DNA of 44,896 nt from a virus, in UHGV virus genome UHGV-0338188. One strand, written 5' to 3'. The notes beneath the pieces are model-generated. The model had not been told where the DNA came from. It was given only the letters and a program-made list of their open reading frames with translations, and did no database searches. Made by a program: the position numbers and the translations under genes. Within the stretch, counting starts at the first letter, position 1. Every line of letters begins with the position of its first letter. This document shows, piece after piece, positions 1-44,896 of the stretch.

Positions 1-246
1 AAAGAATTTACGCCAGGCGGAACGCTCGAAGCGCTTGTGTTAGATTTGTCGGAGTTCATACGGACAGGCAAACCAACCAACGGAAATAATGGATATGGCG
101 GTGTATATGCGCCAACAGAACATTGGGGCTATTCGATCGAAGAAATGGAAGAAATCAGATCGTATGCAAAGGAAATCGGATTTGCTAAGGAGGAAAGAAA
201 TGGAAGGGTTGAATTTGAAAACGTTCGTTGTGGTCAACGGCAATGA
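1..246 (+). CDS. hypothetical early protein, C-terminal part (5' part is 44675..44896 if the genome is circular)
   Basis: Frame-1 reading is open from base 1 to TGA at 244..246. The last ORF of the window ends at 44896 exactly on a codon boundary in the same register. Confidence 0.5.
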   Translation, partial: KEFTPGGTLEALVLDLSEFIRTGKPTNGNNGYGGVYAPTEHWGYSIEEMEEIRSYAKEIGFAKEERNGRVEFENVRCGQRQ

Positions 247-430
247 ATACATGGTCAGCACCGTTTATGTTTACGTTTTGGGATGGGAAACGATGGTTTT
301 CAGAACAATCGGCAATCAAACGGTTGTGGATTGGCAAGAAATAGATAGATATACCAGGCGTTACTTTTCCGAGGAAAAAGCAAGAGAAGGCCACCGGGAA
401 ACAATCATCGCTTTAAAGAGGGATGCTTGA
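200..430 (+). CDS. hypothetical protein (76 aa)
   Basis: ATG at 200 is preceded by AAGGAGG (187..193) with a 6-nt spacer. The longer 89..430 ORF has no RBS, and its N-terminal part looks like an off-frame reading of the overlapping gene. Confidence 0.5.
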   Translation: MEGLNLKTFVVVNGNEYMVSTVYVYVLGWETMVFRTIGNQTVVDWQEIDRYTRRYFSEEKAREGHRETIIALKRDA

Positions 431-490
431 TGGATGCATATCAACGTCACTTGATAATAAGAATATTAACAGAAAGAAGGAGCAAATAGA

Positions 491-835
491 ATGAACCAAC
501 GCCAGAAGAAAAAACAACTGAAAAAGATCGTTGATCTAATGAATCAAATCGAAATCGATGCTTATGACGGTCAGGGGAATGAATTGTTTTACGTTTTGGC
601 CGAAGCAAACGAAAAACATCAAGCAATCCTTGAAAAAATATGCAGTATAACGAAGGCAAACAAGTTATTGATTCATATGATGTACGAATACGAAGGAATG
701 ATGGATGATTTTGAAGATTGGGTCGTACAATTTGATCTAACGGATGCATGGATGCTTATCAAGCAATGGCCGAAGAAATATGACATGGCTTATAATTCGA
801 AAAAAGGATTTGTGATCGTGAGGGATCAAATATGA
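491..835 (+). CDS. hypothetical protein (114 aa)
   Basis: RBS AAGGAG 8 nt upstream of the ATG; protein-like composition. Confidence 0.6.
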   Translation: MNQRQKKKQLKKIVDLMNQIEIDAYDGQGNELFYVLAEANEKHQAILEKICSITKANKLLIHMMYEYEGMMDDFEDWVVQFDLTDAWMLIKQWPKKYDMAYNSKKGFVIVRDQI

Positions 836-1059
836 CAAACAAAGAGATCAAAGAAGCATTGCAACAAGAGGGAATGCCAATGTTAAGAACCATGAAAGGG
901 AATCTAGTTTTATATCTACCAGTAGGATCAACAGATCGATATAAACCGATCGCAGAAACCTGGCACAGGAAATGGATCATCCTTGATGATATCAAGCTTT
1001 TGGGAAACCAGGCGTTTGATGTAATCAAGCTATTAAATAAATGGGATCATAAAAACTAA
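832..1059 (+). CDS. hypothetical protein (75 aa)
   Basis: ATGA overlap with the preceding gene; GAGGG RBS. Confidence 0.55.
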   Translation: MTNKEIKEALQQEGMPMLRTMKGNLVLYLPVGSTDRYKPIAETWHRKWIILDDIKLLGNQAFDVIKLLNKWDHKN

Positions 1060-1067
1060 TTAATGAT

Positions 1068-1081
1068 GTTTCACATGGAAC
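1068..1081. promoter_or_regulatory. conserved 14-bp near-palindrome GTTTCACATGGAAC (motif copy 1)
   Basis: Member of the GTTTCAYRTGRAAC family, which recurs at 7049, 12860, 29096 and 39577. Lies just after the last early gene. Confidence 0.5.
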
Positions 1082-1250
1082 ATTAGTGTATAATGAATGA
1101 AGATGCCACGGCATCGATCATTTGGTTTCTTCTTTCATGATTCAAGTCCGATTTTTGTTGGAGAAGTCGGCAACGATGTGGATTGATTGGACTACTCACA
1201 ATTTTCCATTTCTTATCCTATCGAATTCGGCCGTTGGTGGTCGGGATGAA

Positions 1251-1277
1251 GGTTTGCTTAACAGCAAGCCTTTTTTT
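1251..1277 (+). terminator. rho-independent terminator at the end of the early region
   Basis: GGTTTGCT-TAAC-AGCAAGCC gives an 8-bp stem (one G-U pair) followed by TTTTTTT. Confidence 0.7.
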
Positions 1278-1290
1278 GTTGGTTTCCGTG

Positions 1291-1296
1291 TATAAT
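1291..1296 (+). promoter_or_regulatory. putative -10 box (TATAAT, preceded by GTG) of the late/packaging operon promoter
   Basis: TATAAT lies 14 nt after the terminator and 32 nt before the ParB-like gene start. No good -35 element. Confidence 0.35.
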
Positions 1297-1328
1297 AGAC
1301 GTATCAAATGCAAGAAAGGAGAAAGGAC

Positions 1329-1949
1329 ATGAAAAACAATGATGAAATGATCGGATCAAAAGAAATCAAGATCGTTCCGATCGATATAGTGATCCCTTAC
1401 GAAGAAAATCCACGCTTGAATGATAAGGCGGTGGAGTACGTGAAGAATTCAATCAAACAATTCAAATTTGCACAGCCGATCGCAGTCGACAAAGATGGCG
1501 TGATCATTGCAGGACATACGAGATATAGAGCATCGAAGGAATTAGGGTTGGAAAGTGTGCCGGTAGTCGTATTGGACTATTTAACCGATGAAGAGGTCAA
1601 GGCTTATCGATTGGCAGATAATAAAGTGGCCGAATTTGCTGATTGGGATTTTGAAAAGCTTAATTTAGAATTAGACAGCTTATTGGATACAGAAATCAGC
1701 ATGGAAGATTTTGGCTTTGCATTCAATACCGAATTAGAGTTCGAAGACGAAGAAGAGCAGGAAGCATCGGACATGATACAGATCAAATTTGCATTAGCAC
1801 CAGAGCAAGCCGAGATCATGGAAGGTGTGTTCCAGTTATTAGAACCGAATTCAAAGACATACGGCAACGAAGATCAATTGGGAAACAAGTTCTTTTCATT
1901 AGCAGAGCAGTGGGCTAAGATGAAGCAGGAAGCGAGGGGATCAGATTGA
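1329..1949 (+). CDS. ParB-like nuclease domain protein
   Basis: N-terminal PIAVDKDGVIIAGHTRYRASKELG resembles the ParB/Srx fold. ATG at 1329 has an AAGGAG RBS; the ATG at 1308 has none. The gene overlaps terS. Confidence 0.65.
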   Translation: MKNNDEMIGSKEIKIVPIDIVIPYEENPRLNDKAVEYVKNSIKQFKFAQPIAVDKDGVIIAGHTRYRASKELGLESVPVVVLDYLTDEEVKAYRLADNKVAEFADWDFEKLNLELDSLLDTEISMEDFGFAFNTELEFEDEEEQEASDMIQIKFALAPEQAEIMEGVFQLLEPNSKTYGNEDQLGNKFFSLAEQWAKMKQEARGSD

Positions 1950-2551
1950 CGAAGAAGAAGCCGGCCGATCAAAAGAAACGTGCAGGCCGTAAAAGCAAGT
2001 ATGAAACACACGTCAAGCCTTACTTTGAGCGCATCGAACTGATGAAGAAAAACGGATATCACGATGAAGACATCGCAAAAGCATTGGACGTCAACAAGTC
2101 GACATTCTCATCTTTTAAAAGCAAATATCCCGAATTAAGAGAATTATTGGAAAAGGCAAACGTTGATCTTGAATTGAAAGTGATCGATTCGTTAGCACAA
2201 CGAGCCGTAGGGATGAGATACACCGAAAAGAAGAAGATCATGCGCAAGAAAGAAGGCCAGGTGGTATTTCAAGAGATCGTGGAAACAGAGAAATTCTTGC
2301 CACCAGACGTGGGGGCAATAGCGTTATACATGAAACGTAACAACATTTACAACACAGCAGAAGAAGAATTGACGAAAGCCCGGATCAGAAAGGCCAACGC
2401 CGAAACGGATATGCTAACCGGAGAAAGCCAGGGAGAAGATGCAAACAATTGGGCGCAAGGCGTGCTAAGCCTTACAGAAAGACAAAGAATGGCCAACGGA
2501 GAGCGCAGGCGCATCTTTGATGATGAGGAAACGGACAAAATGGAAGAGTAA
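1946..2551 (+). CDS. terS: terminase small subunit (TTG start)
   Basis: Basic N-terminus with an HTH-like segment (DEDIAKALDVNKSTFSSFK). Sits immediately upstream of the large terminase. GAGGGG RBS 6 nt before TTG. Confidence 0.65.
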   Translation: MTKKKPADQKKRAGRKSKYETHVKPYFERIELMKKNGYHDEDIAKALDVNKSTFSSFKSKYPELRELLEKANVDLELKVIDSLAQRAVGMRYTEKKKIMRKKEGQVVFQEIVETEKFLPPDVGAIALYMKRNNIYNTAEEELTKARIRKANAETDMLTGESQGEDANNWAQGVLSLTERQRMANGERRRIFDDEETDKMEE

Positions 2552-2670
2552 CGTTATTTTTATTTTGTACCGCCACCGGAGCAGTATCAAACGAAAGTAT
2601 TGATATATCAACAATCATGAAAAAACGGCAATTTTAGCAGACTGTTATTTTTGCCAGAAAGGAAAGAAAT

Positions 2671-4146
2671 ATGACTGAAAAAGATAAAACTATCGAAGCA
2701 GATAAGATCGATTGGGCAGAGATTGTCAGCGTATATTACAATGATCCGGTCGCATTCGCAGAAGACTTTTTGAATTTCGTACCGGATGATTGGCAAGCAA
2801 AAGTTATGTATGATATATGTGATCATCCATTCGTTGCCGTTAAGTCCGGTCAAGGTGTGGGGAAAACCGGGGTCGAATCAGCAGTGATCTTGTGGTACTT
2901 ATGCACAAGGCCGAATGCAAGGATCGTGGCAACAGCACCAACGAAACAGCAGTTGCAAGATGTCTTGTGGGCGGAGGTTTCGAAGTGGCTTGTAAACACG
3001 AAACTCGAACGATTGATCACGTGGACGAAAACAAAGATATACATGAACGGTCATGGGGAACGATGGTTCGCAGTAGCTAAGACATCTAACCGGCCAGAAA
3101 ATATGCAGGGTTATCACGAAGAAAACATGATATTCATTGTGGACGAAGCATCCGGGATCGATGACGAAGTAATGGAAGCCGTATTGGGTACGTTGTCCGG
3201 CAAAGACAACAAGCTTTTGATGATGGGAAACCCCACGAAAGTTTCCGGGATATTCTACGATGCATTTCATAAGGATCGCAGAGATTACAAAACACACACA
3301 GTCGATTCCAGGAACAGCCCAAGAGCATCCAAAGAAAACATCCGGCGTTTGATCAATCGATACGGCGAAGAAAGTGACGTGGTGGCAGTCCGTGTCAAAG
3401 GGGATTTTCCAAGCGGAGAGCCGAACGCATTCATTTCACTAACCGAAGTAGAAAAGGCCGTGTCAAGAGATTTGGAAGGTTACGAGAAACGCAGGTTCGA
3501 TGCTTACAAGTTTTATACAAACGGCGTGATCCAGAACATCATCGATATTCCAAAAGATGCAGAAATACGGATTGGGGTCGATATTGCCAGACATGGGGAT
3601 GATGAAACGGTTCTCGCACCACGTGTCGGCCTTTACTCGCTACCATTGCAAACATTCGGAAAGCAAGACTTAATGACCACCACAGGGCGCATCATGCTAA
3701 TGGCGAAGGAACTACATGAGATATACAACCGCAAGATCGCAATCACATTGGATGATACAGGGGTCGGCGGTGGTGTCACAGACCGACTGAAAGAGATCGT
3801 GACAGAAGAAAATTTGGATTGGATGCAGGTCGATCCGGTCAACTTTGCTGAAAAAGGTAACGATGATTATATGGGCGTTATCTCTTTGATGTATGGGAAC
3901 TTTAAAGATTACATTGATTCCATCAAATTGCCAGATGATAACGACATGATCGGACAACTTACGATCCGCCGGTTCGATGTCGAAAGCAAAGGGCGCATCA
4001 AGATCGAATCCAAAAAGGAAATGAAGCGCCGTGGCCATCCGTCACCGGATAGAGCCGAAGCCGTTGTGATGTCTTATTACAAACCGCCATTCGATGCTAG
4101 TCAATTCAAGATAACGCCACAAGTGATCAAAATTAATAAGAAATAG
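2671..4146 (+). CDS. terL: terminase large subunit
   Basis: Walker A-like VKSGQGVGKT and Walker B-like IFIVDEASGI; 491 aa; C-terminal nuclease-like region. Confidence 0.85.
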   Translation: MTEKDKTIEADKIDWAEIVSVYYNDPVAFAEDFLNFVPDDWQAKVMYDICDHPFVAVKSGQGVGKTGVESAVILWYLCTRPNARIVATAPTKQQLQDVLWAEVSKWLVNTKLERLITWTKTKIYMNGHGERWFAVAKTSNRPENMQGYHEENMIFIVDEASGIDDEVMEAVLGTLSGKDNKLLMMGNPTKVSGIFYDAFHKDRRDYKTHTVDSRNSPRASKENIRRLINRYGEESDVVAVRVKGDFPSGEPNAFISLTEVEKAVSRDLEGYEKRRFDAYKFYTNGVIQNIIDIPKDAEIRIGVDIARHGDDETVLAPRVGLYSLPLQTFGKQDLMTTTGRIMLMAKELHEIYNRKIAITLDDTGVGGGVTDRLKEIVTEENLDWMQVDPVNFAEKGNDDYMGVISLMYGNFKDYIDSIKLPDDNDMIGQLTIRRFDVESKGRIKIESKKEMKRRGHPSPDRAEAVVMSYYKPPFDASQFKITPQVIKINKK

Positions 4147-4158
4147 GGGGATAACACA

Positions 4159-5679
4159 ATGAATTTTTTTAACAAGAGCATCCGGGAAAAGAAAGAACGT
4201 GAGAAAGCCAGCAAGGAAAAGCGAAGTCGTGAATTAGTCATGCAACAGTTGGATGCAGTAGGCAACCAGGCCAGGGATATGATTTCGGTCATGGCCGTTA
4301 AGAAAGCTGAAAAGAATCCAAAAGGACGGCAGACAGAACCAAAATATGAGCAGTTTAATCTAATTAAGAATATGCCGATCAAGCGTGAATATTATCGATC
4401 AAAACAAGCGATCGAATTGCTTTATTATATTTTGAATGTAACGCCGGATGGATCGCAGGCAAAGAACAATTATTTGCGATTAGCTAACAAGGGGCATTAT
4501 GTCGAAGTATTGGGATTCGATGGTAAACCGCACGCAGAAGGTACAGCATACATCAACGAAGAACTTGCGCCACGCATCGGCAAGATATACGGCAAGGGCG
4601 CTGATGGCCTGGTAGACGTGTTGAATCTATCGGCATATGTTTCCGGAGCGGAAGCAATGGAAGTCGAATTGACGGAAAACCTCGATGATGTCGTAGACTT
4701 TCACATCATTTCGCCAGAAACCTTGCAATACATCATCAAGGAAGAAGATGGAACGTTGCAATTGGCGCAGGTTTTAACAGACGGAACAACACAGGAATTG
4801 AATGATCAAGTCCGATACATCCCGATCGATCCGATGATTGATGATCCTTATGGAGTAAGTCCGATCATTCCGGCATTGCAAGCGTTGATCTTTCAAAAAG
4901 AATTCATTGACGATCTGAAAGCAGTAGCGCATCATCAAGGCCACGCAAGAATGGATGTTTCCATCGTAGCCGATAGCATCATTTCATCAGCACCAGACAG
5001 CATCAAGAATGATCCAGAACGATTGACAACGTTTGTGAACCAACAGATCGATCAGATCAAGTCAGACTTTGAGGAATTAGAGCCAACAAGTGACTTTTTC
5101 CACACAGACGGCGTGAAAGTGGATATGGCAGGCGGAACACAAGGAAGATCGATGGATTTCACACCGCTAATGACCGTAGTCGATCGACAAGTTATGCAGG
5201 CGCTGAAACAATTGCCGATCTTGATGGGTAGAAACGAATCGACAACAGAAACGCATGGATCAATCCAATGGCAAATCTTTGTTGATACTATCGAAGCCTG
5301 GCAGAACGTCACAAAACGGATGCTTGAATGGGGATACAACCTGGCATTGCAGGTCAAAGGCATCCCGGCAAAAGCGACAGTGACATTTGAGAAGGTACGT
5401 GCGGAAGATCGCAAGGCAGAAGCCGAAGCATACGAAATCGAGATCAGAAACAATCAGGCTTTATATCAACAAGGCATCATCGATCAAGAAACGTTTGCTA
5501 TGAATACCACCGGAGAAGACCCGGCAGAAGAAACGCCACGATCCCAGGGAACAGGCACAAGCGGTTCGGGAACGAACTTTTCATCGCTATTGGCTAAGTA
5601 CAGCACACAGGCCAACGAAGAAGGCACAGAAGAGGACGAAGAGAACGCCGGTCGTAGCCGTTCGGCATTTCCCTATTAA
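4159..5679 (+). CDS. portal protein
   Basis: 506 aa immediately after terL; acidic C-terminus; position and size typical of SPP1-like portals. Confidence 0.75.
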   Translation: MNFFNKSIREKKEREKASKEKRSRELVMQQLDAVGNQARDMISVMAVKKAEKNPKGRQTEPKYEQFNLIKNMPIKREYYRSKQAIELLYYILNVTPDGSQAKNNYLRLANKGHYVEVLGFDGKPHAEGTAYINEELAPRIGKIYGKGADGLVDVLNLSAYVSGAEAMEVELTENLDDVVDFHIISPETLQYIIKEEDGTLQLAQVLTDGTTQELNDQVRYIPIDPMIDDPYGVSPIIPALQALIFQKEFIDDLKAVAHHQGHARMDVSIVADSIISSAPDSIKNDPERLTTFVNQQIDQIKSDFEELEPTSDFFHTDGVKVDMAGGTQGRSMDFTPLMTVVDRQVMQALKQLPILMGRNESTTETHGSIQWQIFVDTIEAWQNVTKRMLEWGYNLALQVKGIPAKATVTFEKVRAEDRKAEAEAYEIEIRNNQALYQQGIIDQETFAMNTTGEDPAEETPRSQGTGTSGSGTNFSSLLAKYSTQANEEGTEEDEENAGRSRSAFPY

Positions 5680-5686
5680 GCCCGGA

Positions 5687-6652
5687 ATGAACCGGGCAGA
5701 AGGATCAGACGAATTCATTGCAGAGATCGGACAGCCGTTTTCGGATGAGGTAGCCAAGCGATCGATAAAGATGCAAGATGAGATCACGAAGCTATTAAGC
5801 AAACAACGTGGCTATTTCGAAAAGATGATCAAAGAATCAACAGCTTTGCCGGATTTGCTTGTGGATAAGTATACCGGAGAGAAAGAAGACAGCGAAAAGC
5901 GGATTGATTTCGAAGATTTTGGCTTTGAGTTTGACACAGAACAAGAGAAAGAAGCGTTCCTTTTATGGTTCAAAGCGAATTTTTACACCGATGAAATGGA
6001 TAAATTGATGCAAGAGGAATGGACGGAAATCCTTATGCGTTGGATCACAGACATCGTGACAGTGGTCGGCGAAATTAATCTTGCAGTTATCGGCATCGAT
6101 ACCGATTTCGGTTGGATCGATGATGCATTAGTCGAGCAAGTCGAATATATGGCCACCACATCCACAAGGGAAATAGTGGGAACAAACTATCGATCAGTTA
6201 TGAAAAACATCCTGACAACGGTCAAGAAGGGCAATTGGTCGATTCCGGAAGCCGTGAAGAACCTCAAAGAAGAGTTTGCCTTTTCGAATAAGCGTGCAAA
6301 AGTGATCGCACGAACGGAGATATTGCGAGCACAGTCAACAGGCCAATTCGGATCGGACATCGATGCATATGATCGGGGATTGATCATTGGCAAGGAATGG
6401 CACAGCACGCACGATCATCGCACAAGAGATTCGCACGTGTCAGCAGATGGCCAGATTCGGGAGTTCCTAGAGCCGTTCGAATTAGTCAGCAATGGCACAG
6501 TATCTTATATGTTTTTCCCAAGAGATACATCGCTATCAGCGCCAGCAAACGAGGTCGTTCAGTGCAGATGTTTCTATACTCGTATCATGGCAGGACAGGA
6601 ACAAAAAATGATCGATGCCGGATATAGCGTTGACGAAAAAGAAATCAACTGA
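5687..6652 (+). CDS. head morphogenesis protein (SPP1 gp7 / Mu F-like)
   Basis: 321 aa following the portal gene; the C-terminal WHSTHDHRTRDSH...CRC region is typical of the MuF-like family. Confidence 0.65.
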   Translation: MNRAEGSDEFIAEIGQPFSDEVAKRSIKMQDEITKLLSKQRGYFEKMIKESTALPDLLVDKYTGEKEDSEKRIDFEDFGFEFDTEQEKEAFLLWFKANFYTDEMDKLMQEEWTEILMRWITDIVTVVGEINLAVIGIDTDFGWIDDALVEQVEYMATTSTREIVGTNYRSVMKNILTTVKKGNWSIPEAVKNLKEEFAFSNKRAKVIARTEILRAQSTGQFGSDIDAYDRGLIIGKEWHSTHDHRTRDSHVSADGQIREFLEPFELVSNGTVSYMFFPRDTSLSAPANEVVQCRCFYTRIMAGQEQKMIDAGYSVDEKEIN

Positions 6653-6786
6653 TAGTATTAATTTTGTCAGAAGAACCGAACACAATTATACAAAACTAAA
6701 AAATTCACTATTTTTTATCGGTTTAACTGATTCTTTCTTTTTCTTTAATGCATGTGAGGTCGTAAGGGGAAACGATCAGCGGATGA

Positions 6787-6813
6787 GGGTTGCGAAAGCA
6801 ATCCTTTTCGTTT
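6787..6813 (+). terminator. rho-independent terminator (T1) inside the structural-module gap
   Basis: GGGTTGC-GAAA-GCAATCC gives a 7-bp stem with a GNRA loop, followed by TTTTCGTTT. Confidence 0.55.
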
Positions 6814-6911
6814 ATACTTAATGCATACCTACTTTTTCATTTGTTTTTTTCCATACAAGGGAACTCTTTCATTCGAGAAGCGGCGCTGACGTTTTCAGTG
6901 CCGTTTTTTTA

Positions 6912-6920
6912 TGTTAAAAT
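6912..6920 (+). promoter_or_regulatory. extended -10 element (TGTTAAAAT) of a candidate sRNA promoter
   Basis: TGnTAaAAT motif with a weak -35 element. Confidence 0.3.
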
Positions 6921-6927
6921 GAACATA

Positions 6928-7010
6928 CCATGCGGAAACATGGCGTGTTTAACAAAAACCTATCTTTCGACAAGGGGCGATCTCATCTTTTGATGGGGTT
7001 GCCTTTTTAT
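6928..7010 (+). ncRNA. candidate small RNA (~85 nt) running from the predicted TSS to terminator T2
   Basis: Bounded by an extended -10 element and a strong terminator. Only a 17-codon ORF without an RBS lies inside it. A CCATG-N6-CATGG hairpin sits at 6928..6943. Confidence 0.3.
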
Positions 7011-7013
7011 TTT
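6976..7013 (+). terminator. rho-independent terminator (T2), + strand specific
   Basis: GGCGAUCUCAUC-UUUU-GAUGGGGUUGCC gives a 12-bp stem with three G-U pairs, followed by UUUUUAUUUU. The G-U pairs form only in the + strand transcript. Confidence 0.7.
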
Positions 7014-7033
7014 GCGCAGAAACGCTTGTTTGC

Positions 7034-7042
7034 TGATATAAT
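7034..7042 (+). promoter_or_regulatory. extended -10 promoter element (TGATATAAT)
   Basis: Consensus TGnTATAAT; lies 37 nt upstream of the sORF start. Confidence 0.5.
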
Positions 7043-7048
7043 CGAATT

Positions 7049-7062
7049 GTTACATGTGAAAC
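7049..7062. promoter_or_regulatory. motif copy 2 (GTTACATGTGAAAC)
   Basis: Lies 6 nt after the -10 element and 3 nt before RBS GGGAGGG. Confidence 0.5.
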
Positions 7063-7078
7063 ATAGGGAGGGAAAATC

Positions 7079-7210
7079 GTGCAGGAAATGAAGAAAACGA
7101 ACCGAAAACATGAAAAAACAGCAGAAATAGCATTCAAAACCGGATATGACAAGCAAAACGAAGATATTTCTGCTAAAATTCTAGTGAAGACGAAAGGAGG
7201 TGGAGAATAA
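7079..7210 (+). CDS. small lysine-rich protein (43 aa, GTG start); its stop overlaps the protease ATG
   Basis: GGGAGGG RBS 6 nt before GTG; TAAATG junction with the next gene. Confidence 0.4.
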   Translation: MQEMKKTNRKHEKTAEIAFKTGYDKQNEDISAKILVKTKGGGE

Positions 7211-8347
7211 ATGAATTTATACGAAAGACAAATGACGGTTCAAACAGCATCCGGAAACGTGGAGCAATACATGGATCGCATTAATCAAATGTCACATGTG
7301 CAATTAAGTGCAGAAGATGTGTTCGTGTATCAAGGTATTATCTCATCGGATGCGATGGATAGTTACTATACAAAAATGGATGCAGAAACTTCCTTGCGAA
7401 ACTATGCCAACGATCTGAAAGCAGGAACGCCATTAATGACGTATCACGAAACATCACAATCGCCGATCGGCCGATCCTTTGATTCATCAATTGATGTCAA
7501 AGAGGATGGGAAAACAGTTGTTCGGGGATTGTTTTACATCGTTCGTCATACGAAAATCAATGGAGAAAGCACAGATGATCTTATCCGCCAGATCGAAACA
7601 GGAACATTGACAGAAATGTCAGTGGGATTTGGTGGGATAAATTTATGGTATAAATCAAGTTACGATGGCAAAGATATCTATGAATCACGCTACTATCCAG
7701 GAGATAAAGACGAAAACGGCAATTTAGTGTATTATTACATTATGGATGCGACGTTGCGAGAAGTTTCTCTTGTTTACAAGGGAGCTTGCCCGGATGCCGT
7801 AGTCGAACGAATCAGAAACGATTTGCCGAATATGGAGGATGCCGAAAGACAAATCCAGAAATACGAAACACGTTTCAACGTTCGGATCGATATGCCAAAA
7901 CAGCGTAGCAAGGAGGGAAAACGGATGAACATTGAAGAAATCACAAGAGCAGTAGAAAAAGGCGATTTGCAACGTGGCGAATTGCTGAAAGCATTAAAAG
8001 TCGATGCAATCACAGAAGGTCAACGTTCGATCCTTAAAGAATTGGGCGAAGATGCAAGCATCGAAACCGTTCGATCGCTGAAAGAAAAAGCAGAGATCGG
8101 AGAACGAGCATTCAACGAAAAATTGGATGAGTTAGTGAAAGCACGTGTTGCGATTGGTCAAGAGTTCGATCAAGAAAAATACAAAGAACAAATGCGATCA
8201 ATGGATGTCGATTTCATCGAAGATCAAACACGATTATTCGAAGATATCAAGAAAGCAGAGTTCAAACCAGGCCGACAAACACAAAAACAAAATGATGAAG
8301 ATGGCAAAGCCATTTTCGTAAGTGAATCATATAAGGGGGAGAAATAA
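7211..8347 (+). CDS. prohead protease (S78-like) fused to a scaffold-like coiled-coil domain
   Basis: The N-terminal half has a His...EDG..GL...SVGF pattern like HK97-family proteases. The C-terminal roughly 150 aa is K/E-rich coiled coil. RBS GGAGGTGGAG. Confidence 0.6.
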   Translation: MNLYERQMTVQTASGNVEQYMDRINQMSHVQLSAEDVFVYQGIISSDAMDSYYTKMDAETSLRNYANDLKAGTPLMTYHETSQSPIGRSFDSSIDVKEDGKTVVRGLFYIVRHTKINGESTDDLIRQIETGTLTEMSVGFGGINLWYKSSYDGKDIYESRYYPGDKDENGNLVYYYIMDATLREVSLVYKGACPDAVVERIRNDLPNMEDAERQIQKYETRFNVRIDMPKQRSKEGKRMNIEEITRAVEKGDLQRGELLKALKVDAITEGQRSILKELGEDASIETVRSLKEKAEIGERAFNEKLDELVKARVAIGQEFDQEKYKEQMRSMDVDFIEDQTRLFEDIKKAEFKPGRQTQKQNDEDGKAIFVSESYKGEK

Positions 8348-8348
8348 A

Positions 8349-8756
8349 ATGGCAAAAAGAACGCAAGTTTTAACACCAACAAACGGCATCAACCTAACCG
8401 TATATCCTAAAGCCGGCCAAGTAATCAAACCTGGCGATGCTTTAGTATTAGACACAACGGATGCGCTAGGTTATGGCGTTAAGTTAGCAGGAGCAAACGA
8501 AGCGCCTTTATTCGTTGCAATGATCGGCAATGAGATCGGCGAAGCAAAAACAAAACGCAACACAATTTCCGCAAAAGTAGTCGGCAAATACAACACTGTT
8601 TTATCATTGCCAAGCGATGATAGTGCAAACATCGGCGATTATGTATTGCCAGATGGAAACGGCGTATATGTCAAAGAAACAGTGGCAGAAGAAGGAACGC
8701 CAAAAGGATTCCTAGTTGTCTATAAAGACAGCAAAAAAGTGGAGGTGCTATTCTAA
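8349..8756 (+). CDS. hypothetical head protein (135 aa; possible decoration protein)
   Basis: ATG at 8349 is preceded by AAGGGGGAG; lies between the protease/scaffold and major capsid genes. Confidence 0.55.
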   Translation: MAKRTQVLTPTNGINLTVYPKAGQVIKPGDALVLDTTDALGYGVKLAGANEAPLFVAMIGNEIGEAKTKRNTISAKVVGKYNTVLSLPSDDSANIGDYVLPDGNGVYVKETVAEEGTPKGFLVVYKDSKKVEVLF

Positions 8757-9850
8757 TGAAAATCTTTAAACAACCGAAAATCGAAGTGAAAAACCGTTTC
8801 GGCCAATTGGTCACATTGGAAGAAGCGAATTTCATCGAAACAGTTCGTGAACATGCAAAAAATGAACGCAACATCAGCGAAAATCTTATCAACGAAGATT
8901 CATCCATGATGGTTCGTTCATTCCTGGAAGATAACGGCTTGACAATGGGAGATTTCGACAATTTCTTATCACGTGATGTGAAAGATGCACGTGTTCGTGA
9001 GTTCATTTACAACACAGGGTTAGAACCAGTGTTCACAACAATCGTAGAATCATATGTGCGTGGTCAATATGAATCAGTTGACGAATTAGGCGATCTTGTG
9101 ATGTCACGTGTGCCAATGGATCAAATGACACAAGCTTATTATTCAGCAATCAGCGAAGACGGCGAAGCATATGAAATGGTTATCGTGGCAGAGAGTGCAG
9201 ATATTCCGGTTACTAAACTAGTAACAGATACAAAACACATGATTGTCGCAGAGAAAAAAGGCCGTGGACTTTCATTGACTGATGAATCAGTGAAATCACA
9301 ACGTATCGATCAATTACAAGCATTCTTCCGTAAATTGGGAATTCGCTTGCAAAAATCCGAAGTTAAGCAAGCAATCAGCGTGCTATTAAACGGATATTTC
9401 GGCGATATCGATGCACCACAAACAATCGGTGTGAAAAGCACAACATCTTATGATCTAACTGATTTATGGTTCGCACATCGTGTCATGACGGATGATTATG
9501 GTTTCGTTCCTAACGAATACATCATGAACCGTAAGACAGCAACAGAATATCTAGGATTGAAAGATGGCCAAGGCAATTTCTTCTTTTTACAAAACATTTT
9601 GAATGCATCATTGCCAGAAGGTATCCAAAACGCAAAAATCCGCATCAACGAAGAAATCACAGATGATAAAATCTTGCTTGTGGATAAACGCAATGCCTTG
9701 CAAGAATACGTATTCAAAGACTTATCAAGTGAAACAGAACGTTCAGCAAGCAAACAAGCATCAATAGTCTACACATCTAAGATCAATCAATTCGTTCCGT
9801 TTGAAAAGAACGCACGCATGATCCTAGACTTGAAACAAACACGTAGTTAA
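8756..9850 (+). CDS. major capsid protein
   Basis: 364 aa in the capsid position; followed by a terminator, as is typical for abundant capsid mRNA. Confidence 0.65.
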   Translation: MKIFKQPKIEVKNRFGQLVTLEEANFIETVREHAKNERNISENLINEDSSMMVRSFLEDNGLTMGDFDNFLSRDVKDARVREFIYNTGLEPVFTTIVESYVRGQYESVDELGDLVMSRVPMDQMTQAYYSAISEDGEAYEMVIVAESADIPVTKLVTDTKHMIVAEKKGRGLSLTDESVKSQRIDQLQAFFRKLGIRLQKSEVKQAISVLLNGYFGDIDAPQTIGVKSTTSYDLTDLWFAHRVMTDDYGFVPNEYIMNRKTATEYLGLKDGQGNFFFLQNILNASLPEGIQNAKIRINEEITDDKILLVDKRNALQEYVFKDLSSETERSASKQASIVYTSKINQFVPFEKNARMILDLKQTRS

Positions 9851-9851
9851 G

Positions 9852-9885
9852 CCGGCTATTATAGCCGGTTTCCATTAATTTTTTT
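9852..9885 (+). terminator. terminator-like hairpin after the capsid gene
   Basis: CCGGCTA-TTA-TAGCCGG gives a 7-bp stem, followed by TTTCCATTAATTTTTTT. Confidence 0.45.
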
Positions 9886-9899
9886 AGGTGGTGTAAAAG

Positions 9900-10133
9900 A
9901 TGGCCAAAAAGAGTGAAGAAACAAAGAAGAAAACCAAAGAAGAAGTGAAGCAGGAAGAGAAAGCACCGGAAGAAAAACCAGAACGCTATCGGGCGAAAAA
10001 AGGTTATCCGGTTTTCTATTACAAATATGGCGTGATCGATCACGAATGGCGTGAACTTGATGGAGCAATGCCATTGCTGATGAAGAGAAGAATTGAAGAT
10101 GGTATGATCGAAGTAGAATCAGAGGTGGAATAA
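9900..10133 (+). CDS. hypothetical protein (77 aa)
   Basis: AGGTGGTG RBS; K/E-rich N-terminus. Confidence 0.5.
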   Translation: MAKKSEETKKKTKEEVKQEEKAPEEKPERYRAKKGYPVFYYKYGVIDHEWRELDGAMPLLMKRRIEDGMIEVESEVE

Positions 10134-10135
10134 TT

Positions 10136-10567
10136 ATGTTTATAACCATCGATGATTTGAAAACGAAAGGCCGTTACAAAGAACAACGTTCAAAGATGGC
10201 CGATAATGATCTAAACGATTTACTTGATCGGATCGATATTTATATCGAATCAAGAACCGGATGCAGTAAGTTGGAAGAAACAGACGATCCGAAGATCAAG
10301 AAACGTTTGGCCATCGCATCGATTGGCGTTGCTGATTATCTTTATTTTGTGGATAACGTCATGAAGATCGAACAAAACATGATGGGCGTTAAAAGCGAGA
10401 ACATCGGAGATTATTCTTATTCGCTATCTGATGGGGGTATCGATTACAGTAAGATCGGCAATCCGGAAATCGATAGCATTTTAGATGGTTTGAGTTGTAA
10501 GAGCGAATCAGTGTTCGCATTTAGCATTTCACATCCGGAAAAACACAGATGGGGAAAGCGGTGGTAA
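10136..10567 (+). CDS. head-tail connector (gp6-like)
   Basis: 143 aa; the MFITIDDLKTKGRY... start and gene position are typical of the gp6-like connector family. Confidence 0.6.
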   Translation: MFITIDDLKTKGRYKEQRSKMADNDLNDLLDRIDIYIESRTGCSKLEETDDPKIKKRLAIASIGVADYLYFVDNVMKIEQNMMGVKSENIGDYSYSLSDGGIDYSKIGNPEIDSILDGLSCKSESVFAFSISHPEKHRWGKRW

Positions 10568-10568
10568 A

Positions 10569-10943
10569 ATGTTTGGCGATTTTATGATTCATACAGCAGA
10601 CGTCACGGAACAAATCAAAGATGAGAACACAGGCACAGACGAATTCAATAGACCAATCACAACCGAAAAGACCACGAGGGGAATTGAATGCCGTTTTGTC
10701 ACATCCATTAAGCCGGTTTTAGATGGAGATAAGTCCGGATTACTAGAAACAAGCTATATTCTAGTAGATGCCGACAGCGTTCCGGACATCACTTTCAATC
10801 AAAGCACAACTGTTTCGAACATCCGGCTAAAATCGGATGATTCTATCGTTTCAGAAGGCACATTCACTGTTTCCACCGTTGGCATACAAAATGCCATGAT
10901 GGGCATCCACCACCTAAAAATCTATTTGGAAAGTGGTGGTTAA
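10569..10943 (+). CDS. head-tail adaptor / head closure protein
   Basis: 124 aa; position after the connector. Confidence 0.5.
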   Translation: MFGDFMIHTADVTEQIKDENTGTDEFNRPITTEKTTRGIECRFVTSIKPVLDGDKSGLLETSYILVDADSVPDITFNQSTTVSNIRLKSDDSIVSEGTFTVSTVGIQNAMMGIHHLKIYLESGG

Positions 10944-11363
10944 ATGGCCAAAAAATCGATGGTTGCATTCGGCTTTGATGAAGAAGCCAGGAAATGGATG
11001 AATAACCTAGAAAAGAACGTGCAGAAGGCCTCAAATGATGCAGTCGAAGCGATGGGCATGGTTTGGGCGGATAATGCTAAGCTTATGACTAGGAACGATC
11101 AACATATCGACACAGGGGCATACGTGAACAGCATTGCATATGCCACCAGTTTTCCCGGAAAAGATGGTGGATTCGCAGTTGGTGCAGTGATCAACGAAAA
11201 GAAGGCATTGCACATGATGGAGCAGATCACTCTAGGCAGTGGAGTTTCATATGCGGTTTATCTTGAAAAAAGATATAATATATTTGCACGTTCGTTGGAT
11301 GCTAGTATGGCAGAAATGAAACGTGTCGGCACAGAAGTATTCAAAAGGTCATTGGGGGTGTGA
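10944..11363 (+). CDS. tail component (HK97 gp10-like)
   Basis: 139 aa; position and composition. Confidence 0.5.
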   Translation: MAKKSMVAFGFDEEARKWMNNLEKNVQKASNDAVEAMGMVWADNAKLMTRNDQHIDTGAYVNSIAYATSFPGKDGGFAVGAVINEKKALHMMEQITLGSGVSYAVYLEKRYNIFARSLDASMAEMKRVGTEVFKRSLGV

Positions 11364-11366
11364 TAA

Positions 11367-11735
11367 GTGCAATACAAAGATATCTCGCTAAGCATCGCAC
11401 TTGCGGTCGATCGGGAAATGCCTGGCAAATTCAAATCGATTCGCAAAATGATTGCTGATGATGGGGAAAAACCGCAGTTAGTGGTCAAGATGGCAGGAAC
11501 ACAAACGATCATGCTATCTGTTTACACTGACAAGGCACAACCTGGATCGGATTCATTGGCTTACAGCCTATGTGTGGATGCAGTGAACGTGCTTATCGAT
11601 CCCACAACGGCAATTGATGAAATGATTCAAAGCATCGATTTGCAAAGCACGCCGGATTTGGTAAACGATGCAGATCGTAACGCCTGGCAGGCGTGGTGCT
11701 ATTTGGATGTAACTCATTTATATACAGGAGGTTAG
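11367..11735 (+). CDS. tail completion protein (GTG start)
   Basis: GGGGGTG RBS; position before the major tail gene. Confidence 0.5.
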   Translation: MQYKDISLSIALAVDREMPGKFKSIRKMIADDGEKPQLVVKMAGTQTIMLSVYTDKAQPGSDSLAYSLCVDAVNVLIDPTTAIDEMIQSIDLQSTPDLVNDADRNAWQAWCYLDVTHLYTGG

Positions 11736-11739
11736 GAAA

Positions 11740-11964
11740 ATGGCAAAGGAAGAATCAAAAGCGCCAAAAACAGAAGCGAAATCTAACACATTCAAAGCGA
11801 AAGTGAAAATGCCTGGTTATAGCAAACGAGCAATCGTAACAGCTAAAATCGGCAATAAAGAAATTGCTTTGATGGAAAACGAAGTTATCGAAGTAACACA
11901 ACAAGAGTTCGATCAATTAAACCTTGCAACGTCAAGCGCAGTCAAAATTGAAAAAGTTAAATAA
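11740..11964 (+). CDS. hypothetical protein (74 aa)
   Basis: GGAGGTTAGG RBS. Confidence 0.5.
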   Translation: MAKEESKAPKTEAKSNTFKAKVKMPGYSKRAIVTAKIGNKEIALMENEVIEVTQQEFDQLNLATSSAVKIEKVK

Positions 11965-11980
11965 GAGAGGATGAAGAAAA

Positions 11981-12817
11981 ATGGCAGAAACAGCTTCAAA
12001 CGTGATGAAATGGAACAAATCGGAAATTTTAGGTGGGCCAGGTCGTTTAGTAATCAACGATGATATTTCTTTACGTCCTACAAAAATTTCTGATGTTATG
12101 GAGTTAACAGCGCCATTCGCTTTGAAAGAAGGATGGAGAGATTTAGGAGCAACACAAGAAGGAATCAACATTTCACGTGGTTTCGATACAGAAGATTTCG
12201 AGATCGATCAATCCGTACAACCTATTGATCGCACAATTTCAAGTTTCACAACATCACTAAGCACAACATTAGCACAAGATTCCATCAACAACCGTCAATT
12301 GGCTATGATCGGCGGAACGATCAAAGAAAATGCAGCCACATTAGGAACACCAGTTGCATTGACAGCGCCAACGCTTATCGGTGCGAAAGTGATCAAAGTT
12401 AGTGCAGTCACAGGCATTCAAAAAGATGGTTTTGTAATCATTGGCGATGAAACACGTCAAGTTGCGAACGTTGATGCAGGAACAAAAACAGTGACATTGA
12501 AAAAATCGCTTGAAAAAGCACACGAAGCAGATGCATCAGAAGCAAAATCAGTCACACCAGTTACCGAATTAGGTACAAAAGAAATCGGCTACGGTGCGCC
12601 AAGCGAAATCGATCACTTTCAAACAGCGATCATTTCTAAAATGGACGATGGAACATTGCGCTTGACTGTATTCTACGATACAACATTATCAGGCGATGAA
12701 GTAGAAACAACTTACGGAAAAGACAAGAAAGTCTTGCCAATCGGCTTGACGGCGTTCCCAGTTGATGATCTACCAGAAGACGAAAATGTATTCAAAGAAT
12801 TCCAACAAACAGTATAA
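11981..12817 (+). CDS. major tail protein
   Basis: 278 aa; sits immediately upstream of the chaperone/tape-measure pair. Confidence 0.65.
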   Translation: MAETASNVMKWNKSEILGGPGRLVINDDISLRPTKISDVMELTAPFALKEGWRDLGATQEGINISRGFDTEDFEIDQSVQPIDRTISSFTTSLSTTLAQDSINNRQLAMIGGTIKENAATLGTPVALTAPTLIGAKVIKVSAVTGIQKDGFVIIGDETRQVANVDAGTKTVTLKKSLEKAHEADASEAKSVTPVTELGTKEIGYGAPSEIDHFQTAIISKMDDGTLRLTVFYDTTLSGDEVETTYGKDKKVLPIGLTAFPVDDLPEDENVFKEFQQTV

Positions 12818-12822
12818 GTTTT

Positions 12823-12831
12823 TGCTATAAT
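12823..12831 (+). promoter_or_regulatory. extended -10 promoter element (TGCTATAAT)
   Basis: Consensus TGnTATAAT. Followed by a 10-bp-stem hairpin (12832..12858) and then motif copy 3. Confidence 0.45.
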
Positions 12832-12859
12832 GGTGGTGGCGATATTATTCGCCATCACT

Positions 12860-12873
12860 GTTTCACATGAAAC
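12860..12873. promoter_or_regulatory. motif copy 3 (GTTTCACATGAAAC)
   Basis: Lies 7 nt upstream of RBS AGGAGGG of the tail chaperone gene. Confidence 0.5.
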
Positions 12874-12894
12874 ACCAATCAGGAGGGAAATCAA

Positions 12895-13404
12895 ATGACA
12901 GAATTAGAAAACCAATTGAAAAGCACAGATGTAACAACAAAACCAACTCATATCGAGTTATCAGACGGAAAAGTTATGGCAGTTCCGAAATTAGACGTTG
13001 GGAAAACGTTGGGGCTTGCACGTGTTATCGCAGGCGATGGGTTCGCATTATGGCGCAAGGCGCAAGGCCTATTCACAGAAGTTGAAAAGAAAGATGATTT
13101 TGGCAATCCAATGTTAGATGATGAAGGCCAACCAGTCGTTGAAATCATTGAACCGGAAAACGAACAAATTTTCGCATTCATCGTGGAAAACGTGGGCGAA
13201 GATTTATTGCCAAAAGTATTGGGCATTTTGTTCGGTATCAAAGCAGAAGAAGTCGAAAATATGGAGTTATACGATGCCATTGAATTATTGACAGCTTTAA
13301 TCGATGCGAACGACTTAAAGAAAACTTTTTTAGCAGTGAAGAAACTGACGGAAAAACTAGTATCACGCCAGACAAACGAACCGATAGCAACGCCGGCAGA
13401 TTAA
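12895..13404 (+). CDS. tail assembly chaperone (gpG-like)
   Basis: 169 aa and acidic; lies between the major tail and tape-measure genes. A slippery heptamer sits near its 3' end. Confidence 0.7.
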   Translation: MTELENQLKSTDVTTKPTHIELSDGKVMAVPKLDVGKTLGLARVIAGDGFALWRKAQGLFTEVEKKDDFGNPMLDDEGQPVVEIIEPENEQIFAFIVENVGEDLLPKVLGILFGIKAEEVENMELYDAIELLTALIDANDLKKTFLAVKKLTEKLVSRQTNEPIATPAD

Positions 13405-13808
13405 CATGGAAAGAACAAATTGATTTTTTAAAAGGGATTTTCGAAGCAAACGTGTTGACCATCATCCGACAAGTGGACGAAGTGGCAGACCATTTCAATT
13501 ATACGGATGAATATATCATGGATCATTCGTTGTCCTGGTTAAAAAGAAAATACAGCTTTGCAATGAACAAACAAAAAGATCGATTGGTTCAATCGCAACG
13601 ATCAACATTCAGCGCCATTCAAGCGGTTGTTTCGTCATTCATGGGATCAAAAGTGAACATCGATGAAATACTAATACCACAACGAGAACCATCGGAAGCA
13701 GAGAAACATCTAACGGAATTGCTTGAAAGTCTTAAAGAAGGCAATACGAAGGTTTCCGGCGTTAACGAAGAAGGGTTCGTGGTGGATGAATGGTGGAAAA
13801 CAACATAA
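12895..13808 (+). CDS. tail assembly chaperone frameshift product (gpGT-like), made by a -1 shift at 13326..13332
   Basis: The -1 frame is open from about 13329 to 13808. T_TTT_TTA sits in the zero frame of the gpG ORF. Confidence 0.6.
13326..13332 (+). other. programmed -1 frameshift slippery heptamer TTTTTTA
   Basis: Matches the X_XXY_YYZ pattern in the gpG frame (codons ACT TTT TTA). Confidence 0.6.
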
Positions 13809-13819
13809 ATTTTTGGAAG

Positions 13820-13850
13820 GCTATGAATTTTCGTTCATAGTCTTTTTTTA
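13820..13850 (+). terminator. rho-independent terminator between the chaperone and tape-measure genes
   Basis: CTATGAA-TTTTCG-TTCATAG gives a 7-bp stem, followed by TCTTTTTTATT. Confidence 0.6.
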
Positions 13851-13872
13851 TTAAGAAAGGGGAGAAAATCAG

Positions 13873-16800
13873 ATGGCAGACGGAAAAAGAATCGGTGGTG
13901 CGTTTTTAGATTTTCAAGTGGATTATTCACAGCTAAAAACGTTTCTAAGCACGATGAACAGCCTATCAGACCAGACGAACAAACAAATATCCGGAATCGG
14001 GTCAGTGATCGAATCAACGATCCAGAAAACGAAGAACTTGACGAAGGAAACGGCAAGCGGTGCGAATCAGCAAAAGAATGCCATGAGTAACATCATGACA
14101 CAGTATGCAAACGCATCGAAAAAAGTCGAAGAAATGACCAACAGTATTTCAAAAACAAAATCAACATCATCAAACGCCACAAAATCGATTCTAAGCGATT
14201 CTAAGAGCATAGCAGGAGAATCATCCAAAACAGCTTTTAAAATGTCGCAATCGACATCGCAGGCGTTCGATTCGATGAAAAAAGACAGTCGTTCATTAAA
14301 TCAAACACTTGTAGCCGGAATGAAAGCCAACGTGCAGGAGTTTGGGCAAAGTTTCAAAAATCTAGGCTCGACATTCAGCGGAATCGCATCATCAATCATT
14401 AACACATTCAAAAAGATTCCGTCCGGGATCGCATCGATTCCGAAAACGATCGCAACACAGATGAAAAATCTAGCCGGATCGATTACATCAGGATTCGCAC
14501 GTGCGAAAGATTCGGCAATCTCACAGATAAAGAAAATACCGGATGCAGTACGATCGGCAGGTAATTCAATCAAGACAGGATTTGCAACGGCGTTCAATAC
14601 AGTTGTTTCCACAGCTACGAACGTAGTCAATAAGACGAACAGAGCGATCCAGACATTGCCACAAACGATCTCACGTGCAGGCAGTGCCATCAAGAACGGA
14701 TTTTCGAATGGGATCAAAGCAATTCCACAGATTGCAAGCAACGTGGCCAGGACAGCAGGCAACGCCTTTTCATCCATCGGAACAACCGTGAAGAATGTCG
14801 CATCGGCATCCGGAAGCGCAATGAAATCATTCCTATCCAGTGGGATGCAAAACGTACTTTCGAAAGCACGTTCGGTTTTCCCTGGTGTCAAGAAACAGAT
14901 TCAAGACGGTGTGGACGAACCAGCCAAAACAGCATCACTTTCATTAGGTAAAATCGCAGGTGCTATCGGTGTGATGAAAGTCGCATCCAAAGCCTTTTCA
15001 ATGATTGGATCATCGATGGAAGGTGCGATAAATCGGATCGATACACTAGCAAATGCCGATCGTGTGTTCGAAAACATGGGATTCAAGGCAGAAGAAACAC
15101 AAAAGATGATGCAGGCGCTAAACAAATCAATAACCGGGCTACCTACGGCGCTGAATGATGCCGTTTCCGGCGTTCAGTTGTTAGCATCATCAACAGGGGA
15201 TATAGGCAAATCACAAAAGATTTTCGAAGCGTTGAACAATGGGATTCTAGGGTTTGGCGGATCGGCGGACATGGTAAACAATGCCATCGTTCAGCTATCA
15301 CAATCATTCTCAAATGGGAAAGTCGATGCCGAAACATGGAACTCAATGATCAACAGTGGATTAGGGCCAGCTTTGAATGCTATTGCGAAACAGATGGGCA
15401 AGACGGCCGGAGAATTAAAAACAGGGCTATCAGAGGGTAATATTTCCGTCAAAGATTTCCAAGATCGTTTGATTGAATTAAACGAAAAAGGTGGCGGAGG
15501 ACTGAAATCCTTGCAACAAATCGCACAGGATGCCACAAAAGGGATCAAGACATCCATTGCCAACTTTAAAACGTCAGTGACACGTGGTGTCGCAGAGATC
15601 ATCAAGGCGTTTGACAAGTTTATCACAGCCGTAACAGGCAAAGGCGTTGCGGATTGGATCGGCACGTTTGCATCCGGATTCGAAGCAGGATTGAAGAAAG
15701 TTGCATCCGGATTCGAAGCAGTCACGCCATTAGCTAAGAAGCTTTATGATACGTTGAAACCATTTGCGCCAGTGATCGGCGGAGTGGTGGCCGGTTTGTT
15801 AGCAATGGGCGGAATCAACTCAACAATCTTTGCCATTAGCAAACTATCGGGAGTATTCGCAACGTTTACGAAGGCATTGTGGGCAAATCCAATCGGGTTA
15901 GTTGTCGGCCTTATCGTAACATTAGGCGTTGTATTCTATAACACTTATAAGAAATCAGAAACATTCCGCAAGAGTGTTGATAACTTGCTAAAACCGCTGA
16001 AAAAAGTCGGAGAAATGGCACAGTTAGCAGGCAAGATGATCCAATTGTATTTATTCGGAGAATATACACAGGATAAAGGGGAACAATTTGCTAAAACACG
16101 CAAAGCGTTGGAAGAAATGTTACCAAAACAAGTGGTCGATGCATTTGTAAAACAAATTCAACGTGTTAGCGATGCAAAAGAAAAATTGACGACTATCATC
16201 AAAGCCATATCGTTATCATTCCAAGACTTAAAACCGGAAGAATATGGCGAAAAAATGAAATCTTTACACGATTATCTTGGTCAATTCATTCCACAAGAAC
16301 AATTGAATGCAATTTGGGTCAGAATCGCTAATTTTAACAATGCAATAAACCAGTTCAAAGATCTATTTAGTATTTTCTACGATGCTTTAAAAGGTAATTT
16401 TAAAGATTTTAACCAATTGTATGAGGAATATGGAGATATTTTCGATATTAGTCAACTGTTCGATATAGTATATATTTCTCAAATATTGAATCAAGTAGGC
16501 GATACGTTTAGATCAGCGTTTACGCAGATTAAACAAGCCATTTTGACAGGTATCACAGAAGGCGATTTTACACAGCTTTATACATTGATCCAACAAATAG
16601 CGCCAACGATTATCGGGATGCTATTGGGCGGTATTCCACAGATTGCCATCGCAGGCGGACGGCTATTGCTTTCGATTGCTGATGGTATGGGCTTAAATAT
16701 TCCACAGTTGATCACGAAGCTAACAACAGAAATCTTGCCTAACATCGTTAACACATTGGTAACCGGAGCAATTACATTTGTGAATGTCGGCATCCAATGG

Positions 16801-19800
16801 ATCAATAATATCATTGCCGGCATTAATCAATCATTGCCAACATTATTGCCGATCGCATCGGGTATCATTTCGAACCTGGTAACGTTTATCATGCAGGCAT
16901 TGCCAGTGATCGTGCAAACAGGTTGGACAATCCTTTCAAACTTGATGGATGGGATCATGCAGGCGTTGCCTAACTTGATCAATATTGCCGTTCAATTGGT
17001 GGTATGGCTTGCACAGACCATCGCACAAAACTTGCCGATAATTGTCAACAAGGGTATGGATATCGTTTTAAACTTGTTGCAAGGGATTCTCAAGAAGTTC
17101 CCTGAATGGTGGGAAATGGCAGTCAAGTTGATCATTCAATTTGGCACGAAACTAGCTGAAAACTTTCCATCGATTGTGAAAAAAGGTTGGGAATTGCTGA
17201 CGAAACTTGTGCAAGGGATTGGCGAAAGAATTCCGGCATTGCTTGCAATGGTCGTTCGATTTATGGGCGATATGTTCGGCAAGATATTGGAGTATTTGCC
17301 AGACTTGATCATTTTAGGTGCGAAATTGATCGTTGCTTTGATCAAAGGCTTGTGGGAGTTCGGCAAAGGTTTGGGCGAATTCATCGGCGGATTTTGGGAT
17401 TCACTGAAAAAAGGTTTTGCGCAAATTGATTGGGGCGAAATCGGTCGAAACGTAATTGATGGGATTGTCAAAGGGTTTACAAAAGGATTCAAGAAGGCAA
17501 AAGATGCCGTGACCGAACTTGCAGGAAACATCGGCGGATGGTTCAAAGAAAAAATGGGTATCAAGTCGCCATCACGAGTTATGGCCAAGATTTCTCAATG
17601 GGTGCCGGCAGGGGTAGCAGTCGGAGTGGAAAAAGGTGCGCCATTAGTTGGTGAAGCGATGGATGCATTAACAACCAGAATGACGAAAACTGTACAAAGC
17701 GCCGATCCAACCGTCAAAAATGAAATCAAAGTCGAATCGAAACCAACATCGATGCCAGTAGATACGAAGCAGATCGCAAACGATGGTTCGTTGAATGCAT
17801 CGGCCTTTAATACCGGATTACAAACGATCGTTCCGCAAGTTACGAACACGATCGACACAATGGCGAAGGCAGTTGATACAACTTTGACGAATCAAGTGCC
17901 AGGAATGCTTTCAAGTGGTCGTGAATGGATAGCAACCATGAACAATGGAATTATTCAGACAGTGCCACAGCTTACAACGAGCGTTTCGAGCATGGTCAAT
18001 CAAACAAACAGCAGGATCGATGCGAACGATGCCACAATGACCAGAAACGGAACAGAATGGGGAAGAAACATTCTATCCGGTTTTAATTCGATTTATCCAC
18101 AATTTATCAATCGGGTTGGGCAATTCACAAATGATACTGTTAACCGCTTGAGATCGATCAACAACACTGTTTTATCCATCGGCAGACAATACATGCAGTT
18201 ACTTCTTAACGGAATCAATCAATTGTATGGCACAGTTGTTTCACGTGTAACAGCGTTGGGAAATCAGATGGTTTCGTCCTTAAATTCAAAACGTGGCGGA
18301 TTCTACAATGCCGGAACGTATTTGATGAATGGACTAATATCCGGAATAAACGCCGTCAAAGGTTCGCTTAATACGACAATGAACAGCGTTGCAAATGCGA
18401 TGGTCGGAGGAATCGGAAAAGGTGTGAACGGCGTTGCTAGTGGTGTAAACTACATCATGGGTCAAGTTGAATCGAAAAAACGGATCAACAGTTGGAACAT
18501 TCCGAAATATGCAAGTGGTACTGACGGCCATCCAGAAGATGGATTTGCAATGGTCAATGACCAACCAGGATCAAATTATCATGAGATCGTTCAACGTCCG
18601 AACGGCGAAACGTTTATCCCTAAAGCAAGAAATGCAGTGTTATGGTTAGAAAAAGGATCGAAGGTCGTCAAAGCATCAATGACGAAGCAAATCCTTAAAG
18701 CTAGAAAAAACGCCATTCCACGATATAAAAACGGTGTCGGGGATATCGATGTGGCAGATTTCATCGATGATGAAGATGCATTGAAACGATTTTTCCAAAG
18801 CAAAGTGAATTATTCGCAAATTAAGTCGCCGTGGAACGGTATGACAAAAACAGCCGTCAACATGATCGGCCATGCATCAAATGACATGATACAAACGGCG
18901 TTGAGTGATTTCTTTAGTCACGGCAATTTCGATGGATCATTGTTTGCAGGCGGTGGAGCGTTCAACAACGTTTACACGTATCTTGTAGACGTAGCGCAAA
19001 AACTCATGACGAAGTTCCCTGGTTTAGTTCCTACATCCGGTTACCGCCCGGGCGATGCTTATTATCACGGAAAACACCAGGCAATCGATTTGGCTTATCC
19101 TGGAGTTTCAAACGATCCAAGATATACCACGATCGCAAATTACGCTTTTGAGAAATTCAAGAATCAAATTGCTTACGTCATTACAAATGGCCGAGTGCGT
19201 GACCGCATGGGGCTATCCGGCACAGGCGCATCCGGCAATTGGGTAACATGGCCAGCTCACGATCACTTTGACCATATCCATCTAAACGGAGCATTTGGCG
19301 GTGGCCAGTTGCAAAGCGGTGGTGGCGGTGGCGTTGAAAAATGGCGTGGCCTAGCTATCAAAGCGTTAAGAATGGAAGGACAATATTCGCCGGCCAATCT
19401 TAATGCACTATTGAATCAAATGCGGACAGAATCAAACGGCGATCCGAACGCTATCAATTTGTGGGATCCGAACGCCCTTAAAGGAACGCCATCAAAAGGA
19501 TTGATGCAGGTTATCGATCCAACGTTCCGGGCTTATGCACGTCCGCCATATAATAAAAATATCTTTGATCCTATTTCGAACATCCTGGCATCGATCAGAT
19601 ACACGTTGAGAACGTACGGCAGTTTAATTGCTGGATGGCGTGGTGTAGGCTATGCAAACGGCGGAATGGTCACAAAAGATGGGCTTTATAGAATGGGCGA
19701 AGGAAACAAAGCTGAAATGGTTATACCATTGACCAAGCCACAAAGAGCGATGGAATTAATTATGCAAGCCATCCAATATATGGGCGGTGGCGGATTGATC

Positions 19801-20073
19801 AAATCGCTTTCAAATGTCGCAATTCCGGTCATGGATAACCTGACAGGATTCGCAATAAATAGCGCAGGCATTTCCGGCGGTGCGGATGATCCAACCAACA
19901 AAGCCATTTTAAGTGCTATCATGGAACAAAATGAAATATTGCGCCAGATTCTAGCGAAGAACACCGATGTCATTTTGAATGGCCGTGTTGTTTCACAAGA
20001 ATTGTTGCCGGAATTGGATAAACAGCGTGCAAGAAATCAAGTGTTAGAAAGACGAAAAGAAGGGAAGAAATAG
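13873..20073 (+). CDS. tape measure protein with C-terminal M23 peptidase-like and SLT lytic transglycosylase-like domains
   Basis: 2066 aa. The central region is hydrophobic. HQAID (HxxxD) and HIH motifs lie at about 19075..19290. ESNGDPNAIN...GLMQV lies at about 19430..19510. Confidence 0.85.
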   Translation: MADGKRIGGAFLDFQVDYSQLKTFLSTMNSLSDQTNKQISGIGSVIESTIQKTKNLTKETASGANQQKNAMSNIMTQYANASKKVEEMTNSISKTKSTSSNATKSILSDSKSIAGESSKTAFKMSQSTSQAFDSMKKDSRSLNQTLVAGMKANVQEFGQSFKNLGSTFSGIASSIINTFKKIPSGIASIPKTIATQMKNLAGSITSGFARAKDSAISQIKKIPDAVRSAGNSIKTGFATAFNTVVSTATNVVNKTNRAIQTLPQTISRAGSAIKNGFSNGIKAIPQIASNVARTAGNAFSSIGTTVKNVASASGSAMKSFLSSGMQNVLSKARSVFPGVKKQIQDGVDEPAKTASLSLGKIAGAIGVMKVASKAFSMIGSSMEGAINRIDTLANADRVFENMGFKAEETQKMMQALNKSITGLPTALNDAVSGVQLLASSTGDIGKSQKIFEALNNGILGFGGSADMVNNAIVQLSQSFSNGKVDAETWNSMINSGLGPALNAIAKQMGKTAGELKTGLSEGNISVKDFQDRLIELNEKGGGGLKSLQQIAQDATKGIKTSIANFKTSVTRGVAEIIKAFDKFITAVTGKGVADWIGTFASGFEAGLKKVASGFEAVTPLAKKLYDTLKPFAPVIGGVVAGLLAMGGINSTIFAISKLSGVFATFTKALWANPIGLVVGLIVTLGVVFYNTYKKSETFRKSVDNLLKPLKKVGEMAQLAGKMIQLYLFGEYTQDKGEQFAKTRKALEEMLPKQVVDAFVKQIQRVSDAKEKLTTIIKAISLSFQDLKPEEYGEKMKSLHDYLGQFIPQEQLNAIWVRIANFNNAINQFKDLFSIFYDALKGNFKDFNQLYEEYGDIFDISQLFDIVYISQILNQVGDTFRSAFTQIKQAILTGITEGDFTQLYTLIQQIAPTIIGMLLGGIPQIAIAGGRLLLSIADGMGLNIPQLITKLTTEILPNIVNTLVTGAITFVNVGIQWINNIIAGINQSLPTLLPIASGIISNLVTFIMQALPVIVQTGWTILSNLMDGIMQALPNLINIAVQLVVWLAQTIAQNLPIIVNKGMDIVLNLLQGILKKFPEWWEMAVKLIIQFGTKLAENFPSIVKKGWELLTKLVQGIGERIPALLAMVVRFMGDMFGKILEYLPDLIILGAKLIVALIKGLWEFGKGLGEFIGGFWDSLKKGFAQIDWGEIGRNVIDGIVKGFTKGFKKAKDAVTELAGNIGGWFKEKMGIKSPSRVMAKISQWVPAGVAVGVEKGAPLVGEAMDALTTRMTKTVQSADPTVKNEIKVESKPTSMPVDTKQIANDGSLNASAFNTGLQTIVPQVTNTIDTMAKAVDTTLTNQVPGMLSSGREWIATMNNGIIQTVPQLTTSVSSMVNQTNSRIDANDATMTRNGTEWGRNILSGFNSIYPQFINRVGQFTNDTVNRLRSINNTVLSIGRQYMQLLLNGINQLYGTVVSRVTALGNQMVSSLNSKRGGFYNAGTYLMNGLISGINAVKGSLNTTMNSVANAMVGGIGKGVNGVASGVNYIMGQVESKKRINSWNIPKYASGTDGHPEDGFAMVNDQPGSNYHEIVQRPNGETFIPKARNAVLWLEKGSKVVKASMTKQILKARKNAIPRYKNGVGDIDVADFIDDEDALKRFFQSKVNYSQIKSPWNGMTKTAVNMIGHASNDMIQTALSDFFSHGNFDGSLFAGGGAFNNVYTYLVDVAQKLMTKFPGLVPTSGYRPGDAYYHGKHQAIDLAYPGVSNDPRYTTIANYAFEKFKNQIAYVITNGRVRDRMGLSGTGASGNWVTWPAHDHFDHIHLNGAFGGGQLQSGGGGGVEKWRGLAIKALRMEGQYSPANLNALLNQMRTESNGDPNAINLWDPNALKGTPSKGLMQVIDPTFRAYARPPYNKNIFDPISNILASIRYTLRTYGSLIAGWRGVGYANGGMVTKDGLYRMGEGNKAEMVIPLTKPQRAMELIMQAIQYMGGGGLIKSLSNVAIPVMDNLTGFAINSAGISGGADDPTNKAILSAIMEQNEILRQILAKNTDVILNGRVVSQELLPELDKQRARNQVLERRKEGKK

Positions 20074-20074
20074 A

Positions 20075-21622
20075 ATGGTAGATCAAAAAGAGTTCCGAGG
20101 AACAAAAATGATCGTTGATGGGAAAAGGCTTTCGAGCCTTTTCCAGATCAACAAGATCAGTCGGCCATCAACACCGGTCGAACACGACAAGCAAGAAACG
20201 CAGTTCGGTTATAGATACATCCGGACAAAAGAAAAGGATAACACCTTGAAAATCGATATAACCATCCGATCAAACGAAATCAATGACTTTCGTCCGGTTT
20301 CTGATTTAAGGGATGACATCGTTCGGGAGTTATACAAAGACGGTTTGAGAAAGTACCAGTTTACCGATCAGCCAGATCGCTATTGGGAAGGGAAATTCGA
20401 TGGATCGTTAGAATTAGAATATATCAACAAGCGAAACGCAAAAACTACGATTGAATTGTGGATTCCGGCAGGACATGCTATTTCGGCATTAAACGAAAAA
20501 GAATTCACGAATGACGTTGAAAACAATCCTGGTGTAATCAATGCAGTAAACGGCGGAACAAGACGAGTTTATCCATTGGCAGAAGTTCTTTTTACTAAAG
20601 AGTGTGGATATATCGCATTTATGAACGAAAGTGGAAATCTATTGCAGTTTGGCAATCCGGACGAAGTAGACGGAACAGTCAAAGAAAAGAATGAACTTTT
20701 GTTCGATGATCATATGCAACAAGAACGGCCGGGGTGGGTTAGAAACCAGGGTATCACACCGCCAGTCACTTATCGCAGGGATCAAGTGGGAACAGTCAGC
20801 TATATTGATGATTCGGCCAACTATCCAGACGTTCCGAACGAAGGTTATTTCAGATGTTACAACTACGGAGATACAACCTTGCCAAGTTGGCACGGATTGG
20901 CTATGACGAAAGAAATTCCATTGCCATCAGATGGGGAATATCCTACGAATTTTCATTCGTCATTCCGTTTCGATTTTAATAATGACGGACTAGCGAACAA
21001 AGAAAAACCGGCTAGGATCGGCCATTTTTCCGTGACATATTCGGACGAAAACGACAATATCATTTGTTCGTTTGGCATTGAGGACAACAATCCATCAGCA
21101 GAAAAGAGCGACATGTTTTTCTATATTGGGAACAAACGTGTATTCGATGATCGTAATACGACAAAATATTATACAAATCAGCGATATCCAGGAAGATGGA
21201 TCACGATTGAAAAAGTGGGTAATGTGATCACGATGCGTGCGCAGGCTTACGGAGTAACCAAAACATTTACCATTCCGAGTGATGCCAATTTCGGCACGTT
21301 GAGAAAAGTCACAGTGTATCATGCACAATATAAAAATCATAAGGTAATGGGGAACATTGTTTTTCGTGCTTTGCAGGTAACAAAATACAATACAAAATAT
21401 TGGTCAGATTTCAAAAACATTTTCCAACCAGGGGATTTTCTTTCGATCGATTTCGAAGGACGTTCGATCATGCGGAACGGCCAACCGCTCGACAAATTAG
21501 GCGCATACGGCAACGAATGGTTTCCGTTAGTTCCTGGAGAAAATGAGGTGGTTGTCAGTTATTCAGATTGGGTTATCGAACCGCCACAAGTAAAAATGAA
21601 ATTTAAGGAGTTGTGGTATTAA
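20075..21622 (+). CDS. distal tail protein (Dit)
   Basis: 515 aa immediately after the tape-measure gene. Confidence 0.65.
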   Translation: MVDQKEFRGTKMIVDGKRLSSLFQINKISRPSTPVEHDKQETQFGYRYIRTKEKDNTLKIDITIRSNEINDFRPVSDLRDDIVRELYKDGLRKYQFTDQPDRYWEGKFDGSLELEYINKRNAKTTIELWIPAGHAISALNEKEFTNDVENNPGVINAVNGGTRRVYPLAEVLFTKECGYIAFMNESGNLLQFGNPDEVDGTVKEKNELLFDDHMQQERPGWVRNQGITPPVTYRRDQVGTVSYIDDSANYPDVPNEGYFRCYNYGDTTLPSWHGLAMTKEIPLPSDGEYPTNFHSSFRFDFNNDGLANKEKPARIGHFSVTYSDENDNIICSFGIEDNNPSAEKSDMFFYIGNKRVFDDRNTTKYYTNQRYPGRWITIEKVGNVITMRAQAYGVTKTFTIPSDANFGTLRKVTVYHAQYKNHKVMGNIVFRALQVTKYNTKYWSDFKNIFQPGDFLSIDFEGRSIMRNGQPLDKLGAYGNEWFPLVPGENEVVVSYSDWVIEPPQVKMKFKELWY

Positions 21623-23079
21623 TGGCAGAATTTTATTTTGCGGATAGACGTATGGAAATTCAAGCCGTTGGATCGACTGATGAAACAGATGCGATTTTGG
21701 TCATGGAAGATGATTTACAAGAAACATTGAAAACGGCATCCGGCATCTATACGATCACGATTTCCACGCTATCTGAGAAGTACAAACCGGCAGATATACA
21801 GGAATACACGAAAATTTTGAATTATATTCTTGTAAAACGTCCGGATTCGAATAAGTGTGATTATTATACGATCATGGATATTGAAGAAGATTACGAGAAT
21901 TTCACAAGATCGCTGACAGTTGAAAACGCCGGACTTGATCTATTGAATGAAATTTTGCCACCGTGGGGATTGCCGGCCGATCAACACAACATTGTTTGGT
22001 ATATGGAAAAAGCGATATACGATTCCGGGTTCGTGATCGGCATCAACGAATACGGAAGCGACAACCGAAGGAAATTGCAATGGGATGGATCGAGTACAGC
22101 TTTAGAAAGAGCGCAATCGATTGCCACACAATTTGACAATTGCGAATTAGGCTTTTCTTTTGAGGTAAAAGGCTTGCAGGTAACGAAAAAATATTTGGAT
22201 ATTTACAAGCATCGAGGATCACAGGAAAGAAAGCAATTGTTTTTCGGTCGTGAGATCAAAAACATCAAAAAGACTGAAAGTGCCTATGATCTCGCAACGG
22301 CATTGCAAGCGACAGGCGGAACACCAGAAGGCAAAGAAACGCCAATCAATCTATATAGTTATGTGGGATCAAGCGACAATGGCCGATATTACACCGAAAA
22401 AAATTCGTACTATGTGAAAGATCGGGATGCTTTACAGATTTATAGCCGATACATTGCGCCGAACGAAACCGGGAAAGATGTCGGGCATATTGTGGCGCAA
22501 TACAGTTACGAAACAACGAGCCAATCAGAGCTATTCAATCGAACCGTTGCCGAGTTGAAAAAAAGAAACCATCCAACAGAAGGATGGGAAGTTGAATTGT
22601 ATTATATGCCGGATGGCTTATCAGTTGGCGATGAGGTGGCCATATTGCATCCGGAACGTGATTTGTATTTGGAAGCCAGGGTGGAAGAAATAACCTATTC
22701 GATAACCGGTTTACCAACCGTTAAATTTGGAGATTTCTTGCAGGTTGATTCCGGGATCGATGAGGACTTGCAAAAAATGGCCGATGCCATCGCTAACATT
22801 GAAAAAACACAAATCTATTATAGAATTGTATTTGTATCAACTAACGGATTTAATTTTATGAATGGCGAAGGTTATTCGGATGTTACTGCGCTTGTGTTCA
22901 AAGGAAATGAAGACGTAACAGAAGCATTCGAACCAGAACGATTCGTGTGGCAAAAGTACGATGATCAAGGCGTACATGATACCGAATGGGAAGCACAACA
23001 CAACGGCACAGGCAACACGATTCGCATTTATGGGAATGATCCGGCAAATTATAGCGTTGACATTACGAAGGAGGAATGA
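21613..23079 (+). CDS. tail-associated protein (Tal / tail-tip endopeptidase family)
   Basis: 488 aa; lies between Dit and the receptor-binding protein. Confidence 0.55.
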   Translation: MVLMAEFYFADRRMEIQAVGSTDETDAILVMEDDLQETLKTASGIYTITISTLSEKYKPADIQEYTKILNYILVKRPDSNKCDYYTIMDIEEDYENFTRSLTVENAGLDLLNEILPPWGLPADQHNIVWYMEKAIYDSGFVIGINEYGSDNRRKLQWDGSSTALERAQSIATQFDNCELGFSFEVKGLQVTKKYLDIYKHRGSQERKQLFFGREIKNIKKTESAYDLATALQATGGTPEGKETPINLYSYVGSSDNGRYYTEKNSYYVKDRDALQIYSRYIAPNETGKDVGHIVAQYSYETTSQSELFNRTVAELKKRNHPTEGWEVELYYMPDGLSVGDEVAILHPERDLYLEARVEEITYSITGLPTVKFGDFLQVDSGIDEDLQKMADAIANIEKTQIYYRIVFVSTNGFNFMNGEGYSDVTALVFKGNEDVTEAFEPERFVWQKYDDQGVHDTEWEAQHNGTGNTIRIYGNDPANYSVDITKEE

Positions 23080-26000
23080 AAATGGCGAATTTAGTTTCGG
23101 GCAGTTTCAAATCAACGAACGTAAACGATGGAGCAGATGCAAGATTGCTGATGCTTGAAACATCGGGAAACGTGATCGGGTTTGATGCAGAAGGAAAAGC
23201 AGTGCCAGGGCAAAAAGTAGATATTGTTGCATACATTCAAAATATAGAGGGTTCGCCGGTATTCACGGCGATCCCTTACATTGGAGAAACAGCACAAACA
23301 CCGATCACATTAAAAGGATCGGGAAATGCTAGGTATATCACAGGGGAAGAATGGAATAAAGATTGGAACAGATTGATTGTTTCAGTATCGTTGGCAGGTT
23401 TCACAGATTCCACCACGATCGCAAAGGTGCAGGATGGTTCGGGTAAAGATGGCCAAAATGCTATTGTCGGCCTATTAACTAACGAAGCCATCACGTTATC
23501 CGCAGATGAAAATGGAAATATCCCGGACTTTTCCACAGCTACCGGAGAATTTCAAATTTACGATGGATTGACGAAAGTCACAGAAGGCGTTTCTTTTGCG
23601 ATTTCCGGCCAAGTAGGTGCATCCGGTACAATTAACCAGAACGGCGTTTACAACGTCACAGCAATAACAGCAGACACAGCAACGATCGAATTCAAAGCAA
23701 CGTACAAAGGAACGGAGATTGTTAAAAAATTAAGCCTGGCAAAATCTCGCAAAGGGCAACCAGGTAAAAACGCCAATTTGCTTTATTTATCCGTTTCAAA
23801 CAATGTGATCGTATTTGATGCAAACGATGTCGCATTTCCTAACCAACGTATTTCGATCGTGGCAAAGTTGCAAAACATTTCCGGCACAGCCACATTCAAA
23901 GCAATCCCTTACATCAACGCAACAGCACAACCAGGAATTGCATTATCGGGTTCGGGCAATGATCGATACATTTCCGGGGAAAATTGGGATAAGCGATGGA
24001 CGAGCCTATCAGTTACGGCAACGATCGGGGAATTAAGCGATCAAACAACCATTTATAAGATCAGCGAAGTAAAAGGAGCGGACGGAAAAAACACGATCAT
24101 CGGCATCTTGACGAACGAATCGATCACGATTTCAGCGGATGCAAATGGGAACGTTCCGGACTTCACGAAGGCAACAGGAACATTTCAGATTTACGATGGC
24201 ATCGCATTGGTTGATCCGAAAAACGTCACTTATGCAGTTCAGACACAGACAGGCGCAACGGCTACGATCGGCACAAATGGCGTTTATAAAATAACCGCAA
24301 TGAGTGCAGACACAGCAACAGTCGTTTTCAAGGCTACTTATGGCGGAGTTGAGAGAACGAAACAATTATCCATTGCAAAATCAAAAGCCGGCCAAAAAGG
24401 CGAAGCAGGTAACGGCATCAAGTCAACGAAAACACAATATCAAAGATCAGCAGACGGACAAACACCGCCAACAGGCGCATGGCTTGATGAAATCCCGGTA
24501 GTTCCGCCAGGAGAATTCTTGTGGACGAGGGTCACGCAAACATTCGATGATAATACAACGTCAGTCGGTTATAGTGTTTCAAAAATGGGGGAAGACGGCG
24601 AAAAAGGCAAGGATTCATACGTTCACACGATGTTTGCGAATGATATTGATTTCGGAGATTATGACTATTCCGGAAATCCTAACTTGATGAAAACGGTCGA
24701 CTTTTCAAAACTAAGTCGATCAAGTTCAACAATTTTGAAACCATTTGATTATGTAAAAGATCATGGAACATATTTTGAAATAGATGGGAATGATTCATCA
24801 GCTAGCGGAGTTTCAAGAAATGTATTTATACCGTTGATAACACGATTACAAAAAGGATCAACTTATATCGCTACAATACCGATGATGATTTCAGAAGATT
24901 TTGGAACAGATTTCGGCGGTTCGCCTATCTATCCTTATAACGCAACCGATGGAAGTCAAACGCAAAGACCAGTTTTCATAAATCCGAATGAAAGTTGCCG
25001 TGGGGAATGGCAATATTTCAAAAAAACCTTTACTGTTCCAACCGATATGATAGATGGAAATATCGCGCCATTTTTGCAAATTTATCAAAAGGCAGATTTG
25101 CCAGGGAAATTATATATAGGCTATGATATTAAGATCGAAAAAGTAACATCGGCAACGGATCAAGCAACTCCTTATCAGCCGAACCTTATCGAAGAACCGT
25201 ATCAAATAAGCCATGAACCTTTAGGGAAAAATATTGCCGATCCTACAAAAACATTTCCTATTAAGTCTAGTGGTTCAGTATTATATCAAGGTACTATGAC
25301 AGAACCGTTTGTTGTAGGAGAAACTTATACAATTACAATAAAAGGAACAAAACCATCAACTCAACTCTTTAGAGTTTTTAACCCCGGCATTGCTGGGTAT
25401 GGTAACCTGTCACCCGTGGAAGGTCTAACAGATGTGTGGTCATTAACTTTTACACCGAATAACGTAGCTTCTGATCCTAAAATACTTCAAATAATTCAAA
25501 CGCCATATGCCAGTATAGGCGCATGTCAAATTGAGTGGCTCAAGATTGAAAAAGGCAACACACGAACACCAAACATCGATGCTTTCGAATACGTTGGATT
25601 TTATACCGGAGAATTGGCAGAAGCACCAAGCGATCCGACAATGTACAAATGGAACAAGATTAAAGGCGAAGACGGTGTGGGGCTAGAATCAACAGAAATC
25701 TTTTATGTAGGTTCAACAAACGGACAAACGCCACCAGAAAGTGGATGGCAAACAACTGTTCCTAACGTGCCACAAGGTCAATACATGTGGACGAAGATTG
25801 TGTGGACTTATTCGGATGATTCCATAAAAACCGCTTATTCAGTGGGTAAAATTGGTGCTAATGGAACAAACGGAAATGATGGCTTGCCTGGAAAAGATGG
25901 CGTAGGGATCGATGATACGTTGTTTGAATATGCTATCAATACAAGTGGCACAGTTAGACCTACCAGTGGATGGTCTACAAATATGCCAAGTGTTCCACAA

Positions 26001-28964
26001 GGTCAATATTTGTGGACGAGAGTCACATGGACTTACACCGACAACACAACAGAACAAGGCTATATAGTAGCTAGACAAGGAGAAAATGGTGCTGATGGTA
26101 AAGATGGCGTGAGTGTTAAAACTATCACAACGACATACCAGGCAGGCACAAGCGGAACGACACCGCCAACAGGCGCATGGCTACCGACACCGCCGTCCGT
26201 TGCTGAAAATCAATTCTTGTGGACGAAGATCGAAATTTCATTGGATAATGGTACGAAAAGCACAGGTTATTCCGTTGGTAAAATGGGAGCGCAAGGACAG
26301 CCGGGAGAAAAAGGCGATCCAGGTGCGCCAGGAACGCCAGGAAACGGCATCAAATCATCATCCGTCACTTATCAAGTTTCAACAAGTGGAACAACTACGC
26401 CAACAGGAACATGGGTATCGACACCGCCGGCAGTGCCACAAGGTCAATATTTGTGGACAAGAACAGTGCTGACATTCGACAACGGACAAAGCGTGACCGC
26501 CTATGCAGTAAGTAAAGCCGGAATAGATGGCGAAAATGGATTGAATAACGATAACATGGTTTTCAACAACCGTTTTGAGAAATTCAATGAATGGCCACAA
26601 AATTCGATGGGTTGGTACAAAACACAATTCACGCAGGCAACACAACCAGAAACAGACAAGCCAACAAACAATATTTTGAAAATTGGTGGCGATGCATCTA
26701 GTGGATCACGCTATACATTTTCAAGAAACATCGCAGTCGTTTCGGGTACTACGATCGAATTATCGTTTGATGCGAAACTATCGAGATTATTCACGAATAA
26801 AAACATCGCTATCATTCGGATGTTTGATGCCGAACATGCGAATTCATCCAACCAAACGGATACAGTTGGCGGAAACAGCTACATCAATCTATTTACAGAT
26901 GGAACGGCAAATGCAGGCGCAGGCGTGACAGAATATGACGGAAAAAATACACCGATCACGACCGCAAATGTCTGGTATCGATACAAGGTTCGATTTTTAG
27001 TTCCGGATAACGTGACGAATGTCAAAATGTTTTTCATCACGACCGATCCGAATGCATCATCATTCCTTTTCGTTCGTGATCCACAAGGCGTGATCTACAA
27101 AGATTTAAACGCCAACACAAGAAACTTTGCGCTTGATTCACGTTTTCCAAGTGCCAAAACAATCGGTACAACTACGACACGAAGAAAGAACATTCAGCTT
27201 TCAAGACCGACAAAAGCAGGCGAAAAATATACGATTGCATTCGATTATTCATTGATTTCCGGAACGCTAACCAGTCAAATTCAAGTTGTTTTGGCAGACA
27301 AGAACGAAGCAGGCAAAGGAAACGTTTTGCTTAATACGTCCGGCAACAAAAACAGATTAGTCGGAGAGATCACAGCAACCGGCGAAGCCGATCGTTTGCA
27401 AATTTTTCACGGTGTGAATGGAGCAACAACAGAAGCCACGAATTACGAGTTTGAAAAAATCATGTTTAATTTAGGCGATAAAACATTCGACTATGAACAA
27501 GCGCCAGAAGATGGGTTCAGCACAACGAATGTTTGGCCGAATAGTTCATGGAACATTGGAAAAGGGGCATGGGTATTCACAGATGATCAGTTCGAAATTT
27601 TAGAACCAGAAACAGATAAACCAGAATCATCGATCCTACACGGTAAGCCTAGAAATGTAAGTTATCAACAAGCCTACCAGATGCCACATCCAAGATTTGT
27701 GAATGCAGGAGATATTGTACACATTTCGTTTGATTACAAAGAAAAAAACCGAACGAAAGATACTTTGCTTGCTATAATACGAATTTTTCCGGAAAAAGAC
27801 ACAGCTAACAGCGGAGCAAATGCATTGGCTGAAAAACCTATAAAACCATCTGTTTTGGGTTGGAGTTTGGCAAACAATACTGATTGGGTAAACGTGGACT
27901 ACGTTTTCCGATCAACGGTTTCCGGATGGCTCGAAGTCTTGATGTACGATGATGATGTAACCGGCAATCACGAAAGTTTTTATCGTGAAATATTCGTAAC
28001 CAATGCAGGAAAGTTGCATGGCGAATGGAGTCCGGCACAAGTTGACTTTGCAACGCAAATCGACGGCATTCCAAAAGTGTTCGTACAAGCAAACATGCCA
28101 ACCGATCCAAGCATCAAAAATGGGGATCAATGGTGGGTACAGTCCGGAAACAAAGTGACATCGATCAAGGTATATGGAAATGGCGCATGGCACGATCAAG
28201 CGATCGATCAAGCCGTTTTGAATATCGTGCAATTGAATGCCGTCAATATCAACGGATCAGTCGTGAATGGTTCGCAGTTTATCAATACGTTTGACATTAA
28301 AGACAGCGATCATTCGAAAATGAAGGGTACGACTAAAATCCAAGATGGATTCATTATGCAAGATGTGGAAAATATCGGTTTGGATGCTTCAGGAGCAGAA
28401 ACAAAAAAATTTCTTGAAAGCCATATGCGTTTGGCTTACGGTAGCTTTTTATCACAAAGCACGTTGTTTGATGATCAAGGGAAGGAAACAAGCAACTCAT
28501 CATCTAATTTAACCGGTGGATATTTAAATCTTACTTTGAAAGATTCAAGCGGTACTTACAACGGAACACTTGATGCGAAAGCCTTATCGAATACAGGTTG
28601 GAAAACATTCCGATTAGGGCCGTTGTTTGAGGTCAAAGAAGGAAATCCACCACAATATAGAATTTTCTATCAATTGGATGGATCAAAACTTGTCAAATTC
28701 CGTGGTCAGTTCGGTTTAAAATCTGGAAATATGCGAAAAGGATCAACTTACTATCCTTTCAAAACCGAAAATAATGCGAGTTCGGGAGAAAACTACGTTC
28801 CGGCAGAAATCACGCCAGACGTGACAGCATTCGGATATGGCGCAACAAGTACGGCAGAAGGCGGACGACTTGCAGCTAGCACCGCAGGAAACATTTTGCT
28901 TTTCCCAGCATCCGACACGTCTTATTGTTCGATCGAAGCATTCCAATACATTATCGAACGTTAA
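23076..28964 (+). CDS. receptor-binding / tail fibre protein with collagen-like Gly-X-Y runs and multiple internal repeats
   Basis: 1962 aa. Two tandem roughly 200-aa modules near the N-terminus. Five copies of a TPPTGAW..VPQGQYLWT module. GEKGDPGAPGTPG and GNDGLPGKDG runs. Confidence 0.75.
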   Translation: MKMANLVSGSFKSTNVNDGADARLLMLETSGNVIGFDAEGKAVPGQKVDIVAYIQNIEGSPVFTAIPYIGETAQTPITLKGSGNARYITGEEWNKDWNRLIVSVSLAGFTDSTTIAKVQDGSGKDGQNAIVGLLTNEAITLSADENGNIPDFSTATGEFQIYDGLTKVTEGVSFAISGQVGASGTINQNGVYNVTAITADTATIEFKATYKGTEIVKKLSLAKSRKGQPGKNANLLYLSVSNNVIVFDANDVAFPNQRISIVAKLQNISGTATFKAIPYINATAQPGIALSGSGNDRYISGENWDKRWTSLSVTATIGELSDQTTIYKISEVKGADGKNTIIGILTNESITISADANGNVPDFTKATGTFQIYDGIALVDPKNVTYAVQTQTGATATIGTNGVYKITAMSADTATVVFKATYGGVERTKQLSIAKSKAGQKGEAGNGIKSTKTQYQRSADGQTPPTGAWLDEIPVVPPGEFLWTRVTQTFDDNTTSVGYSVSKMGEDGEKGKDSYVHTMFANDIDFGDYDYSGNPNLMKTVDFSKLSRSSSTILKPFDYVKDHGTYFEIDGNDSSASGVSRNVFIPLITRLQKGSTYIATIPMMISEDFGTDFGGSPIYPYNATDGSQTQRPVFINPNESCRGEWQYFKKTFTVPTDMIDGNIAPFLQIYQKADLPGKLYIGYDIKIEKVTSATDQATPYQPNLIEEPYQISHEPLGKNIADPTKTFPIKSSGSVLYQGTMTEPFVVGETYTITIKGTKPSTQLFRVFNPGIAGYGNLSPVEGLTDVWSLTFTPNNVASDPKILQIIQTPYASIGACQIEWLKIEKGNTRTPNIDAFEYVGFYTGELAEAPSDPTMYKWNKIKGEDGVGLESTEIFYVGSTNGQTPPESGWQTTVPNVPQGQYMWTKIVWTYSDDSIKTAYSVGKIGANGTNGNDGLPGKDGVGIDDTLFEYAINTSGTVRPTSGWSTNMPSVPQGQYLWTRVTWTYTDNTTEQGYIVARQGENGADGKDGVSVKTITTTYQAGTSGTTPPTGAWLPTPPSVAENQFLWTKIEISLDNGTKSTGYSVGKMGAQGQPGEKGDPGAPGTPGNGIKSSSVTYQVSTSGTTTPTGTWVSTPPAVPQGQYLWTRTVLTFDNGQSVTAYAVSKAGIDGENGLNNDNMVFNNRFEKFNEWPQNSMGWYKTQFTQATQPETDKPTNNILKIGGDASSGSRYTFSRNIAVVSGTTIELSFDAKLSRLFTNKNIAIIRMFDAEHANSSNQTDTVGGNSYINLFTDGTANAGAGVTEYDGKNTPITTANVWYRYKVRFLVPDNVTNVKMFFITTDPNASSFLFVRDPQGVIYKDLNANTRNFALDSRFPSAKTIGTTTTRRKNIQLSRPTKAGEKYTIAFDYSLISGTLTSQIQVVLADKNEAGKGNVLLNTSGNKNRLVGEITATGEADRLQIFHGVNGATTEATNYEFEKIMFNLGDKTFDYEQAPEDGFSTTNVWPNSSWNIGKGAWVFTDDQFEILEPETDKPESSILHGKPRNVSYQQAYQMPHPRFVNAGDIVHISFDYKEKNRTKDTLLAIIRIFPEKDTANSGANALAEKPIKPSVLGWSLANNTDWVNVDYVFRSTVSGWLEVLMYDDDVTGNHESFYREIFVTNAGKLHGEWSPAQVDFATQIDGIPKVFVQANMPTDPSIKNGDQWWVQSGNKVTSIKVYGNGAWHDQAIDQAVLNIVQLNAVNINGSVVNGSQFINTFDIKDSDHSKMKGTTKIQDGFIMQDVENIGLDASGAETKKFLESHMRLAYGSFLSQSTLFDDQGKETSNSSSNLTGGYLNLTLKDSSGTYNGTLDAKALSNTGWKTFRLGPLFEVKEGNPPQYRIFYQLDGSKLVKFRGQFGLKSGNMRKGSTYYPFKTENNASSGENYVPAEITPDVTAFGYGATSTAEGGRLAASTAGNILLFPASDTSYCSIEAFQYIIER

Positions 28965-28984
28965 AAGCAATTCCATTTATGGTG

Positions 28985-28993
28985 TGGCATAAT
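28985..28993 (+). promoter_or_regulatory. extended -10-like element (TGGCATAAT) upstream of the lysis leader
   Basis: TGnCATAAT with one mismatch in the hexamer; lies directly after the fibre gene stop. Confidence 0.35.
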
Positions 28994-29017
28994 AAAAAGG
29001 AAAGGAGGTGAAACCCT

Positions 29018-29065
29018 ATGCATTACACGAACAACTCAGTCGATGAAAGAGGGAAACCGGTATAG
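29018..29065 (+). CDS. candidate leader peptide (15 aa, MHYTNNSVDERGKPV)
   Basis: Perfect RBS GGAGGTG with a 7-nt spacer. Followed by alternative hairpins (29070..29095) and motif copy 4. Confidence 0.3.
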   Translation: MHYTNNSVDERGKPV

Positions 29066-29095
29066 TAACAATCCGGGTTTTCCCCGATCCGGATT

Positions 29096-29109
29096 GTTTC
29101 ATGTGGAAC
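29096..29109. promoter_or_regulatory. motif copy 4 (GTTTCATGTGGAAC)
   Basis: Lies 4 nt upstream of RBS GGAGGTG of the first lysis-cassette gene. Confidence 0.5.
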
Positions 29110-29126
29110 AATCGGAGGTGAAAAAA

Positions 29127-29531
29127 GTGAAACGAGATAACAGACTAAGTTATAAAGTTGGTTTTGTTTCCTTTTTTTATTGGCTATTTGTATATATCTA
29201 TCCAACGGAACGCCTCATTTCCCCGGATGGGATTCCGTTGAATGGGATTGGTTTGATAATTGATAATTTTAGCGATGTTTTTGTTTCTCTTTTCGTCATG
29301 ATGGTTTCATCCCTTTACCTGGTGGCCATCTATGCATCAAAAGAGAAACTAAGGATCGTTATGGCCGGCATTTTGTTTGGCGTATGGGTTACGTCAACGA
29401 GTGCGATGGTTTGGTGGGCTTTCATGCGTGGCCTAGTTTCGCCATCATTAGCAATCTACGCCGGATATTGCGTTTCAATTTTCATTGATATTCGGACGGG
29501 GGTTGATAATAAATGGATTGGCAAAAAATAA
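29127..29531 (+). CDS. multi-pass membrane protein (lysis cassette; holin-like; GTG start)
   Basis: GGAGGTG RBS 6 nt before GTG; about four hydrophobic segments. The ATG at 29043 has no RBS and overlaps the leader sORF. Confidence 0.55.
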   Translation: MKRDNRLSYKVGFVSFFYWLFVYIYPTERLISPDGIPLNGIGLIIDNFSDVFVSLFVMMVSSLYLVAIYASKEKLRIVMAGILFGVWVTSTSAMVWWAFMRGLVSPSLAIYAGYCVSIFIDIRTGVDNKWIGKK

Positions 29532-29899
29532 TTTTGGCCATAATCGCAATGATTTCCGGATCATATGGGGTCATTACAGGTTTCATCAACTACAAAAAAG
29601 ATGTGAACAAGGGAAGAAACCAACGTGATCAAATAGCGTGGGAAACGATGGAAAAACAATACAAAAACCTTGAAAAAAGTTATGATGATCTATCGAAAAA
29701 AGTTTCACAGCTAGAAAAGAAGTTGGATGAATTCCGGGAGGAAAACGTAGCGAAAGACAAAATCATTTTAGAAAAAGATCGAATCATAATGAAAAAAGAT
29801 GGCGAAATCGAAGACTTAAAAGAAGAGGTTTCCGATCTTAAAAAGACAAACAAAGCATTGCGAGTTAAAATGGCAGAGATGGGAGGTGTCAAAACGTGA
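29513..29899 (+). CDS. XhlA-like protein (N-terminal TM plus coiled coil)
   Basis: ILAIIAMISGSYGVITGF transmembrane segment followed by heptad-rich NLEKSYDDLSKKVSQLEKKLDEF. Confidence 0.6.
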   Translation: MDWQKIILAIIAMISGSYGVITGFINYKKDVNKGRNQRDQIAWETMEKQYKNLEKSYDDLSKKVSQLEKKLDEFREENVAKDKIILEKDRIIMKKDGEIEDLKEEVSDLKKTNKALRVKMAEMGGVKT

Positions 29900-30141
29900 A
29901 AGATCAGATCATGCAAATGTTTAATTTGTCGGACGTTGCTTATAACCGTTTGAAATGGACGGTAAGCATTGTTTTACCGGCAATCATCACTTTTTTTGGA
30001 ATTCTAGGCCAGACAATGGGTTGGGATTTCACTGATAAAGTGATCACAATTGGAACGGCTTTTGTTGCTATGTTAGGGATCATTTTAGGCATTTCAACAA
30101 ATGAGTACAACAAAAACGAAGAAAACAAAAAAGACGAGTAA
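29896..30141 (+). CDS. holin
   Basis: 81 aa with two TM segments and a charged C-terminus (NKNEENKKDE); lies immediately upstream of the endolysin. Confidence 0.7.
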   Translation: MKDQIMQMFNLSDVAYNRLKWTVSIVLPAIITFFGILGQTMGWDFTDKVITIGTAFVAMLGIILGISTNEYNKNEENKKDE

Positions 30142-30156
30142 GGGAGGAAAAAGAAA

Positions 30157-31158
30157 ATGGCAGGAGAAGTTTTTAGCAAGTTGATTACAAGTGTGAATCC
30201 AAAAATCATGAATGCCAGCAGTCGAAACGGCATGAATATTGATCGGATCATCATCCATCACAATGCAACAACGAACAAAGATGTCGCAATGGATACATGG
30301 GTAAAAGGTGGGCCGGCAGGAACATCCGCACATTATGAATGCACACCAGACGAAATCATCGGTTGTGTAGGCGAACAATATGCAGCATGGCACGCAGGCG
30401 GAACAGGCGGATCAGACATCCCAAAAATTTCGAACCCCAACCAACGATCGATTGGCATTGAAAACGTCAATTCAAGCGGTGCGCCTTATTGGTCAGTAGA
30501 TAAAAGAACAATTCAAAATTGTGCAAAATTAGTGGCTGATATTTGCAAACGGTACAATATTCCTTTAGACCGTCAACATGTTTTAGGACATAATGAAGTA
30601 ACCGCAACAGCATGCCCAGGTGGCATCAACGTTGATGAAGTAGTGAGATTGGCGAAAGAATACAGCGAAAGATCGAGCAATTCAAACGTTGCGCAAGAAC
30701 AAAAACCAAGCAAATCAACAACAAAAACGCACGATCAAATTATCGCAGAAAGTAAACCGAAAACCGTTGGAAACTACGTTGGGAAATTGGAAGTATTCAA
30801 CGAATTAAAATGGGGCATTTTCCGGATTGCTGGTTGGTTAGTGCCGATCAACGGTGCGCCTTATTTAAATCATGGATATGTATTTTGGAAAGAAGCCGGC
30901 ACAGGCAAAGAAATCGGACGTTGCCCATCAAAAGGCATCATGAGAAATGATGTTAACAAAGCATACGGATTGCCTAACGGTTTGAAATTCGGCCTTGATG
31001 GTACGCTAGACATCAAGAAATTCGCAGGCAAGAAAGTATATCCATGTTTGCGCAGAACAAACGACAAAGCAGGAAACAGCATTGCAGGCAAAGCAAATGG
31101 CAATGGTTGGATCGATATCGAGTTTCCGGAATACGTTTTGACAATTCCGAAAAGATAG
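30157..31158 (+). CDS. endolysin, N-acetylmuramoyl-L-alanine amidase (amidase_2/PGRP-like) with a C-terminal binding domain
   Basis: IIHHNATTN...AHYEC...AWHAGG and a CPGG motif typical of the amidase_2 family; 333 aa. Confidence 0.8.
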   Translation: MAGEVFSKLITSVNPKIMNASSRNGMNIDRIIIHHNATTNKDVAMDTWVKGGPAGTSAHYECTPDEIIGCVGEQYAAWHAGGTGGSDIPKISNPNQRSIGIENVNSSGAPYWSVDKRTIQNCAKLVADICKRYNIPLDRQHVLGHNEVTATACPGGINVDEVVRLAKEYSERSSNSNVAQEQKPSKSTTKTHDQIIAESKPKTVGNYVGKLEVFNELKWGIFRIAGWLVPINGAPYLNHGYVFWKEAGTGKEIGRCPSKGIMRNDVNKAYGLPNGLKFGLDGTLDIKKFAGKKVYPCLRRTNDKAGNSIAGKANGNGWIDIEFPEYVLTIPKR

Positions 31159-31201
31159 TTTATTCTTTATTTTGTCGTAGTAATTGGCATGTTACTTCCT
31201 A

Positions 31202-31238
31202 AGAAAAAAGTTCGGTCAGAAATGGCCGTTCTTTTTTT
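31202..31238. terminator. bidirectional-type terminator closing the late operon
   Basis: AAAAAAG..CGG-loop-CCG..CTTTTTTT: an imperfect dyad flanked by A and T tracts. Confidence 0.45.
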
Positions 31239-31260
31239 AATTATTTTTTGTAGTAAATTG

Positions 31261-31289
31261 TTGCAAATTGTAACATATCATGATATAAT
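31261..31289 (+). promoter_or_regulatory. early promoter (TTGCAA - 17 nt - TGATATAAT)
   Basis: Near-consensus sigma-A -35 element, 17-nt spacer, and extended -10. Confidence 0.65.
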
Positions 31290-31319
31290 TAATTCATAAA
31301 GTTAAAGGAGGAAGAACAA

Positions 31320-31556
31320 ATGAAAAAAGTAAAGGTTAACGGATATTTCAATTTATACAAATGCAAAGATGGGATTTGGGATGGTGCTTTTGTTTGGTCA
31401 AACACTGATTATTCATCTTTATACACATTTTTAGTTGATGTGGATAGCTTGAAAAAAATGGGTTACGACTACGAAGGATATAGACTTATAGAAGTCAACG
31501 GCATCCAATGCATTCCAATGACATTTTCAAATGCAGAAGTCGAAAGAGTTTGTTAA
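31320..31556 (+). CDS. hypothetical early protein (78 aa)
   Basis: AAAGGAGGAAG RBS. Confidence 0.6.
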   Translation: MKKVKVNGYFNLYKCKDGIWDGAFVWSNTDYSSLYTFLVDVDSLKKMGYDYEGYRLIEVNGIQCIPMTFSNAEVERVC

Positions 31557-31602
31557 CAAAAAAATGCCGGGTGTAAAATCCCGGCTTTCTAGGAGGTAAA
31601 AA

Positions 31603-31818
31603 ATGAAGCCTAGTATATCTTTAGAACAATACAAAGAAATTATTTCGGGATGTGATCATCAAGAATTGCACATCGAAGCAAAGGGATTTTTGAATGGCGG
31701 AATAAACGAACACAACGAAGCATATGCGATCGCTTTATATGGGCGATTGTGTATGTTAGGCAGTTGGATTTCAGCATTATTAGGGGAGGAAATAGAGAAA
31801 TGGAAAGAAAGCAAGTGA
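31603..31818 (+). CDS. hypothetical early protein (71 aa)
   Basis: TAGGAGGT RBS. Confidence 0.6.
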   Translation: MKPSISLEQYKEIISGCDHQELHIEAKGFLNGGINEHNEAYAIALYGRLCMLGSWISALLGEEIEKWKESK

Positions 31819-32003
31819 ACACAGCAAGAATCCGTGTACAAATGAAAATGAGAGGGGAAACAGATGAAACGATGGCGAAGCGTTTAAACGTTTCACGTGT
31901 AACATACAACAAATTGATCAATAACAAATATGTTTCCGGAAACGCCAATGCTTATATCGAAACCATCGAAAAAATTCTTGGCATGGATCAAAATATCAGA
32001 TAA
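31800..32003 (+). CDS. small HTH DNA-binding protein (XRE-like)
   Basis: MAKRLNVSRVTYNKLINNK helix-turn-helix; GGAGG RBS; overlaps the upstream gene by 19 nt. Confidence 0.55.
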   Translation: MERKQVNTARIRVQMKMRGETDETMAKRLNVSRVTYNKLINNKYVSGNANAYIETIEKILGMDQNIR

Positions 32004-32019
32004 AAAAGGAGAATGAAAG

Positions 32020-33024
32020 ATGATAGATTTTGAAAAAGTAAACGAAAACATTTTGCGCACACAGGATGGCAAAGAAACAAAAGAATACACTTACAGCGCA
32101 ACTGATGGCGAACGTGGGATGTCAGATGAAGAAGTTTTGATGTTTCAACTACACAAAGAAAACGATGAACTGAAAAAAATGATCGAGGAATCAAATCAAG
32201 CGATCGATCAAGCGGGCATGATCAAGTCGCTTGCAAAGATGGCGCAAAAGATCGCAAAAGTGATCGAGCAAACGAAAACGATTGAAAAATCCGGTTGGAA
32301 CAGTTTTCACAAATACGAGTATGCAACAGAATCAGATGTGAAAAAAGGCGTTCGAAACGTAATGGCCGAAAACAAGCTGATTTTGATGAACAACGTCAAA
32401 AAGTACGAGGAAAACATTGTTCAGACAAAAAACGGCGGAAAAGAATCACAAGTGAAATTGCACATCGAATATACTTTGATCGATACAGAAACAGGATTCT
32501 CAAAAACATTCACAAAGATCGGCGTGGGCCAAGATGCAGGCGATAAAGCTTTCTACAAAGCCGAAACAGGCGCTTTGAAATACGCTTTGACAACATTGTT
32601 CTTGCTTCCTAGTGGCGATGGCGATCCAGAAATCAACAGTCAGGAAAACGATGGCACAGATGCCAAAAGCAAACCGCAAGAAAAAGACTTGCTGAAAATG
32701 AAAACAACAGCCGAATTCATTTTGAAAGCAACAAAATTAGAACAACAAAAAACAATAGTCGGATTTTTGCAAGACGTAGCCAACAAAAACAATATTTTGG
32801 ATGATAAAGGCAATGCAAAAAATCCAGATGATTTAACGGTGGCGGACGTGGCCAAAATGAACAATTATCTTTCTAAGTGGAAATTGAAAGTCATTGATGA
32901 TCTGAAAACACAGCAAAAACAAAACGAACAAATGGATAGAGAGAGAATGCAACAGCAAACAGAACGACAACATCAACAAGCGAAACAACAAAAAGATGCA
33001 AAAAGCATTTTCGGAGGTAGATAA
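32020..33024 (+). CDS. ERF-family single-strand annealing protein
   Basis: GWNSFHKYEYATESDV, FYKAETGALKYAL and LLPSGDGDPE are typical of the ERF superfamily. Confidence 0.7.
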   Translation: MIDFEKVNENILRTQDGKETKEYTYSATDGERGMSDEEVLMFQLHKENDELKKMIEESNQAIDQAGMIKSLAKMAQKIAKVIEQTKTIEKSGWNSFHKYEYATESDVKKGVRNVMAENKLILMNNVKKYEENIVQTKNGGKESQVKLHIEYTLIDTETGFSKTFTKIGVGQDAGDKAFYKAETGALKYALTTLFLLPSGDGDPEINSQENDGTDAKSKPQEKDLLKMKTTAEFILKATKLEQQKTIVGFLQDVANKNNILDDKGNAKNPDDLTVADVAKMNNYLSKWKLKVIDDLKTQQKQNEQMDRERMQQQTERQHQQAKQQKDAKSIFGGR

Positions 33025-33026
33025 GA

Positions 33027-34073
33027 ATGGCAAACGAAATTCAAAAACAAGATAACAACATTGCAGATGTTTTGAAAATGGAGATCACGCCGGCCGTGAT
33101 CTCTTTCCCAGGAGAAAAAGAATTGCGTGCTTATTTAGATGCAGAAATGAAAAAATATAAAAGCCTGGTAATCACTGACGAAAATATTAGCGATGCTAAA
33201 AAAGCAAAAACGTATTTGAATAAAATGAAAAAAGCGTTAAATGATGCCAGAATTCAAAAAGAACGTGAAGTGATGCAACCTTTTAACGAATTCAAAACGT
33301 CAATCGAAACATTGATCAAACAGCTTGATCAAACCATCGATCCAATTGATCAAAAAATCAAAGAAGCGGATGCGTTGGCAAGAGAGCAGAAGAAAGAGAA
33401 AATCAAAAAAGAGATCATGGAAATAATAGATGGCCATGAAATTCCAGAAGAAGAAGCCGGCTTTTTTGAGATCGATCCGAAATGGTTAAATAAAACGGCA
33501 AAGATGAAAGACATTAGAGAATCGCTTGTCATGCAAGCAAGATCATATTTGCAACAAAAGAAGGAATATGAAGACGGCGTGAAACTTATCCACAATCTAT
33601 CCAAAACGCTTGATGTAACAGAAGACAATTACATCGAACTATTCAAAGACGGTATGAGCATCGATGATGTTTTAGCTTTCATGAAAAGAGAGAAAGAAAA
33701 TCGTGATCAATTGCGAGCAGAAGAAGAGAAAAAGCGCCAGGAAGAAGAGTTGCGAAAATCCCAGGAAGAGCAAGCAAAGCAAGAAGAACAGCCCGATCCC
33801 GATTTTGATTATTTGGGCGGTATTGATCCGGAAGAGTACAAAGAGAAAAAAACAGATACACAATTCGACTTTGCAGGTTTGAAAGATTTCGATTTTGAAA
33901 CAGGAGAAGTCTTTGATAATGATTTGCCAGAAATAGAAAGTGACATTCAAACGGTCACTTTGAAACTAAGCGGAACATATGAAAATTTAGAGCGTTTGAA
34001 TAACGTTATGCAAGATTTGAGGATTTCATTCGAATTGATCGATCTTGCGAATGATTATGTACGTATCAGATAA
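33027..34073 (+). CDS. DUF1351-like protein (recombination module partner)
   Basis: 348 aa; K/E-rich coiled coil; lies directly downstream of the ERF gene, as in lactic-acid-bacteria phages. Confidence 0.5.
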   Translation: MANEIQKQDNNIADVLKMEITPAVISFPGEKELRAYLDAEMKKYKSLVITDENISDAKKAKTYLNKMKKALNDARIQKEREVMQPFNEFKTSIETLIKQLDQTIDPIDQKIKEADALAREQKKEKIKKEIMEIIDGHEIPEEEAGFFEIDPKWLNKTAKMKDIRESLVMQARSYLQQKKEYEDGVKLIHNLSKTLDVTEDNYIELFKDGMSIDDVLAFMKREKENRDQLRAEEEKKRQEEELRKSQEEQAKQEEQPDPDFDYLGGIDPEEYKEKKTDTQFDFAGLKDFDFETGEVFDNDLPEIESDIQTVTLKLSGTYENLERLNNVMQDLRISFELIDLANDYVRIR

Positions 34074-34182
34074 ACCATTCAAATTTGAAACATTTTCCGG
34101 CCGATTTGGCGTTTTAAACGTCCGGCCGGCTAATTATTCACGCAAAGAGTAAAACGGCTTAAAAACGAAAAGAGGTGGCATT

Positions 34183-34860
34183 TTGAGCATCGGGAAAATA
34201 ATCGGTAAAAACGAAAAATATTTGATGATCAAAATGGATGAAGATATAAACGAAAACTATATGAAGTTGCTTGCAGATGGCGGAAGCAATTGGGTCGATG
34301 TCCGATTGATCGATAACCGGCCACGTTCAGTGGTGCAAAATGCGTTATCTCATGCGCTTATTCGAGATATTGCAAGAAGCCAGCTGGATGATCCACGCTA
34401 TATCGAAGAAGTGTTGAAATACGAATTTTATGAACGTACCGGCATCGACTTTTTTCATTCCGTGGCAACCGTAGACGAAGCCAGGAAATGGATTTCGTTT
34501 TTGATTGATCTCATGCTTGAATTTCGTATTCCATTCAAAAAACGATATGCCTATCTTTTTGAGGATTCAACCTGGTTTTATCAAGCTTGCAAACATCGTG
34601 TTTGTGCCGTTTGTGGAAAAGAACATGCAGACATCCACCACATAACGGCCGTGGGTAACAGAAAAAGGAAGCTAGTCGATCATCGATTGTTTCCGATGGT
34701 TGCACTTTGCAGGGAGCATCATCAAAAAGCGCATGAATTAGGTCAAATATTGTTTATTAAGCAATTCAAAATTATCCCGGTTTATTTATCGGGCGTTGAT
34801 CTCGTTAAGATCGGCATCATGTCAAATGCGCAAATTAAAAGATTGGATGAGGTGGTTTGA
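34183..34860 (+). CDS. HNH endonuclease (start uncertain, TTG or an internal ATG)
   Basis: CAVCGKEHADIHHI...CREHHQKAH HNH/zinc motif. Confidence 0.65.
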   Translation: MSIGKIIGKNEKYLMIKMDEDINENYMKLLADGGSNWVDVRLIDNRPRSVVQNALSHALIRDIARSQLDDPRYIEEVLKYEFYERTGIDFFHSVATVDEARKWISFLIDLMLEFRIPFKKRYAYLFEDSTWFYQACKHRVCAVCGKEHADIHHITAVGNRKRKLVDHRLFPMVALCREHHQKAHELGQILFIKQFKIIPVYLSGVDLVKIGIMSNAQIKRLDEVV

Positions 34861-35225
34861 TGGAAAAAAGAGTGGAAGCATTAGTGTTGATCGATTTTGC
34901 CAGATACAAAAAGGATTTATACAAGACGAAAAAGAAGCTTGAAGCATTTTCAGATTTTTTATTCAGCAGATATGATGAACACATGGAGTGTTCATTGATT
35001 GATCACGCAGGAGAAACGATTGCATATGAAGAATTTCCAGAAGAGTTGAAAGACGATTTGCATGGCATCGTAATAAATGCGATCGAAGGGATCAACAAAG
35101 AGATCGATCAAGCGGAAAGAATTATCCAGAACTATCGAGCAGACGAAGCAAGCGAAGTTTTGAATGCCTATAACAAAGCTAGAATCAGAAGTGAAAAAAT
35201 GAACAGAAAAGGCGGTTTGGTGTGA
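34857..35225 (+). CDS. hypothetical protein (122 aa)
   Basis: ATGA overlap; acidic. Confidence 0.55.
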   Translation: MMEKRVEALVLIDFARYKKDLYKTKKKLEAFSDFLFSRYDEHMECSLIDHAGETIAYEEFPEELKDDLHGIVINAIEGINKEIDQAERIIQNYRADEASEVLNAYNKARIRSEKMNRKGGLV

Positions 35226-35539
35226 TGAAGCAAAAAATATCGAATGAACGAAAATACGTGCTGATTTCAAATAGAAATAAAGGCGATAAAGATAAGTTGT
35301 TGTTTTGGGGTCAATTGACGTGGGATGATGAACAACGAAGCTTTTCGGGGTACACTCACGATTTCACTACGTGCGAAAGATACACGTTGGAAGAAATTCA
35401 AAAAGCTAATTTCCCAAAAGAATATTTAGAACAATTCAATCTCGAAGATTGGGCTGATTTTAAAGGCGAAACATTTTATTGTACCGCATTAGAATTGATT
35501 GAAATCATGGGAGCGCCTAAGACTGTTTTTGCTTATTAA
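35222..35539 (+). CDS. hypothetical protein (105 aa)
   Basis: ATGA overlap. Confidence 0.55.
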   Translation: MMKQKISNERKYVLISNRNKGDKDKLLFWGQLTWDDEQRSFSGYTHDFTTCERYTLEEIQKANFPKEYLEQFNLEDWADFKGETFYCTALELIEIMGAPKTVFAY

Positions 35540-35543
35540 TAGC

Positions 35544-35581
35544 AAAGGCCATCTTTCTTGAAAAAGAAATTTGGCTTTTTG
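35544..35581 (+). terminator. terminator ending the first early transcription unit
   Basis: A long imperfect dyad, GCCATCTTTCTT-GAAA-AAGAAATTTGGC, followed by TTTTTG. Confidence 0.5.
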
Positions 35582-35591
35582 TATAAAATGC

Positions 35592-35620
35592 TTGTTCAAC
35601 ACATTGTCTTATGGTAAGAT
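35592..35620 (+). promoter_or_regulatory. promoter (TTGTTC - 17 nt - TGGTAAGAT) of the replication unit
   Basis: A -35-like element, 17-nt spacer, and an extended -10-like element. Confidence 0.5.
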
Positions 35621-35664
35621 AGTTTTTGTAACAACGAATTGAACAAAAGGAGATGTAAAAAAGT

Positions 35665-35844
35665 ATGAAAAATAAAAACAGAATTGTATTAGAAAAGAAA
35701 TTGTTAGACAGTGGGAAGACGTGGCGTGGTGTAGCGAAAGAGCTAGGTATATCGCACGAATATCTTTCAAAGTTGATTAATGGTAAAACTAACAAATCAG
35801 CGCAAGAAAGATGGTTGCCAGTAATCGAAAGTAAATTGAAGTAA
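35665..35844 (+). CDS. Cro-like HTH protein (59 aa; below the ORF-track size cutoff)
   Basis: WRGVAKELGISHEYLSKLINGK helix-turn-helix; first gene after the promoter. Confidence 0.55.
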   Translation: MKNKNRIVLEKKLLDSGKTWRGVAKELGISHEYLSKLINGKTNKSAQERWLPVIESKLK

Positions 35845-35857
35845 AGGGGTGGTTTTA

Positions 35858-36118
35858 GTGTCAGAATTAAGACCAAAGGCGCTATTTGATGATCGTTTAT
35901 CTTGGAAATCAAGAGGGATATATATGTATTTGATTTCTGAATATCCAATGAATTATTTTACAGAAAAAGAGTTAGTTAAGCGGACACCTGGTGGTATGTC
36001 AGCGTTAAGAAGTGGGTTAAAAGAGTTGATAAAATACGGTTATCTTGATCGTGTACAAATAAGAGACAAAGGACGCTTCATCGGCGTTGAGTGGCACTTG
36101 CACGTTCCTATAATTTAA
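35858..36118 (+). CDS. winged-HTH protein, replication-initiator N-terminal domain paralog 1 (GTG start)
   Basis: AAAGGGGTGG RBS. The segment SRGIYMYLISEYPMNYFTEKELVKRTPGGMSALRSGLKELIKYGYLDR resembles the HTH_36 family. Confidence 0.5.
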   Translation: MSELRPKALFDDRLSWKSRGIYMYLISEYPMNYFTEKELVKRTPGGMSALRSGLKELIKYGYLDRVQIRDKGRFIGVEWHLHVPII

Positions 36119-36141
36119 TAAAAATGAAAGAGGTTTGAGAA

Positions 36142-36489
36142 ATGAACAAAAATGAAAAATATGAATATTTTAGTCCGGATTTAGTTGAGAAAACACCAGT
36201 TTTATTGAACGATACAGATTTCGAAATTTATTGCAGCCCGGAAGAATATTTATTCGTGTGTATGTTAAGTAGTACCTTAGCAAAGTATAAAAAATTATAT
36301 ATCATGCCTAGTGAAACGCATTTCGATTCTTTTTTTGGAAAATCACCGCAAGCAATGAGAATTTTCATTTATAGCTTGAAAGATAAGGGCTTGATTAATC
36401 TCGAACAAATGGAAGGTATTCCAAGTGGTTATTATTGGATAACACTAGGTAAAAACGCTAGAAACAAAATAATGGACGGTGATTTTTAG
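36142..36489 (+). CDS. winged-HTH protein, paralog 2
   Basis: Same domain architecture as the genes at 35858 and 36489 (YLFVCMLSS...IYSLKDKGLIN). Confidence 0.5.
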   Translation: MNKNEKYEYFSPDLVEKTPVLLNDTDFEIYCSPEEYLFVCMLSSTLAKYKKLYIMPSETHFDSFFGKSPQAMRIFIYSLKDKGLINLEQMEGIPSGYYWITLGKNARNKIMDGDF

Positions 36490-37175
36490 TGAACAATAAT
36501 CAAGATAGATTCGACAAGTTTCCCGAATGGTTGTATAAAATAAAAGGTTTAACAGCGGATGAAAAACTTGTTTACATGAAAATAAGGGCGCTTGCCAAAG
36601 ATCGTGGAACGTGGGCATCAAATGAATATTTTGCAAATTTCTTTGACAAAGATGTTAGGTCAATAAATCGCTATCTAGCTAAAATGGAAAAAATGGGTTT
36701 GATATGGCGAGATACTAAAATAAAAAAAGGTTACATCAAAGAAAGAATGATTTATATAAACCAGACACATGACACAGATGTCAGCTGTACACATGACACA
36801 GATGTCACATCAACAGAGAATAACTTAACAGATAATTATTTAACAGATAATAAACTAACAGATAAAAAACCTATGAGCGAATCAAATGATTCACTCGCAG
36901 AAGCGTTCGAAAAGCTTTGGAAACTGTATCCGAACAAAAAAGGCAAAAAGCCAGCTTTCACAGCATACAAACGAGCGATCAAAAAAGGAACAACAAACAA
37001 ACAGATTCAAGATGGCATTGTCAGATACATTGCCGAAATCAAAAAAAGACGTACGCCGATCGACAAAGTGGCACATGGATCAACGTTTTTCAATCAAGAA
37101 AGATGGTTGGATGATTATGATCAACAAGCAACAGTTTCAGACGGTGGAAACAAATATTCGAATTTGGGATGGTGA
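36489..37175 (+). CDS. replication initiator / replisome organiser (winged-HTH N-terminus; iterons inside the gene)
   Basis: The N-terminal domain is paralogous to the two preceding genes. Direct DNA repeats are embedded in the coding sequence. The C-terminus is basic. Confidence 0.55.
   Translation: MNNNQDRFDKFPEWLYKIKGLTADEKLVYMKIRALAKDRGTWASNEYFANFFDKDVRSINRYLAKMEKMGLIWRDTKIKKGYIKERMIYINQTHDTDVSCTHDTDVTSTENNLTDNYLTDNKLTDKKPMSESNDSLAEAFEKLWKLYPNKKGKKPAFTAYKRAIKKGTTNKQIQDGIVRYIAEIKKRRTPIDKVAHGSTFFNQERWLDDYDQQATVSDGGNKYSNLGW
36765..36865. repeat. putative origin iterons: two copies of ACACATGACACAGATGTCA (24-bp period) and three copies of TAACAGATAA (15-bp period)
   Basis: Direct repeats read directly at 36765, 36789, 36826, 36841 and 36856. 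Confidence 0.6.
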
Positions 37176-37190
37176 TACCTGGTGGAAAAC

Positions 37191-38063
37191 ATGAGAGATT
37201 CAATGCAAATGCTTATGAGCAAGTTCATGGTCAAAACGGATGAAATGTGCGAAATCCACGGAATTGCGAAAGTGATTGCCAGAAATCAAAACGACATGAA
37301 ACCTTTTTGCGTTGAATGTCGCAGGTTGGAAATCGAACAGCAAAACAAAGAAAGAGCGGACAAAGCCTTACAAGCAGATATCAAACGCAAAACATATGAT
37401 GCACTGAAATATGATTCGATTTGCTCGGATGATGATGTTTGGAAAGCATCTTTCGACACGTTCCGGACGGATGGCAAAGATGCAGAAGCTTTGAAGATCG
37501 CAAAAGACAAAGCCAGACACATTGCCGGAGAGTACCTGGCGAAACGAATTGAAGTTGATGAAAATGGGAAAAAGAAGATCGTTAGAAATGAATTTAACAC
37601 GATTTTAACAGGCCCAGCCGGATCGGGAAAAAGCCATTTGGCTATGTCGATTATTAAAGCCGTCAACGAACATTCCGATCCCTGGCAAAGTTGTATTTTC
37701 GTTTCAACAGTCGATTTGCTGATGCTTATCCGTGATAGTTTTGGCAAGCCGGATTCGAAATTTTCAGAAGCAAACATGATCAATCTGTTAACAAATTGCG
37801 ATTTGCTTGTGTTGGATGATCTAGGAACAGAATCAAGTTTAGTAAGAAACGCTAATGAATCATCGGATTTTGTGCAAAAAGTTTTGTTTAGCATCTTATC
37901 GAGAAAAAGGACGATCATCACGACAAATCTTTCATCGGGTCAATTGATGGATATGTACAATCCTAAAATCATTTCTCGAATCAACAAGGGAGTAGGATTT
38001 GACGGAAAGCACGTGATCAAGATGCCGGATGATGTCGAAGACAAACGTATTTTATCGTTTTAG
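37191..38063 (+). CDS. DnaC/IstB-like AAA+ helicase loader
   Basis: Walker A-like TGPAGSGKSHLA and Walker B-like LLVLDDLG. GGTGG RBS before the ATG at 37191. Confidence 0.7.
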   Translation: MRDSMQMLMSKFMVKTDEMCEIHGIAKVIARNQNDMKPFCVECRRLEIEQQNKERADKALQADIKRKTYDALKYDSICSDDDVWKASFDTFRTDGKDAEALKIAKDKARHIAGEYLAKRIEVDENGKKKIVRNEFNTILTGPAGSGKSHLAMSIIKAVNEHSDPWQSCIFVSTVDLLMLIRDSFGKPDSKFSEANMINLLTNCDLLVLDDLGTESSLVRNANESSDFVQKVLFSILSRKRTIITTNLSSGQLMDMYNPKIISRINKGVGFDGKHVIKMPDDVEDKRILSF

Positions 38064-38118
38064 GCGAGAAGACTCCCACCTTAAGGAACGAAAGTAAATA
38101 GGTGGGAGATGAATCGCC
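38064..38118. repeat. left boundary hairpin (GGCGA..CTCCCACCT-loop-AGGTGGGAG..TCGCC), related to the hairpin at 39532..39562
   Basis: Stem of 9 bp plus 5 bp. The loop sequence TAAGGAACGAAAGT parallels TAAGCGAAGCGAAAGT in the right-hand copy. Confidence 0.5.
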
Positions 38119-38134
38119 TTTGAACAAGGGATGA

Positions 38135-38287
38135 CTACTTACCATCTCTATTGTCCAACTGTTCAAGTGCATATTGAATAAGATAAATAATTGTTTGGGT
38201 ACGAGTTGTGAAACCCTTCTTTTCTTTGAACTCGTCAATTCGTTTCAATAATTCTTTTGGATAACGCATATTCAAAACTTGCGACAT
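38135..38287 (-). CDS. ribbon-helix-helix-like small DNA-binding protein (50 aa; below the ORF-track size cutoff)
   Basis: Minus-strand ATG with RBS GGAGGTT and a 5-nt spacer. The MRYPKELLKRIDEFKEKKGFTTRTQTIIYLIQYALEQL pattern resembles Arc/CopG-type proteins. Confidence 0.45.
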   Translation of the reverse strand: MSQVLNMRYPKELLKRIDEFKEKKGFTTRTQTIIYLIQYALEQLDNRDGK

Positions 38288-38373
38288 TTTTTAACCTCCA
38301 TATTGTGTATTAAAATAATACATGATATAATCAATGTATATTATAATAATACACAACTGAGGGGTGAAAATCA

Positions 38374-39498
38374 ATGATTGTGAATAAAGCATATAAATTT
38401 AGAATCTATCCAAACAAAGAACAAGAAATACTGATTGCTAAAACAATCGGTTGTTCTCGTTTTGTATTCAATCATTTCCTCGCAAAATGGAACGATACTT
38501 ATAAGGCAACAGGAAAAGGTTTGACTTACAATTCGTGTTCTTCTCAATTAACCCAATTAAAGAAAGAATTAGTTTGGTTAAAAGAGGTGGACAGCATTGC
38601 GATTCAATCTTCACTCAAAAACCTTGCTGATGCATATTCTCGCTTCTTTAAGAAGCAAAACGATGCACCTCACTTCAAGTCCAAAAAGAATAAGGTTCAA
38701 TCTTATACAACAAAACACACGAATGGAAACATTGCCATTGAAGGCAACAAAATCAAATTGCCTAAACTTGGATGGATTCGTTTTGCAAAGAGTCGTGAAG
38801 TAGAAGGTCGTATTCTCAATGCAACAATTAGACGAAAATCAAGTGGAAAACATTTTGTATCCATTCTTGTAGAAACAGAAGTACAACCGTTAGAAAAAAC
38901 AGGTTCTTCTGTGGGCATAGATGTCGGCTTGAAAGATTTTGCTATTCTTTCAGATGGAACAAAATACAAAAACCCAAAATGGTTGCGTAAATTAGAAAAG
39001 AAATTAGCAAAAGAACAACGGATTCTTTCAAGACGTAAAAAAGGTGGTTCAAATTGGAATAAGCAACGAATTAAAGTAGCTCGTATTCACGAAAAAATTA
39101 CAAATACAAGAAAAGATTACTTGGACAAAATCTCTACCTATATTGTCAAGAACCACGACATTATCGGGATTGAAGATTTGTCAGTATCGAATATGTTAAA
39201 GAATCATAACCTTGCAAAAGCGATCAGCGAAGTATCTTGGTATCAATTCAGAACGATGCTTGAATACAAAGCGAAATGGCACGGCAAACAAGTTGTTGCG
39301 GTATCTAAAACGTTTGCAAGTTCTCAATTGTGTTCGTGTTGTGGATACAAAAACAAAGACGTTAAGAATCTAAATCTTCGTGAATGGGATTGCCCATCTT
39401 GTGGAACACATCACGACAGAGATATTAACGCAAGTTTGAATCTTAAAAATGAAGCTATAAGGCTTCTAACCGTAGGGACTACGGGGATAGCCTACTAA
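38374..39498 (+). CDS. tnpB: TnpB (IS200/IS605-family OrfB; RuvC-like RNA-guided nuclease)
   Basis: OrfB N-terminus [10 protein letters not shown]; Ruv[12 protein letters not shown], Ruv[14 protein letters not shown], zinc finger CSCCGY...CPSCG, Ruv[12 protein letters not shown]. Confidence 0.85.
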
Positions 39499-39590
39499 AT
39501 ATTCGCTCGATAGAGCGAAGTTCGTAGGAATCTCCCACTTCTAAGCGAAGCGAAAGTGGGAGTAGTTCAATCTAATGTTTCACATGAAAC
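39380..39590 (+). ncRNA. putative omega-RNA (right-end RNA) scaffold and guide region
   Basis: Hairpins CGCTC-GATA-GAGCG (39504..39517) and CTCCCACTT-N13-AAGTGGGAG (39532..39562) lie just 3' of tnpB. In characterised TnpB systems the guide follows the right end. Confidence 0.3.
39577..39590. promoter_or_regulatory. motif copy 5 (GTTTCACATGAAAC)
   Basis: Lies 8 nt upstream of RBS GGAGGG of the gene at 39612. Confidence 0.5.
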
Positions 39591-39611
39591 AAAAAATCGG
39601 AGGGAAAATTT

Positions 39612-40040
39612 ATGAAATTAGTTATCAACAGCGAAAATTTGAAAGTATCGATCGAAGCAAAAGGAAATTTGGATGAACGTCATGTGATTTCAGCGTACCA
39701 GTTAGCAACAGGAGATTTCAAAGCGCTATTTGTGGAAGAAGAAACAAATGCACAAACGATCAATTTAGATGGTTCAAAAGTCGGAAAAGGCGTAAGAGAA
39801 TTTGAGAAAGACAAAAAGTCGTTTGATCCAAGAGAAGCTGAATGGGTTCAAACAGAATTTATTTGCCCGGCGTGTGGGATCGAAGGAAGAAGAAACACGA
39901 TAAAAACAAACAAATATGTCAAATGCTATGAATGCAATACGAAAATCAAACTAGAAAGAGCCGTGCCAGAAAACGAAGAAAAAGAAACAGACAAAGCAGG
40001 AAATTATTACATCGCAAATGATTTCTTTGAAATTCAATAA
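39612..40040 (+). CDS. hypothetical protein with a C-terminal zinc ribbon (CPACG...CYECN)
   Basis: 142 aa; GGAGGG RBS. Confidence 0.55.
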   Translation: MKLVINSENLKVSIEAKGNLDERHVISAYQLATGDFKALFVEEETNAQTINLDGSKVGKGVREFEKDKKSFDPREAEWVQTEFICPACGIEGRRNTIKTNKYVKCYECNTKIKLERAVPENEEKETDKAGNYYIANDFFEIQ

Positions 40041-40066
40041 TTAATCGGATGAAAGGTGGAAAAAAC

Positions 40067-40243
40067 ATGTGTGAAGTATGCAAAGGGGAAAAAGTGGTAG
40101 TTGTTAACGTTGGCGGAGGGATTGCATCTTTTCAGCCTTGCCTAAAATGTAATAAACCAGAATACAACGAACGCCACAAAGAAACATGGGCGGATTTGGA
40201 GCGTATTTTAAACGTGTGCGATCCTAAGACTAAAATCGATTAA
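40067..40243 (+). CDS. small zinc-ribbon protein (58 aa)
   Basis: CEVCKG...CLKCNK motif; AAAGGTGG RBS before the ATG at 40067. Confidence 0.5.
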   Translation: MCEVCKGEKVVVVNVGGGIASFQPCLKCNKPEYNERHKETWADLERILNVCDPKTKID

Positions 40244-40307
40244 ATATATAGGCGTTGCTTAAAACGCCTTAAAACGAAAAATAGAGGCCAATTTGGAGGG
40301 GTAAGAA

Positions 40308-40790
40308 ATGACGAAAAAAGAGTTTCATCGTTTACGATCGATTTATTTTGCAATGTATGATCGAACCAAAAGCGCATTTTGGTTCGATAAAGTCAAAGAA
40401 CTAACAAGAAAGTACGAAGAAGAAAATGACTATCGGCGGTTTGATGGTTATATAAAAATCCATTATCCGGACGGATCGGAATATTTGTATCGCAATTTAG
40501 ATCGTGCAGGCGATCAATTCAAATTGTCGGGGGTCAAAATGTTTGACATGGCAAGAGCAGGCAAGAAGTTAAACGATGGAACGTTTTTCACGTTGGAAGA
40601 AATACCGAAGAAAAATCGGTTTGGCGTAACATTTGAATATCCGAACGGATGCATCAAGGAGTTTTTATCGGTCGCAAGCGCAAGCAAAGCAATCGGGTTT
40701 TCGATCGATACAATTTCCAGATATAAGAATTCAGATAAGTTGTTGCTAGGAAAAATCAAGATCACAACGCTTCTGCACGAAGAATTATAA
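40308..40790 (+). CDS. hypothetical protein with a C-terminal NUMOD1-like HTH (homing-endonuclease-associated DNA-binding motif)
   Basis: IKEFLSVASASKAIGFSIDTISRY matches the NUMOD1 pattern. No GIY-YIG, HNH or LAGLIDADG catalytic motif in the N-terminal part. Confidence 0.45.
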   Translation: MTKKEFHRLRSIYFAMYDRTKSAFWFDKVKELTRKYEEENDYRRFDGYIKIHYPDGSEYLYRNLDRAGDQFKLSGVKMFDMARAGKKLNDGTFFTLEEIPKKNRFGVTFEYPNGCIKEFLSVASASKAIGFSIDTISRYKNSDKLLLGKIKITTLLHEEL

Positions 40791-40890
40791 AAAAATTTTA
40801 TCTTTTTGTTGTACAATCAGTTGAACAACGATATAATACGTTTGTAAGGACAACTAGTTGCATAATAAAAAGGGAAAGAGGTGGGAAATA

Positions 40891-41073
40891 ATGTGGGCAA
40901 TCGGATTTTTCATTTTCGCATTCATCACGTTGGCTTTGCTATATAACGAATGGCAAAATGAGAAAGAAGCAAAATTGGAAGCTTTGAAAAAAATCGATGA
41001 TTTGGAAAAACAAGTGCGAGTTTTGGAAGAAGTCGCAAGCATCACGAAAGAAGATGGAGGGATGGAATTTTGA
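40891..41073 (+). CDS. small membrane/coiled-coil protein (60 aa)
   Basis: AAAGAGGTGGG RBS; one TM segment, then a coiled coil. Confidence 0.45.
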   Translation: MWAIGFFIFAFITLALLYNEWQNEKEAKLEALKKIDDLEKQVRVLEEVASITKEDGGMEF

Positions 41074-41576
41074 AAAAGTGGTCGGAGTTTGAAAGGGAAA
41101 TAGAGCAAACAAATGCATATTATCAAAGGAAAGGCCGTGGAGCGGTGGCAAAATTGCCGAATGGTGTGCAAACCGTCAAACAAGCAGGCACGATCAAAAA
41201 TTTTCGGGTAAAAACGCCGTGTGACTTTATCGGACACGTTGACGGCGTTCCGGTGGCTTTCGATGTTAAAACGACATCAAGAAAAACCGCATTTCCAATT
41301 TTCACGAGAGGGAAGAACAACAAAGAAACATATTCGCTTAAAAAACATCAAGCAATGTTTCTATCACAGTTCGACAACGGCGGAAGGGGATACGTACTAA
41401 TCTATTCAATCCCAAAAGATATATCGTGGCTTGTGCCGATCGAAGAATATTTGATGCTTTGCCAGGCAATGAAAAACAGCGGTAAGAAAAGCATTAATTT
41501 CATTCACTTTGTTGGATTTGAAATCGAAAGAAATGGCATGTTTTGGGATTACGCCGAAAAAATTATCGGAGGTTAA
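41070..41576 (+). CDS. RecU-like Holliday junction resolvase
   Basis: CDFIGHVDGVPVAFDVKTTS matches a PD-(D/E)xK core of the RecU type; 168 aa. Confidence 0.5.
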   Translation: MKKWSEFEREIEQTNAYYQRKGRGAVAKLPNGVQTVKQAGTIKNFRVKTPCDFIGHVDGVPVAFDVKTTSRKTAFPIFTRGKNNKETYSLKKHQAMFLSQFDNGGRGYVLIYSIPKDISWLVPIEEYLMLCQAMKNSGKKSINFIHFVGFEIERNGMFWDYAEKIIGG

Positions 41577-41580
41577 AAGG

Positions 41581-41757
41581 ATGCATATTATAGGGTTCAT
41601 AATCAAAATGATTCTTGCGATTATCGTGATTGCTTTCGTTGGTTTTGGTATTTTGTGGATATTGTTTCCAGAAAATCCGCTTGTTGTTTGGGTCGTTGCA
41701 ATTGCTTTGCCGGTTATCATTTGGCAAGGGTACAAAGAATTGGAGGAAAATCGATGA
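41581..41757 (+). CDS. small membrane protein (58 aa)
   Basis: GGAGGTTAAAAGG RBS; two TM segments. Confidence 0.45.
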   Translation: MHIIGFIIKMILAIIVIAFVGFGILWILFPENPLVVWVVAIALPVIIWQGYKELEENR

Positions 41758-42080
41758 TCGATGCAAACGAAGTGGAAAAGATTATCGGCGTTCGGCTTGA
41801 TGATTGGCAAAAAGAAATGATCGACAATTCTAATTCGATCAATTTCAATACAAATCGGAGAAGGTCGGGGCGTGGACTTGTGATGATCATTAAATTTTTA
41901 TTGCAGGTTGGCCATCCATATTCCTTGCCTAAAAAATCAATGTTATTAGATAAAAACAAAGTTTATGCGATCAATTATTTCGAAATGATGGTTGATTGCT
42001 ATGAGAAACTAAAAGCGGAAGGCATTCCGGTTCGTACGCTTAAAAACACGGAAGAATATGAAAGAGAGGGAAACAAGTGA
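41754..42080 (+). CDS. hypothetical protein (108 aa)
   Basis: GGAGG RBS; ATGA overlap with the upstream gene. Confidence 0.5.
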   Translation: MIDANEVEKIIGVRLDDWQKEMIDNSNSINFNTNRRRSGRGLVMIIKFLLQVGHPYSLPKKSMLLDKNKVYAINYFEMMVDCYEKLKAEGIPVRTLKNTEEYEREGNK

Positions 42081-42397
42081 TCTGTATAGGCGCAAAACAA
42101 CCAGGAGGGAACGCACAACCTATTCCGATCAGTGCCAGGCCTATTGATATGATCGGGTTGCTAAAACGGCTGAAACGAGTTTACACGCAATTTCAGCAAG
42201 TATCAGAATATATCTATGTTAACGGACTGACATTGATCGATGTAGAAATCGAAACGGAATTTGATCGGCCAATATTCATTTGCAGGAACTTAAATGGCAA
42301 ACTATTGTATCTGTTTCACGATGGTTGTATCAAAAGCGTTCGAAATAAAAACGGTAACATGGAAATCGAAGAAAATCATTTGTGGGATCGGAGGTAA
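42077..42397 (+). CDS. hypothetical protein (106 aa, GTG start)
   Basis: GAGAGGGAAAC RBS. Confidence 0.45.
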   Translation: MICIGAKQPGGNAQPIPISARPIDMIGLLKRLKRVYTQFQQVSEYIYVNGLTLIDVEIETEFDRPIFICRNLNGKLLYLFHDGCIKSVRNKNGNMEIEENHLWDRR

Positions 42398-42401
42398 AGA
42401 A

Positions 42402-42608
42402 TTGATATTTGTTAGCTATTTGATTCTTGTTTCGTTGATCAGCGGTTTGGGTATTTTTACGATCAGCACATTTTTCCGTCAGGCATTCAATCACGATCAA
42501 GAAATCGATAATTTTAACGCAATATTTTGGTTTGGCATCGCAATCGTTTTGGCCGTTGTCATATTGGTTTGCCTGGTATTCATCGGATTGGAGTTGAAAC
42601 AGATATGA
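42402..42608 (+). CDS. small membrane protein (TTG start)
   Basis: GGAGGT RBS 8 nt before TTG; two TM segments. Confidence 0.35.
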   Translation: MIFVSYLILVSLISGLGIFTISTFFRQAFNHDQEIDNFNAIFWFGIAIVLAVVILVCLVFIGLELKQI

Positions 42609-42928
42609 AAAAGCACGTGTTGGAAATCGTAGTCAAAAAGAAAAATGTGATATTAAGGAAAACGGTCAAACATGCAGGATCAGAACAGATCGCAAGAAAT
42701 GTGTTTCACGTGGAACATGAGCGACTAAGGAAAATGCAAGTCGAACAAGATGTGAAAGAAATTCAAAAAGCGCAACAGCGTGGCTTTTATGATGTCTATC
42801 TAAGATATATCAAGATGAACCAAAAAACGAACGGTTCGCAGGTATCGGAAAGCTTTATGGAGGAACATTTCACTTTTGCCAACGATCAAAAATTCGGGAG
42901 GGTTGATGATGTTAGCAAAGCGAAATGA
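42606..42928 (+). CDS. hypothetical protein (107 aa)
   Basis: ATG with a GGAG RBS. Contains a degenerate motif copy, GTTTCACGTGGAAC, at 42703..42716. Confidence 0.5.
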
Positions 42929-43061
42929 TCCGGATATTTTCAAAGATGGCGAAGGAGATTAGAAATGGGCAAACGTGGAAAACGAATCAAAAAGAAAAAC
43001 AGAAAACAAAAGGAATTGCGTGAGATCAATGAACAAAAAACAAAGAAAGTGAGTGATCAAA

Positions 43062-43370
43062 ATGGCATTAGTGGAGTACACAGCAACAAAAGTCGTTTGT
43101 GATATTTGCGGAGCAGATGCAAATGGATCGTGGTTTCGCAGGGAAGAAGTGAACGGCATTACAAATCGATTGTTTATCAGTCCAATTGATTTATGCGATA
43201 CACATTCGAAGATGTATGACGAAGACGAAGCATTCAAAAAGTACGTTGTGTTGGAAAGCGAGAAAAACAATTATCCACAGGAAAAGAAAGATGAATTGAT
43301 CCAAGCAATGAAACAAAAATGGGAGGGTATGGAAGAATGGCAAAAAGATCAAATGAAGAACAATCATTGA
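43062..43370 (+). CDS. hypothetical Cys-containing protein (about 102 aa; start uncertain)
   Basis: CDICG...CDTH pattern. A 45-aa basic sORF (42965..43102) with a strong RBS overlaps its start. Confidence 0.4.
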   Translation: MALVEYTATKVVCDICGADANGSWFRREEVNGITNRLFISPIDLCDTHSKMYDEDEAFKKYVVLESEKNNYPQEKKDELIQAMKQKWEGMEEWQKDQMKNNH

Positions 43371-43585
43371 TCGCAGAAATCAAAGCAAATTACACAGGAT
43401 TTGTGAATAACTCTTTCATCGGGAACATAAGCACAAGCGGACATCCCAGGATTTTGGATGGTTTATTGGTCAATTTGATTGCAGACATCATCCAACGCAA
43501 AGAAACGGAAGAAGAGCGCCACAATCTTTGCTATCAGATTGACCAGGTTATTTCAGATCACTTGAATCAGGAGGAGGATCGATGA
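43337..43585 (+). CDS. hypothetical protein (82 aa)
   Basis: GGGAGGG RBS 9 nt before the ATG. Confidence 0.5.
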   Translation: MAKRSNEEQSLIAEIKANYTGFVNNSFIGNISTSGHPRILDGLLVNLIADIIQRKETEEERHNLCYQIDQVISDHLNQEEDR

Positions 43586-43818
43586 AATATCGGGTCGGGG
43601 ATAGGTTCATGGCAAGAGTGAGAGGGGAGTTTCTTATTCGTGAGGTGGTTGCAGTCGATTGCGACCATCCACACGGATATCATTATAAAATGATGGCCAA
43701 CGATTCAAAGCCGTTTTGGCAAACAGAAAAACAGTTGGATAGATATGTTCACGTTGGAAATGTTTTTTGGATAGAACGTTCTTACGAGATATATAAAGCA
43801 ACACAAAAAAAGACGTAA
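43582..43818 (+). CDS. hypothetical protein (78 aa)
   Basis: AGGAGGAGG RBS; ATGA overlap. Confidence 0.55.
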   Translation: MKYRVGDRFMARVRGEFLIREVVAVDCDHPHGYHYKMMANDSKPFWQTEKQLDRYVHVGNVFWIERSYEIYKATQKKT

Positions 43819-43831
43819 AAGAGGTTATGGC

Positions 43832-44029
43832 ATGATGAATCAATTTAGCGCAGGCGATCGGATCATTTGCAAATATTCGGATGTTACTGATTGGATTTAT
43901 AAGGTCGAGAAATTCGAAAAGAAGGATCGAAATGGCGTGTATCATTTACTTTCGCCATCCGGTGTGAATTTTGAATGTCAGCAAGTAAACGTGGAAGATG
44001 TTTGCGAATTGTATGAGAAAGGACGTTGA
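43832..44029 (+). CDS. hypothetical protein (65 aa)
   Basis: AAGAGG RBS. Confidence 0.5.
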   Translation: MMNQFSAGDRIICKYSDVTDWIYKVEKFEKKDRNGVYHLLSPSGVNFECQQVNVEDVCELYEKGR

Positions 44030-44032
44030 CAA

Positions 44033-44197
44033 ATGACAGAAATCGAATGGGCGTTGTTTATCGTAGCATTATTTTTCGGCAATATCTCATTTCGTGATAG
44101 ACAAGGCGTGCCACGCTTTGAATATAGCGGATTGGTTGCATATCTAATCAAAAAGGCTTTTGAAGCTATAAAAACGATGAAAGAGGATGATCGATGA
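44033..44197 (+). CDS. small membrane protein (54 aa)
   Basis: AAGGA RBS; N-terminal TM segment; ATGA overlap with the next gene. Confidence 0.35.
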   Translation: MTEIEWALFIVALFFGNISFRDRQGVPRFEYSGLVAYLIKKAFEAIKTMKEDDR

Positions 44198-44691
44198 TGA
44201 AAAAAACAAAATATATGTGCGCTTTAAATGCAGATCAAGAAGTATGGGAAGCAACAGAACGTTTCAACACAAGAATCGAAGCGATTAATGCAGGCATTCA
44301 AGGTTTGGCAGAAAAAGACGAAGGCATTTTCGGAGAAATCCCGGAAATAGGAACGACAAAATTCGTAGTTGGTAGAATAAGCGAATACAAAATCAATTTT
44401 GAAAACGTGGCAGAAGAGATCATGGAGATCATAAGTGAAGATGCCTATGATTATCTAGGGGAATCGGCAACGACCTATCTGGAAGACGTTGAGGACGATC
44501 AAAAGAAAAGACTTGCAGGTGTGATCGAAAAATTTTTCGAGGAAGAAGAATTGATGCCAAAATGTTTCAACATCGTTGACATTGAAGAATATGACATCAC
44601 GGACTTATTCGGATCATACGTAAAAAACGATACATTTCCAGATTTTACCAAGAAAGAATGGAGAAGCGGATTTGATGCAGGCATGGCTTAA
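44194..44691 (+). CDS. acidic hypothetical protein (165 aa)
   Basis: Clean ORF; AAGAGGATG RBS. Confidence 0.55.
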   Translation: MMKKTKYMCALNADQEVWEATERFNTRIEAINAGIQGLAEKDEGIFGEIPEIGTTKFVVGRISEYKINFENVAEEIMEIISEDAYDYLGESATTYLEDVEDDQKKRLAGVIEKFFEEEELMPKCFNIVDIEEYDITDLFGSYVKNDTFPDFTKKEWRSGFDAGMA

Positions 44692-44896
44692 AGAATACCG
44701 AATGAAACAAGCAAACGAGTTGATCCGAATGATCGCAAATCGTGGCCGGCGTTTCTTTGATTATACGACAATTAAGAGAATGGATAACGAAGCACTTTTG
44801 GGGAGTGTGTCGCATTTCATTATCAAAAACAACCGTGTCTATTTCAAGGATGGTTATACACAGAAAGAAATGTTTGCTTATAACCATTTTTACATG
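44675..44896 (+). CDS. hypothetical protein, N-terminal part (3' truncated at the window end; continues into 1..246)
   Basis: GGAG RBS before the ATG at 44675. The ORF ends on a codon boundary at the last base of the window. Confidence 0.5.
   Translation, partial: MQAWLKEYRMKQANELIRMIANRGRRFFDYTTIKRMDNEALLGSVSHFIIKNNRVYFKDGYTQKEMFAYNHFYM

Follow-up and report, generated by a model that had tools for sequence, protein, structure and literature searches.

A recurrent palindrome in an Enterococcus faecium phage

The DNA analysed here (the window, 44,896 nucleotides) is the complete, permuted genome of an Enterococcus faecium siphophage of approximately 45 kb, with around 96% identity to fHoEfm07. 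All of its genes lie on the plus strand and, in the gene model of this analysis, 94% of the sequence is coding. An earlier note had described a 14-bp near-palindrome that recurs in the leaders of several gene modules. The full repeat unit is a 16-bp palindrome, TGTTTCAYRTGRAACA, which adds one base per side to the 14-mer because a 5' T and a 3' A flank every copy except one. This sequence is the canonical chromosomal parS, TGTTNCACGTGAAACA (PMC7022226), with a CA/TG centre replacing CG, an identity that had escaped the earlier note.

Sites were scored against the 16-mer TGTTTCACGTGAAACA with a limit of two mismatches, which is a published criterion for parS detection (PMC10197239), and 300 dinucleotide-preserving shuffles served as the background. 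Exactly eight sites lie within this limit, as compared to a shuffle mean of 0.05, and a scan of the whole window found none at three mismatches. The strict consensus, GTTTCAYRTGRAAC, occurs at five distinct places (1068, 12860, 29096, 39577 and 42703) against an expectation of 0.01, and the 7049 copy differs from it at one base, the A at position 4. The motif is genuine and its frequency far exceeds chance, and the enrichment over shuffled sequence that the earlier note had proposed to test is borne out. The sites and one further gene of interest are as follows.

1067..1082: S1, parS-like site TGTTTCACATGGAACA; intergenic, ahead of the ParB_N/terminase operon
1308..1949, plus strand: gene for a protein of 213 amino acids whose sole recognised domain is the N-terminal one of ParB (ParB/Srx; Pfam ParB_N, 8.8e-11)
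7048..7063: S2, parS-like site TGTTACATGTGAAACA; intergenic
12859..12874: S3, parS-like site TGTTTCACATGAAACA; intergenic, ATG 12895 lying 20 nt downstream
18237..18252: S4, parS-like site TGTTTCACGTGTAACA; in the tape-measure gene (13873-20073), encoding V-S-R-V-T
29095..29110: S5, parS-like site TGTTTCATGTGGAACA; intergenic, adjoining a 7-bp hairpin (29070-29095)
31889..31904: S6, parS-like site CGTTTCACGTGTAACA; in a small XRE-type HTH gene (31800-32003), encoding V-S-R-V-T of the HTH
39576..39591: S7, parS-like site TGTTTCACATGAAACA; intergenic, GGAGGG 8 nt and ATG 39612 20 nt downstream
42702..42717: S8, parS-like site TGTTTCACGTGGAACA; in an ORF at 42605-42928

All six copies quoted in the earlier note have the coordinates and sequences that it gave, and its five intergenic copies stand as listed, though two genic copies had been missed, at 18238 (tape-measure gene) and 31890 (HTH gene), both reading GTTTCACGTGTAAC. 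Each of the eight matches parS at 14-15 of 16 positions, and the variable base, at position 5/12 of the 16-mer, is the 'N' of parS. The sites occur at a density of about one per 5.6 kb; five are intergenic, all with the CA/TG centre where the canonical one is CG, and three lie within genes.

Recurrence at module boundaries, as had been proposed, is confirmed. Four intergenic copies end 15-20 nt upstream of a start codon and 3-8 nt upstream of a GGAGG-type Shine-Dalgarno sequence, which upholds the claim that four copies adjoin ribosome-binding sites. The copy at 1068 is not beside such a site; it lies 6 nt upstream of TATAAT (1089-1094), and S1 occupies the -35/spacer position of this promoter-like element. 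S2 has the extended -10 TGATATAAT (7034-7042) 5 nt upstream, GGGAGGG 3 nt downstream and a GTG start at 7079, 15 nt on, with a strong terminator-like hairpin (6972-7007) just upstream. S3 is preceded by TGCTATAAT (12823-12831) and then by an 8-bp hairpin (12835-12856). At S5, GGAGGTG lies 4 nt downstream and the start of the first lysis-module gene some 13-16 nt downstream (GTG 29124 by homology to L138; 29127 in the gene model of this analysis). The -10-like elements that had been reported at 7034, 12823 and 28985 are all present, yet an operator-like position can be upheld for 1068, 7049 and perhaps 12860, and not for the remaining sites, among which the three genic copies are far from promoters.

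Conservation and distribution of the sites

Relatives with 62-84% protein identity retain a site at each of the eight positions. In the diverged relatives the motif columns are 0.91-1.00 conserved, as compared to 0.64-0.87 for the flanks, and the synonymous positions of the three coding copies are frozen. S1 is conserved in fHoEfm07, L009 and the diverged relative L133, and S3 in L136 and L138-L140, where the adjacent upstream hairpin shows compensatory substitutions. The S4 16-mer is unchanged across L135-L141 while nearby codons vary, and that of S8 is unchanged in L133 and L134 despite strongly diverged flanking codons. S6 is kept in L135 and reads TGTTTCACGTGTAACT in L139. The S2 ortholog is identical in L134 and reads TGTTCCACGTGAAACA in L133, which we take to be the B. 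subtilis spo0J parS sequence; the orthologs of S5 read TGTTTCATGTGAAACG in L135, TGTTTCACATGAAACG in L138 and TGTTTCACATGAAACA in L139, and those of S7 are found at position 1349 of L133 (TGTTTCATGTGGAACA) and position 804 of L134. Among orthologous sites the centre switches between CG, CA and TG, and position 5 may be T, C or A. Judged from these sequence comparisons, the sites are under purifying selection in the relatives.

The same 16-mer is also present in several copies in unrelated phages, with CG and CA/TG centres mixed. There are six copies in 12 kb of L029, a phi29-like podovirus, six in 2.4 kb of L072, a contig of 65% GC, and four copies of TGTTTCACGTGGAACA, identical to S8, in phi29. 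These three have no regulator genes in common, and their shared trait is plausibly a ParB-bearing host. Across the wider phage set, intergenic positions account for 79 of 148 sites, as compared to 15% non-coding DNA, a bias that fits a DNA element having to avoid protein disruption. Closeness to start codons is not in excess in this set (19 observed, 21 expected under uniform placement in the same gaps). Conservation of position, which the earlier note had framed relative to the ribosome-binding site, holds for all eight sites in the diverged relatives. In other phages, lying close to a ribosome-binding site is no general rule.

Candidate binding proteins and alternative explanations

That the palindrome is selected, is of a protein-binding type and is probably bound by a dimeric HTH protein agrees with what had been suggested. 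The binders then named, the HTH at 31800, the Cro-like protein at 35665 and the RHH at 38135, are unsupported, as unrelated phages without these genes carry the same 16-mer. An operator for a dimeric regulator of the phage (the XRE-type HTH of 31800-32003, the Cro-like protein of 35665-35844 or another small protein), which would time or shut off the packaging, head, tail and lysis modules and whose likeness to parS would be coincidence or mimicry, is in our view unlikely. Such an operator would suit the placing of S1 over the -35/spacer of TATAAT and of S2 at the +1 of TGATATAAT; of the five TGNTATAAT elements on the plus strand, two stand immediately before sites, the phage encodes HTH_3 proteins and the S6 copy sits within the HTH gene itself. 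Against this, the sequence matched by all eight copies is a universally conserved one of the host, and it recurs in several copies in unrelated phages without these regulators. Moreover, S4, S6 and S8 lie inside genes, a long way from any promoter, no convincing promoter is found near S5 or S7, and in relatives that lack the IS, S7 comes straight after the stop codon of the DnaC-like loader gene.

The phage's own ParB_N protein may be connected with the sites, to judge from its gene, which lies 227 nt downstream of S1, and from L133 and L134, which retain both the gene and the sites. It is nonetheless very improbable that this protein reads the sites as part of a self-contained partition or packaging system. 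No HTH or other DNA-binding domain was detected in it by Pfam, PDB sequence search or structure search: the PDB sequence matches are limited to residues 18-108, and the AF2 model (pLDDT 80.5) gives Foldseek matches only to the N domains of ParB, Noc and KorB. Its box II reads GHTRYRA, as compared to GERRxRA, and its C-terminal half is acidic. The family is, furthermore, widespread (1877 matches); contigs L010, L011 and L006 have the homologue and no parS-like site, and the gene is absent from the multi-parS contigs.

Two further explanations, both raised in the earlier note, concern the nucleic acid itself. A GUUUC/GAAAC hairpin in the 5' leader, controlling translation, mRNA stability or processing, would account for the four copies 3-8 nt before a Shine-Dalgarno sequence; of the four GGAGGGAAA sequences that the genome contains, three come after a site, and every copy of the motif is transcribed because the plus strand carries all the genes. 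Variants at orthologous sites contradict this, since roughly as many disrupt the pairing as preserve it (A-A in S2, C-A in the L133 ortholog of S2 and T-T in S4 and S6, with C-A, T-C and T-T at the outer pair). The asymmetric centre is found in both orientations relative to transcription, three conserved copies lie within genes, the stem, just 5-6 pairs long, leaves the Shine-Dalgarno sequence uncovered, there is no Rfam match and the wider phage set lacks the excess near start codons. We regard an RNA element as highly unlikely. A recombination boundary promoting module exchange between phages is scarcely credible, even though three rearrangements between close relatives adjoin S2 and S7 (a 217-bp indel, a 437-bp gene indel and the IS insertion). 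At base-pair resolution the indel junctions fall at microhomologies in the Shine-Dalgarno regions (AAAATCGTG; AATCGGA), outside the motif, and the IS entered at a TTTTAT target of its own, which lies 5 nt upstream of S7. The sites are not where most breakpoints between relatives fall, and coding copies cannot serve as module boundaries.

Host ParB and the phage genome

We consider it probable that the palindrome is a chromosomal-type parS and that the phage recruits the chromosome-partition machinery of its host, as phi29 does. Because unrelated phages carry multiple copies of the same 16-mer, the predicted binder is most likely the conserved host ParB/Spo0J rather than a phage-specific repressor. 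ParB (Spo0J) is a segregation protein, a dimeric HTH protein that loads at parS as a CTP-dependent clamp. For the host side of this reading, the parS flavour and the parB gene of E. faecium, we rely on the literature, in which parS is generally conserved. The OMM12 consortium presumably includes E. faecalis. ParABS homologues with consensus sites have been reported in all 12 OMM12 genomes (PMC10197239); our literature search found no paper with ParB binding to the parS variant with the CA/TG centre.

The identity to parS, the excess over chance and the purifying selection are properties of the DNA itself, whereas the mechanism that we infer would run as follows. On entry of the phage DNA into the Enterococcus cell, host ParB would bind and nucleate at each site, and would slide or spread from there across the 45-kb genome, such that the phage DNA would resemble an origin-proximal piece of the chromosome. 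The likely result would be that phage genomes are positioned and partitioned with the host nucleoid, possibly with recruitment of SMC, and an unintegrated genome could persist through division in a carrier state or pseudolysogeny. In a secondary step, ParB at the leader sites may dampen the transcription of the packaging, head, tail and lysis modules or insulate it, because five sites lie in leaders and two of these on promoter-like elements (S1 at the -35/spacer, S2 at +1); an effect on transcription is possible from two or three sites at such elements. The placing of four of the five intergenic sites 15-20 nt before a start has a chance of about 1% under uniform placement in the gap of each site (a hand calculation from the gap lengths). 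Simple ParB loading does not predict this proximity, which could reflect a leader-specific function.

Several known systems share features with these sites. Chromosomal parS, read by ParB (Spo0J) in Firmicutes and most bacteria, is the same multi-copy 16-bp palindrome with the same variable position, though at a density much below that of the window; the present sites differ in being viral, not near oriC, commonly variant at the centre and preferentially intergenic. In phage N15 the centromere sites IR1-IR4 are scattered in the genome and lie near phage promoters. Four natural IR sequences of this SopB centromere, with varying central bases, have been listed (PMC7205306). As here, N15 has single palindromic sites dispersed rather than in one array, with central bases that vary between copies, but it encodes its own SopA and SopB, is a temperate plasmid-prophage and has a centromere sequence unrelated to chromosomal parS. 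KorB of RK2, a ParB-family CTP clamp and global repressor acting on the recurring OB palindrome at or near promoters, is a model for any transcriptional role of the leader-proximal parS, although RK2 encodes KorB with its own HTH and the phage encodes no such protein; any repression here is putative. Short motifs in many intergenic gaps are likewise found in mycobacteriophages: the stoperators of Cluster A, which are asymmetric, follow the direction of transcription and are bound by the phage repressor, the start-associated sequences of Cluster K, which are tied to start codons, and the palindrome of Cluster O. The last is a 17-bp sequence, TGTTCGGNNNCCGAACA, of unknown function, in a phage with a gene for a ParB-like domain and no integrase (PMC4351075). 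These motifs differ in sequence from the present one, and none is the host parS.

The closest parallel is phi29, an established virulent phage which, like the phage described here, has no integrase gene, no parS-reading ParB of its own and several host parS 16-mers. It is a 19-kb protein-primed podovirus rather than a 45-kb siphovirus, and its copies are mostly genic with a CG centre, whereas five of the eight sites here are in leaders and the intergenic copies have CA/TG. As cited in PMC2731898, phi29 has five parS sites and Spo0J is involved in entrapment of the phage in the spore (Meijer et al. 2005). Phage parS of the phi29 type is thus known already; here it occurs in a non-sporulating host. 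Because enterococci do not sporulate, spore entrapment, the only demonstrated benefit of parS to a phage, cannot apply. If our reading is correct, this phage would represent a non-sporulating counterpart of the use that phi29 makes of Spo0J and its five parS sites for spore trapping.

Eight parS-like sites and their conservation

The window is a complete, circularly permuted Enterococcus faecium siphophage genome, about 96% identical to its closest named relative fHoEfm07 (PV296021.1) across nearly the entire length, in which every predicted gene lies on the plus strand except one small ORF within an insertion sequence (IS); the annotation of fHoEfm07 lists no integrase. Comparison of TerL among GenBank phages gave no close relative other than fHoEfm07, and the diverged relatives used here (loci L133 to L141, each spanning only part of the genome) were recovered from public assemblies. 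L133 and L134 are syntenic and encode a ParB_N protein 62% identical to that of the phage; the Dit proteins of L135 to L141 are 71-84% identical.

An earlier note had described a recurring 14-bp near-palindrome, and the six copies that it quoted were all found again exactly where it had placed them. The strict consensus, GTTTCAYRTGRAAC, occurs at five distinct places against 0.01 expected. A search that permits one mismatch to the symmetric form also finds 7049, already among the quoted copies, and two that had been missed, at 18238 in the tape-measure gene and at 31890 in a small HTH gene. T precedes and A follows the 14-mer in seven of the eight copies, so that the true unit is a 16-bp palindrome, TGTTTCAYRTGRAACA.

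Sites in the window (start of the 16-mer, location and preceding elements); all positions are kept in relatives
S1, 1067: intergenic, ahead of a TATAAT upstream of the ParB_N/terminase operon
S2, 7048: intergenic, before the head module; preceded by a terminator (6972-7007) and promoter-like TGATATAAT at 7034
S3, 12859: intergenic, before the tail gene; preceded by TGCTATAAT at 12823 and an 8-bp hairpin with compensatory changes
S4, 18237: inside the tape-measure gene
S5, 29095: intergenic, before the lysis module; preceded by a 7-bp hairpin (29070-29095)
S6, 31889: inside the HTH gene
S7, 39576: intergenic, after the stop codon of the DnaC-like loader
S8, 42702: inside the ORF 42605-42928

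Judged by its sequence, the 16-mer is the chromosomal centromere site parS, of host type. The consensus is given as TGTTNCACGTGAAACA / TGTTTCACGTGAAACA in PMC7022226 and PMC10197239 (citing Livny 2007), and a maximum of two mismatches is the literature cut-off for calling parS (PMC10197239). Against TGTTTCACGTGAAACA the window holds exactly eight sites with one or two mismatches, all of them within this cut-off, and none with three. At two mismatches or fewer, 300 dinucleotide-preserving shuffles give a mean of 0.05 sites, and the enrichment over shuffled sequence on which the earlier note had staked its motif is thus borne out. Variation among the copies falls at base 5 and its mirror, base 12; counting copies and orthologs together, T, A or C occurs there in one half of the palindrome and A, G or T in the other. 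The 'N' of the parS consensus is position 5 (TGTTNCAC...) with its symmetric partner (PMC7022226), and it is mainly there that the phage sites vary. A G variant (TGGAAC) is found at S1, S5 and S8 and also in phi29. The half-sites GTTTCAC/GTGAAAC number 18 in the window against 7.4 expected, seven of the 18 being part of full sites, and the remainder show no clear excess. The earlier reading was partly right in kind, namely a DNA site for a dimeric HTH protein, but missed the identity of the sequence with parS.

Each of the eight sites lies at the same genomic place in at least one diverged relative, taking L133 to L141 jointly. Motif columns score 0.91-1.00 for conservation in alignments, against 0.64-0.87 in the 45 nt on either side; some of these alignments drew in paralogous sites, and ortholog assignment rests on separate per-locus comparisons. 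The coding copies show no change within the 16-mer, even at synonymous positions, against a background of varying neighbouring codons. A more distant locus, L003 (TerL 57% identical), has no parS-like site, so the sites are specific to the lineage of the window.

Sequence variation and readings other than parS

Canonical parS has CG at its centre (CACGTG). In the window the centre is CA or TG, each one transition from CG, in all five intergenic copies and CG in all three coding copies. At S4 and S6 the CG falls within a CGT arginine codon, where transitions would alter the protein, and at S8 one transition is synonymous. The relatives have CG centres at three intergenic sites (L133 9165, L133 15753 and L134 9130), CA and TG swap between orthologs, and all three centres interchange at orthologous and co-resident sites of other phages. 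The simplest reading of this pattern is that predicted binding puts little constraint on the central pair; leader sites may conceivably prefer a non-canonical centre. A literature search found no paper on CA/TG-centre variants or on ParB binding to them.

The changes between orthologs also bear on whether the element acts as DNA or, as the earlier note offered in the alternative, as an RNA stem. The window has TGTTACATGTGAAACA at S2; the L133 ortholog is TGTTCCACGTGAAACA, which is the B. subtilis spo0J parS and would give a C-A mismatch as RNA. S4 and S6 have T-T at the base 5/12 pair, the outer pair varies to C-A, T-C, T-T and T-G at orthologous sites, and pair-breaking variants are as common there as pair-keeping ones. 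Some sites have CA and others TG as their asymmetric centre, which flips between orthologs of S5 and S7, so that there is no fixed orientation with respect to transcription. A regulatory RNA hairpin would be recognised by compensatory or wobble pairing and a fixed strand relative to the gene, and the sites have neither; an Rfam scan of the whole window gave no match. The ortholog changes thus fit predicted ParB binding to parS and speak against the RNA stem.

An operator for a phage repressor or Cro-like protein, which the earlier note favoured, should overlap promoters and be confined to phages with the cognate regulator, but promoter-like overlap is seen at S1 and S2 only, three sites are intragenic and the 16-mer is multi-copy in unrelated phages. 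Stoperators, as defined for Cluster A mycobacteriophages and summarised in PMC4351075, are asymmetric, oriented with transcription and repressor-bound; the present site is a palindrome whose centre has no orientation bias. If TGAAAC served as the -35 of an ECF-sigma promoter, the Shine-Dalgarno sequence (SD) would fall in the spacer, and no conserved -10 is found at the right spacing. Nor does the motif mark recombination boundaries, as had also been suggested, since the junctions map to SD microhomologies and to the IS target, outside the motif.

Placement in leaders and neighbouring elements

By the gene model used here the window is 94% coding, and five of its eight sites are intergenic; in a wider viral set, where 15% of the DNA is non-coding, 79 of 148 sites lie between genes. 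For four of the five intergenic window sites, which sit in gaps of 77-162 nt, the distance from the end of the site to the next start codon is 15-20 nt; uniform placement would give a chance of roughly 1% for this (a hand estimate from the gap lengths). The closeness to ribosome-binding sites reported by the earlier note thus holds for four sites of this phage but does not generalise: among 61 sites in other viral contigs, 19 lie within 25 nt of a start, against 21 expected, and we reject a general rule that parS is placed just before the ribosome-binding site. In the window lineage this closeness may simply reflect tight packing, other elements filling the upstream part of each gap.

S1 covers the -35 and spacer of the TATAAT, S2 starts 5 nt after an extended -10, and of the five TGNTATAAT elements on the plus strand two stand immediately before a site. 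The overlaps at S1 and S2 make a ParB roadblock or repression at these leaders possible, though unproven.

Several further features of the leaders were observed. An 8-bp hairpin (12835-12856) lies between the extended -10 at 12823 and S3 and is kept in L136, L138 and L139 with compensatory GGTGGCGA/TCGCCATC versus GTGGACGA/TCGTTCAC; its predicted form fits a 5'-terminal mRNA stem-loop. Three of the four genome occurrences of GGAGGGAAA (7067, 12882 and 39599; 0.46 expected) are the SD regions after S2, S3 and S7, and may reflect a repeated unit longer than parS or simply the strongest ribosome-binding sites at module starts. From the TATAAT at 1089, some 175 nt lead up to the end of a strong terminator-like hairpin with a U-run (1248-1273), which immediately precedes the ParB_N/terminase operon. 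An ORF of 57 aa (1122-1295) that spans this hairpin is probably not a gene, and 1089-1280 may be a short leader, an sRNA or an antitermination-controlled late leader; its fold z-score is -2.1, no Rfam match was found for it, and its first part is conserved in L133. Before the lysis genes, at 29003-29066, the ATG at 29019, with its strong SD, AGGAGGTG, opens a 15-codon ORF, MHYTNNSVDERGKPV*, which ends just before the hairpin and S5 and may encode a leader peptide; the fHoEfm07 annotation instead has a CDS running through this region and the parS.

Indels are also found beside the sites. The window has at 38056-39570 an IS200/IS605-type element that fHoEfm07 lacks; apart from a short ORF on the minus strand (38135-38287), tnpB (38374-39498) is its only gene. 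Insertion took place after TTTTAT, within the final codons of the DnaC-like gene, where ...KRILF* became ...KRILSF*. Because the right end of the element lies 5 nt short of S7, half of the parS would form part of its predicted omega-RNA guide (TCTAATGTTTCACATG...). Copies of this element occur in Enterococcus phage iF6 (90% identity) and in several Bacillus phages, among them SPG24, phiNIT1 and BSP9 (86% identity). After S2, a 217-bp deletion in the window relative to fHoEfm07 and locus L002 has removed the 5' part of a small gene (window 7064-7078; L001 5120-5350), joining the SD to an internal GTG at AAAATCGTG microhomology. After S7, L002 lacks a 437-bp zinc-ribbon gene (39602-40038), with AATCGGA microhomology between the two SD regions.

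Candidate readers of the sites and precedents in other phages

The phage encodes a single ParB-family protein (1308-1949), whose sole recognisable domain is an N-terminal ParB/Srx domain (residues 18-108) with GHTRYRA in place of the GERRxRA of ParB. Foldseek searches with its AF2 model (mean pLDDT 80.5) matched only the N domains of ParB, Noc and KorB, and the remainder is modelled as an acidic linker and two helices with no HTH, so that the protein lacks the DNA-binding and dimerisation domains of ParB. All 1877 matches to its family contain PF02195 only. The gene and the sites do not co-occur: loci L010, L011 and L006 have the ParB_N gene and no parS-like sequence, and in the stretches examined the multi-parS contigs lack the gene. 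With a protein that has no DNA-binding domain, this sets aside a tie between the sites and the phage's own gene. Neither ParA nor a full-length ParB was found among 20 window ORFs (Pfam) or in the fHoEfm07 annotation, and an HMM of the ParB_N family, run against every ORF of 80 aa or more, found no full-length ParB, which argues against a self-encoded parABS system as in P1, N15 and mycobacteriophage RedRock.

Many unrelated viral contigs in IMG/VR, scanned for TGTTTCACATGAAACA, carry several parS-like sites with CG and CA/TG centres mixed. They include a phi29-like podovirus by Pfam (L029, IMGVR_UViG_3300045988_095234) with six sites in 12 kb, a contig of 65% GC (L072) with six sites in 2.4 kb, and further unrelated contigs (L050, L080 and L107/L125) with dense host-type parS. 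Nearly all of the L029 sites immediately precede gene starts, and a perfect palindrome of 30 bp is centred on one of them. The carriage of several parS copies by phages looks widespread, and no survey of it was found in the literature.

No phage regulator is common to the multi-parS contigs, phi29 and the window phage, and what they plausibly share is a ParB-bearing host. We infer from this that host ParB is the predicted reader of the sites. OMM12 includes E. faecalis. ParABS homologues and consensus parS are reported from each of the 12 OMM12 genomes (PMC10197239).

The closest precedent is phi29, which is described in PMC2731898 as having five parS sites that bind host Spo0J, a protein involved in trapping the genome in spores; we located four exact copies of TGTTTCACGTGGAACA in its genome. 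The window phage differs in virus type, in the centre variant and in having its sites in leaders rather than in genes, and its host, unlike that of phi29, is non-sporulating, so that any benefit must be other than spore entrapment. KorB/OB of RK2 is a functional analogue, and the IR sites of N15 are scattered through the genome. These N15 centromere sites are likewise a functional analogue (PMC7205306). An unexplained intergenic palindromic repeat occurs in Cluster O mycobacteriophage, which carries a gene with a ParB-like domain (PMC4351075), and the authors describing Staphylococcus phage Lacachita speculated that ParB-parS might serve extrachromosomal maintenance in phages that have a parB-like gene alone, and reported no sites (PMC10286716). 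From their sequence, the sites are host-type parS of the phi29 kind.

A role for host ParB as a copy-number-titrated repressor or roadblock of late modules, tuned by the ParB_N protein, is a speculation that we consider quite unlikely to be correct as a whole. ParB clamps would load at leader- and promoter-proximal parS and repress or roadblock the packaging, head, tail and lysis modules; replication would then supply hundreds of new parS, outnumbering host ParB and turning the late modules on, so that the segregation machinery of the host would serve the phage as a timer coupled to replication. The ParB_N protein without an HTH, across whose promoter S1 lies, would pair with host ParB at its N-terminal gate and in this way modulate the timer.

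Reading of the sites by host ParB would carry the strategy of phi29, a nominally lytic phage whose DNA is marked with the centromere sequence of its host, over to another type of virus and to a pathogen that does not sporulate and is targeted by phage therapy. The scatter of multi-copy host-type parS over unrelated phages makes its function a tractable general question. The eight conserved, predicted ParB sites suggest that the phage genome can be positioned or inherited with the host chromosome, and also suggest interference with host chromosome segregation or SMC loading. If the genome is so inherited, a hidden carrier or pseudolysogenic state would follow, with consequences for the assessment of therapeutic Enterococcus phages as 'strictly lytic'.

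What the first reader, a model, noticed from the sequence alone, without database searches (positions are those of the whole stretch)
6653..7078. A roughly 560-bp non-coding island inside the head module: two intrinsic terminators bracket a putative ~85-nt small RNA, followed by a promoter, the motif and a sORF coupled to the protease gene
There is no credible ORF between the MuF-like gene stop (6652) and the protease/scaffold start (7211). The 6790..6993 ORF in the track has no RBS and spans two terminator hairpins. The region contains T1 at 6787..6813 (7-bp stem, GAAA loop, U-tract). It then contains an extended -10 element (TGTTAAAAT, 6912..6920) and a short hairpin (CCATG-N6-CATGG, 6928..6943). 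T2 follows at 6976..7013 and is very strong: a 12-bp stem whose three G-U pairs form only in the + strand RNA, then UUUUUAUUUU. That strand specificity argues for a real + strand transcript ending at about 7010, that is, a small RNA of about 85 nt. After T2 come a new promoter (TGATATAAT, 7034), motif copy 2, RBS GGGAGGG and a 43-codon GTG ORF whose stop overlaps the protease ATG (TAAATG). A transcriptional insulator plus sRNA gene at this position in a phage morphogenesis operon is not a standard feature.
Basis: seen in the sequence. Interest (0 to 1): 0.55.

Follow-up and report, generated by a model that had tools for sequence, protein, structure and literature searches.

The report
Conserved terminator–promoter boundary in phage head genes
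The gap between two head-assembly genes of this Enterococcus phage is a strongly conserved non-coding stretch with three transcription stop signals in a row and then a strong restart promoter; this looks like an ordinary operon boundary, the proposed small RNA is unproven, and the "small ORF" is what a deletion left of a longer accessory gene.

Summary
The window is a ~44.9-kb lytic Enterococcus faecium siphophage, 96% identical to fHoEfm07, with nearly all genes on the + strand. Three corrections apply. (1) There are three + strand intrinsic terminators, not two: T1 at 6778-6816, a missed T1.5 at 6878-6911, and T2 at 6972-7013. (2) The non-coding part is 426 nt. (3) The 43-codon GTG ORF is the C-terminal remnant of a 116-aa ORF that most relatives carry intact; a 220-bp deletion moved its RBS next to codon 74.

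Across 27 haplotypes from metagenomes, 9.8% of non-coding sites vary, against 28% of third codon positions in the flanking genes (p=3e-11). T1, the T2 stem and the promoter/palindrome are almost invariant. The proposed sRNA body (6912-6971) varies about as much as third codon positions.

Best reading: a conserved transcription-unit boundary. Tandem terminators end the packaging/portal/MuF unit. An extended -10 promoter (TGATATAAT) with a 16-bp palindrome at its predicted start site then restarts transcription for the accessory ORF, protease and capsid genes. Discrete small RNAs remain possible but have no support. No Rfam match, no expression data. Interest is modest; this is a new member of a known kind.

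The parts
5687..6652 (+). MuF-like head morphogenesis gene, the last gene of the upstream (ParB-like/TerS/TerL/portal/MuF) block
   Evidence: Pfam Phage_Mu_F 3.6e-12 and phrog_2468 8e-35. pN/pS 0.10.
6666..6730 (+). Predicted weak A/U-rich stem-loop just after the MuF stop, inside a conserved non-coding segment (6653-6781)
   Evidence: Part of the MFE and centroid fold; -14.2 kcal/mol on its own. 10 of 12 outer pairs are invariant. In 6653-6781, 10/133 sites vary.
6778..6816 (+). T1: intrinsic terminator (core stem 6785-6806, GAAA loop, tail UUUUCGUUUAU)
   Evidence: 9 pairs. -15.3 kcal/mol, z -4.8; the - strand version gives -7.6. 0 of 35 sites vary in 27 haplotypes. Four invariant G-U pairs.
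6790..6818 (+). Weak promoter-like match TTGCGA-17-TATACT, overlapping T1
   Evidence: 9/12 consensus match. Not above the local shuffle expectation (3 found against 1.3+-1.0). Two haplotypes have TATATT. Function not inferred.
6878..6911 (+).
   Evidence: -17.7 kcal/mol, z -5.0. Stem variation keeps pairing on the + strand: 6884:6900 is C-G, U-G or U-A, and 6885:6899 is G-U or G-C.
6912..6920 (+). TGTTAAAAT, the candidate extended -10 for the proposed sRNA
   Evidence: Exact match, invariant in the population. However, TGnTAAAAT occurs 6 times on the + strand and 4 on the - strand, mostly inside genes.
6922..6971 (+). Body of the proposed sRNA: small hairpin 6928-6943, then an A/C/U-rich single-stranded stretch
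   Evidence: The hairpin is weak: -7.2 kcal/mol, z -1.9. In 6912-6971, 11/62 sites vary (pi 0.058), not distinguishable from third codon positions.
6972..7013 (+). T2: strongest intrinsic terminator of the window (16-pair stem with 5 G-U, UUUU loop, tail UUUUUAUUUU)
   Evidence: -22.2 kcal/mol, z -6.5, against -6.9 on the - strand. Stem 6973-7008 is invariant in 27 haplotypes.
7034..7042 (+). Extended -10 promoter TGATATAAT; no good -35
   Evidence: 4 of 5 + strand TGnTATAAT sites lie in intergenic DNA (about 6% of the genome). The site is invariant. The 20 nt upstream (7014-7033) vary about as much as third codon positions, 5/20, as expected if no -35 is needed.
7048..7063 (+). 16-bp palindrome TGTTACATGTGAAACA (family TGTTTCACRTGAAACA) at about +1 to +16 of the predicted transcript; a putative operator
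   Evidence: 8 sites in the window; 18 strand-hits against 1.5 expected. Invariant here. Three copies lie next to TATAAT boxes and four lie 2-7 nt upstream of an RBS.
7066..7072 (+). RBS GGGAGGG of the accessory ORF. The 220-bp deletion junction lies immediately 3' of it (GGGAGGGAAAA|TCGTG)
7079..7210 (+). 43-codon GTG ORF, equal to codons 74-116 of a 116-aa accessory ORF (fHoEfm07_00005). Its stop abuts the protease ATG
   Evidence: The deletion allele occurs in window/L013, L015, L018 and L032. pN/pS is 0.50 for the full ORF. No Pfam, PHROG, NCBIfam or PDB relative. Not listed among the 12 proteins detected in the fHoEfm07 virion proteome (PMC13227665).
7211..8347 (+).
   Evidence: Pfam 6.9e-5 and phrog_80. 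pN/pS 0.04.

Best explanation
Positions 6653-7078 are a conserved boundary between two transcription units in the late region.

Proposed mechanism:
1. Transcripts that cover the ParB-like, terminase, portal and MuF genes end at three tandem Rho-independent terminators: T1, T1.5 and T2. All three fold only in the + strand RNA.
2. About 25 nt after T2, a sigma-A-type extended -10 promoter (TGATATAAT) restarts transcription.
3. A 16-bp palindrome covers the predicted start site. It most likely acts as the operator of a dimeric DNA-binding regulator that also has sites at other promoters and gene starts of the phage.
4. The new transcript carries a dispensable, fast-evolving accessory ORF. It is 116 aa in most genomes and is cut to its last 43 codons here by a 220-bp deletion.
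5. That ORF's stop abuts the ATG of the prohead protease gene. The capsid genes follow.

Shown:
- The hairpins, their thermodynamics and their strand asymmetry.
- Purifying selection on the non-coding DNA, strongest on T1, the T2 stem and the promoter/palindrome.
- The deletion origin of the sORF.

Inferred:
- That the hairpins terminate transcription.
- That TGATATAAT fires.
- That the palindrome is an operator.
- That short RNAs ending at T1.5 or T2, if they exist, are by-products rather than the purpose of the region.
For: Terminators:
- Three hairpin+U-tract elements on the + strand fold at -15.3, -17.7 and -22.2 kcal/mol, with 0/200 shuffles as stable. The - strand versions fold at -7.6, -11.8 and -6.9.
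- Terminator-like sites number 3 in 6620-7080 (two on the + strand, T1 and T2; the scan missed T1.5), against 0.3+-0.6 in local shuffles.
- The region folds with z -5.9 on the + strand and -2.1 on the - strand.

Conservation across 27 haplotypes:
- Non-coding sites vary at 41/420; third codon positions of MuF and protease vary at 112/405 (p=3e-11).
- Non-coding pi is 0.031, against pS of 0.08-0.13.
- T1, the T2 stem and the promoter/palindrome together vary at 1/101 sites; the rest of the gap varies at 40/319 (p=2e-4).
- Stem variants in T1.5 keep pairing.

Promoter:
- 4 of 5 + strand TGnTATAAT sites are intergenic.

Context:
- The same genome has a terminator followed by a promoter at 1248/1289 and at 31213/31281, and terminators after the capsid gene (9849) and before the tape-measure gene (13815).
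- In relatives with 28-37% identical proteases, the same junction is variable. It holds unrelated small ORFs and, in some, operator-like inverted repeats just upstream of the protease or small-ORF RBS.
- This fits a unit that starts at the protease gene.
Against: - There are no transcript data of any kind for this phage lineage.
- Plain terminators and one promoter account for only about 130 of the 426 constrained nucleotides. Segments 6653-6781 and 6817-6877 vary at only 7.5-8% of sites and have no assigned element.
- It is unclear why insulation is needed, because the downstream genes need more transcript, not less.
- Terminators 9849 and 13815 have no promoter-like match between them and the next gene, so they must be leaky or antiterminated. 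T1-T2 could be as well.
- Covariation is statistically uninformative, because the population is only 2-4% diverged.
Confidence: 0.55

Rival explanations
1. One or more stand-alone small RNA genes. The first reader's version is a ~85-nt RNA starting near 6928 (promoter TGTTAAAAT) and ending at T2. An extended version has three tandem promoter-terminator mini-units: ~6665 to T1, ~6825 to T1.5, and ~6928 to T2. These would give trans-acting or sponge RNAs.
For: - A promoter-like match precedes each terminator: 6630-6658, 6790-6818 and 6892-6920.
- TGTTAAAAT is invariant.
- The layout of 5' hairpin, single-stranded stretch and terminator is sRNA-like.
- The whole gap is under purifying selection that terminators alone do not explain.
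- Short terminated transcripts are common in phages, and some are functional: StxS and lambda 6S/LPR2 (PMC7547250; bioRxiv 10.1101/2024.10.31.621285; PMC10914365).
Against: - Promoter-like matches are not above the local shuffle expectation: 3 against 1.3+-1.0.
- TGnTAAAAT sites occur equally on both strands and inside genes.
- The proposed sRNA body is among the least constrained parts of the gap, p=0.12 against third codon positions.
- There is no Rfam hit.
- Best predicted duplexes with phage translation-initiation regions fall within shuffled controls.
- The 13-nt match to the start of gene 31320 is low-complexity.
Confidence: 0.22
2. Conditional terminators. T1-T2 would form a timing checkpoint in one long late transcript. 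A phage antitermination factor would let transcription read through them late in infection, as with lambda Q or N, and the conserved flanking RNA would serve as its loading or recognition element.
For: - Other late-region terminators (9849, 13815) have no promoter-like match before the next gene, yet they precede essential tail genes, so read-through must occur somewhere.
- The late leader has TATAAT (1089), then a terminator (1248), then a second TATAAT (1289), which resembles lambda PR'-tR'.
- There is unexplained constraint on 6653-6781.
Against: - No antiterminator homologue was found among the 16 early-region or promoter-proximal proteins scanned.
- A strong, invariant promoter directly after T2 makes read-through unnecessary here.
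- No box-like element is shared between the gap and the 1100-1250 leader.
Confidence: 0.15
3. Decayed remnant of lost accessory genes (old moron insertions) at a junction that is a hotspot for small-ORF turnover. The hairpins would be leftover terminators with no present function.
For: - Distant relatives carry 0-2 unrelated small ORFs at this junction.
- The adjacent ORF116 is itself being eroded, by a deletion allele and by a nonsense allele in L041.
- The T1.5 and T2 units show faint similarity that suggests a duplication (p about 0.05).
Against: - The non-coding stretch evolves at about 0.3 of the synonymous rate (p=3e-11).
- The hairpins are the most conserved parts, which neutral debris would not show.
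Confidence: 0.05

Closest known systems
Rho-independent (intrinsic) terminators, used in tandem at operon ends
   Same: G+C-rich stem-loops followed directly by U-tracts, on the coding strand, just downstream of a gene. They are strand-specific because of G-U pairs.
   Different: Three lie within 235 nt inside a head-morphogenesis gene block. Activity is not measured.
Promoter-proximal terminators that give short transcripts in phages: lambda PR'-tR' 6S RNA, StxS of Stx phages, and the 5'UTR terminators seen by ONT-cappable-seq in Pseudomonas phages (PMC7547250; bioRxiv 10.1101/2024.10.31.621285; PMC10914365)
   Same: A -10-like element lies 60-150 nt upstream of a strong terminator. If the promoter fires, this gives an RNA of under 250 nt, which can be a by-product or a regulator.
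   Different: No evidence that the upstream -10-like elements fire. No Q/N-type antiterminator was identified. No sequence similarity. The host is Gram-positive.
Morons (accessory gene units inserted between conserved late genes of tailed phages; my recollection of Hendrix and colleagues' concept)
   Same: ORF116 is an orphan, fast-evolving, dispensable ORF with its own promoter, placed between two conserved head genes at a junction where relatives carry other small ORFs.
   Different: There is no terminator after it. Its stop abuts the protease ATG, so it shares its transcript with the essential downstream genes.
Split late transcription in Gram-positive siphophages, with the packaging/portal genes and the scaffold/capsid genes in separate units (e.g. 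SPP1; recalled from memory, not checked here)
   Same: A transcription-unit break lies between the low-copy packaging/portal/minor-head genes and the high-copy head structural genes.
   Different: Not a sequence relative. The break here carries three terminators and a palindromic operator-like site.

Membership tests
Intrinsic (Rho-independent) terminator | Stable G+C-containing stem-loop in the RNA of the transcribed strand | tested here: met
   T1 -15.3, T1.5 -17.7 and T2 -22.2 kcal/mol, each with 0/200 shuffles as stable. The - strand versions are much weaker.
Intrinsic (Rho-independent) terminator | U-tract immediately 3' of the stem | tested here: met
   UUUUCGUUUAU, UUUUUUU and UUUUUAUUUU.
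Intrinsic (Rho-independent) terminator | Measured termination (3' ends, drop in downstream transcription) | not testable with these tools
   No transcriptome exists for this phage lineage. The only paper on it (PMC13227665) has none.
Trans-acting small RNA gene | Own promoter and defined 5' end | tested here: inconclusive
   TGTTAAAAT is present and invariant. However, that motif class is not enriched on the coding strand or in intergenic DNA, and local promoter-like matches are not above shuffles.
Trans-acting small RNA gene | Conserved body or seed relative to neutral sites | tested here: not met
   In 6912-6971, 11/62 sites vary, against 112/405 third codon positions (p=0.12). It is among the least conserved parts of the gap.
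Trans-acting small RNA gene | Membership of a described RNA family | tested here: not met
   No Rfam match at gathering thresholds in the whole window. The best sub-threshold E-value in 6000-7800 is 0.21.
Trans-acting small RNA gene | Detected discrete transcript | not testable with these tools
   Needs a Northern blot or RNA-seq of infected cells.
Sigma-A extended -10 promoter | TGnTATAAT consensus in a position to drive a downstream gene | tested here: met
   TGATATAAT at 7034-7042, 36 nt before the ORF start. 4 of 5 + strand copies of this motif are intergenic. Invariant in 21 haplotypes.
Sigma-A extended -10 promoter | Mapped transcription start | not testable with these tools
   Needs 5'-end mapping.
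Moron (accessory gene cassette in a late operon) | Non-essential gene between conserved late genes, variable among relatives | tested here: met
   ORF116 has no relatives in Pfam, PHROGs, NCBIfam or PDB. pN/pS is 0.50. Deletion and nonsense alleles occur. Distant relatives carry other small ORFs at this junction.
Moron (accessory gene cassette in a late operon) | Own terminator downstream of the gene | tested here: not met
   The stop TAA at 7208-7210 is followed directly by the protease ATG at 7211.

The most novel reading that the evidence does not exclude
The 426-nt stretch is a tandem array of two or three short non-coding RNA genes of about 85-150 nt. Each would have its promoter overlapping the previous unit's terminator. 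They may have arisen by duplication, since the T1.5 and T2 units are faintly alike. The array would be kept under purifying selection in a lytic Enterococcus phage because the RNAs act on host or phage gene expression during late infection. That would make it a phage sRNA cluster embedded in the head-gene block.
Probability: 0.15. Interest if true: 0.6.

Novelty: new member of a known kind. Interest (0 to 1): 0.33.

Why it matters
fHoEfm07-like phages are a newly described, unclassified lineage that infects E. faecium. Three practical points follow.
- Knowing where the late transcription units begin and end, and which palindrome sits at their promoters, helps phage engineering. The MuF-protease junction tolerates a 220-bp deletion and a nonsense allele, so it is a natural insertion site for payloads.
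- The region supplies candidate strong terminators and a promoter for Enterococcus tools.
- A 426-nt non-coding stretch that evolves at about one third of the synonymous rate says there is function beyond what the annotated elements explain. A single end-resolved RNA-seq experiment could test this cheaply.

Tried and rejected
- Rfam, with e-value mode on 6000-7800 and gathering mode on the whole window: nothing. tRNA/tmRNA scan: none.
- Hidden protein genes in the gap: rejected, because frame-breaking 1-2-nt indels segregate in the population.
- Homology of the gap DNA elsewhere:
  - Among GenBank phages, only fHoEfm07 matches.
  - An exact 20-mer from T2 finds only the same phage in IMG/VR, GTDB genomes and JGI metagenomes. 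One of those hits is a contig of a MAG labelled Bacteroidia.
- Copies of the gap units elsewhere in the window, by sensitive blastn: only the 16-bp palindrome recurs.
- Statistical covariation test of seven helices: 99.3% of cells are paired, but there is too little divergence to beat the shuffles.
- sRNA target search:
  - A 13-nt match was found between 6833-6845 and the start of early gene 31320 (18 pairs if G-U pairs are counted by eye, which was not computed).
  - It is low-complexity, and RNAduplex energies of units A and B against 54 phage translation-initiation regions fall within shuffled controls.
- My own terminator scanner was too strict to be useful. A first duplex run timed out.
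- ORF116 function: no Pfam, PHROGs, NCBIfam or PDB relative.
- Link between the gap and the phage's TnpB element: no similarity beyond the palindrome.
- Terminator triplet in distant relatives: not found.
Full report
**What the window is**

The 44.9-kb window is a complete or nearly complete genome of a lytic Enterococcus siphophage. Nearly all its genes are on the + strand. Its only GenBank relative is E. faecium phage fHoEfm07 (PV296021), which is 96% identical over the region. Its authors describe fHoEfm07 as unlike any known genus (PMC13227665). One IMG/VR contig and more than 120 metagenome-derived protease variants at 98-100% identity, most on 44-45-kb contigs, belong to the same tight cluster.

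The finding lies between two genes:
- the MuF-like gene, 5687-6652 (Pfam Phage_Mu_F);
- the prohead protease, 7211-8347 (Peptidase_S78).

**Checking the observation**

All the listed elements are present at the stated coordinates.

| Element | Position | Fold, + strand (kcal/mol) | z | Fold, - strand |
|---|---|---|---|---|
| T1 | core 6785-6806 | -15.3 | -4.8 | -7.6 |
| T2 | 6972-7007 + UUUUUAUUUU | -22.2 | -6.5 | -6.9 |
| Small hairpin | 6928-6943 | -7.2 | -1.9 | not folded |

- T2's strand specificity comes from its five G-U pairs.
- The whole 426-nt stretch folds far better than shuffles on the + strand (z -5.9) than on the - strand (z -2.1).
- Terminator-like sites in 6620-7080 number 3, against 0.3+-0.6 in local shuffles.

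Three corrections are needed.

1. A third + strand terminator was missed. I call it T1.5. It has a 12-pair stem at 6878-6906 followed by seven U, and folds at -17.7 kcal/mol with z -5.0. It ends exactly where the proposed sRNA promoter TGTTAAAAT begins.
2. The sORF stop abuts the protease ATG; it does not overlap it.
3. The sORF is not an independent small gene (see the next section).

**The sORF is a deletion remnant**

fHoEfm07, the IMG/VR contig and most metagenome contigs carry a 116-aa ORF (fHoEfm07_00005) that fills the 351 nt before the protease gene.

- The window lacks 220 bp directly after the RBS GGGAGGG. The junction reads GGGAGGGAAAA|TCGTG.
- This places the RBS six nucleotides before GTG codon 74 of the long ORF.
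- The same junction is found in four haplotypes from different samples: window/L013, L015, L018 and L032.
- Another haplotype (L041) has a stop at codon 75.

What is known about ORF116:
- It has no relative in Pfam, PHROGs, NCBIfam or the PDB.
- It is not listed among the 12 proteins detected in the fHoEfm07 virion proteome, whereas MuF, protease and capsid are.
- Its pN/pS is 0.50, against 0.10 for MuF and 0.04 for the protease.

ORF116 is therefore a real but weakly constrained, dispensable accessory gene.

**The non-coding stretch is under selection**

I fetched 37 loci, which gave 27 distinct haplotypes of the MuF-gap-protease region.

| Region | Variable sites | pi |
|---|---|---|
| Non-coding 6653-7065 | 41/420 (9.8%) | 0.031 |
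| Third codon positions, MuF + protease | 112/405 (28%) | pS 0.08-0.11 (ORF116 0.13) |
| T1 (6782-6816) | 0/35 | 0 |
| T2 stem (6973-7008) | 0/36 | 0 |
| Promoter + palindrome (7034-7063) | 1/30 | 0.007 |
| 7014-7033, upstream of the -10 | 5/20 | 0.078 |
| Proposed sRNA body (6912-6971) | 11/62 | 0.058 |
| 6653-6781 | 10/133 (7.5%) | 0.026 |
| 6817-6877 | 5/61 (8.2%) | 0.031 |

(Values.)

- Non-coding sites against third codon positions: Fisher p=3e-11.
- T1, the T2 stem and the promoter/palindrome together (1/101) against the rest of the gap (40/319): p=2e-4.
- The high variability of 7014-7033 is what an extended -10 promoter without a -35 element would show.
- The proposed sRNA body against third codon positions: p=0.12.
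- Segments 6653-6781 and 6817-6877 are also constrained, yet I cannot assign a specific element to them.
- One- and two-nt indels scattered through the gap rule out the mechanical ORFs 6615-6821, 6790-6993 and 6949-7152(-).

For base-pair support, 99.3% of cells in seven helices are paired, and all eight extra pair types are switches between wobble and Watson-Crick pairs. One T1.5 pair appears as C-G, U-G and U-A. The population is too little diverged for this to beat the shuffle controls.

**Promoters**

TGnTATAAT occurs five times on the + strand: 7034, 12823, 27770, 31281 and 38323. It occurs once on the - strand. Four of the five + strand copies lie in intergenic DNA, which is about 6% of the genome. 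TGATATAAT at 7034 is therefore a credible promoter.

The TGnTAAAAT class, which includes the proposed sRNA promoter at 6912, occurs six times on the + strand and four on the - strand, mostly inside genes. By itself it says little. The three -35/-10 matches in the gap (6630, 6790, 6892) are not above local shuffles, 3 against 1.3+-1.0.

**The motif**

The 16-bp palindrome TGTTTCACRTGAAACA has eight sites in the window, giving 18 strand-hits against 1.5 expected.
- At 7048 it covers the predicted transcription start of the 7034 promoter.
- At 1067 it lies just upstream of a TATAAT box.
- At 12859 it lies 27 nt downstream of TGCTATAAT.
- At 7048, 12859, 29095 and 39576 it lies 2-7 nt before an RBS.
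- Positions 5 and 12 are not kept complementary in three of the eight sites.

That last point favours a DNA operator for a dimeric protein over an RNA hairpin. This is an inference.

**Context in this genome and in relatives**

Other strong + strand terminators lie at:
- 1248, in the leader before the ParB-like/terminase genes, followed by a second TATAAT;
- 9849, after the major capsid gene;
- 13815, before the tape-measure gene;
- 31213, after the lysin gene, followed by TGATATAAT at 31281.

Terminator-then-promoter junctions, and terminators inside the late region, are therefore part of this phage's normal layout.

In phages with proteases 28-37% identical (Bacillus phage CUBc25 and eleven IMG/VR loci), the portal/MuF-protease junction is 149-1944 nt long. 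It holds up to six unrelated small ORFs, 0-2 in all but one locus. In some it carries operator-like inverted repeats just before the RBS. No terminator triplet occurs. The junction is thus a variable slot where accessory genes and regulatory DNA turn over.

**Interpretation**

The best-supported reading (confidence 0.55) is a conserved transcription-unit boundary. Tandem terminators end the packaging/portal/MuF unit. A strong promoter with an operator-like palindrome then starts the unit that carries ORF116, the protease and the capsid genes.

The rivals are:
- The sRNA reading (0.22) remains open. Promoter-proximal terminators in phages often yield short RNAs, and some of those are functional (PMC10914365; PMC7547250; bioRxiv 10.1101/2024.10.31.621285). 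Here, however, the body is about as variable as third codon positions, the promoter evidence is weak, Rfam is silent, and a target search among phage translation-initiation regions gives nothing above shuffled controls.
- Conditional terminators (0.15) are suggested by the late-region terminators that have no promoter-like match before the next gene. No antiterminator was recognised among the 16 early-region or promoter-proximal proteins scanned.
- Neutral debris (0.05) is contradicted by the conservation.

**Verdict**

This is a new example of known kinds of element, in a new phage lineage. Interest is modest (0.33). The unexplained constraint on about 190 nt of the gap (6653-6781 and 6817-6877) is the one part worth an experiment.

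Noticed in passing
window 38374-39498 (+), with 38135-38287 (-) and hairpins near 38083-38118 and 39535-39570: A full-length TnpB (Pfam OrfB_IS605 2e-32, Cas12f1-like TNB, HTH_OrfB_IS605) sits inside this lytic phage. Next to it, divergently oriented, is a 50-aa ribbon-helix-helix-like ORF with only weak NikR N-terminal matches. Similar hairpins CTCCCACyT...ArGTGGGAG flank the unit and could be its left and right ends. The 16-bp palindrome at 39576 starts right after the putative right end, which is where a TnpB guide RNA would begin.
   Followed up: partly
window 1067, 7048, 12859, 18237, 29095, 31889, 39576, 42702: The 16-bp palindrome TGTTTCACRTGAAACA is strongly over-represented (18 strand-hits against 1.5 expected). 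It lies next to TATAAT boxes at three sites and 2-7 nt upstream of an RBS at four. It is probably the operator of an unidentified regulator.
   Followed up: partly
window 1067-1308: The leader before the ParB-like/terminase genes runs: palindrome, TATAAT (1089-1094), about 150 nt, strong terminator (1248-1273 plus a T run), then a second GTGTATAAT (1287-1295). The layout recalls lambda PR'-tR' and would give a ~175-nt terminated RNA.
   Followed up: no
window 9849-9871 and 13815-13846: + strand terminators lie directly after the major capsid gene and directly before the tape-measure gene. No promoter-like match was found between either terminator and the next gene. Read-through or antitermination must therefore occur in the late region.
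   Followed up: no
L041 2150-2374; window/L013, L015, L018, L032: ORF116 is polymorphic for loss. There is a nonsense allele at codon 75 (L041) and a shared 220-bp N-terminal deletion allele. In both, translation could restart near codon 74-77, which would keep the last ~40 codons and the contact with the protease start.
   Followed up: partly
L020 4687-4899 (Bacillus phage vB_BcM_CUBc25, PV037644): An unannotated 70-aa ORF with a good RBS (MPQTNEQIENTFSYHPPEEG...) fills the portal/MuF-protease gap. The same ORF recurs in IMG/VR relatives L047 and L048. Other relatives carry different small ORFs there, so the junction is a hotspot for accessory genes.
   Followed up: partly
L022 (JAGYKL010000059.1, 4917 bp): A contig binned into a MAG labelled 'Bacteroidia bacterium' carries an exact 20-mer of this Enterococcus phage's T2 region. 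This is probably a mis-binned phage contig.
   Followed up: no
window 6860-6911 versus 6955-7013: The sequences leading into T1.5 and T2 are faintly alike: AACTCTTTCATTCGAGAAGCGGCG against AACCTATCTTTCGACAAGGGGCG (shuffle p about 0.05). This suggests an old tandem duplication of a terminator unit.
   Followed up: partly

Follow-up and report, generated by a model that had tools for sequence, protein, structure and literature searches.

A probable ISGst2-type insertion sequence in a phage genome carrying tnpB and a divergent ribbon-helix-helix gene

The window analyzed here, a stretch of 44,896 nucleotides from the virus genome UHGV-0338188, harbors a tnpB gene in the phage replication module, next to a short gene for a ribbon-helix-helix (RHH) protein in the opposite orientation. 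This arrangement raises the question of what kind of element the two genes form, whether the RHH gene belongs to it, and what such a pair could do in a phage. Our results suggest, with good confidence, that positions 38056..39570 (1515 bp) are a non-autonomous insertion sequence of the IS200/IS605 family and the ISGst2 type, which carries tnpB, an omega-RNA and, as an accessory, the predicted repressor gene arc. Its order is left end (LE), arc on the minus strand, an intergenic region of 86 nt and tnpB on the plus strand.

The ends of the element were set by comparison with the empty site of Enterococcus phage fHoEfm07. This empty site reads ...ATTTTAT|TCTAATG, the window reads ...ATTTTAT|CGTTTTAGG, and the filled site as a whole has the form TTTAT|CGTTTT...GTTCAA|TCTAATG, in which a target-site duplication relative to fHoEfm07 is absent. 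The insertion point lies directly 3' of TTTAT (38051..38055, plus strand), the TAM and insertion target, which is phage DNA from the last codons of a DnaC-like gene, and the last bases of the element are TTCAA. TTTAT precedes the element in nearly all of the approximately 60 distinct insertion flanks listed, while the sequence farther upstream is variable. The right terminus ...GTAGTTCAA is found in all copies, and complete divergence begins immediately beyond it. The alignment confirmed a precise insertion. The original prediction was right about the element but placed its ends at 38064 and 39590, off by 8 and 20 nt, and the positions 39571..39590 that it included are phage DNA, which serves as the predicted guide. 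It also located the cassette correctly at the DnaC-like gene, but the insertion starts inside this reading frame and not after it. This gene of the replication module encodes a helicase loader, the C-terminus of which is changed from ...KRILF* to ...KRILSF*; the new stop codon comes from the element, and the ribosome binding site downstream of the insertion is left intact.

Both ends carry hairpins. The LE (38056..38121, plus strand) contains the hairpin CTCCCACCT...AGGTGGGAG at 38073..38108 (inverted repeat I2), enclosed by a GGCGAG/TCGCC outer stem at 38062..38119. As single-stranded DNA this hairpin has a folding energy of -13.4 kcal/mol (z = -4.5), which was equalled by 0 of 200 shuffles. 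The right end (RE; 39520..39570, plus strand) contains the hairpin CTCCCACTT...AAGTGGGAG at 39532..39562, the single-stranded DNA fold of which was likewise equalled by 0 of 200 shuffles (z = -3.2), followed by the TEM TTCAA at 39566..39570. The TEM differs from the TAM TTTAT at positions 3 and 5. The two hairpins have 9-bp stems and are related, imperfect and, with the ends defined by the empty site, still subterminal, in agreement with the IS200/IS605-like arrangement first proposed for them. Copies of both ends in relatives were collected by motif-anchored searches, as a strict hairpin regular expression missed many. The LE is kept across relatives and breaks off at 38121 in the arc-deleted copy of Enterococcus phage iF6.

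These features are close to those of ISGst2 from Geobacillus stearothermophilus. Meers et al. (2023, PMC10055086) reported for its nuclease, GstTnpB2, the TAM TTTAT and the end motif TTCAA. ISGst2 also shares with the window element the subterminal hairpins and an omega-RNA at the RE with a guide derived from the flank, and its TnpB cuts the empty donor site, as is predicted here. On the other hand, ISGst2 was mobilised by GstTnpA in mini-transposon excision assays and the text consulted describes no arc for it, whereas the window element carries arc, lacks tnpA and resides in a phage genome.

The tnpB gene (38374..39498, plus strand) encodes an RNA-guided nuclease of 374 aa with the Pfam domains OrfB_IS605, Cas12f1-like_TNB and HTH_OrfB_IS605. 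The protein scored 624 bits against NCBIfam IS200_TnpB, for which the cutoff is 425, and matched ISDra2 TnpB structures at E = 3e-110 over residues 1 to 364. Its RuvC triad is complete (D183, E267 and D350), the RuvC-III aspartate D350 stands in a canonical HDRD, and two CxxC pairs are present at 320 and 340, so the intact IS605-family TnpB with RuvC motifs and zinc finger of the original prediction was borne out. Compared with 11 relatives, the dN/dS of tnpB was 0.07 to 0.24, and by this measure the gene is under purifying selection across copies. ISDra2 itself, the TAM of which is TTGAT, comes from another host, carries tnpA and is without arc. Its TnpB-omegaRNA complexes (PDB 8BF8, 8EXA, 8H1J) agree with the TnpB of the window in the order of domains and in the catalytic triad.

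The lack of TnpA that was noted at first holds for the whole window of 44.9 kb, where tblastn with the Y1 transposases of two relatives as queries gave a best match of E > 1. Without its own TnpA the element is non-autonomous (tnpB-only, IS1341-like). A Y1_Tnp gene (E = 1e-44) does occur in close relatives, where it lies between the LE and tnpB.

The structured part of the omega-RNA scaffold was assigned by covariation to 39451..39570 (plus strand), overlapping the 3' end of tnpB and the RE. In an alignment of 46 sequences, 87.5% of the cells were paired, against 31 to 50% when the partners were slid, and 20 pairs showed compensatory changes; the observed values were reached by 0 of 500 shuffles. 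The conservation of this region ends exactly at the RE terminus. A search of Rfam gave no omega-RNA family above threshold, only a spurious miRNA match and the Enterococcus sRNA Ref70 below threshold. The predicted guide (39571..39590, plus strand) is the phage DNA flanking the RE and is identical at 20/20 nt to the sequence 3' of TTTAT in the empty site of fHoEfm07. The sequence required for the predicted cleavage, TTTAT together with guide identity at 20/20 positions, is present in fHoEfm07. In the window the matching site is preceded by GTTCAA and has no TAM, and self-targeting by the element is therefore not expected.

The arc gene (38135..38287, minus strand) is the divergent 50-codon reading frame with a strong ribosome binding site that had been described, GGAGG lying 7 nt ahead of its ATG. 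Its product matched PHROG 4738, 'transcriptional repressor', at E = 1e-8, and the N-domain of NikR was matched too. The AF2 monomer model (pLDDT 88.5) has an extended N-terminus and then two helices (beta-alpha-alpha). The top PDB matches in Foldseek were all RHH proteins, namely the NikR N-domain, Arc, CopG and RHH antitoxins, with probabilities up to 0.99 and rmsd of 1.1 to 2.3 Å, but the E-values were weak (at least 0.06), as is expected with a query of 50 residues. Pfam gave no match at E < 0.1, and no match to PDB sequences was significant (Arc at E = 1.4). The RHH assignment therefore comes from PHROGs, the modelled structure and its fold matches, which agree with the Arc/CopG type first recognized from the sequence pattern. 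The dN/dS of arc was 0 to 0.22, pointing to a gene that is under purifying selection across copies; for both arc and tnpB this signal is that of the element family, not necessarily that of the present copy.

The AT-rich palindromic region that had been noted upstream of tnpB holds two imperfect palindromes, O1 and O2, which are predicted operators without a strand. O1 (38304..38322) has the core TGTATTA-AAA-TAATACA at 38306..38322, comprises direct repeat D1 and inverted repeat I3, and shares bases with the candidate -35 for tnpB, with its inverted repeat centred at -60 from the tnpB ATG. The candidate extended -10 of the tnpB promoter (TGATATAAT; 38323..38331, plus strand) was identified by its consensus match, and it is kept in arc-positive relatives and in the arc-deleted iF6 copy. 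O2 (TGTATATTAT-A-ATAATACACA; 38335..38355; D1, I4) lies 31 bp from O1 with its inverted repeat centre at -29, and extends over the -10 of a promoter predicted for arc. The best minus-strand match of a promoter scan was TTCACC-17-TATAAT at 38368..38340, with a score of 10/12 in a scan that was not above chance (7 matches against 5.3 expected in shuffled sequence).

Comparison of relatives indicated that the half-sites of O1 and O2 change with the subfamily of the Arc beta-strand. The comparative set contains three Arc subfamilies, each with a matching operator type, and these three pairs are a ready specificity series for the study of RHH-DNA recognition.

We propose that Arc dimers would bind O1 and O2 over the interleaved divergent promoters and repress tnpB, and probably arc too. 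This proposal draws on other IS605 Arc proteins, for which repression was shown experimentally. Zedaveinyte et al. (2023, PMC10690162) noted Arc-like reading frames in tnpB elements, and Moon et al. (2026, bioRxiv 10.64898/2026.09.24.754181) reported that IS605 Arc binds a bidirectional promoter and represses tnpB, also in elements with arc and tnpB only. Regulation of the tnpB promoter is the best supported of the functions first suggested for the RHH protein. The pairing itself, which had been regarded as unusual, is already known: it was reported in 2023 (PMC10690162), characterised in 2026 (bioRxiv 10.64898/2026.09.24.754181) and is present in phages phiNIT1 and SPG24, and the present element is a further, phage-borne instance.

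The window element shares with the known Arc elements a small RHH gene inside the insertion sequence beside tnpB and, by prediction, a bidirectional intergenic promoter. The known elements have oppositely oriented binding motifs over -35 and -10, and the palindromes seen here over candidate -35 and -10 elements may have the same role. Several known Arc proteins have at most 50 aa and are often unannotated; the present one has 50 aa. The likeness to the tested proteins of P. xylanilyticum and C. botulinum (WP_094548610.1, WP_003367503.1) is one of fold and layout. The tested elements belong to Clostridia or Petroclostridium and often have tnpA on the arc strand, whereas the subfamilies found here are from Bacillales and the window element is without tnpA. 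The reports on Arc IS605 elements discuss no phage-borne case. As the predicted DNA contacts are N5, N7 and T9 in the tested proteins but N6 and R8 here, the present Arc may be an independent RHH lineage.

As to transposition and spread, TnpB with its omega-RNA would cut empty sites adjoining TTTAT, either the donor joint left by excision or the uninterrupted site of a related phage, for example fHoEfm07, infecting the same cell. The predicted target is TTTAT+TCTAATGTTTCACATGAAAC, and the version flanked by TTCAA is predicted to be spared. Recombinational repair from a filled genome would then copy the element in, which in a phage amounts to RNA-guided homing. New TTTAT sites would need a Y1 TnpA acting in trans from a hypothetical host-borne relative; that moves to new sites do happen is seen in sister Bacillus phages, the loci of the element differing between them. 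We infer Arc binding, promoter activity, the ends of the omega-RNA and TnpB cleavage from sequence.

A bolder reading, which we offer tentatively and hold to be rather doubtful as a whole, is that arc-tnpB in a phage may be a timed device of RNA-guided homing and competition, and that the tnpB promoter of this lineage is repressed by interchangeable modules. Infection starts without Arc protein, and hence an early burst of tnpB and omega-RNA is expected. The orientation of tnpB is that of the phage replication operon, and read-through could therefore express TnpB and omega-RNA regardless of Arc and may add to this burst. The burst would cut TTTAT-TCTAATGTTTCACATG in element-free relatives infecting the same cell (e.g., fHoEfm07), which would be converted or excluded, and Arc accumulating later would shut off the nuclease. 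Such a delayed repressor would have the role of the controller proteins in restriction-modification systems. In the T4 SegF/SegB systems of free-standing homing endonucleases, a nuclease between conserved phage genes likewise cuts the allele lacking it, and repair in the co-infecting relative copies the nuclease gene in, as is proposed for the element. SegF/SegB recognise the target by protein, however, whereas TnpB would use an RNA guide and the TAM, and unlike them the element has transposon ends and would be able to reach new TTTAT sites. 'Non-restorative homing' by TnpB in phages is listed as theoretical in a 2026 review (PMC13565253). If true, the bolder reading would provide the first natural case of super-Mendelian inheritance driven by TnpB between viruses. 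The present phage and fHoEfm07, sequenced phages of Enterococcus faecium that can be cultured, form a natural filled/empty pair, and with the 20/20 guide match and the correct TAM the pair makes homing between co-infecting phages directly testable.

In many arc-less relatives, a motif resembling a LexA box was observed at the same promoter position. This suggests, from the motif and its place, a second, host-dependent control of tnpB, of which no description was found in the searchable literature. Under the reading of interchangeable modules, some copies would rely on Arc operators and others on a host LexA box, and if true, the latter copies would tie nuclease expression to DNA damage.

It is also conceivable, though we consider it unlikely, that the cassette is an inert passenger left by one transposition from a host copy, with TnpB and Arc idle during infection. 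The element encodes no transposase, and the insertion could be nearly neutral because the DnaC-like protein is barely changed and the downstream ribosome binding site is intact. Against this, neither reading frame is disrupted and both show purifying selection across copies, all catalytic residues of TnpB are present, and compensatory changes maintain the omega-RNA structure. Moreover, exactly the same insertion occurs in a second Enterococcus phage contig that is about 94% identical, and related copies occupy different sites in the sister Bacillus phages.

Slightly less probable still is that Arc inhibits the TnpB protein in an antitoxin-like manner instead of repressing its promoter. Altae-Tran et al. 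(2023, PMC10691335) put forward such a model for archaeal RHH/MazE-TnpB pairs, in which the RHH protein was proposed to block guide and target binding by TnpB. RHH proteins are common as antitoxins, and the fold matches of Arc include the RHH antitoxins MazE, TacA and CopA_SO. In one related locus, L013, arc is intact and constrained while the neighbouring tnpB is decayed, which would also fit such a role. The archaeal systems share with the window an RHH gene beside tnpB, but there it lies upstream in the same operon, the RuvC-III aspartate is changed to histidine, the locus is non-mobile and a toxin-antitoxin function is proposed, none of which applies here. Membership in that class was rejected, as the two genes of the window are divergent, with no shared operon, and the active site of TnpB is canonical. 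The two palindromic predicted operators on the promoters, which co-vary with the Arc beta-strand, and the action of the tested IS605 Arc proteins at the promoter speak for repression of transcription. Most of the close TnpBs occur without arc, and TnpB is therefore no obligate toxin.

An iterated HMM search of the reading frames upstream of tnpB gave 35 small divergent ones, one in the window and 34 at related loci with the same layout, all with coding starts 80 to 90 nt ahead of the start codon of tnpB. The co-occurrence of RHH and TnpB elsewhere was confirmed in this way; plain tblastn with the Arc of the window found only 13 loci and missed the KLIKFP subfamily, which the HMM search recovered. 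About one in four close relatives has a homologue, always adjacent to tnpB and divergent. In every arc-positive copy, including chromosomal copies at unrelated Bacillales loci, arc lies between the LE and tnpB. Most TnpA-less relatives are likewise without arc, and arc and tnpA coexist in other lineages (Moon et al. 2026, bioRxiv 10.64898/2026.09.24.754181). The arc gene is a variable accessory module of the element, and the idea that the RHH gene had taken the place of tnpA was not supported. A profile search with Arc gave 412 clusters, and among the 120 listed all were from Bacillales.

An origin of the RHH gene as a phage regulator that adjoins, or was captured by, a TnpB-only element, as had also been considered, is hardly credible: small RHH repressors are common in phages and PHROG 4738 is a phage protein family, but the empty site of fHoEfm07 has neither arc nor tnpB (and so no RHH gene at this position without TnpB), the order LE-arc-tnpB is constant at unrelated sites, and tblastn of phage genomes found arc only inside this element. 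An origin of arc as ancestral phage DNA was rejected by the same empty site.

The same element was found at different loci in the Bacillus Nitunavirus phages SPG24 and phiNIT1, where arc and tnpB are present unremarked, and further copies are in Enterococcus phage iF6 and at many chromosomal sites. The 50-aa arc gene is often unannotated in these records. Hence, one arc-tnpB lineage is mobile between phage families that are not related to each other (an Enterococcus siphovirus, a Schiekvirus and Bacillus Nitunavirus) and also reaches the chromosomes of Bacillales. The arc-less iF6 copy was considered as an ancestral state and rejected: O1 was lost together with arc, but O2 is kept and the promoter region is identical to that of the arc-positive copy in the second Enterococcus phage contig, which indicates a deletion of 201 bp.

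Comparison with Enterococcus phage fHoEfm07 (PV296021; megablast), which lacks the cassette and is 94 to 97% identical to the window on both flanks, defined the ends of the element. The empty site reads ...AAACGTATTTTAT|TCTAATGTTTCACATG and the filled site reads ...ATTTTAT|CGTTTTAGGCGAG...AGTGGGAGTAGTTCAA|TCTAATGTTTCAC; the insertion therefore comprises 38056..39570 (1515 bp) and made no target duplication. All ORFs and repeats of the cassette described in the original prediction were found in this region, and the precise insertion it proposed was observed, but its ends had to be corrected to these positions. The insertion point lies within the final codons of the DnaC-like helicase-loader gene, whose C-terminus (region 38040..38063) changed from ...KRILF* in fHoEfm07 to ...KRILSF* in the window, as the left end of the element contributes the two terminal codons and the stop. 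A second phage contig (IMGVR_UViG_3300045988_103633, locus L094) has the identical insertion at the identical site. This contig lacks the 142-aa zinc-ribbon ORF of the window (39612..40040), which starts 42 nt past the right end, and the corresponding indel (window 39602..40027 versus L094:3712-3729) starts just past the guide region.

We fetched 160 loci encoding relatives of the window TnpB. The 5 nt preceding the left end were TTTAT in nearly all of the approximately 60 distinct flanks listed, with different sequence farther upstream, and GTAGTTCAA closes all right ends, followed straight away by complete sequence divergence. In the GstTnpB2/ISGst2 study, the TAM TTTAT was set by experiment and the end motif is described as differing from it at positions 3 and 5 (PMC10055086). 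This rule gives TTCAA, so that ISGst2 has the same TAM and end motif as the window element. The two related hairpins of the original prediction are the subterminal hairpins of the left end (LE, 38073..38108; z = -4.5) and right end (RE, 39532..39562; z = -3.2), and they remained subterminal once the ends were set by the empty site; none of 200 shuffles was as good in the single-stranded DNA fold. The tetranucleotide GAAT on the 5' side of the RE hairpin, together with TCAA at the terminus, is presumably the same pair as in IS608. The closely related Bacillus Nitunavirus phages SPG24 (L003) and phiNIT1 (L112) harbor near-identical arc-tnpB elements whose loci and flanks differ between the two phages, with TTTAT ahead of each copy. 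These differing loci indicate real transposition inside phage genomes despite the lack of tnpA.

The tnpB gene (38374..39498, plus strand) encodes 374 aa matching OrfB_IS605, Cas12f1-like_TNB and HTH_OrfB_IS605, and scored 624 bits against NCBIfam IS200_TnpB (cutoff 425). Residues 1 to 364 align with the solved ISDra2 TnpB structures (E = 3e-110), the catalytic D183, E267 and D350 are retained, as are both CxxC pairs, and dN/dS versus relatives was 0.07 to 0.24. No Y1 transposase was found in the whole window by tblastn with two Y1 queries from relatives (best E >1). Y1_Tnp proteins (E = 1e-44) are encoded by Sporosarcina and Bacillus relatives (L063:2062-2490 and L032/L043). These read ...FWTRSFCLLTAGG versus ...LWNPSYFVATV in the L108-type TnpA; compared by eye, Phe replaces the SYF tyrosine, which we take to be the catalytic residue.

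The omega-RNA was analyzed in an alignment of 46 sequences covering the final 170 nt of the element. The consensus fold showed compensatory changes in 12 of 20 pairs. In the five-helix structure, which includes the RE hairpin, 87.5% of cells were paired versus 31 to 50% with the partners slid by 1 to 3 columns, and both-side changes occurred in 20 pairs; none of 500 shuffles reached the observed values. The 20 nt past the RE (39571..39590) match, base for base, what follows TTTAT in the empty site of fHoEfm07, and in the window they are preceded by GTTCAA, not by the TAM. The most useful product of this analysis is a natural pair of phages, one filled and one empty, in which the guide match is perfect. 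Homing of TnpB into co-infecting phages is treated as theoretical in a 2026 review and has been demonstrated only for plasmids (PMC13565253). Window 39464..39584 also gave a sub-threshold Rfam match to the Enterococcus sRNA Ref70 (RF02841; 22.6 bits versus a gathering score of 115). Ref70 and the omega-RNA scaffold have a AACCGUAGGGACUACGGGGAUAGCCUA core in common, and Ref70 may also be an omega-RNA, belonging to an IS200/IS605 element of E. faecium.

The arc gene (38135..38287, minus strand) is a divergent ORF of 50 codons upstream of tnpB, with GGAGG 7 nt ahead of its ATG. Its dN/dS versus relatives (0 to 0.22) marks it as a real gene. Pfam and PDB sequence searches with the 50-aa protein were uninformative; PHROG 4738 ('transcriptional repressor') matched at 1e-8 and NikR N-terminal RHH domains matched weakly. 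The AlphaFold2 model (24 homologs, pLDDT 88.5) has an extended N-terminus followed by helices 11-24 and 29-48. Its top Foldseek PDB matches were all RHH proteins (NikR, Arc, CopG, MazE/TacA-type antitoxins), at probability <=0.99, rmsd 1.1 to 2.3 A and E >=0.06, weak as expected for 50 residues. The model and fold search agreed with the RHH-type protein proposed from the sequence.

The arc gene is absent from the fHoEfm07 empty site, and its homologs in Bacillales chromosomes are always divergent and adjoin a TnpB of the window's clade, also where another IS has split tnpB (L012) or tnpB has decayed (L013). Co-occurrence of the RHH gene and TnpB in other genomes was thereby confirmed, and by these comparisons arc belongs to the element. 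In Virgibacillus halodenitrificans (L013:2745-4138), arc is intact and constrained (dN/dS 0.03) beside a frameshifted tnpB, and in Geobacillus sp. C56-T2 (L012) an intact, constrained arc adjoins a tnpB broken by a DDE-type IS; arc may outlive its nuclease partner in these loci. An iterated HMM search of the ORFs upstream of all fetched TnpBs gave 35 arc-like ORFs including that of the window, all on the opposite strand to tnpB, with the coding start 80 to 90 nt ahead of the tnpB start codon. Three subfamilies, named by their beta-strand (NMRYP, VVLRFP and KLIKFP), make up this set. Such ORFs were present at 16 of the 80 genome loci and at 8 of the 24 close viral loci; none was found with TnpBs below 55% identity in the HMM search and fetched loci. 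The Arc profile search of a large protein database returned 412 clusters, and in sequenced phages tblastn detected arc solely within this element, in Bacillus Nitunavirus phages. The idea that arc stands in for TnpA was wrong: the unique close loci comprised 23 with arc, 11 with a co-directional Y1 tnpA and 53 with neither.

The anatomy of the element had been read correctly; the pairing of an RHH gene with TnpB, regarded as unusual, is in fact known. Arc-like RHH ORFs with TnpB were reported in an IStron study (PMC10690162). A September 2026 preprint used ChIP-seq, reporters and mutagenesis to show that Arc proteins encoded by IS605 elements bind the bidirectional promoter of the transposon and repress tnpB; its tested set included arc + tnpB-alone elements, and phages and Bacillales are not discussed (10.64898/2026.09.24.754181). 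The RHH/MazE-TnpB pairs described in archaea by Altae-Tran et al. (PMC10691335) are arranged otherwise: they form operons, their RuvC-III is rearranged, and a toxin-antitoxin role has been proposed for them. Our element is a phage-borne addition to the known arc-tnpB IS605 elements.

Two imperfect palindromes, the candidate Arc operators O1 (TGTATTA-AAA-TAATACA, centre -60 from the tnpB ATG) and O2 (TGTATATTAT-A-ATAATACACA, centre -29, 31 bp from O1), occupy the 86-nt arc-tnpB intergenic region. A candidate extended -10 of tnpB lies between them (38323..38331, TGATATAAT; consensus match only). The top promoter-scan match, TTCACC-17-TATAAT, lies on the minus strand, where it overlaps both O2 and the tnpB RBS, and is likewise a consensus match only; the scan as a whole showed no enrichment over shuffles. 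In the other Arc subfamilies, two palindromes are again laid out in this way, with different half-sites, GATATAC-type in VVLRFP and AGTATAT-type in KLIKFP. Of the in-silico evidence for binding by Arc at this locus, this protein-DNA co-variation is the strongest, and the suggested regulation of the tnpB promoter by the RHH protein is probable.

In Enterococcus phage iF6 (MT909815; L002:3001-3130), the element has a clean deletion of 201 bp (window 38122..38322) that takes out arc and O1 and spares the extended -10 and O2; tnpB is therefore probably de-repressed in this phage. What is retained matches the arc-carrying copy L094 exactly, and therefore the arc-less state is secondary. Arc was 100% identical to the window in L094 and 98% in L004 (region 38135..38373), with TnpB at 91% and 84%, whereas SPG24 showed the opposite pattern (Arc 62%, TnpB 90%). 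The element is thus a mosaic, and these opposed identities suggest recombination exchanging the arc-operator module between elements.

Among the unique tnpB promoters of close relatives lacking both arc and tnpA, 20 of 53 had GAAC-N4-GTTC with no more than one mismatch, 7 of them exact (shuffled mean 1.2, maximum 7). No exact copy was found in arc- or tnpA-carrying elements. The motif, the most novel by-product of the analysis, abuts the -10 on its downstream side at a constant position, some 32 to 36 nt ahead of the tnpB ATG, as in GAACGAATGTTC; examples are L018:2440-2500, L031, L036, L062, L065, L087 and L090. A literature search found no paper tying LexA boxes to tnpB promoters. The motif agrees with the Bacillus LexA consensus CGAAC(n)4GTTCG and suggests that tnpB could be under SOS control instead of Arc control.
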